64,000 nucleotides of DNA from Owenia fusiformis (Eukaryota): NCBI GenBank assembly GCA_903813345.2, contig CAIIXF020000001.1:29326001-29390000 (forward strand), given 5' to 3'. The notes under the pieces are model-generated. The model was not told the DNA's origin. It saw only the letters and a program-made list of their open reading frames with translations, and did no database searches. The translations under genes were made by a program, and so were the position numbers. Positions 1 to 64,000 of this stretch are shown in pieces. Positions within the stretch are counted from its first letter, which is position 1; the number at the start of each line of letters is the position of its first letter.

Positions 1-449
1 TTCAATAAGCTTAATTTGCAAGTTTCATCAGCAAAGACCTCATTAAACTAAAGCAATAAAACATTAAACAAACCAATCTGTGTCAAAACCAGGCCTAGGT
101 ATCAAATAAATACACCCTTGACTAGAATCATTTATTACTCTGTACAACTCCTCAACATTGAGTCAACAGTATCTCTTATACACCTGCCTCTTGACATATA
201 CCCAATTGCCCTTAAAACATGACATTGTCACAATGTTATTCTTCATTTCACTCTGTATTTGCAAGGTTTTGACACAGACAAGCAATTGTTTATAAATACC
301 ACTTCATCAGCCAATACTTTCCTCGCCTTCTGAGTCAATATTCAAATTTAATACAAGGAGTACAAAAGAAATGAAGGCAGAGAAAGTCTGGCTAGATCTG
401 TGGTATAAACTATAATTCTATAGGTCAGTTACAATGAGAGTTAACATAC

Positions 450-2998
450 CTTTAACAGCAACGCCATCATCAATACTAAGGGAGCCATCTTGTTCATTAC
501 GCTCTGCAGTAACCTTGAACCATTGTCCAGTCACTAGAGGTGTCTCATTCCTGATAACAGCTGGACCTGCACATAAAAACATGTTTTGCTCCAGTTCCAT
601 TCATCTTTTGTGATTCAGAGTTGTTACTTTTAATTTTCTAAAGGCTAAAGATTTAAAAAAAATTTTAAACTTCTTTGAGTGCTTGAAATCAAGATTTTCC
701 CTTGAGTAATTTTTTCAAACATTTTTGTTGGGTGACAGTAAGTTCAAACAAATAAATCAATTCAATCCTTACCTGAACCACTATCGAACCTGAATTCAAT
801 CTTGCCATCCTTGACAGCAAGAGAAATAAAGTCTCCGTAACCATCATTCTTCTGGCCATTATACAGCAAGATGCCATCACTAAGTGAGTTTAACTTGAAC
901 ATCATGACAATCTCGGACTTGAGGGTGGCGTCTTGTAGGGTGGGGAATGAGATATGAGAACCATTGCTGAAGCTTGGGTATAAGATGCTTATTCCTAGAA
1001 ATACATGTACATCAAATGACAATTACTGTAATGAATCTGTTTTGAACAAAGATTTGTACAATAATGCTCATCACGCAGCATCAATTACAGAAACTCATTC
1101 ATTTTGGTCTTACATCAAATCTCGCTAGTGTCTTATGTGAGGAAGAGAATAATGGATGGTCCCTCAGGTAGATATGCATATCTCCTTCTGGATAAGCCCC
1201 ATATCCAAAACAATCCAGTACATAACCCGTATATACATGTATCACATACCAGTATATATTTTTTGAAATACATCTTGAGCTATCACAATACCTATAAGCA
1301 ATACCTTACATTTGAGAGCATTCTGCTCTTACCTTGTTCACACCTATCACCAAGTTTGCCAACTGGACATGTACAACTGTATCCAAGATCTCCTCTCAAG
1401 TCATAACATCTGCCTCTTTCTCCACAAGCACCTAGATATAGAACAAGTTGACTTATACCCTGGAAATGTGGCACTGATCTAACATTGTAATCTAATTAAC
1501 ATGAATTTCTCCTGGATTTTTGCATTAATCTATGATATGAAATGCACAAAATTGAAATTACTTACAAATACTTGAGCTTAAACTCCAAAGCAAACCTTAT
1601 ATCAAGAATAACTGTTCAGAAACAGAATGATTCATTCACACATACCTGGGAAGCATTTTTCTCCTTGAATCTCACAGTTCTTGCCAGAGAATCCAGTCAA
1701 ACACTGGCACTTGTAGCCCTCATCTGTGCTGGCAGCCAGGCATTCTCCTTGGTTCTGACAGGGCTTCTTCTTGCAGGAGTCATAGCCAATCACATTAATG
1801 ATCTCAATGGCATCTGCCCCAAGATCCAGCTGGACACCATCCAGTTGGACTCGACTGACAGCACCTAGTAACATAGTCAATTGTACAGTGATGCCTGGGT
1901 TGATATTTGTGCTTGGTGTTTAACATAGGAATATAAGTATAGACAGTTTTACATGTATTAACATAAAATTATGAAGAAATTAATATGCTGATTGAACAAA
2001 CACATGGTATTGTATACACATGGATTATTCCCTAATGTAGCTTAAATGGAATCTTACTCTCAAAACTTTATTTCTTACCTACAAAGCCCTGTCTGAAACC
2101 AGCAGCCTGAGGGATTTTGTTGTAGTCTGGGACACCTCCCAGGTACATGTTGTCAACAAGGTCAAGACCACGGAAGTTACCAGGGGCACGACCTCTGTAT
2201 TCTTGTCCATTCAGGATCATTGTGCCTGCAAGTCAACATGTTGTACACATTAATATACAAATGTATCTCACAATTTTAAAAATAATTTTAATGGAATAGA
2301 AAAGAGAGTTTTAAGTTTAGTTAAAACCATGTAATTATAAATTCAATCTGATGTTTTTAACATCAATTATGAAGCCTGATATCTTCATTATCAAAGTCAA
2401 ATTTCATTTAGATTCTCATACTATCAAAGCATTAGACTATTAGATGTATGTATGCATACCATCTCTCTCCTTTCTGCTGAGGCGGACATTATGCCAAGAG
2501 TCAAGAGAGACGGGATCAGCACAGCGAATGATTGCAGGTCCAGAACCAACATCAAAGCGGAACTCAGGGTGTCCTTCAGCCATACCAAATGATACAAAGT
2601 CACCACTTCCGTCATTCTGCTGTCCATTGAACATTATCAAACCTAGAAAACAACTTATCTAAATAATAATAATCCGAACTAAGTTATTTACATCACAAGC
2701 ATTCTGATGATGTACATTTGTACAGCTCAAATTCACCAAATAAGTTTCCAAGTACATGTATGCGTATTACATGTTTTACAATGATGAAAAATCATGCATT
2801 TCTTGTGCAGTGTAATCAAAGGTACTTGAATGTAACATACTTATAGAAATAAAACGTGAACACTATACATAGGATATTACATACCATCGGATGTGAGAGG
2901 CTTGAAAGACATGTCAATGTCAAATTCTGTGTATGCATTGCTTAGTGTAGGGTAGCTGATATATGAGGCTGGGTTCTGTTGGAAGTAGGGAACAAGCT
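450..2998 (-). CDS. HSPG2: Perlecan domain V (partial): LamG1, two EGF-like repeats, LamG2
   Basis: Exons 2885-2998 ([34 protein letters not shown]), 2460-2642, 2079-2225 ([15 protein letters not shown]...FRQGFVG), 1646-1864 ([12 protein letters not shown]), 1333-1431 (CGERGRC...[12 protein letters not shown]), 773-994 (GILLYNGQ...[21 protein letters not shown]) and 450-566. All have GT/AG borders and join in frame. Confidence 0.92.
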
Positions 2999-5900
2999 CT
3001 GAAAAACAAAACAAAAAGAAATTATTATTTTACCCTGAAGGCTGAAATACTTCTGTTTTATTTCCATGTTTTCTGTAAATGACTTCATTATAAGGGGAAG
3101 CTAAAAGTATGATTTTCTCATTCTTCTATTTATTGGTATAATTCAGCTACAAGGCTTGTCCTGAGAGCCCAGTTATAATATTCGCTCTCTATAACAAAAT
3201 GATAACACAATTGTTTCCAATAAAATATATATGCTGACAGTTTGTAAAGAATTTTAACTTTTTGAGAGCCAATGAATAATGGGTTTTGTATACTTTTGAT
3301 GACTTGTATGCAAGAGAACATACCTCCAATAACCAAGTAGACCTCTGCATCAGAGTAACCTAGTTGATTTTGGGCTGTGCAGATATATGTTCCACTATCC
3401 TCTGGCCTGATGTTAGGTATAGTCAGACGACCATCTTCTTGAATGTGATCACTACAAAACAGTTGAGCAAATATACTGAAGTGCTACATTGAGTATATTA
3501 ATGTTTATTTCTTATAGATAGTACATTTGTTCCTTGTTGATTTTTCAAATGTTAAAGTTCAGAGCATAATTGATTTAAATATCTAGTGTCATCTACTAAT
3601 GGCAAACCAATATCTAACCTTGGAAGTGGTCCCTCCTTCTTGCTCCATGATATAGCTGGGGGAGGTGATCCCCTGGCGTCACATGTTAACACGGCAGTGC
3701 TGCCTATAGTAGCTTGTACTGTGCTTGTGGCAACTGGGATGATTGGCTCAGCTGTCGAGTAAATAAATAAAGAGTATAAAACAATAATAAATAAACAATA
3801 CATTAATGTGACAAAACCTCACAACCTGTTATCATAAATGCTTACAAAAGTTAACAATTAATTACAAAAAAACAGTCAAAAATGGTAGCTATAACAATTT
3901 TCACCATCAAGAAGTGGTATTGCACTACAAGTGAAAGATCTAGTCATATTTTATGTTATACTTTAATCTAATTTTTCACACTTGATGTGGATGAACACTC
4001 AATCTGCATTTTCATTTTCCTCTTGATCCACATATTCAAAACCCAAGGATATGACCCAAAGATCGCATGCAACAATAGCCAGACAAGTTTAATACTTTCT
4101 TACATTGTACAAATAGGACCACTTGGGAGAAGACAGTGCCTGCTATATTAGATGCAATACATCTGTATGTGCCTGCATGTTCTGCTTCGATGTATGGAAT
4201 AATCATTAGACCACCATTGATCTCAGCATTGCTTGGTAGTCCCCCTTCAGTCTTTTCCCAGTTAAGGATGGGCTGTGGTGTACCTAAACAGAGTTTTCAA
4301 GATCTCAACTAGGAATTCATTTAAGTCTGATCACATCAGACACATTTATTTAATTTAAGACATAAATCCATAACATTTACTTTCATTAATTCAACAAAAA
4401 TAGCCATTTATTCGTATGATACATCATGTATTTTTGACCATTTGACCATTTGTTTTATTTTAAATGTGACATTTTGCCTTCTGAAAACAAACCCCACTAA
4501 CCTGTTGCCTCACAGCTCAGTTCTATTCTGTCCCCAACAGAGACTGTCTGCTCCTCCACTCTTACATTTGGCCGTTCCGTTCTCCGTGCTATAACACAAA
4601 AAGTAGCAATGATACTTATGTTATAACAGTGAACACAATACAGTACAAGTAAATGTTTTATTAACAAACAAAAATGAGCTGCTTGCAATATATGCAAAAC
4701 ATTTCTTGTGATGATATACAATAATAGACATGTACTGTATTTATATTCAGAGTCTTGTATTCTTTAGGCTTCTACTTGCAGATGTATCTTCTATCTGGCA
4801 TTTCTAACTCATGTAATTTTGAATTCAACATACAGCTAATTAAACTGGGTAAAGCTGATGCAATTCAATTTTACATTTAATCAACACTTTAAATTTTGAT
4901 TTTGCGTCAGGTTACTCACAATAAGGGTATATCCAAACTGTATTTGAAGCTTTACATGAACTCAAAATTCAAAGTATTTGAATGATGCCTAAGAAGATGT
5001 GCAATATTATCTGTAGCTTTTGTAGCTCTGAAGCACATTCAATAACACATATGTATATACATGTACATGTGTATGTACATGTACATGTGTATTGAAACTA
5101 ATAGAGCATTGTGCAAAGATAAACCAGTTGAAATTGTATAAAGGGGCTGGAGAGATATCGATTTCCGGCAAAAGCAGATATAGTTTTGTGCCATAATTGA
5201 ATTATATAGTTTATATTGCTGAGTACTTGTCATTTAATGTGTTAAGTGCCCCAGGTACATCTTCCTATGACAGTTTATGGAATTAACATTGACAAATTAT
5301 CCAAAATAATATGAGATGTGGTACTGTACAGTTTTCCTGAAAATTACATAAAAAGAGAACTTTATAAAGGGGTTAACTTTAGCATGCTTTGATATGAGCA
5401 ATTCAAATCAATATTCAAATTTTTAGTAGGCAAACTCAAAATGAAAAACTGTTTTTTGCCAGATGTTGTTTTACTGATCTGACCTCTAAGCGGGCGTAAA
5501 TAATTTGCAGTTAGCAGTAACAGTTTTATGAAGACTTTCTCAATAATTATCCAACATGGATTTGGTATATGGATTCCTCATTCATCATATTTCTAGAAAC
5601 CATGGTTTATTTAGCCTTTAATTACCATATCATGATATATGAGCTCCCTGATATTAAACTCCAAAAAGGTCTCTAAAACACAATCACATATTTGCAAGGA
5701 TGAAGAGTTATTAATGTCAATTAATGAAATTCAAACTGTTTCTAGGTTATCTGAATTAGATTAATTCAAGAGAAAATCACAAACACAAATTAGAATGCTA
5801 GCATATGACGCAAGTGGCAGCATATAAAACTATTATATCTTAAGAAATCAAGATAACATTTGACAATTAAATGAACTGACACCAAGCATTTGGAATGAAC

Positions 5901-8900
5901 TTGACTAAAATGTTGCAAGGCAATAAAATTATGAATACCTTGTTATACCTTACTTGTTATAAAAGCAAAAATGAAGTCCCTGCCTATATATGATAGAAAG
6001 AAGCTTTGAAACAAATCCCAAGAGGCTAACTGATTCCCTTTTATGTAAATGCAGAAAGTGGACGCAACTTGGATCTATGGGGTCAATAGAGAATACATGT
6101 CCTTCAGACAGAGCTTTAACAGACTTAATTTGAATGCTTGTAAGATTACCACATTGCGGTTTCTAACCAAATTATGGTTACTAGGTGACCAAAATATGGT
6201 TGCTATGACAACACAATGTGGTTGATAGAATGACTTACCCTGATCAGAGAGCATCACGTTTATATCACGTTTGTATCTTGCTACTAAACACAAAGATGAA
6301 ATTTTTACTTCACTATGTACCTAAACCAGAGCTCTTTCTACTGCCCACATTGCTAGGCTAGCATACCTATATGCCATACATAATAATGAACAAAATGGCA
6401 AAATAGCCATGTCAAGTACAAGATTCAGCTTTCATGTTAAGCTCTATATAATTGTGGAAGCAATAAGCTGAAATTTAACAAATAAACGTAACCACAGAAG
6501 AGGACAATGGGCCAAGATGCACAGGGTCTGAGTTTCATACAAGTGAGACATAAACAAAGCATTTAGATTTGACATAGAGTTAAATTTTCTCTCAGTTCCT
6601 TCAGAATTTACTGCATTTGAAAACTTTTGCAATAAACAATATTTTTTTCAAAATAGGATACTTTTGAATATTATTTTCTGATAGATCATATCCCTTTTCA
6701 TAAAAATAGTAATAATGTACAAGAATCCAGCATTAATAGCAAACTTATAAAAATTAGTTCAAATGAATATGCCATTCTTTATCAAATATGTCAAGAATTA
6801 CATTAATGTGCGTGCCAAAAATTGACTATATTAATAAAATACAATGTGAATTTTCACAGAAAAGCTAAGCTTAATTCCAACTGGCGAACAGCAATTACAA
6901 TCAGATGTGTGCAAACACAATTTTAACGAGTATAAATATAAAAATGTTTCACATGAATGGAAATATATTAATATGTGCATAACAAAAACATGTGAATACT
7001 GGAGTCTCTGAAATACCACACAAGTACATGGTGAGCCAAAAAAGCGAATAACAAGTGATGGACTAATCGTGATGGCAAGTTTCTCCAATTATGTAAGGAA
7101 AACATTTTGAATGACCCATCCATCCAAAATTAGCACTCAGTTATTTGAAGTAATTTGAATCCTAATATGATGAAATACTCACAATGTTAATGCATGAATC
7201 TAAAGTTATATTTTTAGCCCACCCTATATGAACAAATAAAGAAATGAAAGCATAAACATAAAGAAAGTAGCAGATATGTGCACCATATTATACTATGTAA
7301 ATTGTATAGAAAGCACTGAAGCAAAAGCAACATGAGTACAAATTATGAAGGTGATATACAAGAAAAAGAATACAGTATTAAGTCACTATATTAGTCTGGG
7401 ATCAAGGTAGGAGCTAACAACAATAGGAAGTTCATTGAAGTTCCTTTTAATAATGTCTTCACATTTCATTGTGTTTCAATGCATTGTCAGTTATTTTGGC
7501 AATTGATTAATAATAAAAAAAAATCATGAAAAAAATATCGAAAAGTAACAATGTCAAGTGATACACATTTCCTGAAGTTATATAGAGTAGCAAAACCAAT
7601 CACCAAAGTTCTCACTATTCGTCAAAAATTCCACAAGAATTTCTTGATTTACACATGCAAAGGTGTACTACAAACAGGTAACCAGTATTGCTGTTGTAAC
7701 ATGGTAGATCTTGATTCCAGACTGATATAATATAATACATAAACTCGAATATATTATATTAGTCATTACAAAAGTTTGAAATGAAAGAAACAGTTTAGTT
7801 CAAATCTTATTAGTAGAAAGATTTATAATTGTTAAAAAAGGGAATATCATAAAGGAGAGATGTACAGGTGTGTATGCCTGATGTAATAATTTTCAAACAG
7901 AGTTATCCTAAAATTCCCATGTACGAACTTTTCATTGTTTATTAAGGTATCATACACCTTCAAAAAGATTTCATGAGGGAATTTCAAACATTTTTAAATT
8001 AGAAAAACTACATCATGAAGCTTGGTGCCCGCCCTACTGCTGCACATCAATTTGAATAAAAAGTTTGGAATTCCTTCAACAAAATGAAATCTTTCATGTA
8101 TACGACTCTTTGTGAAGTATTCTGTAGTAATAAAGTGGAGGCCTACCTTCAACTCGGAGATAGGCATAGTCTCTCTGTGCACCTGCGTCATTGCGGGCCA
8201 TACAGATGTATCGACCAGAATCCTCTTCAGCCAAGTTATAGATACTAAATAACACATCATTATTTTTGATTCAGAATTTAGCTCAGCATTAGCTAGAATA
8301 TCATGATATAAACTATGCATGCAAGAAAAAAGATAAAAATAAATTGAGAATTATTTATAAATTCAGTCAACTTCTAAGGCTTCTAATAATCTATTTATTC
8401 TGTTTAATAGATCTGAAATTTGATAAATCTTACCTTAGTACACCATTTTGTATGAAATGGGTCTCTGGGAGTGCCCCACCATCTTTGGTCCACTCGATCC
8501 TGGGCCGTGGGTTACCTGTTACATCACAGCGGAACTCTATTGTGTCTCCTACAGCCCTAGCCTCATCTCTGGGCCCAACACTGACTGTTGGTGGCACTGT
8601 AATATGTATGACATAATTGATCATGGTTGTGAATACATATTGTCATGAATTAGGTCTACCGTCCTTCATTCTTCAGATTTTACATTGTGGCTTATTTGAG
8701 TCAAATACTATGAACCCTACAGTACACAGAAAGAGCTTTATTACTGAAATTACTCACAAATATTTCATTCAGTCAAGTAACGAGATGATGTATGAGTAGA
8801 TACACCTACCACTAACGATGATCTCTACAATGCCTTCAGACCTGCCTGCTACATTGGTAGCAATGCACTTGTACTGTCCAGCATCAGCAGCAGTGATCTG

Positions 8901-11900
8901 TGAGATATCAAGCACACCTGCTCTCTCAAAAGCTGATGGAGATAGGCCACCTCCAACCTTGGTCCACTCCAAAGTGATGGGGTCTGTCCCCCTGGCATTA
9001 CAGGAAAGACGTACACGCTCTCCTGGTCGTACAGTCTGACTGGGGGGTGTGGCGGACACAGTTGGTGGAACTTAAATTGAAAATGAATTGAATAGTGTAA
9101 ACGTTACATTACAGATAATAAATCATTGAGATCATAAAGCATTCAGATTTGTAGCAATATTTGTTAAAAAGATACCAGAATTATGATCTTGCATAGAAAT
9201 TTGATCTTGCATTATATTGCCCAAGTAGGTGTAATGCTAAAACGAATAACCTATTTAACATATATGTAATCTACTAGCCTGGCTTGCATGTAACTTAACA
9301 CATACCTGTTATAACTAGTGTAACACTGACTGAGACGGCCCCCACCTGGGTACTGGCACTACATATATACTCTCCGGCATCCTCTGGTTGCACTCGCTTG
9401 ATTGTTAGCACACCATCTCGGATAGAATGGTTTGGTGGCAAGTTTCCTGAGGCCTTTGTCCATCTGACTCTGGGTGGGGGATTACCTTAAAATATAGATG
9501 ATCAAAATATAATGTTACCTATAATTCTAGAAATTGTAATAATATAAGTTAAGCCTCTTTATATTCTATATTTTCAATATTTTGCTACTAAAATACGACA
9601 GGACTAGAAAAAGCATGTTGATGAATTCAGACTTGATGATAATAGACCTGAACACACCTGATATGATACATCTGAACTAACATGATGGGGTACACCTGAA
9701 CTCACCTGCAATAGTACACCTTAATTCTGCCTGCTGTCCCTCTACAAGACTGAGAGTATCTCGAGGGTAGATCTGGGGTGGATCAACAGGTCCAATTGGT
9801 GGTCTTGTAGGTTGTACTCCTCTCTCAACTGTAAACCAAATACAAATCATATAACATTGTTTGGAGAACAAAATGCATGAAAATCATGATGATGATTTTC
9901 ATGAATTTAAATCATTAGCATCAGGAATCTGTTCACTATTGTATCAAATAAAATGCGATTATCATTTTTACATAACGCAGGGTGGTACTAGTTTCATATC
10001 AATCTTCACCCACCAATCAGTTCGAATCTCTCCTCTGATCGTCCAGAAGAGCTCTGAGCCACACATATGTAGACTCCCGCATCCCGGACTGTAACACGAG
10101 TAATCTCAAAGACAGCAGATCCAGGCTGGGCTCCCACAGCACCCTCAGGGATACCTTCAGTCCTGAAGTTGTCAGATGTCTGCCAGTAGACTGTTGGGGT
10201 GGGGTCACCTTCGGCAACACACTCAATGCGCAATGCCTGGCCTTCACGTATATTGAGAGGGCTCCTTGGACTGATCATCACCTTAGGGAGACCTGAAGTA
10301 AAGAAAAAATAATAGAGTTCTATATACAAGGCATTAACATGACAAAATGTCACCACCTAAAACAATTTGGTCAATTTAAAGCAAGTTGGAAAATACCTTT
10401 TGTCCCTAAGAAGGTTTGATTTGAACTTCTTAGAACATGTAGATGATTTTGAAAAAAAAATTCGTCAAGCAAGTTGAAAAAATACCTCTTTGACTTTTTT
10501 TGACATTGAGAAGGTCATTGAAGGTCAAATGTCAAATGTAAAGTCAGATTTGAACTTCTGAGAACATGTAGATGATTTTGAAAAAAAAATTAAGTAAATT
10601 TGAAGCAAGTTGAAAAAAGACCTTTTTGACCTTGAAAAGGTCATTGAAGGTCAAATGTCAAATCTAAAGTCAGATTTGAACTTCTGAGAACATGTAGATG
10701 ATTTTGAAAAAAAATTAGTCAATTTGAAGCAAGTTGAAAAAAGACCTTTTTGACATTGAGAAGGTCATTGAAGGTCAAAGGTCAAATCTAAAGTCAGATT
10801 TGAACTTCTGAGACCTTGTAAAAGTCAAATTTGAACTTCTGAAAAGATGTAGATGATTTTGAAAAAAAAAGTTGGTCAATTTGAAGCAAGTTGAAAACAG
10901 ACCTTTTTGACCTTGAGAAGGACATTGAAGGTCAAATGTCAAATCTAAAGTCATATTTGAATTTCTGAGAACATGTAGATGATTTTGAAAAAAAAATTTA
11001 GTCAATTTGAAGCAAGATGAAAAAAAGACCTTTTTGACATTGAGAAGGTCATTGAAGGTCAAATGTCAAATCTAAAGTCAGATTTGAATTTCTGAGAACA
11101 TGTAGATGATTTTGAAAAAAAAATTTAGTCAATTTGAAGCAAGTTGAAAACAAGACCTTTTTGACCTTTTTTGACCTTGAGAAGGTCATTGAAGGTCAAA
11201 TGTCAAATCTAAAGTCAGATTTGAAGGTCAAATGTCAAATCTAAAGTCAAATCTAAAGTCAGATTTGAATTTCTGAGAACATGTAGATGATTTTGAAAAA
11301 AAATTTAGTCAATGTGAAGCAAGTTGAAAAAAGACCTTTTTGACCTTGAGAAGGTCATTGAAGGTCAAATGTCAAACCTAAAGTCAGATTTGAACTTCTG
11401 AGAACATGTAGATGATTTAGAAAAAATTGAAGTCAGTCTCAACAATATTTGTTAAGTTATAGGAAGTTGTAAGAAATTGTTACAGACGCCGGACGCCAAC
11501 CTCCAACCGCCGGACGCCGGACGCCAACCACCAACCGCCGTCGCAAAAAAAACGGAGACCATAACAATATGTCACCACTTTTGGTGGTGACATAATAAAT
11601 CAGGGTCATGGTCATAATAATCATGATGTATTGTTCGAGCATTGTTCTATTTGAGCCAAAGAATTACAATGCACAAAAATTGTCTTGCAAAAAATTAACA
11701 CATTCATATGAATTCAACTTCCATGCTAACAAATGTGACAATCAACTTATTCTCTTTAACTTTTCTTGTCTTTATAATTCTGATATTATTATAGCTAAAT
11801 CATTCACTAATTTTTCTTCAGTCACTATTTTGATAGGAGTTTTGGTATTAATATAAATCAATGAAATGGTCACTACAAAATATATTAACATTTAAGTATT

Positions 11901-14900
11901 TTTTGAAATTTCACACTGCTGTTTTGGCCTTTGGGATGTGCCAATTACCTTGGACAACTAGCGAAGCTGTAGCAGTAACTGTTCCTACGTCATTAGTAGC
12001 TGTACAAGTATATGGTCCCTGTTCACTCCCTGTCACCTGGTTGAACTGGATTACACCATTATCATCATGTATCACTGTGTTATCAGTCATAGCTTGACCA
12101 CCAGACCTGCACAAAACATATATGAGTAGATGTTTGTGGATATTATACAGTGCTGCCATTTGCAATCAAGAAAGACAGAAGGGTAGTCTATGCATCTAAG
12201 AGATATTGAGCTTCATATCATCAAAGTACAAATATGGTGTTCTATAGTTTAAACAATATGGGAATGATCAAGTTTTCCAATGTATTTCAATAGGGGAATT
12301 AGAAGATATGTCTTTACCTTGACCATACAATGGTAGGTGAGGGTATACCCCTGGTGACTCTGCACTGGAAGAGAACGCTGGATCCACGCTGGATAGTCTG
12401 GGTGGTTTCTGGATAGATCTCAAGCACTGGAGCCTCACGTCCTTGAATAACAAATCAGCCATTTTCAAAAATGTGCAAGTACCTCCATTTTTGTGAATAC
12501 GTCATCAACATACAAGACTAACACATAAACAGTCTATCTACATGTACATGTATGTAAACACTCTTGCTCTGCACTTATTTAACAATAATAATATGATGAC
12601 CAATATTGCTTGATTGACTAGAACATAACTCACGTTCAACTTCTACAATAGCTGAGGCTTGGTCTCTGCCTGCTACATTCTCGACTGAGCAGATATAAAG
12701 ACCTCTATCTTTCATTGAGGCCTCTGTGATACGTAGGATCTCATTGTTCACCTGAAATACAACAGTGAGTTTAACATTTAATAATTCATTATCACAAGGT
12801 GGTTAGCTGCATTCATTCTCTACTTATGACCCTGATCAATGATCTGTTATCTTGATCATGCTACTCGTATTATCTTCATCATGTTAATATTGTTTTAGAT
12901 GACTTTTGTAAGAATGAGACAAAAAAACAAATGCTTGACTTTTCCTTCGGCTTAAGCATTATCTCATATTTTACCAATTATGAATGAAACACTTTAGGGA
13001 AGAAATCTTAGCAGACAATATCAACCAAGGTCTCCAAAAATCATAATTCATTTGGAAAATGAATAGCTGATCTCTCTGTTGTCTTTAAATGTGTGTAGCA
13101 TTAACATTACCTGGTGGTTTGATGAAAGTTCTCCCCTGGCTCTGGACCAGGTGATGGTAGGTGTTGGAGTACCAGTGACAAGACACCTCAATGAGCCTGA
13201 GAGCCCAGTAGACACTGTAGTCCTCTGTGGCTCTATGGTGGCTGTAGGGGCCTCAGCTAGAATATAAATAATCAACAGTTAACTAGTATTATATAATTAT
13301 TTCTAATTCACAAAATTTGTAATGGTATTGTTAAATATTTATGATACTAACCTATGTTATAATAATATGAATTTTGGCATCTTCTTTCCCTTTGTGAAAT
13401 CAGATACCTCTTTATTTGTTCAAGGACACATTATATCAATATGACATGATGAGTGATTGGTTAATACAAGGTTTGTGAAACATGAGCCCCATTTGCATAT
13501 AACTAGGGTAGTGTTGTCTCTTGCAATGTGATGATGTATCTCTACTTACTGACAGGTCCCTGGCTAATGATGAGGACAGTGATAGCTATGCCACTAATGC
13601 CTGAATTTGCTGTTGCCTTACACTGATAGCGACCTGCATATGATGGCCGTACATCTGGGATGATAAGAACACCTCCTTCCTGTCTTGACCCTGAAATGCA
13701 AAGTTCAATATTTCATCAGATTTTTATAGGTTTAGAATTTATCATTATTTAAAGCTGAGGTTTAATATGGGGCAACACTACTCGAATATCTTGAAGCTGA
13801 CAGCCTGCTCCTCATTTACTACAGTATCCTACTTTCATAAAACCATTAGGGTAGAATACATCTGTTATTACCTGGAGGCAACTGTCCACCTATTCTGGTC
13901 CAGTCAATCCTTCCATCAAAGTCTCCTCTCACTCCACAGTTTAGTCTTGCCTCTACACCTATTGATATAGTCACCTCAGGTCCCTCAGTAATCACAATAT
14001 CAATTTTCTCCTCCTCTGTAACATTAGGGTATAAAACATAAAAGAGGGAATAATATTGGAAATCAGAAATATGAGCATTTACATGTTCATCAAAAAAGAC
14101 ATCAATTAAAAACTCAGTGCTGAATTTGTAGTGTAAAACATGAAACATTTGTAGCTCACATAGTAAAAGTCAGTATGTTGGGGTTAAGTTCTGAAGAACC
14201 ATGAAAAGACAAAGTGTTTTAGATATTTTAGTGTATTATTGGCATCATACAACAAATATCCTTTATCGTAAAGACATTCATGGTAAAATGAAACCTAAAT
14301 GTCGACAGAACCCTCTAGTATTAGACAGTACCAGAATTCTACGCTGCACCTACCTCCAGCTACATAGACTATAGTCCTGACAGACTGAGATCCTGCAACA
14401 TTGGTTGCTGTACAGTGGTACTCTGCCTCGTCACTCTTACGTGCTCTTGCAATGAAGAACCTGCCATTGGTGAACTCAGCCTCAGAACTGATCTCACCAC
14501 CACGTCCCCCAGTCCACTCAATGCTAGGGAGAGGACGTCCTGTTGCAATACAGTTGAAGTCAATGGGATCCCCAACATTGATGCTCAAGAACCTAGGTTC
14601 AATCCTGACTGAAGGTGCCTCACTTCCAACTAGAAACACAGCGAAGAGAAAATCCATAAATCATTGATATAAAGCAAATTCTGAATTTCAAAATATTTGT
14701 AGCTGACCCGGAGGCCCAAAGACTCAGCCCCAATATTGTGGAATTCTTTAATCGAATAATTTTGCGATACATGATTTTCCAAACAATATTTTTGCCCATC
14801 CCCTTGCCATGTCCGCCCCTGTGGATGGCATTCTAAGAGTAATATTATGATCTTACCTCCCACTGAGAGAGTTCCAGTGTCAGTAGCTGTAGTGTACAAG

Positions 14901-17900
14901 TTGGATCCAGTGCACACATAGGTGCCACTGTCACTCTGTTCTGCATTCCTAATGGTCAGAGTTCCCATGCCATCATCAATTGCCTTTGCTGGAAGACTGC
15001 CTAACTGCTTGGTCCAGGCTAGGATATAGGTCACCTGGAAACATTGGTCAAATAATCAGTCATATAAAGACCTGGGAATTGTCCTTTGGTGTTCATTCGG
15101 TGCACAACATGCACAGTACATACCCCAGTCAATGTGAGAATACTGAGTAAATGAATCCTCAATTTCAATATGACAGCCAAAAATAAAGAGGTTGTGATAT
15201 TGTGATTTGAGAGTAGAAATGTCTCACATTTATGGGGTACAAGTACATAAAGGTACAGGGTATTCAAAATATACTCCAAGCATATTACTGAACACCCTGT
15301 ATATGTTCTGAAAGGGAAAAGTTGGATATAAATGGTTACAATGGTTGTTACAAATGTGACTATGAGAAGATCATCCATGACTGACCAAACAAGAATACAT
15401 CTTCAGAAAATAAATCAAAAGTTCTATTGCTTATTGCTCTCCATGCATATCAACTTAACTGTAACCAAATATATCTCAAGAAAGGGATTATCTACAATAT
15501 ATATAGTAAGGATATAACAACAAAAGGCACTCAGGTGTACAATATTGACTGTTACTAACAATTATCAACAATTCACAAGTTAACAGAATTGAAAACTTTT
15601 AAAACAAATTAAAAGAATATATCAGAAACACAAAAAGAAACATATATAGAATATAACATCAAGATTATAAATGTAAAAAGAATCGTTAAATTATAAATTA
15701 TACATATATGTGTTACATTGTGTAAGTAATGCTAGAAAGTAAAGCAAACATGCAAATAATTTGTATACATGTATATAAGTTAACATTTAATTTGTGAGGT
15801 AAGGGTCTAAATACATATAGCTCAACAAAACAAAGCATACAACATATATCTACAGTATACACAACTTTGACTACCTAGAATATTTATAACACACTTTACT
15901 GGTTTAACATAAAATATAGTAGAAAACAAATGCACCCCTCTTAAAGTTAAATAAATATCAGTTAACTACTGTACAGGAAATCCATATAAATTCAAAATTA
16001 AAGGAGCTCAGTGCCCAACTCTGATCCTAAAATGTACCAAAATAAAAAATAATCTATTTCTGATTTTTTTCATATTTGATGTATCAAAGATCACACATGG
16101 GCATTGAGTAACTTTAAGTAGCTCATAAAGCTAGCAACATGTCTAAAGCATGGCTTCAAAATATCCAAGCAAAAACTATTTTATCAAAACAATTCTTCAA
16201 CTATATCCAAATATCCAAATCAACTAGAGGCTCTGCGTAACAGTCCAAAACAGCATTGAGAAGAAAATAAGATCATATACTTCTATTCACAATTTAGCAT
16301 TTACTTTCCTTATGTTCAAGTTTATGGTAAAGTACATATATTCACACACCATCTAGTACATAGAAAAAGATCTGTTACGCCTGAAATATCTATTGTCCTT
16401 TCAAAAATGGTCAGGTGCAGTCAAATGGTAGTTTTATATTCATGGTTGATTAGACCATCATCTTTTCAACATCTACATCCATGATTTGACAAGAAGCCAT
16501 ATTAGAAATTAAAAATGGTGGCTAATTTGAAATAAGCAGCCATTTCTTCTTGAGCAGAGGTATTTAGTTATCAAAATAAATTATAAAAATTTCAAGAAAA
16601 ATAGGGGCCATTTTGAATTGAGTTGCCATACTGAAAATTCAATCTTCAGCAGAGGTTCTATGTCCCCCTAGGAATTAGCTATAAATTTAACCACATTTCT
16701 CAACAAGTATTGGAGACACCTGGCCAGATGAATGGATGGATCAATAAATAGACAACTTCTCTAAATCTGAATTCAAACTTTGTTCAGCCAGATATAAATC
16801 AACTATGTGTGTCTTTAAATAAAGCATATGTGTCAGTAAGTAAAGCATTTGTGTGTCCATAAGTTAAAATAAATGTATCCCTGGGTAAGGCATGTGTATC
16901 TGTGATTCATTGAGTAGCTTATTACTTATATAGTGTGTAGATGTTGTAACATATAAAGCCTAATTCAGCCACGAACAAACTGTAGAAGCTTAGGTGACTT
17001 AGCAACATTCCTGTAAAGCGACATCTTTAAATAAAGCAGTTAAATATTCTGTATAAAAAAATCCCTCTGGTTGGATCTTCTATAGATTAACACAAACAGA
17101 TCATAGATAGGTCAATATTTCAAAGTTCAAAAAATACATTTCAAAAGTTTAAAACACATATGTTCAAGATTGACTCTCCCCAAAAAAGCAATAGAACTTC
17201 TATCGGTTATATAGACAAACATTGAAAAATTAACCTTCTCTCTATTTTCAGTTGAGCAATCTATATGGAAGATCAAACCTGGAGGTGGAAATGTATTAGG
17301 CTTTGTTCACTCTTTGAATGGATCAAAGCAAAGGCATAGGAACTGAAGCCAAGTGATAATGTAAAAAGGGAAGCATATTAAAATGATGAAAAAATGAGAA
17401 TATGTAAATAATTGTGCACCCTTTTTTAATTAAATGAATATGTAAATGATTGTGACCATTTTTAAATTGAAGATGTGATAATTGTCCCCTCTTATGTGAA
17501 TAAGTAAATAATTGTACCTTTTAATACTTGAATATGTAAATAATTGTTCCCTTTTTTATTTGAATATGTGAATCATTGTGCCCTCTCAAATGAATATGTA
17601 AACAATTGTGTCCTCTTCTTATTTGAATAAGTAAATGATTGAGGCTTTTAATATATGAATCTTTTTATTAGAATATGTAAATCATTGTGCCTCTTAATAT
17701 ATAAATATGTAAATAACTGTGTCCTCTTTTTATTTGAATATGTAAATGGTTGTGCCTTTTAATATATGAAAGTGAATGATTGTGACGTCTTTTTATTGAA
17801 AATATAAATGATTGTGCCTTTTAATATATGAAAGTGAATGATTGTGACCTCTTTTTATATGATTAAGTAAAAGATTGTGATTTTTAACATATGAATATGT

Positions 17901-20900
17901 AATAGACTGTGCCCTCTTTTTATTTGAATATGAAAATAATTGTGCCTTTTTATTATTTGTAATTTGTACATGATTGTGCCATCTTTTTAACTTTTTAAAT
18001 ATGCAAATGATTGTGCCCTATTCTTAATTAACCTACATTTAATGTTACCTCAGATGTGGTCTGAAAAAGAAACATATTCCTATGATTGACATTCACTGTA
18101 TTGCTAATAGATGAAATACAATTCAGTGTTAAAAAAAATTGATATGGTTTTCGCAAAGTTCTAGGTAAGAGTGTATAAAGCCTTGAATGTGGATAAATAT
18201 CAATCAATAAGCTGGCAGAGCCATTCCCGTCATGCAAGTGACGTCAACCACTTACTCCTGCCCCTCTACCGCCAGCCTAAAACCAGAATATAAACACAAT
18301 CATATAATAGACATGTTTACAGAGTTGCGATAGAGCATGGATGCAATGTAGTGTCCAGCCATTTTAAGCTCCAGTAGTGGTATTTATCGCTATTGAAGCT
18401 CGGCACATTACCAATATTTTGTTTCATACAATAGTTTTCATACATTTTTGCAGACAGAAACATGAGTTTAAATAAACACTACATGTGGAGTGTACTAACT
18501 AAATTAGAGACACTGGTAAATTGCATATTAACTATTTCAAGTTTACTGATATTTTGATCAGTAGAAGAATGTGAAAATATGAAATCTACCATCATTCTGA
18601 ATGTGGAGGTTGTGCACTTGTGAAATAACGTCATTAATTACATCAAACATTTGGAAAAAACTAATTTTTGTTTACTACATATAAAGAAGAACAAATAAAG
18701 GAAAAGATCGTATTTACAGATGTACATATTAGTATTGTTCAAAAGTATTTATAATGTGTATCTACCTATACAGCTTTTACAACTAAGATAAGAGAGTATT
18801 ACAACACTAAATCTTATATTATGTCCTAAGAGACATGTTTATAATTTCCAAAATGCAACATTGAGACTTTGAATACAAAATTAGAAAGTAGAGTCATAAA
18901 TGATCGGTTTATTTTCTAATTTTGTCAAATAATCCATTCTCTTTTACTATTTATATTTATATATATTGAAATTGATTTGAACAATACAGTGCATGAGATG
19001 GAACTAATTATTCTTTATTTTCTACAATATCATTTTCCACTGATGCCCTTTTCACGAAAACTCATCGTGGAAAATGATACATTTATGAGGTGTCTATTCA
19101 ATGAAGCAATAAAATACAATATTCTTGAACATTTTACTCCATTTCGATACCAGAAATAAAGTTTACGTATTGAATTTATCTGCTTCATTGTGTTAATGAA
19201 TAAATATGATACGATGCATTACATAATCAACCAATGAAATGGTGGTAAATGTTCTCACCGTGCTGATTCCTGTACAATAGAAGCGTACAGTGGTGCCCTC
19301 TTCAACTGCCTGAGTTTTGGGCTCCTCTACACGTACCACCATTGGACGAGAACCTGAAATATATCATGAAATGCACCATTCAAATGAATTTGATCTAATC
19401 ATGTTCAGGAATACCTTGTTGGTAATTTTACTAATTCAAATTATAAATACTCTTATCTGTTCAGTATGTCTCTTGACAACAGTATCAAAACATGACACAT
19501 TAGACTCATAATCCCAATTAAAACTATAAAGTACAATCTATGAAACTACGTATAATGTTAAAATAAACAAAGACTTGATATGAGTTGGAACTTCCCAAAA
19601 AATTGTAAGACAATGGCATGCTTTTTGAAAATATATAGATTTCAATATTTTACCCTGTGTAGTCTGTACTCTATTTGGTGCCATTTTAAAAACTTTAAAA
19701 ATAAATGAAATGGAAAATTTCCTTACTGACGACAGTAATCTCAGCTGTGCTCCTACCAGTGCCCTCTGCCCCCACAGCCTGGCATATGTAGGTACCACTA
19801 TCATTGGGGACAAGGTCTCTAATCTCCAAAGAATTATCTCCACCAATATATGCTCTGTCGGGGAGTGATCGACCATCAGCACGGGTCCATACAATGTTGA
19901 AGGGGCCTTGACCTTCAACGTCACAGTAAAGAGTGACAGAACCTCCCTGAGGCTGAGATACTCTGCTGGGACTGATGCTAACTCTTATAGGCTCTGCAAC
20001 AACAGCATGTACAGATATCAAACATAATAGATATAGATGTAAAATAGATTTAAGGCAATAAACTACGTAGATATATTTTGCCATATTTCATTTAATACTT
20101 CTATAATTTCTCATGAGGATGTGCTACTATGTAATGTAAGTGTTCATTTTATTTACCTGGGTTGTTCCTACGCTCACAGAAGCCTCCTGGTTGCCTGGGG
20201 TCACCAGTGTACCCTGGAGCACACCTGCAATGGATGAGATATATCAATCTCTAGTTCTAGTAGGTTAAAGGTGTACTGCACTTAAATAATTGTTTATACT
20301 GTATATCTACTGCATAGAAAAACACTTTGTCCCTTTAAAAATGACTACTTTTATTTCTACAAATATGTGGCTTTGGAACTCAAAGTGTGTAATTTACAAC
20401 TGGAAATTCATCAAACATTGAAAATGAAGCTGAAATCGAATGAGAGTTCTAGGTCCAGTATATGGCATCTAGCACACTTACGTTCCACAGTCTGGTCCTG
20501 TATATCCAGTCTGGCATGCATCACAAAATGGTCGTCCATCACTTCCCAGTCTACATGTTGGAGAGAACCTACAAAACAAACAGCATAATATTACAGTACT
20601 TGAATCAGACGACTGCAGTTAAATGTAATCATAATCTGCATTTACCTATCTGTAGTATGACTGCCACAGACCCGTGCTAACTTTATAACTAATAAGAGAT
20701 TCATGTGTGTTTGATCTTATTTATTTGAAGGATACTCTCCAAGATATTAACAACAAATATAAAGATTTTTCTGGAAGCATCCAAGTTAATGTTTGTGGCT
20801 TACTGATTGGTGCGTAGGTTAAGAGGACAAGCACACTGTCTGCAGTCATTCCTAGTTCCAGATGTAGGGTCACCATAGAAACCAGCCACACATCGTTCGC

Positions 20901-23900
20901 ATCTATCTCCTTCGGTGTTGTCACGGCAATTCTAAACGAAAAATTGCATATGTATATTCAATCATATTAGATCTTTTCATCTAGAAAGTTTTAAAAATGT
21001 GAAAAGAAATTGGATTAAGTCTTAAATCATAATTTTCTATTCTCTTCATTTTGTAATTGGAATTGTTAGAATACAATAATGATTTAATAACAACTCCTTA
21101 TAACAGCTGCAGTTATATATAATGTTTAATACTTGAATTAGAACGTATATGGTACATTCCTTGTGTTAAATTTCATACCACTTAAGACCAATTACATCTT
21201 TGTTTCAGCATGTGCTATACTTACTAGGCATGCTCCTGAAACTGGGTCACATGATGTGGCATGTCCATTGCAGCTGCATCTTCCGCAGATGCCTGGCCCA
21301 CTGGGGTTGGAGGGGTCAGGTACACGTGAATAACCCTCAGCACATTCCTGGAAGCATGCTGTTCATGTACATCTACTCATATAAGCAAAGGCTAGACTTC
21401 TCTGTTAAAAAAACTTCTTCAAAGGATAACCAGATTTTTATGTATATCTGGTGGGGTAACCGATTTCAAAAACAAATAAGTCTCAAAGGTACCTCAGGGT
21501 AACCTATATACCAGACACAACTTTTCTACTTTAAAATGAGTGTACATTGCTACATTGTTCATACATTACATAGCAAACCAAAGAAACATAAATATGAATG
21601 TGTGTATATACCTGGCAAGATAAGCCTGAATAGCCTGGAGGGCAGACACAATCCTCCACCAAGGCTGAGCCCAGCCCTCTGTCCTGGGGCACTGCAGTCT
21701 CAAGGGAGAGGTCACTCAGCACAGAGGCCCCCATGATGGAGTGGTATGTGGCCCTAATAAGGAATGCATCAAGGTTGGATAGGACGGCCAAGAAGGCTTC
21801 TCTACTTTGCTCACCACCTGCTAGATTTCGGAAAGTTGCCTGAAAAAAAAAGAGAAATGTTTTTCAACATGTTCAAATATTTTCAATGTATAGTTGGTGC
21901 TTTCCTTATAAATTCAGCATATTCTCTAAGATAGCATTACACAATGTCATAGTTCCACATGTCCAGTAATTATATTTTCACTTTCTTTCAAAATATTTTT
22001 ACTTTCTTTCAAAATATAATAATATTTGTAGTTATTATTTAGGTTAAGATCAATAGCTTAAGCTATTAACACATGTATACAGTATAGCCAACGTTTCATC
22101 AGCGATTTAAAGGTTTAGAGCAGGAATATGAAGTCGTTCAGGGTTTCAAGGCATAATATGCACTGCCTTATTACTCCTGAAAGTTGTCAACAAAAATTAT
22201 AGCCAAATGGTATGTTAATAGGATGAGAAGCCTCTCAAACCATATAAATAAGTTTTTATCATTAGACTAAATGAATTTGAATAATTTAAGTTTTCTAGTG
22301 TCTCTAGTCTGTATGAGTTTGAATAATCTAAGTTTTGTAGTGTCTCTAAATATGTTTCTTGGAGTTCAATCTGACATTTTTTATTGTAAATAATTTCATG
22401 ATTAGGAATAAATTCCTTTTGATTTTAATCGAAGTATACTAAGATTAATAACAGTAATAAATAATATAAATCATGAAAAATGCTGATTTAGTTACTGAAA
22501 GATGGCTTCACTCTAAAAAATAGACTAAAAATAATAATTTTCAATTCAATGTTAACATAACCTGTAGTTGCTTGCAATGTCATAATACATTCCTGGAAAT
22601 GTAGCCTAGTTAAAAAGTATAAAAACAAAAGATTGCCAAATAATTCTCCTGAAAAAAATATCGCTACATTCTAGACTGAAGACTCTCAGCATTAAAATTA
22701 TTGTTATTAAGGCAGTTCTTATAACATTAAGAAAGCATGGATTGTTTAACAATTGCTGAAGCTGGGAAAGAATCTTTCCAACAAATTCAAACATGATTTT
22801 GCAATACAGTGTATACCAATATAATTGAAAGAATACAAACAAATCAAATAAATGATGTATTAATCAACAAAAATACTCTCTGGCTTTTAGCTAATGGAAA
22901 CAACTAAATCCCCATTAGACAATTCTGATGAACACCTTTGGCCTGGGGAGGACTTTCAGGAATGTTATAATTCTGCTGAAAAGAACATTCCTGTTTTTGC
23001 TCCCCCATTTCAAGACCAGGAGTATAGATGATTAATTATACATTATTTATCTTCAAAAGTGTAACATATTTCTCTCTAAGGTGCTCATGTGAAAAAGTTT
23101 TCAAGAGTATCTATCTAGAACCTCACTAAATATAGACTCTATCAAAGAAAACTAGGATTTGAAAGTCTATCCAGTATGTTCTTTAGAACAATTAGGATTC
23201 AAAATTCTTTAAGTCTATCAAATGTGTTCTAGCGAAATTGTATACAGCAGGGGTGTATATGGTGTTCAAACAGGAATGAATAGCCAGGGAAATAAAATAT
23301 GGAATATTGCAAACGGATCGCAACTAAGCTCTCAAACAGAAATGGCCCAGAACTAAAGCTTTATAAATTCTAACACAACAAAGGTTGTCAATCAATCCTT
23401 ATTACAGAATTCATAAAGACAATATCCGAGGCCATTTTTTACTCACTTGTGACATTCTGCCAAATGTCGGGTAATTTGCACTTATAGAACGGAATGAATC
23501 CTGTACAATGGAAGAATTGTTATTCAAGGGTCATCCTCCAAGAACAGGGCTCAAGAAATCGAATACTTAATTCCTTAATATATTCTGAATCTTGTACTTG
23601 GAGGATGTTTTACAGTAGCCATACAACTTTCCACTCTGGATAGAAACTATATATATAAAAGTATTTTTGGAGTGCTATATATACTTTGCAAATATTTTGC
23701 ATGATGATACAACTGTCCACTACCCTGAATGACTAATTTATCCAGAGTGCAACGTGATGGTAATGATGATAAAATTTAGGGAAGCTCCACCACCAATGTT
23801 GGACAAGGACATGCAATGGAATTAAGTTGGGAGAGTCTGTAACAAATCATACACTATAAATAGCATTATTAGCTTATATCAGGGATACTTCCAAACTAAC

Positions 23901-26900
23901 AATCGATCCACAAAATATGAGAATCATTTTGAAAGATGTTTAAAATTTCAAGATCTTGTTGAAGTGGATATTCTGGTGATATTTCCTGATATTCACAAAT
24001 CTTTGATAGAATAGAATTAAATGTTACAAAACATGCATAATAGAATAGAACATGATATGAGAAAGATTCAGATCAAAACAGAAAATGATGAAGTTTGATG
24101 TTTCAATTAATACAGAATTTAGAAAGAAGAAAAATACATGAATTAGGGAAGGATCAACAAAGAACTTGTTTTAGGTACATTTCTAAAAGTAAAAATAAAG
24201 GTAAATGTGCAATATAGTTGAAAATACTGTAATATAAATAAATAATGTTTACCTCATTCAAGCGGACTTCATAAGAGGTAGTTACATCAGGGACCATTGA
24301 GGGACTGAATAAGTAATAGTAGCGAGAGTTGCCACTCTGAAATCAAAATAACATGGAATAAAATAATATCAATGTTTTAATTTCTATAAAATGTTTTCAT
24401 AGCATGGTTTTGAAAAAAAAACATGTGGGCAATTAGAGTAGTCACCCATGTAAGTTAATGAGTGTAAAAACCTCATTGACACAAAAATATCATAACTTTC
24501 CTCATTTGACCAGGTGCATAAATAAGAGCAAAGTAATTCAGATCTGAATATATAAGTAACGCTCTACATGTACTTACAATGAGTTCAATGTCGACATCTG
24601 TTGTCATCTGACCAGCATCCTGGGCAACCATATTCAACATAGTGAACCTAAGCAGACCTCCATATGAGTTAACCTACATAGAAGAGCATAATTTGCAAGC
24701 TGTTAAATATCATAAACAACCAACTAGAAAATTTGGGTAGGCATGAGAAATGAAATGTAATGCTTTTATGTGTGCGCAATGCACATACTTATATAATTTG
24801 ATATAATACTCCCTTTTGGGGGGTCATAGACAAAATAACCTGTATACATTGTACATGTTCCTTTGATTTTAATAAAAAAAATCAAGTAATTTTGCATTTG
24901 ACATTTATCTATGAAACAATAACAGATCATTTTTGCACCTGCGCTTACTGATTACAAACAGAAACCAAATATAGAAACATTATCTCCTTACAATATCTCC
25001 CCTAAACTTGGGTGGTAGTTGCCAGAACAGACTCTCCCTTTCTCGTTGGATGTCAGTGAACTGGGTGAATCGGATCTCATTTCTTGGAGCATTCACAATG
25101 AAGCCATCAGTAACAGGTGTAGCTAGACGTCTGGTGGTCAGCCCAAAGTTGTGGTTGTCACCATCAAAAACTGGTTTGATCTAAAAAGCAAATTATTTCA
25201 GTTTATTGCCATAACTGATGCCTGAGATGAAGTTTACACAGCATAACTGATTAACCTTTAAGCAAAAGAGCAGCACAATATTATGCTGCTAATGAGTACT
25301 AGTGAACAATTGCCGATAATGTTGTCCTGTCAACAATGGCAATTTGTCTATATGTAACCGATTGATTTATAGAAATAAATGTGAAGTATGTAAAATAAAA
25401 AACTAAAAAAACTAATGAACAATCTGTAATCTCCAAAGTACCTGATCCCAGTAATAGGAATCTGTGTTGCATTGTGTGCTGACACCACTGCAGTAACATT
25501 TGGTACATCCATCTACAGAGAGACCAAAGTATCCAGTCTCACACTGGTCACATCTCTGGCCTGTAACACCAGGCTGAAACACATAAAGTACTGATCAAAA
25601 TCTCAGTAGCCTGACATGTACATTTTCATATTCATACAACATTTAAAAGTTGGACCATTTAAATACAATTCTAACTTCTGGTAGTATAGTATACATGTAA
25701 TGCAATATAATATGATGCCCTAAAGGACCAATAACAAGTAAGTGGTGGAAAAACCAGGAAGCAGATTTAAACCCTATTAAAGGTAGCAATGTCTATTGCC
25801 TAACCTACCTTGCATACACACTGCTTGGTGGTGGGGTCACATTGAGAATTGGGCCTTGTGCCTCTTGAGTCACAGTTACATAATGGTCCTGGTCCTTCAT
25901 TGCGACAATAGTCACCTGGCGTCCTGGGGTTTCCAATGTAGCCCCGCTCACACCTAGAAAGTCAAGATTCAAATCATGTCATTCAGGAAGTAATTCATAT
26001 GACAATGGCTCATAGAACTCATGATGTATGATTCAAATGTAAAAATGTTTACAAATCAAAGGTATTTTAATTGATACAAATATATCCAGTGATAAGTGCA
26101 AACTAACTAACCTTTCACAGAATCGTCCAGTATATCCCTGGGGACAGTCTGTACAAGTTGCTCTACCATCTGGATCCAATCTACACGTAGAGCTAAACCT
26201 GAAACAAAAAAGCACACACTTATGAAATACCTTCAAACACCATTCAACAAGAGAAGGTTAAATGTTTGGGAAATTATCAGACATACACATCGTACACATA
26301 TTATAAATGTCAAATGTGTATCCTAATTTGAGAGATTTGAGATGAATAAAAAATTAGGTAACCATCTTGAAAGGAGTCAAACTTTATCATTATCATTTTA
26401 CAAAATTGGACTTTAAATGTAACCACATTGCCCGATGCTTCACTGACAGTGTTTCATTCCATTTAAGACTTACTGATTGGATGAAGTTGACAAAGGACAT
26501 TCACAAGGGTTGCAGTCATTAGGGGAGCCAACTGTAGCGTCACCATAGAATCCTGGGGCACATTGGTCACAATACTCTCCCATTGTATTGCCCTGACAGT
26601 TCTACAACATGCAACATAGTCAACTAAACATATTTTTCAAAACCCTTTAATAGTTTGTACATGTAGTTTCTCATCAGCTTTGAATCATGTTGAATCCTAA
26701 TTTTGACCTCTGTGTATATATTATCTTTTCTAAGACCATATTCTTCAGGGCTAGATCAAACTTTATTCGTGGAATGAATTTGACATTGGTTTTCACCCAT
26801 ACATTTCATCTGGCCAAATAGCTCCTTATGAATTGTTAATCCTGAACATTTACACTTACTTTACATTCTCCAGTCTCCGGGTCACATTCATTAGAGTGTC

Positions 26901-29900
26901 CATTGCAATTACATCGTTCACAGAGCCCAAGATAGAGGCCGCCACCTGATCTAGTGTACCCGGTGTCACAATCCTGAAGATATACATATCACATTGTACA
27001 TCCAGTAACTACATGTGATATTATAAATAACGAGTAGCAACTAAGTAACTGAATTTTAAAGATTTAGTTGGAAGAAACAGGTATTTGAAAGATCACTATA
27101 AGATAACTACATTTGTGGAATTGAAGCATGTCTTACTAATGATAACAAAATTGAGATCTAATTTAAGGAGATTAAGTTCATGATGTAGATGTACATTACT
27201 AATATGTAAATATTGAAACAGCATCCAGTTACCTCACAAGAGAGTCCCTTGTATCCTTCAGGGCAATTACACTGTTCCACAGGGAAGGCCCGCTCTAGAC
27301 CTGTGTTCCTGCTTTCAGCTACCTCCAGAGAAATGTCCCGCAGTCTGAAAAACAGGAAATACACTCATCAATCCATATTTATGATGACATCATAATGTCT
27401 TCCTCTTTGTATACCCAGTTCAGGATGAACTGTTGTTATCAACATTACTAAGGCTGACTTTGTATCACAAATGGTCTCAATCATCTCCTTCAAATATATA
27501 AGACAAGCATAAAGCTCAATCTATCTGAGATGTACATCATTTTTTACTCATTTTTGCATAGCTGAAATATATGGAATATCAAAATGCAATACATTCTGTT
27601 AAATTTAACTATTTAGTATACCTGGATTCAGCTGTTCTGGCTGTGTATGTGGCCTTGATGACAAATGATGAAAGGTCGGCAAGTGCCATCAACAGATGCT
27701 CCCTGGTTGCTTGGGATCCATCTGCACGGTTCCAGAATTGCTGCAAGAATAACATGAATATTAACATTTATAACATACCTATGATGATGTATAGTGCAAA
27801 GTGTACACAAGACAGCGGGCCAATATAAGTTTTGAAAAGCCCGCGCCCGCTAACTTTCTGATTGGTCAAGGCGCTGACGTCATAACCAATCAATCGAAGA
27901 TAAAACTGTGCGAGCAATTTTTCTAAACTCATTTCAATCATTTTCAAACAATTTGTTTGTCAATTCTATAAGAAAATGGTACTCTCTGACCAGTCTACAT
28001 CATCATAGGTATGTTATAAATCGTTTATGTCACTATCGTGGCACATATACCCTCGGTTCTCAGAGATCAATGTCCCTCCCAAGGTCGGGCCATATATCAC
28101 TGAGACCTCGGGCATATATGCCACGATAGTGACATAACCTCTAATTATTATTTCTCTGTAGTGATAATCAGCATGTGATTGGTCAGTTATGTACCATGTG
28201 ACCAAAAATACTACAAGGTATTCCATTCGTGTAAGTCATCGATATGAAAGGTGTATTTTTAGAAAAATAAATACAGATGTTCAACGAATGTGACGTCACA
28301 TGTATAGACTACTTTGAACATGTGGCATTATTTATCCAATTTTCGATTTTTGAGACACATTGTTAAACTGTTGATATGTATGAAATAATAAAACAAATAT
28401 TGAATGTATATATTCCCGGGAGATGTATTCCCGGGGGATGTACACCCTCAGAAATATATACAGGTATTGCACTCAACATCATTCAATATTTGTATCATTC
28501 TGCCATCTATAAGTGAATTGTACATTATAGATAAACTGTGGTTCAGAAATAAAAATTGTAAATAATTACCTCATAAAGTGGGACTTGGAAGGCCTGTGGT
28601 TTGTCTGACTGCATAACCTCACTATGTCTATAGATCAGGTTGATATCATTACCCTAGAAATGAAGAGCAGTAATTATAATATAAGAACTGCAGATTTGTA
28701 ATGTGTAGAGCTGTTCATTTTATAGAGATGTATGCTTTACAATAATTTTTATTTTACTTTTATATATTTTTTATTTTTATTCATTTTGCTTTTGTTTATT
28801 CCTTACCGTGATTTCAACATCTGGGGCATTATCTGGGGACCCATCAATTCCTGGTTTATGAGTGATGGTGAATCGCAAATTTCCACCATATGATGTCACC
28901 TAAATAAGAATGAATAAATCTGATGAAGACATAGACATAAAATTTCTTTTGTTTAATAGATATCTATCTGAACTAAATATATGTCTGTATATTTTAATAT
29001 TGAACAGTTGTATTAAAAACTTGAACAATCACAGTACCTTATCACCAAGGTATCTCTGGGGGAGCTTCCAGTAGTATGCCTGTCCTTGAGGGAGTGAAGG
29101 GAAGCCCCTATAAATGAGGTCCCCGTCTCTGTAGTCTGTTATCAGCCCATCGTTAACGTTCACACTACGGTCCTGGCTTGTAATGGTAAATCCCTGTACG
29201 TCATTGCCAGTGAAGCTGGCACTGACCTGGAGGAACAAACAACACTTCTTATGTATGGGTTATAATACTTTAAAAAATAAATCAACAATAATTGTATCAA
29301 CTCTGTTTACAGATGGAAAAACATGCAAAATGGGAAAAAGAAAATCAGGAAAAGTTCTCACCCTAGCTCTGTTCCATGTTGTACTGGTACAGACATCAGT
29401 GACTCCCATACAGAAGCAAGGAATACATCCATATTGGTTGCTATCAGCAAGGTAGTAGGTATTAGCCTTACATCTATCACACTTTGCTCCCTCGCTGTAC
29501 TGTTTACAGTCACATCGCCCTGTCCTAGGGTTTATTTGGGTGCTATGGCTGCCACGTGCATCACATTCAGGGTGAGGGTTACCTTCTGTAATGAGGTTTC
29601 GTCATTTTAAGTACATATGAAGTTGTTGATATTAGTGAATTGAATTGTACTATATCACAATGTCAGTATTATGTGACTTGACTTGAGACCCAAGGCTTAA
29701 ATGTTATGTTAAAGCCAATCAGGGGAGCATTTCCCAAAAATGATGTTGACTTAAAATTCATGACTTCAGTTGTATTTTGTTCAGTCCATAGATTATGACA
29801 AATCAAGAAAAACAAATTGTAAATATACATTAAAATAATAGATGGTATTGTGTTCACCTTTGTGACATTTATCTCCTAGTCTGGTGGGGTCCCCTTTATA

Positions 29901-32900
29901 GCCAGGGGCACATCTTTCACATCTTCTACCCTCATAGCCCTCGGGACATCCTCTGCATGTCACTTCATTATCAGAGTCCAAGAAGCACTCCCTGGTAAAT
30001 CTGAGACGGATATGATAGAAATTAATGTTATGCACAATACTGTATGAAAGTTGTTAACGGATTCAACAATTAATGGAACTTCCACTGATTCTTGGGTTTA
30101 GAATCAATTTCAATGTGGGGGTCTATTAGGGACCTATTAAGGAAACAAAAAATATGATCCTTGTTTGGTTTGGCATTACATTTTTTTCTTCAAAACCTGA
30201 TCCTAAGATGGCTTGTCACAAGAAGGCTGTGATACAATCAGCAGTTTCAACACATGTATATTTTCTATGAATAACCCCCTTTAAATGTGCTACCTATTGT
30301 AAGTGTGGTGCGTAATAAAATAGTGACTCACTGGTTGCTAGGCTCAGTTAGAGGGCATGGGCAGGCAAGACAATCAGTGGGGCTTCCTCTTCTTGCATCA
30401 CCATAGAAACCAGCACGACAAAGTTCGCACTGAGAGCCTTCAGTGTTGTGTTGGCAGTCCTGAAAAAAACAAATTGAATTATAGATCCAATTTTGTTTCA
30501 ATCATGGTCTGCACAGTGTTTCTCGCTACAGAACTTACTACAGTCAACATTTTAATTAACAATAATTTAAAACTATACATTTAGTAATATGGTTGATTTT
30601 CAGACCATCTCTGGATTGGTCAAATGTATACATTAATATAAGGCATTGTATCTTATCTACAGTACATCAATTGTTATTTACCTTGCATACTCCTGTAGCT
30701 TCATCACAGTCATTGGAGTGACCATTGCAGTTACAAGCCACACATTCTCCTAAGAAACGTCCTGTTTGGACACGTCTGAAACCTTTGGCACATTCCTGGA
30801 ATATTTATGAAGCGTCATATAGTTCAATTGATTTATGCAATTTATGGCTGAACAAAGACTTCAGGATGATAAAACATTAGATTACAGTAAACCTACATTC
30901 AAAACACCTTTCGTACCTCTCAACATTGCTTCACTCTGAGGTGTTCCACTCAGGACCTTGATTTTACATTAAGTTAATGAGCAACAGAACATCGAAAAAA
31001 GTTCCATTATGGAGGTGTTTCATTTCAAAATGAATTCTATATTTCCCTACCTCACAAGACAGTCCTGTGTAGCCTGTTGGACAGGCACACTCCTCTACCA
31101 ACACAGCTCTGCCTCTACCAGTGTCCTGTGGAACAGCCCGATCCATCACAACATTACCTACAAAACAAGACAGCGTACAAAACTTTGAAATGTTTTTGAT
31201 TTCGTTTTTTATTCCCTGGGATGAATCCCCGGTCACTAAATCTCCATGAACAGTATTAGGTTATTGATGGCTACCTATTATCCAAAGTGAAAACCATCAT
31301 CAACTCTTTTAATCTCATAATAGGTGTGCATAGTACTATTACTTCAGTCAAACATTAATCGTGCATGCATTTTACCTATTCTGACTTCCTCTTGGAATGA
31401 GTCGAATGTTGCTTTAATCATGATGTAGTCAATATTAGCTAGCACCACCATGATGTCATCTCTAGATGCTGGGTTAGATATAGGAATGTCTCCTCTTGGG
31501 GGAGGGTTTGTTTCATCTCTAGACCAATCTCCCTGGAGAGCAAATATTAGAAGTTCATCAATTGTCATTTACCCATAATATAAATTAAAATTATAAAATA
31601 AATTCTAAGTGCATTAATTTTAAATTACACATGAATGCACAGTTGTCTCCCTGATGAGGCATCAGTGTCTATATTAGCATAAATGGCATGAAAGCATGCG
31701 ATACAAATCTTTGAAACTACACTCATCTTTTGTATTCATTTTTTAAATCATTATTAAGGAATTATTCATGCTGATAAAATCAAATCAATCTATCGTACAA
31801 GAATAAAGAGAGTTTAAACTGAAAGTTTGAATTAATTCATCAAAAATCAAATATAGTACATTGGCTACAAAAAATTCCTAGAACAACCGACTCAATGGCA
31901 ATCTATATTAAAGCAGTGAAATTAGGATATTGTAAGTGTAAACCCACCTCTTGGAATATAACATCCCATGTCTCTTGTCGGTTATTCTGTGGTTGGTTTG
32001 GTCTTCGGTAGTAGAGAGTGCGTCCATTGCCACTGATTATGATATCAGCATCATCTGTTGTGGGACGGGGCACGGATTGGGTCTCAAAGAAGACTGTAAA
32101 GTGAAGTCCTCCTCCATTACTGTTCAGCTGGAATGTACATTATTATGTTCATATATATCATAACATTCAAATAGTGAATACAAAATTGTACTGGTAGTCG
32201 TTTAGGGTTCAAAAGCTCTGGCATTTTTGGCTTGTCAATATCCTCCTACGATTTCTCTCAATATCAACATTCTAAAGAAATTTTCTCAGTGTATTCCTAA
32301 TTTCCTTTTGTTTTACTGCAAAGATCTATCAATACCTGGTTGCCAAGGAACTGTCTGGGGAGAGACCAGTAGAAAGTTCCCCTCTGGACTCTGTTGTAGT
32401 AATTGTTCACCACAAATTCTCTAGAAGAGGCAACATAGTCTACTACAGTGGCATCGAGCTCCTGGGACCTGTCCTTCTTCATTAATGGAAGTTGGTTTCC
32501 GAGAACAATCTGGAGGAAAATCAGTATATTCTACAGTGCTGTTTTTTGTGTTCAAAACTTCAAGAACAGAATAAATAAAACATTAGGATTAAAAATCAAA
32601 ATGTATATCCATTTGCAAGTTTGAAAAACACATTTTGGGAGAGTTGAAAGTAAACTATTGAGTGCTGATGTAGTTCATTCCACTTCTGTTTTTAGTCAAG
32701 TGATTTTGAATACATATCTATACCAAGATGTGGCATATGATGTAGTTCATTTTAAAAAATTGAGTTTATTTTATTTCTAAGATGTGAGATGAATTAGCTA
32801 TATGGATGTGTATGCCAGATGGCTTTCAAAGAAAGTTACTTCAATATGCATACATAGGTACATACAAATATTGGATCTCTGGCACATTTATTTCAAATTT

Positions 32901-35900
32901 TTTATAAATATTATATGTTTTCCATATTAACATATGATTCAAGATTTACCTGTGAGTTGAACAGATTACTACTGGTACACTGCTTGGTGAGACCAGAGCA
33001 GAAACAAGTAAGACAATCACTACGGTCCCTTGCAGCCACATTGAACTCTGGAGGTTGGCAGATACCTGATTGAACTGAAACAGCAAGACCATGAATATAT
33101 CAATATACATGTATTATATCATTCATTAAAAAGTAAAAATAACACACCTTTATGTTGTCTTCCATATAATAAGGTAGTAAAACCTAAACATCTGTACAAT
33201 AAGAACAATCAAATAAACCTTTTAGGATTTTTAGGATTAGAGTCTAAACAGATCAATACTGCATATCAATGACATTTTACCTTTAACAGTGACAATTGTA
33301 TCAGGGATGGCAAACTTTGATCCTTTGTTGTTGATTGCTTCACAAGTGTAGGCACCCTGGTCAGCATCAGTGATCTAGTAAAACAGATCAAATACATCAT
33401 AAGGGGACTAACATATCAAAGGGTATTCAAAGGAAATGAGTTAATAAATGTTGCTTTCTAATTTTAGTCTCACACATACACAGGAATTGTTTAACAATGT
33501 ATTTTTGATTTATTTATATGAATATTATTTATATCATATATCATTTTAATATATATTAAGACATGGCTAGTAATGCCAGTATGGCACAGCCATTGAAATA
33601 AATTAATATAAAAAAAGAAAAGAAATGCAGTTTATCAATAATAGTATGTAGCATGTGTAGATAAGCACATCAGAATTTCTCTGAAACTGAACATAAAAAA
33701 TGCATTCTAATCCATTGTATTGTAATAAGACTCCATGAGAAATATAATGCTCCTAGAAATATTCATTATGAAAGAAATATTGAATTATTTTACCTGACGT
33801 ATAGTAATTGTTCCCCTTCCATTCTCACTGACTGATGTTACTCGTGGTGGTTTACCAGTATGTCCCCAGTTCAACCTCCACACAATCAGTGGGGTAGGGA
33901 CCCCTGTAGCCTCACAGGTTATAGTAATGGTGCCTCCTCTCTCCACCATCTTCATGCTGGGTGGGGGTACAATAACAGTGGGTGGTGCTTGAAAAGAATT
34001 AAAGTAAATAAATACATCATTTCTTTATGTGAATTCTTGGATTTTTCTTAAGAAAGATCTCAAAACATGACAGAAATACAGAGTGACCAAAAAAAAACAG
34101 AGCACACAAATCTTTGAATAAAAGTAATGGGTTCTGCCTGTTTGGGGCCAAAAGAAATTCTTACCACATCCTATCTCATCTGATCGGTCTTGACAATCAA
34201 TTTCTCCATCACACTGGTAGCTTTGGGGTATACACTGGTCCCTAGACAGACACTGGTATTCATCAGCTCTACATGGGGCACCAGGCTCAGCAGTGGCTGT
34301 AAATTGCGAAAGTATTTGTACAAGTCAGCATGAAGAATCACATGTGCTTTGACATAAAGTATACTGGTATGTTATATAGGCACTTTAAGAGCTCAGATCT
34401 GGAGTCATTAATATTATTTACATTTTGATGTGGAGAATGGTTTGTGATTTTTATCAATATGATCAATGATTCTTTCAACTAATTATTCACACATATTGAA
34501 AAGATGAACTTACGACAATTGGTTTCATCAGATCCATCCCCACAATCATCATCTCCGTCACATTTCCAGATCTTCTGTGCGCACTTGCCATTGTTACACA
34601 TGAACTCATTGGGTTCACATGGCAATAGGTTGGTACATGCCCTCTCATCAGAACCATCAGTACAATCCCTGTCTCCATCACAAAGGTAGTCTTTAGGTAT
34701 ACACTGGCCATTGGAGCATGTTGCCTCTTCTCTTTCACATTTGCCTCCTATTGGTGGCTCACGTGTTGGACCAACTGAAAATATATTTTATCATTTATAA
34801 TGGAATTATATTTCAACTTGTATTTGTACTATTTTATATAATTTAAGAACACAATGGGCCAATCCCAAAATGATATATTCTGTTTCATAAAAACAAGATT
34901 TCACTTTACAAAATGGTCTGTTATAGATATGATACTTCTGCAATTTAATTGTACATGTAATGCCACATCATGTAGACAACATTAGACTTACATGGATCAA
35001 CAAAGAGTCTGGCAGTAGCTGTGGCTGACTGGCCACTCCTGGGGTCCACTGCTGTACAAACATAACTCCCAGAGTCACTAGGTCTTGATGAACTGATCGT
35101 CAATCTGCCATTAACCTCTGAGGCAGAATTTGGGAGACCCTGAAGCAAACAAAATTCCACAAAAGTATTAAATACTCCACCAATACTTGTAAATGTATTA
35201 AGTACATTAACGTCTTGTTGGTGTCTTTCAAATATTACTTATGAATATTTCATACTATGTAATATATTACATACAGGGACCAGGGTGTCCATAATGTCTC
35301 TTTACACTTTACATGTACATTGGAATTGTAAAGAGACTTGATCTCAATATTGTATTCCTTGCAACCTGGTTTTGATTGCTCTTTATGGTTACCAACCAAT
35401 GGGTAGGTATGACTGCCTAAAACAACAATATATTTTCCTACCTCGTTTCCCTTACTCCACCTTACAACAGGGGTTGGATTGCCAGTAGCTGTACACATGA
35501 AGACAGCTTCCTGTCCCTCTCTGATCCTCATCTGGCCGGGAGATACAGTCACGTCAATCCTGACAGCTGTAATACACACAAATAAATATACATATTGGTG
35601 TACAGTATTATATACATGCCTTGTTTAGAGTATAGAGATTGATAGCCTGGAATTTAAATAGAACTCTTTCTCATTAGCGATCTAGCATGTGTACTATAAC
35701 TCCACAACACTATTTTAATTTAAAATTAGTCAAATTAAGCCACAATTTCATTTTAATATATTGTATATCTTGTTTAACTTTCATATTGAATCAGTATCTA
35801 AAATAATTACAGTACAGTTATGAATCCAATCTTATAACAAGTCACATCAGATTCATCATTCACTCCTCATTGATGCAAGTGGAGTCAAAGGGGCTAAATA

Positions 35901-38900
35901 TTGCAAGCAAGCACATGCAGGGATGGAAGTGTAAATCTAACTAAATATATAACTATAAAGACAGTTTTGAGGAAATACAGGGTGACACAAAAATGCAATC
36001 CTTGCATCCAATGCAATTTTTGATGACTTCCTCAATTATGATGGAGTCTTCTTGATTTATCAAGGTAGTTTTTATGAAACAGTGGTATAGCATCAATGAC
36101 TTTGCAATCTACAAAAACACTCACGTAAAATAATCCAAAAACAAAAGATGCAATTTTCTGAATTTGGGATTTCTTCTATCTGCCATCATTTGAGTCATTT
36201 CAAGATTACTTTCATACATATTATCAATAATTGTATATACCATAATAACCATTTTATGGAGTAAATTTGTAAATGGTAATGAATGACTTGATTTCTGAAC
36301 TTTTCAAGTGATTTTGAATGAGGACAACTCAAGATGGAAGACATGACTTCTCCTTGATTTCTCATTGATGCCATATACTGTTTTACACATTGACCACTTT
36401 ATCTACACAGCAAAATTCACTAAGAGTGTTAATTAGAGAACTGCATTTTTGTGACACCTTGTATTTTTATATTACTATGTTTTTTCATTAATTGATAATA
36501 TGAATCCCATCTTACAACATGTCACATCAGATTCATCTGATCCATCACTACAGTCTTCTGAACCATCACACATTCCATTAACATCTATACACTCTCCATT
36601 GGTGCATGTGAATTGTTCAGTGGAGCATGTTTTAGGAGCAATTGTAGCTAAAATATGAAGCAAGCACACATGCAACAAATAAGCAAAAAGAGGGTGTTTT
36701 TAAATACCTTTTTGATTCATTTAACTAATAGAGAGAGAAAAGCAAAATTTATCACTAATTCACCTGGCAAGGCAGGGTCAAAGCTATACAAGTGAACTCA
36801 TGTCATGAGTGTAATTTTTTAAAAAAATGTGTCCAACTCACGACAAGTAGTTTCATCTGAGCCATCACTACAGTCTTCCAAATTGTCACATTTCTTTTCT
36901 ATATCAATACATTCCCCATTGCTACATGTAAACTCACTAGCCTTGCATGTGACAGTTGGTGCTACAATATGATCACACATTGGAATGTTGAGGTTTTAAA
37001 AGTATACCTTGTTGTAACACCCTTATAATGTGTAACGAATAAGATATTGTGGGATTTATTTGGGATGGTATAGGGAATATATTTTCATTCTCCTTACGAC
37101 AGATGCTATAATGCTAATTGTAATGTATGTTCACATTAAATCCATCTATTAATATTACAGTATTTCACTAAAAATATGACAAACTTTCACACTTTCACAG
37201 CGAGGGACACAAATGCAAACACAACATGTTCTAAACCACATGACTTCTGACAGACATAAATGCTACAACAATGATCAAAATGCACCTTTATGAAATTCTA
37301 CGAACGTGAAAACACTAAATTATGTAGACATATAGAGTATGTGTGTTTATACAGATATGTGTGTATTAAATATGCAGTTATATGTAGGTTGTCAAAATGC
37401 ACCTTTATGAAATTCTACGAACGTGAAAACACTAAATCATGTAGACATATAGAGTATGTGTGTTTTTACAGATATGTGTGTATTAAATATGCAGTTATAT
37501 GTAGGTTGTCAAAATGCGGCAAACTTCATGATATACGGTACTATGATATGTGGCGTCATTTTTGCAAGTTGACTCACAGCAGTATGATTCATCAGATCCA
37601 TCTTGACAGTCTGCCTGTACACCATCACACTTGAATAACTTATCAATACACTCCCCATCATCACATTGGAACTCATCTGCACCACATTCCCCAGCCTCTG
37701 GACCTGGGGCTACAACAGCATGGGCAACAATGGGGGCATAATAAGCAGGGAGTTAGAGCTTAATACAAAACAGCCATCAATTTGTAAAAGAAAAGCATTT
37801 ACATCTACTGTATACTTATAAAACCAAACGGCATGCAGAAAACGCAAAATATTAACTAAAGGAAGTCTTAAATAAACAGTAAGAATGAGGATATCATTAT
37901 CGGATAACAATGATGTCCCTCATCTATTTTTAATGACTATCATTTAAATGAGGGAGCAGTACTATTGTATAAGATGGGTTTAATCTAGGACTACAGTAAA
38001 GGGTTAACTAACTAACTACTACTATTATTGAAAAATATAAAGAGAAAAAAAATATGAGAGTTATCCTTCCACCTGAAATGTCTTCAACCTTTAAATACTG
38101 CAATACCAGTAGATATGAACTCCTTTATTAAAATAAACAACTATGTAACACAGCCAAGCGTCAGGCGCTAAAAGTGTTAAACTTAATAAGTTTGGTCCTG
38201 GTAGTGTGCACTTACCACATCCAGTTTCATCAGATCCATCTGCACAATCATTGCGTCTATCACATTTCCTTCGAGCATCAATACATGTGCCATCCCCGCA
38301 TCTGAATTCTCTGTCAGTGCAACGAACTGGAGCTAAAGCAAATAAATAAGAATAAACATTTAATTATGGACTATTTGAGGGTTTATTTGAATGTACAAGA
38401 ATCAACATACAAATAAAGTCTAACATACATAAAAGTTAAATAAATCAATCTTACAAATGGCCTATATTGTCATATTCTTCTATTTCGAAAGTGCATGCCC
38501 TCATATATTTTATATGCCCATAAAACTATTGATCTTTTTATATCGACATATCTTCTACAATATCAAACTATTGAATCCCTGACAAATGTTAGTTATATAA
38601 AACTAAATTATAAATTATAATGCAAACAAAAAACAATACCCTAAAATAAGAATTATCATTAGTATAGCTTCCTGAAGGCTTATATATATATATAAGCGAG
38701 ATTCAAAAGATTGTATACATGTATGTCTTTAAACAATAAATGTATGCCCAGTCTTGAAGAGCAAAAAGAAAGAACACAGCAACAGCATGTAGAGTATTTT
38801 CCTATACTTCCAATACGAAATACTTACGACAAGTAGTTTCAGATTCATCTGAACTATCAGAGCAATCTTCTCTCCCGTCACATTTCCTTCTTACATCAAT

Positions 38901-41900
38901 ACATTCTCCATTATCACAAGTAAACTCGTTAGTTGTGCACTCAAGTGAAGCTATAACAATTTGGGAAAACTTAAATAAGCGCACAGGCCAATGAAAATAT
39001 TACTTCACGCAGGAAAATGCAAAGGCAGCAAATAAAGTCTGTACACCAACATATAGCAAACCTGTAGCAATCTAAATAATAACCAATTCTGAGTAAATAG
39101 TCAATTTTGGTTAGACTTACGACAAGTAATTTCAGACTCATCTGAACTATCAGAACAATCATCTCTCCCGTCACATTTCCTTCTTACATCAATACATTCT
39201 CCGTTATCACAAGTGAACTCGTTAGTTGTGCACTCAACTGAAGCTAAAAGGGGAAAACTTAAATAAGCGCACAGGCCAATAAAAATATTGCTTCACGCAG
39301 GAAAATGCAAAGGCAGCAAATAAAGTCTGTACACCAACATATAGCAAACCTGTAGCAGTCTAAATAATAATAAACTCTTGAGTATATGATCAATTTTGGC
39401 TAGACTTACGACAAGTAATTTCAGACTCATCTGAACTATCAGAGCAATCTTCTCTCCCGTCACATTTCCTTCTTACATCAATACATTCTCCATTATCACA
39501 AGTAAACTCGTTAGTTGTGCACTCAACTGAAGCTATAACAATTTGGGAAAACTTAAATAAGCGCACAGGGCAATGAAAATAACTTCACGGACATTAATTA
39601 ATGCAAAGGCAGCAATAAACCGATGATTTTACCATCAGTAAGTAAAATAGTCAGTAAAATGAACTTAAATGTCAAAGGCCGACAGGAAAAAAACACTCAG
39701 GCTATAGCTGAAAACTTAAATAAGAGAAGAGGCAGGATTCTTATGGCTTTCCAAATTGGAAAAGGCCATTTAAGCCTAAAATTAAATTATGAAAATGCGT
39801 GAGCAAGCAGGACTGAACTTACGACAAGTAGTTTCAGATTCATCTGATCCATCAGAACAATCATCTCTCTCGTCACATTTCCTTCTTATATCAATACATT
39901 CTCCATTATCACATGTGAACTCGTTAGTGGTGCACTCAACTGAAGCTATAAAAATGGGGGAATTAAACAAGCGCGTGCCTTGGCCTATATTACTCTGCGC
40001 TGGGACATGTATAAGCAACAAGTTAATAGTAAACTGAAGACCAAAAACAAGCAACAATCTAAATAATAAACTCTTCAAGTAAATAAGCATTGTGGATAAC
40101 ACTTACGACAAGTAATTTCAGATTCATCTGAACCATCAGAACAATCAACTCCCCCATCGCATTTCTGTGTTATATCAATACATTCTCCATTATCACAAGT
40201 AAACTCGTTAGTTGTGCACTCAACTGAAGCTATAATTAGGGGAAAACTAGATAAGCGCACAGGCCAATAAAATAATACTTCAAACTCATTAACGCAAAAG
40301 TAAAATACATGATTTGGTAAATTACTAAACAAATAGCTACATACTGAAGCAATTTGGGCAAAATTTACACTAAATAGTTCAACATTTATCTGAATATCAC
40401 TCACTCATTACTGGTAACACAAAACTGAGGCATTAAGTGAAACTTAAATAAGAACAGGATGCATATTTCTTCATGCAGTCAGTAAAGGTAAACAAACATG
40501 GCAAAAAGGTAAGCAGAATGAAAAAAACTTTTTAACAAGAGTGGATCGAACTTACGACAAGTTGTTTCAGATTCATCTGAACCATCAAAACAATCATCTC
40601 TCCCGTCACATTTCCTTCTTACATCAATACATTCTCCATTATCACAAGTAAACTCGTTAGTTGTGCACTCAACTGAAGCTATAAAAATGGGGGAATTAAA
40701 CAAGCGTGTGCCTTGGCCAATATTATTTTGCGCTGGGACATGTATAAGCAACAAGTTAATAGTAAACTGAAGACCAAAAACAAGCAACAATCTAAATAAT
40801 GAATTCTTCAAGTAAATAAGCATTGTGGATAACACTTACGACAAGTAATTTCAGATTCATCTGAACCATCAGAACAATCAACTCCCCCATCGCATTTCTG
40901 TGTTATATCAATACATTCTCCATTATCACAAGTAAACTCGTTAGTTGTGCACTCAACTGAAGCTATAATTTTGGGAAAACTAGATAAGCGCACAGGCCAA
41001 TAAAAATAACTTCAAACTCATTAACACAAAAGTAAAATACATGATTTGGTAAATTATCAAACAAATAGCTACATACTGAAGCAATTTAGGCAAAATATAC
41101 ACTAAATAGTTCAACATTTATCTGAAAATCACTCACTCATTACTGGTAACACAAAACTGAGGCATTAAGTGAAAACTTAATAAGAACAGGATGCTTATTT
41201 CTTCATGCAGTCAGTAAACAAACGTGGCAAAAAGGTAAGCAGAATGAAAAAAACTTTTTTTTACAAGAGTGGATCGAACTTACGACAAGTTGTTTCAGAT
41301 TCATCTGAACCATCAAAACAATCATCTCTCCCGTCACATTTCCTTCTTATATCAATACATTCTCCATCATCACATGTGAACTCATTAGTTGTGCACTCAA
41401 CTGAAGCTATAAAAATTGGGGGAATTAAACAAGCGCGTGCCTTGGCCTATATTACTCTGCGCTGGGACATGTATAAGCAACAAGTTAATAGTAAACTGTT
41501 GATAAACAAGCAGCAATCCAATCAATAAACTCTTGAAGTAATACTAAGCAATTAGGACCCCAGTTATGCTAGAATTTTGGGTAAAGTTAAATAGGTGCAA
41601 AGGCCAAGTCAGTACATCAAAGATAGCAAACCTGTAGCAATCTAAATAATAACGAAATTTTAAGTATATGATCAATTTTGGCTAGACTTACGACAAGTAA
41701 TTTCAGATTCATCTGAACTATCAGAACAATCTTCTCTCCCGTCACATTTCCTTCTTACATCAATACATTCTCCATTATCACAAGTAAACTCGTTAGTTGT
41801 GCACTCAACTGAAGCTAAAAGGGGAAAACTTAAATAAGCGCACAGGCCAATAAAAATATTGCTTCACGCAGGAAAATGCAAAGGCAGCAAATTATGTCAG

Positions 41901-44900
41901 GACACTAAAATATAGCAAACCTGTAGCAGTCTAAATAATAATGAACTCTTGAGTATATGATCAAAGGCTAAACTTACAACAAGTAATTTCAGACTCATCT
42001 GAACTATCAGAACAATCTTCTCTCCCGTCACATTTCCTTCTTACATCAATACATTCTCCGTTATCACAAGTAAACTCGTTAGTTGTGCACTCAATTGAAG
42101 CTATAACAATTTGGGAAAACTTAAATAAGCGCACAGGCCAATGAAAATATTACTTCACGCAGGAAAATGCAGAGGCAGCAAATAAAGTCTGTACACCAAC
42201 ATATAGCAAACCTGTAGCAATCTCAATAATAACCAATTCTGAGTAAATAATCAATTTTGGCTAGACTTACGACAAGTAATTTCGGATTCATCTGAACTAT
42301 CAGAGCAATCTTCTCTCCCATCACATTTTCTTCTTACATCAATACATTCTCCATTATCACAAGTAAACTCGTTAGTTGTGCACTCAACTGAAGCTATAAT
42401 TAGGGGAAAAACTTAGATAAGCGCACAGGCCAATAAAATAATACTTCCCACTTATAAATGCAAAGGCACCAATCGCCAACAAGTAATAATACTAGATAGT
42501 AATACTACCTCTACATATTGGAGAGGAAGTATCATATTAATCTCATTAGTGGTGTATTTAACTGATGATATTACTAATTATTTATGTGCAACTTCAACTT
42601 TGACTTACGACAAGTAGTTTCAGATTCATCTGAACCATCAAAACAATCTTCTCTCCCGTCACATTTCCTTCTTACATCAATACATTCTCCATTATCACAT
42701 GTAAACTCGTTAGTTGTGCACTCAACTGAAGCTATAATTAGGGGAAAACTTAGATAAGCGCACAGGCCAATGAAAATAACTTTACAGACATTAATTAATG
42801 CAAAGGCAGCAATAAGCCAATGATTTCGCAAATTAACCATCAGTAAGTAAAACAGTCAGTAAAATAAACTTAAATGTCAAAGGCTGACAGAAAAAACACC
42901 CAGGCTATAGCTGAAAACTTAAATAATAGAAGAGGCAGGATTCTTATGGCTTTCCAATTTGGAAAAGGCCATGATTTAAGACTAAAAATGAAATAATGAA
43001 AACTTAGATAAGCGCACAAGCCAATTAAACATCGCTCAACACTTGTTGATGCAAAGGCAAATTGGACGATACATACACATGTAGAACCAAATTTACATGA
43101 CTGATTAGTGGTAAAATAACATCAACTGATGCAGGAGGTAAAACTTAAGATGGTTAATACAAAAGTAGGTTAAACATTGGTTTGTGCAAAGTCAGGGAAG
43201 TAAACTAATATGACAACAGACCAAAATATATATGATAAAAATGTTTAAGCAAGCTGGACTGAACTTAAAGACAAGTAGTTTCAGATTCATCTGAACTATC
43301 AGAAGAATTGTGTTTCCTGTCACATTTCCTTCTTACATCAATACATCTTCCATTATCACAAGTAAACTCGTTAGTTGTGCACTCAACTGAAACTATAATT
43401 TGGAGAAAACTAGATACATATGTAAGTGCACAGACCAATAAAATACAATTTGAATAACACACACCAATATATTTTACGAGGCATAATAAGCAATGTGAAC
43501 TAGACACAGATTCTAATGAATGGGGAGGAGGAACATAAAAATAAACTACCTTAAACATCATATGGCAAAACATACTGGTAGAAAGTACAAAAGCTGTTCT
43601 AATAATCAGTTTACAAAGGACAATCTAACTAAACATAATAGTATGGTCAGCAAAGGAAAATAAATCAGGAGGGAAAATGCCAATTGGAATAACCAAGGGC
43701 TGACATTACCTAACCCTAGAACATAAACCTACAAGCACATTAATGCAAGGGGAGAGTTTGGAATGCACTTACGACATGTTGCAACAGATTCATCTGATCC
43801 GTCCGAACAGTCCTCTCTATTGTCACATTTCCTTCGGATATCAATGCACTCTCCAGTGCCACAGGTAAATTCATACGCTGTGCACTCTTTTCTTGCTACA
43901 ACCAACCACATTAACAAAATAAACACATGTGTCCTACAGTATGCCAGGTAAAACCACAGCAAGGTGGCCACAAGGAAATTTGAGCTTATATGTACAGGTG
44001 TATCAAAGATTCTTTTTAAAAGAAAAAAATGCAAAAGAGATGACAGAAATAAACCAATATCTAACCTTATAACCTAAAACACTATTTCAGTTGAGAAAGT
44101 AGCTCAAGAATGAGATAAGAAATAGATAGAGACAGAAAGAAGACTATCGAGATTGTATACTAAGCAAACAAGATTACTTGGTAGACAATACTTACGACAA
44201 GTAGTTTCAGATTCATCAGATCCATCAGAGCAATCCTTATATATGTCACATTTCCTTCTTATGTCAATACATTCCCCATTGTCACATGTAAACTCATTAG
44301 CGGTGCATTCTACAGTTGAGACTACAATGTGATATTCAAACATTATTAGCGCACAAGCACATGTTAGACAAAAAGCAAACATACACATTTTAGCAGAGGA
44401 TGTTATTTAACCCCCATTGTCATAAGTAGTAACAGAGTGTATCATAAAGATGTGAGTTAAAAGTGATATTCAAACATCATTAGTTAACAATCAGATGCTA
44501 GACAAACATTTTAACAGCTCTTGACATATATGAAACAACAAAAATAACATTCAATGCAAATATTTTCTTCAAATATGAGTGTTATGAACATTTGGCCCAA
44601 GAGCACCCAACCAACCCTACCAAATCATTATTTTTACAAATATGATTTACACAGGGTTTGATGTTTCTTAGTTTTTGGACTTACGACAAGTTGTTTCAGA
44701 TTCATCTGAACCATCAGTACATTCACTTCTCCCATCACATTTCCTTCTTACATCAATACATTCCCCATTGTCACATGTAAACTCATTAGTGGTACACTCT
44801 ACTTTGACTAAAATGTGATATTCAAACATTGTTAGCGCACAAGCAAGGATCACACATAGTGAATGAAGGAGAATCAGATAGAGAGAGAGAGAGCTGAGCA

Positions 44901-47900
44901 ACTTTTCAATAACTTCAGAATTCGGTTTATATTTGTTTTCACTATTTTGACGAAATTGATATTATATATTTAAGAACTTCCCAATTGAAGAAGAAACCAA
45001 TGGAATTTTTCTGAATAAAAAAATGGGATAATAGAGAATGCTCTGGTTTATCAAAAATGTCGCTCACTGGTTCACTCACTCTATGAAAGATTCTTATTGA
45101 TAAATGATTAAGGAAAGGTTTTTTGCTTATACTATTTTACATCATTAATAGAAATGGCAGAAGTGATATGTTTTAAACAAACTTTCCACAATATTCATTT
45201 GTGGTTTAAACCACCATTTCTATTAATAATCACTGAAAACATGCATTTATTTTAAGGTGTTTCAGTGCCATTGTAGATGAATGAAGGAATTCATGAAAAA
45301 CATCAAATGAATTGAGTGATTCTTAAGTGATAATGTCACTTACTACACATGGCATCATTCTCATCTGAACCATCAGAACAATCTTCTCTCCCGTCACATT
45401 TCCTTCTTACATCAATACATTCCCCACTTCCACATGTAAATTCATTAGTGGTGCACTCGACAGTGACTAAAATGGGGTTTTAAACATTACTAACACTAAG
45501 TTAATAATGGTTTGGAGTTGGAATAGTTTAATAATTTATTCTACACATGAGTAATAAAGATGGTATAAGTTATAAAAGGATGAGTTAAGTACACTACCAA
45601 ACCCTTTACAATGTACTGACACACCAGTAATAGAGACAGTATGTAAGATATGTTCCATTAAAAACAAATCAACAAATGTTATTAATAAGCACCAACCCCC
45701 TTGTAGAGTCAGCTACAGTATGTTCTGATACTTGCCATCAGATAAAAAAATTCACCAAAGGTAAACACCAAAGGTACAGTATAAAATGATTCTTGTGATA
45801 ACGTCACTTACTACATGTGGCATCATTTTCATCTGATCCATCAGAACAATCTTCTCTCCCATCACATTTCCTTCTTACATCAATACATTCCCCACTTCCA
45901 CATGTAAATTCATTAGTGGTGCACTCTACTGTGACTAAAATGTGATATTCAAACATGATTAGCGCACAAGCAAGGAGTGGTTTGGACAAGATGTTAGCAA
46001 GAATCAAGAGTCAGTATTTGGATACATTGATAGTTGTGAGCTTTCTTTTCAAAATTGGCATTTTTTCATCAAAGTAACCACATACCAATGCACTTTCAGC
46101 TTTGGATTTTCAGTTATACCAATCCTACTTTCCATGTTATTGAAACCCAAACCCTAAGAGATAATCTCTATCTTGTGTTGAAGCAGAGCTCTATAACACA
46201 TAAGCTTGATGTAGTCAAATTTCCAACTTCAAAGCTAAAAACCAATGGGGAAATGGTTCACTATGAAAACTTCTATTTTTGAAAAGATAACAAAAAGGCC
46301 ATCAATGTATCTTGCTACAGACTAGTGAATAATAGATAGACAACTCATTGTCAATCATTTATACATGTTATAAGCAGCGCCTGGTGCAGACAAACTTTTC
46401 CAGAGATTATATCTCTTGCAAAGCATGCTGTCAACCAATTAAGATCCTGCCCTATTTCAAGATGGTTGCCTTTTCACCGCTTTTCTCAGTTAAGACATGT
46501 TTTGATTCTATGTAGATTTTGCATGAATGTTCAAATATCTAATAAAATAAAATCAAGCAATGTGGAGGCAATCTTGAAAAACAAATTATTTTATATAAAA
46601 GGGTTTGACGACAGGTTCTCTGTGTTATTAGTTAGGGTGCACCATGTGTGGGAGAAATAATGTCAGTTCCAAGATATCAAATAGGTTGCTAGATAAAGAT
46701 GAGCCAAAAACTGTGCAGCACTTTCTATATGTGACATTACTACGTATGCAATTTTTCTGAAATTAAAGCTGATGCACATATTTTTGAACCCATAATAACC
46801 AGAAAAGTTTATTTGATAATTCTCATATAGTTTAGAGATATCAACATGAATCCCTGAGGCAAATTCTAATGTAAGACAGTCAAGATTCCCAAATACACCA
46901 GCACTTACTACATGTTGCATCATTTTCATCTGATCCATCAGAACAATCTTCTCTCCCATCACATTTCCTTCTTACATCAATACATTCCCCATTACCACAT
47001 GTAAACTGATTAGCTGTGCATTCTACAGGGCTGACTACAATGTGATATTCAAATGTAATTAGCGCACAAGCGAATTAGCCAAACAATTCCCTTGCTTTTG
47101 ATTGTTTTATGGAAACTGACATCCAGAGTTAATAATATAGTTCAAATAGTTATGTTAGTTATATATAGTATCAGTGAGGCATCTCATGAAAAAATTGTGT
47201 TCAGAATATGGTATATTTTTTAAAATATTATTTTATATTTTGAATCCTGATATACAATTTTTAAGAGATGTCTCATTCAGAAAATATTACAAATACAAAG
47301 CGTAAAAGATCAAAGCTGAATGCTTGAAAAACTGACTTCCAGGACAGATAGTAAGTCAGTGTTTAATTCATACATTAAGATCTTTCTGGAGAACACAAAC
47401 CACATCAATAAAATAATGTACTCACGACAAGTAGCTGCAGATTCATCAGATCCATCGCTGCAGTCTGATCTTCCATCGCATTTACGCCTAACATCTATAC
47501 ACTCTTTATTGTCACAGGTGAACTCAAATGAAGTGCACTCAACTGGAGCTGCAATTAAAGAAAGATGATATTTACTTCTTTAGTAAAATCATGTCAAAGG
47601 TCTATATATTGCTCATGAATTTATTTTCATTATTTTATGTGTTTAACTGTATGTGATATATTTCATGTGACATAATATTACTGTATATATAAGTTACAGA
47701 TAAGAGACAACATATAAAAGATATTACATATACATGTAATTTAACAATTACATATAATTCATATAATGAATATAACTGAAAGAACGTTGGACCATCGATA
47801 TAAAACAGTGATCCAAAACATTAGACATAACTTACAACAAGCAGCTTCAGTTTCATCTGAACCATCTGTGCAATCATTATACTGATCACATACTCGTCTA

Positions 47901-50900
47901 TTATCAATACAATATCCATCGCCACATGCGAACTCATAAACAGTACATTTACGAGGTGCTAAAAATGGTTATATACATCAAATTACAAATCATGCAGGGA
48001 TCTTTTCCGTTCATTACATTTGTGATTGGTAAAATGTAATTTTTTGTATGCATATATATCTGTATCACAAGTATAATGATGGCAGTAAGAAATAGGGTAT
48101 AGTTTAAGTACTAAAGATATAAGGAATCAAAGCATTTGGGGAAAGCAAGCAAAAGCAAACATGGTATGTTCAGTACTAGAATTATTAAAATAGAAGAACC
48201 CTAAAGATATTTTAACTCTGAAATAAACCTCTGAATAAAACTTACGGCATGTAGCGGGTGTTTCATCAGATCCATCTGAACAATCTGTATATCTGTCACA
48301 TTTCCTTCTTACATCTATGCATTCCCCATTGGCACATGTGAACTCAAAATCATCCTTACAATTACTTGGAATAGGAGTTGTAGGGACAGAAGTTGTAACG
48401 ACACGAGTTGTAGGGACAGGATTTGTAACAACACGAGTTGTACCAACAGGAGTTGTACCGACAGAAGTTGTAACAACAGGAGTTGTAGGGACAGGAGTTG
48501 TAACAATAGGAGTTGTAACGACAGGAGTTGTAGAGGCAGGAGTTGTAGGGACAGAAGTTGTAACAGGGGCTAAATGTAATATAAGCATTTTTCCTAAACT
48601 TAGTAAAATTACGTTTGAGGGACAGTATTAAAATCATATTTGTCAAATGTGGGAAATATGCATTTCCACTGCATCAAATATACACAGCTTTTCAAGTTCA
48701 CGAGGTAATTAAATTATTTCTTTTTCAAATTACAACTCAGAAAATTCCAAAATATTACATGTAACTTACAACAAGCAGCTTCAGTTTCATCTGAGCCATC
48801 TGTGCAATCATTATACTGATCACATACTCGTCTATTATCAATACAATATCCATCGTCACATGCGAACTCATAAACAGTACATTTACGAGGTGCTAAAAAT
48901 GGTTATATACATCAAATTACAAAACATGCAGGGATTTTTACATTCATTACATTTGTGATTGGTGAAATGTAATTATTTGTATATATATACACATGTATAT
49001 CTGTATCACAAGTATAATGACAGCAGTAAGAAATGAGGTATAGTATAAGTACTAAAGATATAAAGAATCAAAGCATTTGGGGAAAGCAAGCAAAAGCAAA
49101 CATGGTATGTTCAGTACTAGAATTATTAAAATAGAAGGACCCTAAAGATATTATAACTCTGAAATTAACCTCTGAATAAAACTTACGGCATGTAGCTGGT
49201 GTTTCATCAGATCCATCTGAACAATCAGTATACCTATCACATTTCCTTCTTACATCTATGCACTCCCCATTGGCACACATGAACTCATAATCATCCTTAC
49301 AATTACTTGGAATAGGAGTTGTAGGAACAGGAGTTGTAGGGACAGGAGTTGTAACGACACGAGTTGTAGGGACAGGATTTGTAACGACACGAGTTGTAGG
49401 GACAGGATTTGTAACGACACGAGTTGTACCGACAGGAGTTGTACCGACAGAAGTTGTTACAACAGGAGTTGTAACGACAGGAGTTGTAGGGACAGGAGTT
49501 GTACGGACAGAAGTTGTAACAGGGGCTAAATGTAATATAAGTATTTCCTATACTTAGCAAAATCATATTTGAGGGACAGTATGAACACCATATTTGTCAA
49601 ATGCGGGAAATATGCATTTCCACTGCATTAAATATGCACAACTTTTCAAGTTCAAGAGGTCATTGGATTATACATTTTTTAAATGACAACTCAGAAAATT
49701 CCAAAATATTACATGTAACTTACAACAAGCAGCTTCAGTTTCATCTGAGCCATCTGTGCAATCATTATACTGATCACATACTCGTCTATTATCAATGCAA
49801 TATCCATCGTCACATGCGAACTCATAAACAGTACATTTACGAGGTGCTAAAAATGGTTATACACATCTAATTACAAATCATGTAGGGATCTTTTCCGTTC
49901 ATTACATTTGTGATTGGTAAAATGTAATTATTTGTATGCACATATATATCTGTATCACAAGTATAATGACAGCAGTAAGAAATAGGGTATACTTTAACTA
50001 CTAAAGATATAAAGAATCAAAGGATTTGGGGAAAGCAAGCAAAAGCAAACATGGTAAGTACAGTACTAGAATTATTAAAATAGAAGGAACCTAAAAATAA
50101 TCTTATTCTGAAATGAATAAAACTTACGGCATGTAGCTGGTGTTTCATCAGATCCATCGGAACAATCTGTATACCTGTCACATTTCCTTCTTACATCTAT
50201 GCATTCCCCATTGGCACATGTGAACTCATAATCTGCCTTACAATTACTTGGAATAGGAGTTGTAAGGACACGAGTTGTAGGAACAGGAGTTCTAGGGACA
50301 GGAGTTGTAACGACACGAGTTGTAGGGACAGGAGTTGTAACAACAGGAGTTGTAGAGACATGATTTGTAAGGACAGAAGTTGTAACGGGGGCTAAATGTA
50401 ATACAAATATTTTTCCTATACTTAGCAAAATCATATTTGAGGGGACAGCATAAAAAATATGCACAACTTTTCAAGTTCACAAGATCATTAGAACATATTT
50501 TTTTTAATTTTCAAATCAGAAAATTCCAAAATATTACATGTAACTTACAACAAGCAGCTTCAGTTTCATCTGAGCCATCTGTGCAATCATTATACTGATC
50601 ACATACTCGTCTATTATCAATGCAATATCCATCATCACATGCGAACTCATAAACAGTACATTTACGAGGTGCTAAAAAAGGTTATATACATCTAATTACA
50701 AAACATGCAGGGATTTTTACATTCATTACATTTGTGATTGGTAAAATGTAATTATTTGTATGCATATATATATATCTGTATCACAAGTATAATGACAGCA
50801 GTAAGAAATAGAGTATACTATAACTACTAAAGATATAAAGAATCAAAGCATTTGGGGAAAGCAAGCAAAAGCAAACATGGTATGTTCAGTACTAGAATTA

Positions 50901-53900
50901 TTAAAATAGAAGAAGCCTAAAGATATTTTAACTCTGAAATAAACCTCTGAATAAGACTTACGGCATGTAGTGGGTGTTTCATCAGATCCATCGGAACAAT
51001 CTGCATACCTATCACATTTCCTTCTTACATCTATGCATTCCCCATTGGAACATGTGAACTCATAATCAGCCTTACACTTACTTGTAATAGGAGTTGTAGG
51101 TACAGGAGTTGTAGGTACAGGAGTTGTAGGTACAGGAGTTGTAGGGACAGAATTTGTGATGGGGGCTAAACATAATATATAAATTTTCTTATACTTAGTA
51201 AAATTATGTTTGAGGGACACACTACAAAAGCAGTACAAACACATATTTGTCAAATGTATATGCACGACTTTTTAAGTTCACATGATCAATGGATTATAAT
51301 TTCTTTTAATTTAACTCAGAAAATGCTTAACAGCCAACTGAAACTTACAACAGAGAGTTTCATTTTCATCAGAGCCGTCTTTACAATCAGCGTATGCATC
51401 ACATTTCAACCTAGCATCTATGCACTGTCCATCACCACAACGGAACTGTGTGCTAGTACAGTTAGTAAGGCCAGGTGCTACATATAACACAACACAAATA
51501 AGAATACCACAGACAAATAGACAATGCCATCGGGGGATATCACAATAATCAACAACAAACATCAGGAGTTCATATTCATTTGAAATATAAAATCTTGCAA
51601 ATACCCGCATATTAAATCCAATCCAATGCACATCTGATTTTGACCAGTGATATAGATGTTCCAGGGACAACGAACCAAACCCCAATAAACCATACACAAA
51701 ATCAGCCCAAGTGGTCTGAGTACTTACGGCATGTTATCTCAGATTCGTCTGAGTTATCAGTACAGTCACTAACTCTATTACATTTCAGGCTAATATCAAT
51801 ACACTCTCCATTGTCACATTTAAACTGATTGTCAGTACACACATTAGGATTTGGGGCTAAAATAAGGATAGATAAATTATGTTAATTGAAGGTTTATTAC
51901 GGAACCACAGACCAAAAAGTATTGGTAACACACATAGAAATCAAGAATTTCACAATACAACTGGTCATAAGGAAACAAATCCTAACATCCCAAACTAGGA
52001 TCTAACATGAACAGACATGGTAATTAAGTAGACATTAGATTATTAACATTAGACATTGAGATTATACACAGGTCATTTCTGGGAGAGGAATGAGGCACAC
52101 ACAGATTTAGATGGTACACCCAAGGGGATTTGACTTACAACATTCAGATTCATCAGATCCATCAATGCAGTTGGGTATACCATTGCACTTTTCTGTCCCT
52201 GGGATACATGTACCATCTCCACAACGATGCTCACTGGGATCACATGCAGCTAGAAATGTGAGGTTTTAAACAAAAAATAAGCTTATAAGCGAAAAAAATG
52301 GAAAAAGCTAAAATCATGGGAATGAAAAACCACTTAAGTTCTTAACTTTTCTCTGAAAGAATAATTTCATTTAATTATTTTGTGAATACAAAAACTTACA
52401 ACACAAAGCTTTTGATTCATCAGAACCATCTGCACAATCCCCTTCTAGGCCATCACATTTGAATGCAATATCTATACACTCACCATCATTACAACGGAAC
52501 TTCTCTGGACCACATGCATCTACAGCTACAACATTCATATGTAAATAGTTTGAGAATTTTGTATCATTGTGTATGTGTGAACTGTGATATAATTTTATGT
52601 TCATGTGTTTGTGTGGTGATGCTATGACGATGATGCACATTCTCCATGTTTATATACGAAGCATGATGCTATTAGATTTTATCAAAACTTACAACAAACT
52701 TCCTCTAATTCATCTGAGCCATCGCTACAGTCTTCCTTTTGATTACATTTATCTTCTACATCAATGCACTCTCCACTTTCACATGTAAACTGATTTTCGG
52801 AGCATGTTACAGAAGCTAAAACAGAATTGATGGAATAAAATGGAAAAGAACAAATAATATGTATCTGTGTGTAGATTAATTTTGATAGACATTCAGAGTT
52901 TTGTCTGAAATGATTAAAAATTGAAAAAAAGTTAATCACCATTCCATATCAACAGATGGTATGAAGTAAACAACACCACTGTATTGAACATTATATTACA
53001 AAGAATTATTTAGGGTTATCAACATGGGGAACATGTTTTATTAAAGAATTTGATTTTTTCGCTTCAATTATATGTTTCATCACATTTTCCTTCTACTCTA
53101 TTGTCACATGTTAACTCATTAGTGGTACATGTAACAGCTGTGGCTGAAACATTGATGCCAAGTATTATGAGGATTTGAATTTGTATTGGTTATCGTGCCA
53201 TTGAAAATATGTGTATATGTATGTCACACAAAATCAGGGGGAAAACTGTATTATATTAACAAAACAACACTTATATTAGGAAAATCTCAAATTCAATTCC
53301 AATTTGTGTTCAAAACTTACAACAAATATATTCAGATTCATCAGAACCATCAGAACAGTCTCCTTTCCCATCACATGATAAGCTACCATCTATACATTCA
53401 CCATTAGCACATGTGAATTCACCAGCAGTACAAGTTATTGGAGCTGAAATGTGGTGATGGGACATTTTAATACAACGATCCACCAACTACATAATGATGA
53501 GGAGTGTATATCTATTGGTACAACCATTAAAATGTTTAAATAGAGCAATTTCTAATATATCTACTCAATAAAAACCTTATCAAAGTTTTTCATATACATT
53601 GTTGATATGTGCATTTCCTTGTCCTGCAGTATGTGTCTAAGAATATGTGTTTTGATAAGCATGCAATGGGAATTTATCTTGATATACCTGATTATCTCTA
53701 GGTAAGGAGCCATATTTTATCCTTGTCCTCTCTTGTGAATTATTACCAACTCAATATTATACGAGTCACGTGGATATCCTAATTTAACATAAGCAGTTGT
53801 CACATAATACTTGGGTGCTAAAACATGGCAGTCAGTATGTTAGAGACATGAAATGTTACAGAAATGAGGTGCTGAATAGTATAAAGAACAAAACTACATT

Positions 53901-56900
53901 TGATGATATCTTGCATATGATATTCCAATTCATTTTCACTTAATAACTCGACAATTCCACACATAAAATTAAAAAAAAAACAATAGGAATGAGATAACAA
54001 TATGTGATAATAACTTTGTTGAGGGAAAAATGAAAATACTTTGTTGCAAACTGGACCCAAAGACAAAGAACCAGATCTGCCCTATGCAAGAAAGTCATCA
54101 AATATACTTCATATAATGATTGGTATCATCTCGAATAATATTTGATTAACAGAAAAAGAATTCAGAATTCAATGAGTATTGACTAAAAAATGAAAATATA
54201 TTGACATTAATTGTTATTTAATGAAGGAGGACAATATATCCGATCGGATAGAATGAGTCTCAGTTTCCATATCCTGCAAATGCATGCTGTAGAAATACCC
54301 CATTACCAAAGGAATTGACCATGAAAACTTACAGCATGTTGAAACAGCTTCATCAGACCCATCCATACATTCTATGGTCATATCACATTTAAACATTATG
54401 TGTATGCACTCCCCATTGTCACAACGAAACTGTGTATCACTACATTCTATAAAATGTACAATGATCTTATCATTGCTTCATACAATGGTGATGGAACATA
54501 CAGTCTAAAGTGTTTTAATATTCTCTCTTGAAATGAGTCCACATTTAAACATTATATGAATGCACTTGCCATTATCATAATGAAACTGTGTATCACTACA
54601 TTCTATAATATGTACAATGATCTGAGAGCTTCATCAATGGTAATGGAACATGGAGTTTAAAGTGTTTTAAAATTCTCTTTTGAACCGAGTCTAAGGCAAG
54701 TAAAGCTGAGGTGCTTATATAAGAGGAAACATACTGCAAGTAGTTTCCGTATCTTCATCTGATCCATCTACACAGTCCTTTAACAGGTCACATTTAAAGT
54801 ATATATTAATGCACTCCCCACTCCCACACTGGAACTCATTCTCTGTACACTCTCTCTTAGCTAGAATGGATCAATTCAAAAGACAATCATCCCATTGTTT
54901 TCTATCTGTTATGAGATTAAGCCATCTTTATAGCTCACAGTTACTATATTTCTGCATGTACAGGGTGATCAAGAAGAAATGAGAAGTGCTGTCATCAATG
55001 GAAAAGTAATACAATATTTACTAAATATTTACATACATCATATAAACATCAACTCGATCAAGATGTTTCAAAAAAGAATTTTCTGAGTGGTACACTTAAA
55101 CATTCTCGAGACAAGCTTAGTATAGGTGTTTCAAACTATAATTACAATATGAAACACTAATAATGCCAAGATACTCGCGTATATCACACATGCATTCCCC
55201 GAAGTATTAGATTGTTCGAAAAGAGAAAAGAGCACTTTTGCATTTACTTATCTCTCACCCTATACATATACTATTCTGTATCATATTTCCATCTGATTAA
55301 GAAGGAGAAAAAGAACAGTGGGTGAAGGTCATTATTAACATTGGGGACAGAACTATATTATACCACTATATTATTCCACATGTTAACAACATACGATTTG
55401 ATTAAGGCGACTATTACTATCTAGTATTATAGTTCTTAACACAAACCAAACTTACGACATATTGTATTTGCTTCATCTGAGCCATCCATACAGTTTTCCT
55501 CACCATTACATTTAAACTGTAAATCTATACATTCACCATCATCACAGTGAAACATATCAGCACTACAGCCAGAGGACACTAAACAAAATGATGTGAAATA
55601 TGAAATACATATTTTGAATGGGTCAACAGATTATGTCTTTAAGACAATGTATTTTGCAGTGATGTAATGAAATTTTCAAAGGAGAACATGATGAGGGTTT
55701 ACAGAAAAAACTTACTACAATAGGTTTCTAGTTCATCTGAACCATCGCTGCAGTCTTTTCGACCATCACATTTCTTGTTGAGACCAACACACTGACCATT
55801 ATCACATTCAAACTGAACAGCAGTGCATTTTTCCAAAGTACTCGCTAAAATTATTGTTGAGAATAACCAATAAAAGCAAAAAGAAATGGAATTGATATTG
55901 GTTCTGAATATGTAAATATTACAATAGACTTCAAAACATGGCGATTTTTATCTCCAGATGTTCAAATTGTTGAAAACTTACGACAAGTTATTTCGGACTC
56001 ATCTGAGCCATCACTACAGTCATCATTACTATCACATTTCTTAATACCATCAATACACTCTCCATTGCTACATGTAAACTGATCAGCAGAGCATTCTACA
56101 GTTTTTGGGGCTGAAATATCCATGTGAAAAAATAAAAAACAATATTTATTTTTCAAATAATACGATATTCTCAACATTATCACTTTTGCTTCTTGTTTTC
56201 CATGTTTTGTGAATAATCCAGTTTCTGATTTTTATTAGACTACCAAGTTCTTCAAATTTTCCCTAGTTATGCTATATGTTAGTTTTCTCTGGCTTTCTCT
56301 GGCCTGCTCAGTATATATGATTAAAGCTTACAACATGTAGATGGAGATTCATCTGAACCATCTGTGCAATCCTTATACTTGTCACATTTCCTTCTATTGT
56401 CTATACAATTTCCATTGTCACATCGAAACTCATACCAACTGCAGTTGCGGGCAGTTTCTATAATATAATGGTTGAGGTATGCAGTAAAACACAGAACATT
56501 TTGATTAGTTTAACAATACGACTGCTTGTACCTTTTAGAATGAAGCAGTTTTACTGAATGCACTATTCAATGTTATTGTGATATTATTATAATGCCAGTT
56601 TTGTAATATATGTAATTGTCTGGAGCTTAAGAGACTTACGACAGTTGGCTTGTAGTTCATCTGAACCATCTTGACAATCTACATAACGATCACATTTCCT
56701 TCTCTTGTCTATACATTTGCCATCATCGCAGCGAAACTCAAAGAAAGTACAATTACGAGGAGCTACAATGTTCAATGTTCCAATCATTACGTTAACAGCA
56801 AACAGACCGAAACTAAGGTATCAATCCAATTCAATTCATTTTATAGAATTAGGAATTTCATGAAAATCAATACACATTTGTTCACGCTTCACATGTATTT

Positions 56901-59900
56901 CAAAATATGTTTGATTGTGAGAAATCATTCTCTCATAAAAAGAACTTACGGCAGGTAATAACTGATTCATCTGATCCATCATAACAATCAGAATAAAGAT
57001 CACACTTAAATCTACTGTCAATGCAAAGTGAACCATCATCACATTGGAACTCAGTGGGGCCACACATAGATGTCACTGCTACAATATAACACCAGTTGAA
57101 TATTAGGTACAAAGGTCCATTCATATCCAATCTAGTGCCTCTCTATTTATACTCTTTATATTGGATATAGTCGGATAAATCAAACCAGATGTATCATGTC
57201 CAGTCTCTGGAACACTGGTGCCTGAGATTTTAGTAATGACAATCATAGTTACATTAAACATTAGGGCATACATTGTACAGTACAGATGCACCTGTCCAAT
57301 GCAGCAGCTATTTGGCACACATGAGTAGAGTGAATATCTTATCTGGCTTTGATCATCTTATGACTTAGGCTTTAAATAGATCAAGATTATGCAAAGACTT
57401 ACGACATATAGTTTCTAATTCATCCGACCCATCACTACAGTCTTTTACATCATCACACTTCTTTTTATTATCAATACAGTCACCATTATCACATGTGAAC
57501 TCTGTAGAGCTACAACTTGACACTAAAATATCAAATTGTACCATGTTTAAGCATGTGACACAACATCAAGCATGTTTCAAAGCTTTTAACAGGATTTCAT
57601 TTTGTTGAGACAAATGAAACTCCAAATGACATAATGACATGAAATACTCCATTACGTTTGTTCATCTCTGAATTGGGTGTTCAATGGAACTTCTTATTAA
57701 AAAAAGTTTGTAAAGAAACATGTAGTATGGACACTTGATTGAGCTCATGAATGAAGGAATATGGTTTGATAGAACTGAATGACTTACGACATGTCATTTC
57801 AGATTCATCTGAGCCATCACTACAATCTTTGGAATTATCACAGGTTAATGCAAGTTTTATGCATTCACCATTAGCACATCTGAATTCACTCACATCGCAT
57901 GTTACAGGAGCTGCAATATCAAATAGATGCAGCAAAATCAGAGAGAAAATAGAGAATAAATTCCTACTCCACGGGAATCATATTCATCCCATATCCATGA
58001 TTGACAATGCCACAATATCTCATTATGAAAGACAATTGTGGATAATTTTTAAAATTGAGTAAATCTTTTTTTAAACATAATATCAGACATCTTCTGACAG
58101 TTTTGGATCTATAGCATAACTGAACTTACTACATTCTTCAGATTCATCTGATCCATCAGTACAATCATTCGTACCATCACATTTCTTCTCGATATCTATG
58201 CAGTCACCGTTAGAACAAGTAAATGTGTTGCTTCCACAAACTTTCGGCGCTAAAATGTGGGAGCACCATAAATCACAATGATAAGTAATGATGATAAGTG
58301 ATTGATGGGACCAAAGGTTTTGAATGAATCAAAACTAAAAGAACTGTCAATTTTATCATTTAAAGATTTAAATCCTTAATCCAAAACCAGATGATAACTT
58401 ACAGCATGTTGCCTTTGCTTCATCTGATCCATCTTTACAATCACTCCAACCATCACATTTACGTTCAATACTAATACACTTTCCAGTGCCACAGCGAAAC
58501 TCTTTCTCAGTGCATTCCAATAAAGCTAGAATATGAAGCCAAATAGATTGCACAAGAATGCTCAAAATGTGTATCAGGGATTGATAAAAAAAGGTCTAAG
58601 GGTTTATTATGAACAAATAGAAACAATACCATGGAGTAATAATGTATACAGGGTTATCTAAATTCATTGTCGGATTGGAATCCTATACTTTAATACAGGT
58701 CATATATAAACATGTAGAGGGCTGGTATTTATGTTAATTTTTAATTCAGATGTTTAAATTGGTTATTGGAATAATAAGGGGACTCACGACAAGTTTTTTC
58801 AGATTCATCTGAACCATCAGTACAATCCTTTCCTCCATCACATTTCAATGCAATGTTAATGCACTCCCCTGTCTCACATCTAAACTGTTTATCTGTGCAA
58901 GTCCCTCTCACTAAAACACGTGGCATGTAGTTGTATACATATTTTGGGGGATTTTTGGATTTTGGAATGACGATATGTTTTGTCATATAGTTGTGATTTT
59001 TGCATTGGTTATCATGTAATAATGTTGAGAGCAGGCCTTATGGCTTGATTTCATTGTGTAATCTTTTCATACAATGATGCCCTATATGGTTTCACATTTA
59101 GATAGGCCAGCAACCTATGGTAACTATATGACTATATTATATATTCAATTCAAATATGCCAAATATATTTATTTATTATGCAACTCACAACAAGAAGTCA
59201 GAGATTCATCTGAGCCATCTGGACAATCTACAGCTTGATCACATTTCCAACTTATGTCTATACAGCTACCATCTCCACACTCGAACTGTTTACTTGTGCA
59301 ATTTTGAAGGGCTAGGGAAATTACAAAGGTTTTAAAATAACAACATGACATTGTTTCTTTGATGTTTTCTAATGTCTGTGTTATAAAAAGTTTTATCTGT
59401 TACCTAATTCATCATTCAATTTTTTGAATCGCCTAGATTATACTTCACTGAATTAATGGTTTCAATGAGATTTCCTTCAATGGGATATGAGTTTCTGATT
59501 CGGCTATGACTTATCAATTTGATGAGTTGTGTCAATGTTATTCTAATATGCTCTAAACTTACGACAATTTGCCTCAGATTCATCAGAGCCATCAAAACAT
59601 TCCTTAACCCCATCACACAACCATTCAATATTAATACAATCCCCATCATCACACCTGAACTGCTTGTCAGTACATTCAACGGGAGCTATAATGTGGATTA
59701 AAGTTCATTAATCAACTTCTGCTCCACGCATCCTGATGTAGGGATTCTACATGTAATTCTTCTTAAAAACCGTTTGACAATGTGTAAAATTAAAGCTTTA
59801 AATTGTGAAGTTCTTGAATAAAGCGGAGAATGTGTATGTTAATTACTTACGACAAGTTACATCAGATTCATCTGAAGCATCTTTACAATCGGGAGAACCA

Positions 59901-62900
59901 TCACATTTCCATGCTAACTCAATACATCCACCATCATCACATGTAAACATTTCATTGCCACATTTGTTTGTTGCTACAGTAGGAAGTATTTAACAAATTA
60001 AATGAATATCTTCTTTAGAATAACTTTAGTTGCGCCATTCTCACGTTACCCATCATAGTTTGAACAATATATGTATGTTCTATATTGCAGATTGATATTA
60101 AGATTTGTGTACCATATGGATCTGGTTTTTACCTTAGTCTTTATGGATTAAAACTGTTTTGATGTTAATGTTCTTCAATTCATGTTTGTACTTGTATTTT
60201 TGAGTACTGTTTATATGGTAAACTTACGACAGATAATATCATATTCATCTGAGCCATCTTTGCAATCTTCTGTTCCATCACATTTCTTAGTCAAATCAAC
60301 ACAATTCCCATCAAAACATCGGAAATCATTATCAGTACATTCAACTGGGGCTAGAAAGTGAAAATCCAAATTGATATCCCTTTATGATTATAATAATTAT
60401 TTGTTCAATTTAACATAAAGAATAATGTTTAATACTAACAGATTGTGGTCAACAAACTTACGACATGTTGTTTCAGATTCATCTGAACCATCAGAGCAAT
60501 CATCATTACCATCACATTTCACTTTAGCATCAATACACTTGCCATTGTCACATGTAAAGGTATTAACAGGACACGTAATTGGGGCTAAAAGATTGAAATA
60601 AATGAGTATTTTAAGGGTGTTTTGTCAACCCTTCACAAACGTTTTATACTAGCCCTAATGTTACATAAATCAACCTCAAATTGTATACCAAAGGATTGCA
60701 ATCTAGTTCATTTAAAAATGGATGATTCAGTGAATGAAATGCATGGCGACAAGATAGCAAGAATTGCACTACAGGGGACTTACGACACAAATCTTTTGCT
60801 TCATCAGACCCATCCCCACAATCATCATTGCCGTCACACTTTCTGAGAACATCAACACAAGCCCCATTGCCACAAGTGAACTCAATATCAGTACAATCAG
60901 TGGTGGGTGCTACAATATCATTCCAATTCATTATAGCACATTCAGGAGGGGTTTCAGCTGGTAAATGGAGACGAGACACCACTCAATAAGTGTCATGTTA
61001 TTATAATAACAGAAGTGACTAATACAAAAACAACAGGATCAAGTTGGCCGAATGGCTGTTGAATCCAAATGAGTTAAGAGATGAATCAGTGTAAATATTA
61101 GAGTTAACAACTTACGTTGTTCACAAATTTCTGGTGCTTCATCTGATCCATCTTGACAATCCTTTGCCTTATCACATCTCCAACTAAGTTCAATGCACTC
61201 CCCATTTTCACATTGAAACTGAGTCTCAGTGCACACTAAATGTGATATCAAGAAAGAAAATAATGAGGGTATATCCTTGACTAATTTGTCAAGTCTGGAC
61301 TAGTATTAAAAATGTAATGTTGTAAGCTGCATGTCTGTGTTTCTAAAGCTCTGGTTTATGAAGAACTCTTTCTAAAGTTGAGGTTTACGATTTTTCATAG
61401 GTGCGATGAAACTTTTAAAAACCTGACTAACATAATTATAAGCACATTCAAACAATAGATCTGTCTTCTACCACTGATGCTAAAATAACTCTAACTTACT
61501 ACAATTTGACTCCCATTCATCAGAACCATCTCTGCAGTCCTCTAGACGGTCACATTTATAATCAACATTAATACATTCCCCATTATTGCAACGAAACTCA
61601 TCTTCTACACACGCAGCTATGTCTAAAATGTTCATGTTTCTGACTTAGATATTGAATATTTAACCTTAATGAATCCTTACGCTCTAAATCTAAAACAGGT
61701 GAATTAAAATCCAACCTACTTATAAAGGAATTTTAAAATATATAAGGAATATGTACTTCTTTGGATGTGCATTTTCTTAATTCTAAATCACTCAATGTAA
61801 TGTATGTATTTCATTTTGTAATTCCTGACTTACTACAAGTTTCGGCTGATTCATCAGAACCATCGCTACAATCCACATTATCATTGCACTTCTTAGCGAT
61901 GTTTATACATTCTCCATTATCACAACGGAAATCAGAATCACCAGTACAAGCTTTAAAACCGAATGATATGTTCTTCAGAATGTGAGTATAAATATCAATA
62001 AAACAAATCGATGTTCACTTCCATGGTTTTTCTTAATAATCAATTGGGTAATATGTTATATTTGTAACAACCAATCAGTATTAAGAGTCGAATAAAACTT
62101 ACGACAATTTTCTTCCAATTCATCTGAGCCATCGAGACAGTATTCTATACCATCACATTTATAACTACCATCTATACACTCCCCATCATTACAGCGGAAT
62201 TCACCAACAGCACAAACAATAGGTGCTAAAATATTATATCTCAAATATTGTAAAAACAACCAAAACCACACATTATATTGGTGTACGTGTCAAATATTCC
62301 ACGAAGTTCTTCTTGTATTATGTAATGTTATAATGAAATTTAAAATGGTTAAACTTGTTTTTGAAATATCTTCTTGAGGAGTTGTTGACAGATAACTTAG
62401 TTTAAATGAGGTGTAGTATTGTGTTGGAGAAAATTCTGAATTAGACCTAAACTGACCTTCAATTGTTTGCGGTTGTATGTATGCATGTGGTATGTATGTA
62501 TGTATGTGTATTGGATGTATCAGTCTAGTATCAATAAAGCATTGCTTATTAGGTTGTGGTCCATCTTGGAACATATCCCGTGACGAATTGCACTTCACTG
62601 TTGTGACAGTTGTGCAATTTTTATTGAACAATTGTTCAATAAAATACCTAAATATAAAGTATAAATGAAAAGTATACTTACGACAGTCTGCTCCAGTTTC
62701 GTCTGAACCGTCACTACAGTCAACAAAACGATCACATTTCTTAGCTATATCGACACACTGTTTGTTTTCACATTGAAACTCACTAGAACTACACTCTGAC
62801 TCTACCGGTGTTGCTAAAATATCATGCAGCATAAAATATTGATTCCAGATCAATGACTATGTGATCAAAATACTAAAGTCAACATATAATTTTTTTGTCA

Positions 62901-63615
62901 TTGATGTGACATCAGTGTTTGCAAAAAGAAAGCATAAAGGAAAAGCTTATGAATCTGACAAAGAGATTTAAACAATATATGTTTTGACAAAAAACAGGGT
63001 CAAAAGATAAAAAATAAAATAATAGAAGATGATTGTGTAATATATTTTTCTCTTTGTCAAATTAGCAGGTACGGACAATACTTTACAAACATAGAAACTT
63101 ATACTACGGAATATGTTGGTGTCAATACTGAATGGACAAAATCCGATGGTGACCACATTTTCATTTAAAGTTTGTATCAGTTCTAGTAAGCAATCCTGAC
63201 AAAATCTTTTATTGAACATTTTTGATAAAATCTAAGATAATTCAGATCCTATTTGATGCTGTCACATCATTTGAAGTTTTGCTGGCTGATTTGGAAATAT
63301 TAAATAACTAAATGGGCAACAGTCACCATCAGATAAAAGGGAAATAAACTATTGCTAAGCATTGGTTTATACTATACTAAACTTAAACTAAATAAAGCGA
63401 TCTATACTACATGTGATTGACTACAACTATGCCAAAAGAGCATGCATCCATAACAAAAATTAAAAATTTTAAAAATTCTTGGAAAAACTTACGACAAGTA
63501 GCTTCAAATTCATCTGAACCATCAGAACAGTCCTCACGGCCATCACACTTTCTCCTTACATCAATGCAGTCACCATTACCACATTTGAACTCATTATCAG
63601 TGCATGCAACTGTAA
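450..63615 (-). CDS. HSPG2: Perlecan / basement membrane heparan sulfate proteoglycan core protein, partial multi-exon gene (both ends outside the window)
   Basis: Over 100 GT-AG exons on the minus strand join in frame to give the perlecan order LDLa array - Ig - 3 LDLa - Ig - 3x(laminin B + laminin EGF) - 12 Ig - LamG - EGF - EGF - LamG. The perlecan-typical Ig motif [15 protein letters not shown] lies in exon 33794-33987. No start codon, signal peptide, SEA domain or stop codon was seen in the window. Confidence 0.95.
3324..19993 (-). CDS. HSPG2: Perlecan domain IV: 12 Ig (I-set) modules
   Basis: Exons, grouped by module: 19727-19993; 19259-19353+14857-15034; 14354-14629; 13872-14015+13550-13690; 13111-13256+12634-12751; 12318-12441+11949-12106; 10014-10292; 9706-9828+9306-9485; 8810-9070; 8434-8596+8147-8244; 4502-4588+4104-4283; 3619-3751+3324-3451. 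Most show the Ig motifs C-x-A-x-G-x-P-x-P-x-I-x-W and D-x-G-x-Y-x-C-x-A-x-N. Confidence 0.92.
6239..6283 (-). CDS. Candidate 45-nt cassette exon ([15 protein letters not shown]) between Ig10 and Ig11
   Basis: Minus strand reads ttcatctttgtgtttag|TAGCAAGATACAAACGTGATATAAACGTGATGCTCTCTGATCAGG|gtaagt: pyrimidine tract, consensus donor, 3n length, phase 1-1 like the flanking exons and no stop. A tandem NAGNAG acceptor gives a 42-nt form. Confidence 0.6.
10326..11597. mobile_element. Non-autonomous Helentron/HINE (DINE-1-like) element carrying a central satellite array
   Basis: Subterminal motif ATGTCACCAC at 10347-10356; central tandem array; GACGCC(G)-type microsatellite at ~11483-11545; terminal hairpin TATGTCACCAC-ttttg-GTGGTGACATA at 11568-11594 whose arm repeats the subterminal motif. 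Confidence 0.75.
10365..11430. repeat. Tandem array of ~125-bp monomers (~8 copies)
   Basis: The unit gaaggtcaaatgtcaaatctaaagtcagatttgaacttctgagaacatgtagatgattttgaaaaaaa...gacctttttgaccttgagaaggtcatt recurs near 10521, 10646, 10770, 10927, 11054, 11191 and 11360, with small internal duplications. Confidence 0.95.
16221..16797. mobile_element. Possible old, degraded HINE-like element
   Basis: Starts aactagagg, contains aaaatggtggc/ggccattttg-type motifs, and ends with a decayed GATG-type microsatellite and a hairpin remnant around aactttgtt. Identified by pattern resemblance only. Confidence 0.35.
17395..18020. repeat. Degenerate minisatellite, ~33-38-bp units
   Basis: The core tgaatatgtaaat(g/a)attgtgcc, followed by tctttttatt or ttttaatata, recurs roughly 17-18 times. 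Confidence 0.9.
18049..18060 (-). CDS. Candidate 12-nt microexon (TTSE) inside Ig2
   Basis: gtttctttttcag|ACCACATCTGAG|gtaaca; strong pyrimidine tract and phase 0-0. Confidence 0.5.
18231..18236 (-). promoter_or_regulatory. UGCAUG (Rbfox-type) intronic splicing element
   Basis: Minus-strand TGCATG lies ~20 nt downstream of the 21-nt candidate microexon donor. A single hexamer can occur by chance. Confidence 0.35.
18256..18276 (-). CDS. Candidate 21-nt microexon (AGGRGAG) inside Ig2
   Basis: tattctggttttag|GCTGGCGGTAGAGGGGCAGGA|gtaagt; phase 0-0 matches the flanking exons, and it is a GC-rich island in an AT-rich intron. Confidence 0.6.
20157..33074 (-). CDS. HSPG2: Perlecan domain III: three laminin-B (L4) globules with laminin-type EGF repeats
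   Basis: Exons 32950-33074, 32336-32509 ([13 protein letters not shown]), 31948-32127, 31376-31532, 31051-31157, 30682-30795, 30332-30459, 29858-30000, 29362-29585, 29038-29226 ([13 protein letters not shown]), 28807-28899, 28570-28653, 27622-27740, 27233-27344, 26860-26973, 26474-26601, 26112-26198, 25809-25953, 25442-25573, 24992-25180 ([12 protein letters not shown]), 24578-24673, 24253-24336, 21612-21839, 21225-21347, 20804-20931, 20482-20568, 20157-20224. The VE-x-C-x-C-P-x-G-Y-x-G-L-S-C motif occurs three times. Confidence 0.92.
27830..28495. mobile_element. Palindrome-rich non-autonomous DNA element remnant(s), family not determined
   Basis: CpG-richer than the surrounding intron; ~42-bp imperfect inverted arms at 28025-28067 / 28096-28137; perfect 14-bp inverted repeat acaaatattgaatg / cattcaatatttgt at 28393-28406 / 28480-28493. 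Confidence 0.5.
33281..35566 (-). CDS. HSPG2: Perlecan domain II core: Ig, three LDLa repeats, Ig
   Basis: Ig exons 35442-35566 and 34992-35139; exon 34514-34774 with two LDLa ([13 protein letters not shown]...; [32 protein letters not shown]); exon 34165-34296 (one LDLa, [16 protein letters not shown]); Ig exons 33794-33987 and 33281-33374 ([14 protein letters not shown]). Confidence 0.92.
35831..35895 (-). pseudogene. Decayed LDLa pseudo-exon
   Basis: tgaatccaatcttataacaagtcacatcagattcatc matches the 3' end of exon 36516 (tgaatcccatcttacaacatgtcacatcagattcatc), but the donor is GT->AT and most of the module is deleted. Confidence 0.7.
35978..36461. mobile_element. Tc1/mariner-type MITE
   Basis: TIRs CAGGGTGACACAAAAATGCA (35978-35997) and TGCATTTTTGTGACACCTTG (36442-36461) match 18/20; TA flanks both sides; further inverted segments lie inside. 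Confidence 0.75.
36516..38332 (-). CDS. HSPG2: LDLa exon array, 3'-most divergent block (4 exons)
   Basis: Exons 36516-36647, 36842-36961, 37578-37709 and 38216-38332 each encode one six-Cys LDLa module ending DGSDE and are phase 1-1. The last joins in phase to the Ig exon at 35566 (T|CT GTC AGG). Confidence 0.85.
37276..37517. repeat. Near-perfect 117-bp tandem duplication in an intron
   Basis: caaaatgcacctttatgaaattctacgaacg...gtaggttgt starts at 37276 and again at 37393, with 2 differences seen. Confidence 0.92.
38828..42731 (-). CDS. HSPG2: LDLa exon array, near-identical [18 protein letters not shown] block (12 exons of 123 nt)
   Basis: Exons 38828-38950, 39121-39243, 39410-39532, 39823-39945, 40107-40229, 40556-40678, 40840-40962, 41284-41406, 41692-41814, 41978-42100, 42271-42393 and 42609-42731, with gtaag donors, TAG acceptors and alignable flanking introns. 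Confidence 0.85.
43270..43392 (-). pseudogene. LDLa pseudo-exon with destroyed donor
   Basis: Copy of the TTNEF exon. Plus-strand cttacg is replaced by cttaaag (no GT), and CDGREDC has become CDRKHNS, losing Cys5 and acidic residues. Confidence 0.8.
43773..47548 (-). CDS. HSPG2: LDLa exon array, middle block (7 exons)
   Basis: Exons 43773-43895, 44196-44321, 44685-44807, 45344-45466, 45812-45934, 46909-47034 and 47426-47548 encode CIDVRRKCD-type modules. Confidence 0.85.
47836..51165 (-). CDS. HSPG2: LDLa exon array, 4x two-exon unit (mucin-like stalk+LDLa exon, then a [11 protein letters not shown] LDLa exon)
   Basis: Mucin+LDLa exons 48246-48569, 49187-49525, 50128-50391 and 50962-51165; PRKC exons 47836-47958, 48770-48892, 49724-49846 and 50549-50671. 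Confidence 0.85.
48372..48566 (-). repeat. Coding 15-bp VNTR (PV[P/V]TT mucin-like repeat); paralogous tracts at ~49313-49522, ~50253-50388 and ~51087-51160
   Basis: Plus-strand unit acaggagttgtaggg and variants; translates in the exon frame as [15 protein letters not shown]. Confidence 0.92.
51349..63615 (-). CDS. HSPG2: LDLa exon array, older divergent block (31 exons; continues past the window edge)
   Basis: Exons 51349-51477, 51728-51856, 52139-52249, 52400-52525, 52693-52815, 53321-53443, 54333-54446, 54735-54860, 55456-55578, 55716-55844, 55982-56110, 56332-56457, 56640-56762, 56950-57078, 57403-57522, 57788-57910, 58130-58249, 58403-58525, 58788-58910, 59189-59311, 59563-59685, 59851-59973, 60228-60350, 60462-60584, 60784-60909, 61116-61235, 61500-61622, 61834-61950, 62103-62225, 62682-62813, 63493-63615. 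All are 3n in length, phase 1-1, with one LDLa each. Confidence 0.85.
53077..53143 (-). pseudogene. Truncated LDLa pseudo-exon
   Basis: The acceptor and [14 protein letters not shown] are retained, followed by an internal deletion; there is no DGSDE and no donor. Confidence 0.7.
54540..54602 (-). pseudogene. Partial tandem duplicate of LDLa exon 54333-54446
   Basis: A ~155-bp local duplication (54385-54539 vs 54540-54690) copies the acceptor and 5' half of the exon only, with a Cys->Tyr change and no donor. Confidence 0.75.
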
Positions 63616-64000
63616 CTACAATAAGGGGAGCACAGGTCTTAGAGCATGCCACCTGAGACTACTTACAGTAAATACCAAATCAAAAAATGGATGAAATGAA
63701 AGCTTCAAAACTGGCAACTGAATACAAGATTCATTTGAACATGCAGGCACTGAGATTTTCAATAACAGCTTTCCCTGAAATGCCCTTTATATAAAGACAG
63801 ATAAGGTATATCATATCATGGTTAAATGTTATAACTCATACTTGTCAAAAATTACATTAAGAAGATAGTTTATTCAAGGATTTAATAATTGTCTTGAACA
63901 GTCAATGCCCATCACTGCTCCAAGCAAATAACTATATGTGCTAAGTCTGATAACTTTGATCACTAAAACTAAGTCACTCTTTGACAAGTACAAGTGAAAC

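Follow-up and report, generated by a model that had tools for sequence, protein, structure and literature searches.

What does a perlecan gene do with 62 separate exons that each encode a single LDLa module, when textbook perlecans have three or four of these modules (four in vertebrates) and flies about 22 (Trol)? Perlecan is a core basement-membrane proteoglycan, and the window analyzed here (the whole stretch of 64,000 nucleotides from Owenia fusiformis, contig CAIIXF020000001.1, positions 29,326,001 to 29,390,000) contains the 5' two-thirds of the perlecan gene (HSPG2/Trol/UNC-52) of this annelid on the minus strand. Our overall verdict is that the locus is a real, large, and mostly unannotated array of cassette exons, of a kind that is already present in the databases and has apparently gone undiscussed.

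The identity of the gene is given by its protein products. Two annotated proteins of O. fusiformis (CAH1774180.1 and CAH1774179.1, NCBI) match 45 exon segments of the window, in order and with 94 to 100% identity. A Pfam scan of CAH1774180.1 finds a SEA domain, 20 LDLa modules, Ig domains, three laminin B domains, laminin EGF domains, three laminin G domains, and EGF domains, and the order of perlecan domains is found here as well: (SEA), LDLa, Ig, laminin B/laminin EGF, Ig array, laminin G/EGF. When the laminin-type region of a Penaeus perlecan served as the query of a protein search, 1850 proteins matched, and the 120 matches listed were all perlecan, trol, HSPG2, or unnamed hypothetical proteins, the Owenia protein among them. 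Downstream of the array the gene is arranged as follows.

35442-35566, minus strand: first Ig exon downstream of the array; continues in exon 34993-35142.
34166-34775, minus strand: three canonical LDLa modules, two in exon 34515-34775 and one in exon 34166-34296, followed by the Ig exon 33791-33988.
445-33374, minus strand: remaining perlecan body, with laminin B/EGF, Ig array, and laminin G/EGF exons.

The splice joint 34296>34514 is spanned by five RNA reads. As for an alternative first exon in 35567-36516, no convincing signal peptide appeared among the open reading frames listed there. Within the window, the array itself consists of six anchor exons used in the annotated protein and of two blocks of exons that are absent from it, which we call A and B.

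36516-63615, minus strand: whole array within the window, 62 intact and 2 decayed LDLa copies (profile and Pfam matches).
63493-63615, minus strand: anchor LDLa exon, the first of the array inside the window, annotated-protein residues ~615-655 (protein match).
51349-62813, minus strand: old part of block A, 30 unique LDLa exons absent from the annotated protein (nucleotide comparison).
54541-54600, minus strand: decayed half-module, a pseudo-exon copied from the adjoining exon 54334-54444 (profile match).
47836-51165, minus strand: repeated part of block A, a two-exon unit of ~935 bp present four times (8 exons), absent from the annotated protein.
48246-48569, minus strand: long exon with a TTPVP-type Thr/Pro-rich linker (15-nt tandem repeat) and one LDLa module.
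49187-49525, 50128-50391, and 50962-51165, minus strand: sister long exons of 48246-48569.
47426-47548, minus strand: anchor LDLa exon of the annotated protein, with block A on one side and block B on the other (protein match).
38828-47022, minus strand: block B, 18 intact LDLa exons absent from the annotated protein.
43271-43381, minus strand: pseudo-exon of the young family, with Cys5 lost, no GT donor, and a stop in the donor's place.
38216-38332, minus strand: anchor LDLa exon used in the annotated protein (protein match).
37578-37709, minus strand: anchor LDLa exon used in the annotated protein; the acceptor lies 23 nt before Cys1, matching the APGPEAGE linker.
36842-36961, minus strand: anchor LDLa exon used in the annotated protein (protein match).
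36516-36647, minus strand: final exon of the array, present in the annotated protein and spliced to the Ig exon (protein match).

The exon count comes from a search of all six reading frames with a profile built from the window's own LDLa modules. At a cutoff of 20 bits it gave 67 matches on the minus strand, three in 34166-34739 and 64 in 36517-63604, the latter comprising the 62 intact exons and the two decayed copies, and the best score on the plus strand of the window was 7.1 bits. Every intact exon also matches PF00057 of Pfam at an E value of 0.001 or less. All have an AG acceptor in phase and a GT donor one base past the last Cys codon, from which it follows that all 62 are phase 1-1 and a multiple of three in length; the donor reads GTAAGT in 54 exons, GTGAGT in five, and otherwise in three. 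Lengths of 111 to 132 nt were found for 57 exons, while four are longer (204 to 339 nt) because they also encode the Thr/Pro-rich linker, and a single length of 174 nt is an artifact of crude acceptor choice. As only ~14% of all 123-nt windows on the minus strand of the array are free of stops, 62 intact exons are far beyond what chance would give. The array also runs past the window edge, since the annotated protein continues upstream of exon 63493-63615 with 11 further LDLa modules and a SEA domain. The original prediction, made from the sequence letters, had counted 62 intact exons, which the profile search reproduced exactly, and had rightly described them as symmetric, as still open at the window edge, and as joined in phase to the Ig exon (36516-36647 to 35442-35566, as in the annotated protein). 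Its placement of the array at the N-terminal end of perlecan agrees with the domain set of CAH1774180.1, where the array precedes the Ig/LDLa/laminin body. Its molluscan framing has to be replaced, the source organism being an annelid.

The two blocks differ in the age of their exons. The 30 old exons of block A have at most 78% nucleotide identity to any other array exon, and their introns are mutually unrelated. The copies of the ~935-bp unit align at 85 to 93%, exons and introns included, and 17 of the 18 exons in block B are members of a single young '[13 protein letters not shown]' family with 80 to 100% nucleotide identity, duplicated along with their introns in units of ~290 and 733 bp; the exon cores at 40108 and 40841 are identical. 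The best explanation is that the array expanded through round after round of unequal duplication, with exon and intron copied as one unit, in which case older duplications would have produced the 30 unique exons with unrelated introns, and recent ones the fourfold two-exon unit and the family of 17 near copies. A module-by-module comparison with the Ridgeia and Haliotis arrays found no collinear or one-to-one orthology, so the array is not datable in that way.

At the protein level, all 62 exons conserve the first five cysteines (C1 to C5) and the calcium-cage residues D, S, D, and E without exception. For C6 the figure is 90% or more of the alignment rows, three of which were clipped by the profile. 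In LDLR-type modules, the aromatic residue two positions before Cys4 makes up the pocket for the ligand lysine. At this position the 62 modules have an aromatic residue in 12 cases, Arg or Lys in 39, and another residue in 11. The LDLa fold is kept, while the binding chemistry is probably different in most modules. The pN/pS ratio is 0.25 in the young family, 0.21 and 0.07 for the exon pair of the repeated unit, and 0.45 in 24 old exons, for which pS is saturated, and third codon positions diverge most (0.48 versus 0.31 to 0.32). Skipped exons that conserve every cysteine and calcium-cage residue, with pN/pS values of 0.07 to 0.45, are selected coding exons and not debris.

Most of these exons are missing from the annotation. 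The annotated protein follows the path 63494 > 47427 > 38220 > 37582 > 36843 > 36517 > Ig 35442, that is, it uses six of the 62 array exons and skips blocks of 38 and 18, so most of the array looks like a set of optional building blocks. The other 56 are absent from both annotated Owenia proteins, as known from gene models, and no closer match to them than 84% identity turned up among the 424 proteins compared. A protein search with one young-family exon against longer proteins gave five matches, the best at 68% identity and none from Owenia, and when a profile of the 30 old exons was used instead, LRP- and perlecan-type proteins dominated the matches listed, with no match to a skipped exon above 84%. 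These were shallow searches, and in them we found no transcript, protein, or read junction with any of the 56 exons, so it is selection that argues for their use. The annotation pipeline (PMC9977687) relied on RNA-seq (STAR, StringTie, Trinity, Portcullis, Mikado, hinted Augustus, and PASA) and used short reads on a repeat-soft-masked genome, and repetitive exons could therefore have been missed. The skipped exons also have better donors than the used ones (GTAAGT in 52/56 versus 2/6; Fisher P = 0.0017) and short introns of about 90 to 300 nt, which is what would be expected of efficiently included exons and not of weak cassettes.

We also placed reads of three RNA runs (X21, X22, and X23) and one DNA run (X1), all with the same species label, on positions 33701-53700. 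The sampled share was about 6 to 12% of each RNA run. X23 is the only RNA run that covers the gene body, with ~12% of it sampled and roughly 15 read-equivalents on the body. Depth in this run was ~3.7 on the body exons, 0.53 on the four annotated 3' array exons (14% of body depth), and 0.39 or less on block B, with no aligned bases over 47836-53443 of block A. At body depth, ~52 read-equivalents would be expected on block B and ~58 on that part of block A, against 5.6 and 0 observed, although reads crossing several short exons may align less well. Array exons at 0 to 14% of body depth argue against a giant rod that includes every exon, and the value of only 14% for the annotated 3' array exons indicates that the annotated isoform is not the main one in the X23 sample and suggests that the array may be skipped as a whole or that transcription may start from a downstream promoter. 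Over 33701-53700, the three RNA runs gave no splice joint within the array at or above the listing threshold, and X21 and X22 had almost nothing on the gene. The reads of these two runs lie mostly on two short repeats, 34092-34122 and 35281-35314, with unlike flanks. Contigs of the DNA run cover 30 of 30 bins of 33701-53700, and 149 of the 215 pieces have an identity of at least 99%; X1 may be the assembled sample, and its coverage is not independent support.

The reading we favor, with a probability of about 0.6, is that the 56 skipped exons are facultative cassette exons in a perlecan array that grew by duplication. The array is preceded, outside the window, by the SEA domain and the first LDLa modules and is followed by the Ig/LDLa/laminin body, and each of its symmetric exons encodes one calcium-cage LDLa module. 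As every exon is phase 1-1 and 3n, any subset splices in frame. Annotated mRNAs retain the six anchors and omit the blocks of 38 and 18, and the skipped exons would be spliced into minor, tissue- or stage-specific transcripts. Variable inclusion would alter the length and the surface chemistry of the N-terminal LDLa region, through aromatic versus basic pocket residues and mucin-like linkers. The original prediction had offered a rod of >2500 amino acids or an isoform repertoire made by exon skipping or mutually exclusive choice; of these, exon skipping is favored over the constitutive rod by the use of six exons out of 62 and by the X23 depths of 0 to 14%, and mutually exclusive choice is not supported. 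More tentatively, and as a possibility that we consider rather doubtful, both skipped blocks may be regulated alternative regions between constitutive anchors, with cell types or stages using different subsets and a large perlecan repertoire as the result. If this is true, perlecans would vary in length, in the type of ligand pocket (aromatic, basic, or other), and in mucin-like spacers, and the locus would carry the Dscam/protocadherin idea over to the extracellular matrix, with free combination instead of mutual exclusion; the independently expanded arrays of arthropod perlecans would then be the same device.

The cassette reading has to be weighed against one in which all of the exons (at least 62) are constitutively included in one perlecan of ~6,600 amino acids, and the annotated 4,162-residue model is incomplete because of short reads and masking. 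We consider such a giant rod unlikely. It would agree with the near-perfect donors and short introns of the skipped exons, with the gene models of 45 to 68 LDLa modules known in Ridgeia, Penaeus, and Macrobrachium, and with the soft-masked assembly and short reads that lie behind the annotation (PMC9977687). However, the X23 depth drops from 3.7 on the body to at most 0.39 on block B and to 0 over 47836-53443 of block A, and the junctions 63494>47427 and 47427>38220 join unique sequences, so they would be hard to obtain by repeat collapse. Exons 63494 and 47427, moreover, resemble the young family at 80 to 84% and would not have escaped masking. It appears still less probable that the 56 exons are an evolutionary surplus, by-products of unequal crossing-over that were never, or are no longer, spliced in and are slowly decaying. 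Two copies have indeed decayed already, the array has clear birth-and-death dynamics, and no transcript evidence was found for the 56 exons in our searches, but the 30 old exons retain their frame, cysteines, calcium cage, and both splice sites despite their divergence (at most 78% nucleotide identity, unrelated introns), pN/pS is well below 1 in every class, and only ~14% of 123-nt windows would be stop-free by chance.

The layout, in which kept exons flank each of two clusters of homologous exons of equal length, could also bring to mind mutually exclusive clusters of the Dscam type, where competing RNA pairings would select one or a fixed few exons per block for each mRNA. We find this very unlikely, as the annotated mRNA has zero exons from both blocks, symmetric 1-1 exons impose no frame constraint that would enforce exclusivity, and the old block has no shared intronic sequence apart from one minus-strand match (BLAST among the 61 introns on both strands, with no plus-strand match in the old block; elements shorter than ~20 nt would escape it). 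Least credible of all is an assembly artifact, in which a shorter array was overexpanded or misjoined. Tandem repeats are error-prone, the cores 40108 and 40841 are identical, and the summed contig depth of X1 is uneven (10 to 212 over 38.4 to 42.4 kb), yet 36 exons are unique, the repeated units differ by 6 to 18%, introns included, which is far beyond assembly error, and the X1 contigs cover every bin of 33701-53700, with the reservation that X1 is perhaps the assembled sample.

For O. fusiformis, a model annelid, the current annotation lacks 56 intact and selected exons, which is an annotation gap, and their exact coordinates are now available for RT-PCR and long-read work. If regulated use is true, perlecan would have in its N-terminal region a tunable spacer or a platform for binding ligands, and the locus would be a clean case in which to study how isoform diversity of a matrix protein arises from tandem exon duplication.

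Compared with known systems, the locus shares with domain II of Drosophila Trol and vertebrate HSPG2 the order of LDLa and then Ig ahead of the laminin-type domain III, while both have far fewer LDLa modules; a Trichoplax gene has three LDLa modules and one Ig (PMC4398486, for the order and for Trichoplax). Dscam1 is similar in having tandemly duplicated clusters of homologous exons between kept exons, but the annotated Owenia mRNA uses no cluster exon, the Owenia exons are symmetric so that any number is usable, and docking or selector elements were not detected in the Owenia introns by BLAST, which misses short elements. The gene unc-52 of Caenorhabditis elegans undergoes regulated exon skipping with several functional isoforms, under the regulators MEC-8, SMU-1/2, HRP-2, and CCAR-1 (PMC6266596). 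It is a perlecan gene with the type of splicing proposed here for Owenia. What varies in unc-52, however, is a small number of exons for Ig modules of domain IV and not LDLa exons by the dozen.

The closest counterparts are found among the gene models of other protostomes. The original prediction had placed the array far above the familiar range, which is correct for the textbook species but not for the databases: annotated perlecans have 45 to 68 LDLa modules in decapods, chelicerates, and another annelid, and 18 to 37 in mollusks. A literature search, with subscription journals outside its coverage, turned up nothing published on perlecans with giant LDLa arrays or on the decapod gene models. 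The other annelid protein, KAK2193775.1 of Ridgeia piscesae (5,202 amino acids), is perlecan-like as in Owenia and has 45 N-terminal LDLa modules at residues 14 to 2087; the Owenia exons find their best matches in it at 49 to 66% identity, mostly on one and the same module. Decapod perlecans in RefSeq belong to the same gene family and have a similarly very large LDLa region, with 68 modules in Macrobrachium rosenbergii (XP_066985998.1) and 66 in Penaeus japonicus (XP_042860326.1) by our own profile. They come from a different phylum, and their models, which are computational predictions, include most modules, versus six of 62 in Owenia. At one Penaeus locus, that of XP_047486482.1, 14 RefSeq isoforms (among X15 to X31) have 44 to 60 LDLa modules by profile, and hmmsearch finds 60 stretches in XP_047486482.1. 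Compared with the longest isoform, their gaps are mostly of ~37 to 145 amino acids, i.e., module-sized, and lie within residues 417 to 1671, together with a few smaller ones and one of 80 amino acids at 3149 to 3228. The isoforms of this single locus differ mainly by module-sized blocks, which is the cassette behavior proposed for Owenia, and the locus and the database survey together indicate that protostome perlecans can carry 45 to 70 or more LDLa modules, in freely combinable exons.

Only 6 of the 62 intact LDLa exons in the array (36516-63615, minus strand) are kept in the annotated protein of this gene. When 1.84 billion representative proteins were searched with a profile made from the 62 modules, the best match was to a perlecan of Penaeus, in which 60 stretches matched. 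A second search, with the laminin-type region of that protein as the query, had perlecans of many phyla among its listed proteins, including CAH1774180.1 ("unnamed protein product, partial [Owenia fusiformis]," 4,162 aa; sister isoform CAH1774179.1, 4,170 aa). Along CAH1774180.1, 45 exon segments of the window align in order, from 47549 down to 445, with 94 to 100% identity, and the Pfam content of this protein (SEA, 20 LDLa, Ig, 3 laminin B, laminin EGF, 3 laminin G, and EGF domains) is that of a perlecan, as had been predicted. The mollusc assignment, in turn, was wrong: the window comes from the annelid O. fusiformis or a very close relative, and the body exons are only 42 to 49% identical to annotated molluscan perlecans. 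The splice path in the annotated protein runs 63494 -> 47427 -> 38220 -> 37582 -> 36843 -> 36517 and then into the Ig exon at 35442-35566, skipping a block of 38 exons (block A, 62813-47836) and another of 18 (block B, 47022-38828). In a comparison with 424 proteins, none of these 56 skipped exons exceeded 84% identity. The protein continues upstream of the window with 11 more LDLa modules and a SEA domain, and the array therefore extends beyond the window edge, as originally predicted. An insert of 8 residues in domain IV is the sole difference between the two annotated isoforms. This insert, TTSEVTLN, follows residue 2488 in the Ig region, in the interval between 19256 and 15034, which points to either an alternative micro-exon of 24 nt or alternative use of splice sites within that interval.

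A six-cysteine pattern scan first located the modules, and a profile derived from the modules of the window itself was then run in all six frames. The minus strand gave 67 matches above 20 bits (3 at 34166-34739 and 64 at 36517-63604), while no profile match on the plus strand of the window exceeded 7.1 bits. The predicted count of 62 is exact, being the 64 array matches minus two decayed copies:

43271-43381, minus strand: decayed copy, Cys5 lost and a stop in place of the donor
54541-54600, minus strand: decayed copy, half a module

Pfam PF00057 is matched by all 62 exons, and the calcium-cage D, S, D, and E together with Cys1 to Cys5 are invariant in every one of them. Every array exon ends one base past its last Cys codon, at donors reading GTAAGT (54 exons), GTGAGT (5), GTAAGC (1), GTATGT (1), or GTAAGA (1). 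Because this position is shared and in-phase AG acceptors are present, the claim of 3n length and phase 1-1 holds for 62/62 exons. Four exons carry, ahead of the module, a 15-nt tandem repeat that in the minus-strand reading codes for a Thr/Pro-rich linker of the TTPVP type:

48246-48569, minus strand: long LDLa exon with linker, tandem repeat at 48373-48564
49187-49525, minus strand: long LDLa exon with linker, tandem repeat at 49314-49518
50128-50391, minus strand: long LDLa exon with linker, tandem repeat at 50255-50386
50962-51165, minus strand: long LDLa exon with linker, tandem repeat at 51089-51157

The linkers span about 27 to 72 residues, with a repeat number that varies among these sister exons, and are mucin-like and probably O-glycosylated. 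Another tandem repeat (117 bp, 2.1 copies, 98% identical, 37275-37517) lies in the intron between exons 37578-37709 and 36842-36961. In LDLR-type modules, the aromatic ligand pocket is the position two residues before Cys4. Here, that residue is Arg or Lys in 39 of the 62 modules (mostly with the motif CID-x-RRKCD), aromatic (Trp, Tyr, or Phe) in 12, and another residue in 11, with 11 of the 12 aromatic modules inside the old block at 52400-62225. By this residue, the modules fall into chemical classes.

Selection indicates that the skipped exons are likely functional. The pN/pS ratio is 0.25 among 17 young copies, 0.21 and 0.07 in the two exons of a repeated unit, and 0.45 in a set of 24 equally long old exons, where pS is saturated (0.67); in these, third codon positions are the most divergent (0.48 versus 0.31 to 0.32). 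Only about 14% of 123-nt windows on the minus strand of the array are free of stops, and 30 of 31 old copies retain the frame, cysteines, calcium cage, and both splice sites, the exception being the half-module.

The copies differ in age. The 30 exons of 62813-51349 are each unique (at most 78% nucleotide identity to any other exon), with introns of about 90 to 870 nt among which no similarity was detected. They are followed by a two-exon unit of about 935 bp present four times (85 to 93% identical, introns included), one exon of each unit bearing the mucin-like linker. After the used exon at 47427 come 18 exons, 17 of which form one family (80 to 100% identity) that also includes the pseudo-exon at 43271-43381 and whose duplication units, of about 290 and 733 bp, take in the introns as well; the final four array exons are unique. 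Since the copies are 6 to 18% apart at the DNA level, they are not assembly stutter; contigs from a DNA run, which may be the assembled sample itself, cover 30/30 bins of 33701-53700. One contig of this run lacks 152 bases at 35995-36148, within the intron that separates the array from the Ig exon, probably an indel polymorphism. A module-by-module comparison with the Ridgeia and Haliotis arrays found no collinear orthology; the expansions look lineage specific, unless the signal is insufficient to show otherwise.

The original prediction offered two readings, a constitutive LDLa rod and an isoform repertoire produced by exon skipping or Dscam-like choice. Three RNA raw-read runs with the same species label, mapped to 33701-53700, gave no direct evidence of inclusion of the 56 skipped exons in mRNA. 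Only one of them (X23) covers the gene body, where the exons of 33791-35034 have a depth of about 3.7 and a single joint (34296>34514, 5 reads) was seen. Its depth is 0.53 over the four annotated 3' array exons (36369-38369), about 14% of the body, and at most 0.39 over block B, and there were zero aligned bases on the 47836-53443 part of block A. At body depth, about 12, 52, and 58 read-equivalents would be expected for these three regions versus 1.8, 5.6, and 0 observed, in one run sampled to about 12% and in which reads over several short exons may align less well. For this sample, the depths argue against a constitutive giant rod and suggest that most transcripts are without the array, by whole-array skipping or a downstream start; the low depth of the annotated array exons may reflect an isoform without the array, absent from the annotation, or a promoter farther downstream. 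The other two runs pile up on two short intronic stretches, 35281-35314 (19 to 29 reads) and 34092-34122 (5 to 13 reads). These reads continue into unlike sequence on both sides, nearly all with a 1-base deletion at 35295, and their probable source is an abundant transcript, or a repeat, located elsewhere and with about 30 nt in common.

The long skips of the annotated protein connect unique sequences and are most likely based on RNA-seq junctions. Owenia gene models are described as combining STAR/StringTie, Trinity/GMAP, Portcullis junctions, Mikado, hint-guided Augustus on the soft-masked assembly, and PASA (PMC9977687), and repeat masking could have contributed to the skips. The GTAAGT donor is found in 52/56 skipped exons versus 2/6 used ones (Fisher P = 0.0017), and the skipped exons have short introns. 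These are not the features expected of cassettes that are weak by default, and therefore repression, alternative promoters, and incomplete annotation are all possible. Dscam-like mutual exclusion is unsupported, as the annotated mRNA takes no exon from either block and exclusivity is not required by 3n symmetric exons; an all-against-all BLAST of the 61 introns, which is blind to short elements, gave one minus-strand match in the old block and no other shared sequence there on either strand. Variable inclusion by exon skipping is the better supported part of the prediction, ahead of the rod, and exclusivity is the part left unsupported.

LDLa modules in other annotated perlecans, counted with our own profile (E <= 0.001 per module)
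Macrobrachium rosenbergii: 68
Penaeus, two loci: 66 and 60
Procambarus: 54
Portunus: 51
Cherax: 51
Tachypleus "trol": 49
Trichonephila: 48
Ridgeia (annelid): 45
Nymphon: 40
Haliotis: 37
Molluscs, 11 proteins: 18 to 37

One Penaeus locus has 14 RefSeq isoforms with 44 to 60 LDLa modules. Compared with the longest isoform, most gaps are about module sized (~37 to 145 aa, within residues 417-1671), besides a few smaller ones and an 80-aa gap at 3149-3228, so for arthropod perlecans the databases already contain very large LDLa regions that vary module by module. Our literature search found no paper on such variation in perlecan LDLa regions. Passages of an account of perlecan evolution mention only 3 to 4 LDLa modules for the species treated (PMC4398486), and regulated alternative splicing has been described for unc-52 (PMC6266596). 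The Owenia locus codes for at least 76 LDLa modules (62 + 11 + 3), which, if all were used, would place it at or above the top of this count range, with a protein of roughly 6,600 to 6,700 aa by arithmetic from exon lengths. It is a new, unusually large, and largely unannotated example of a kind of locus already present in public annotation.
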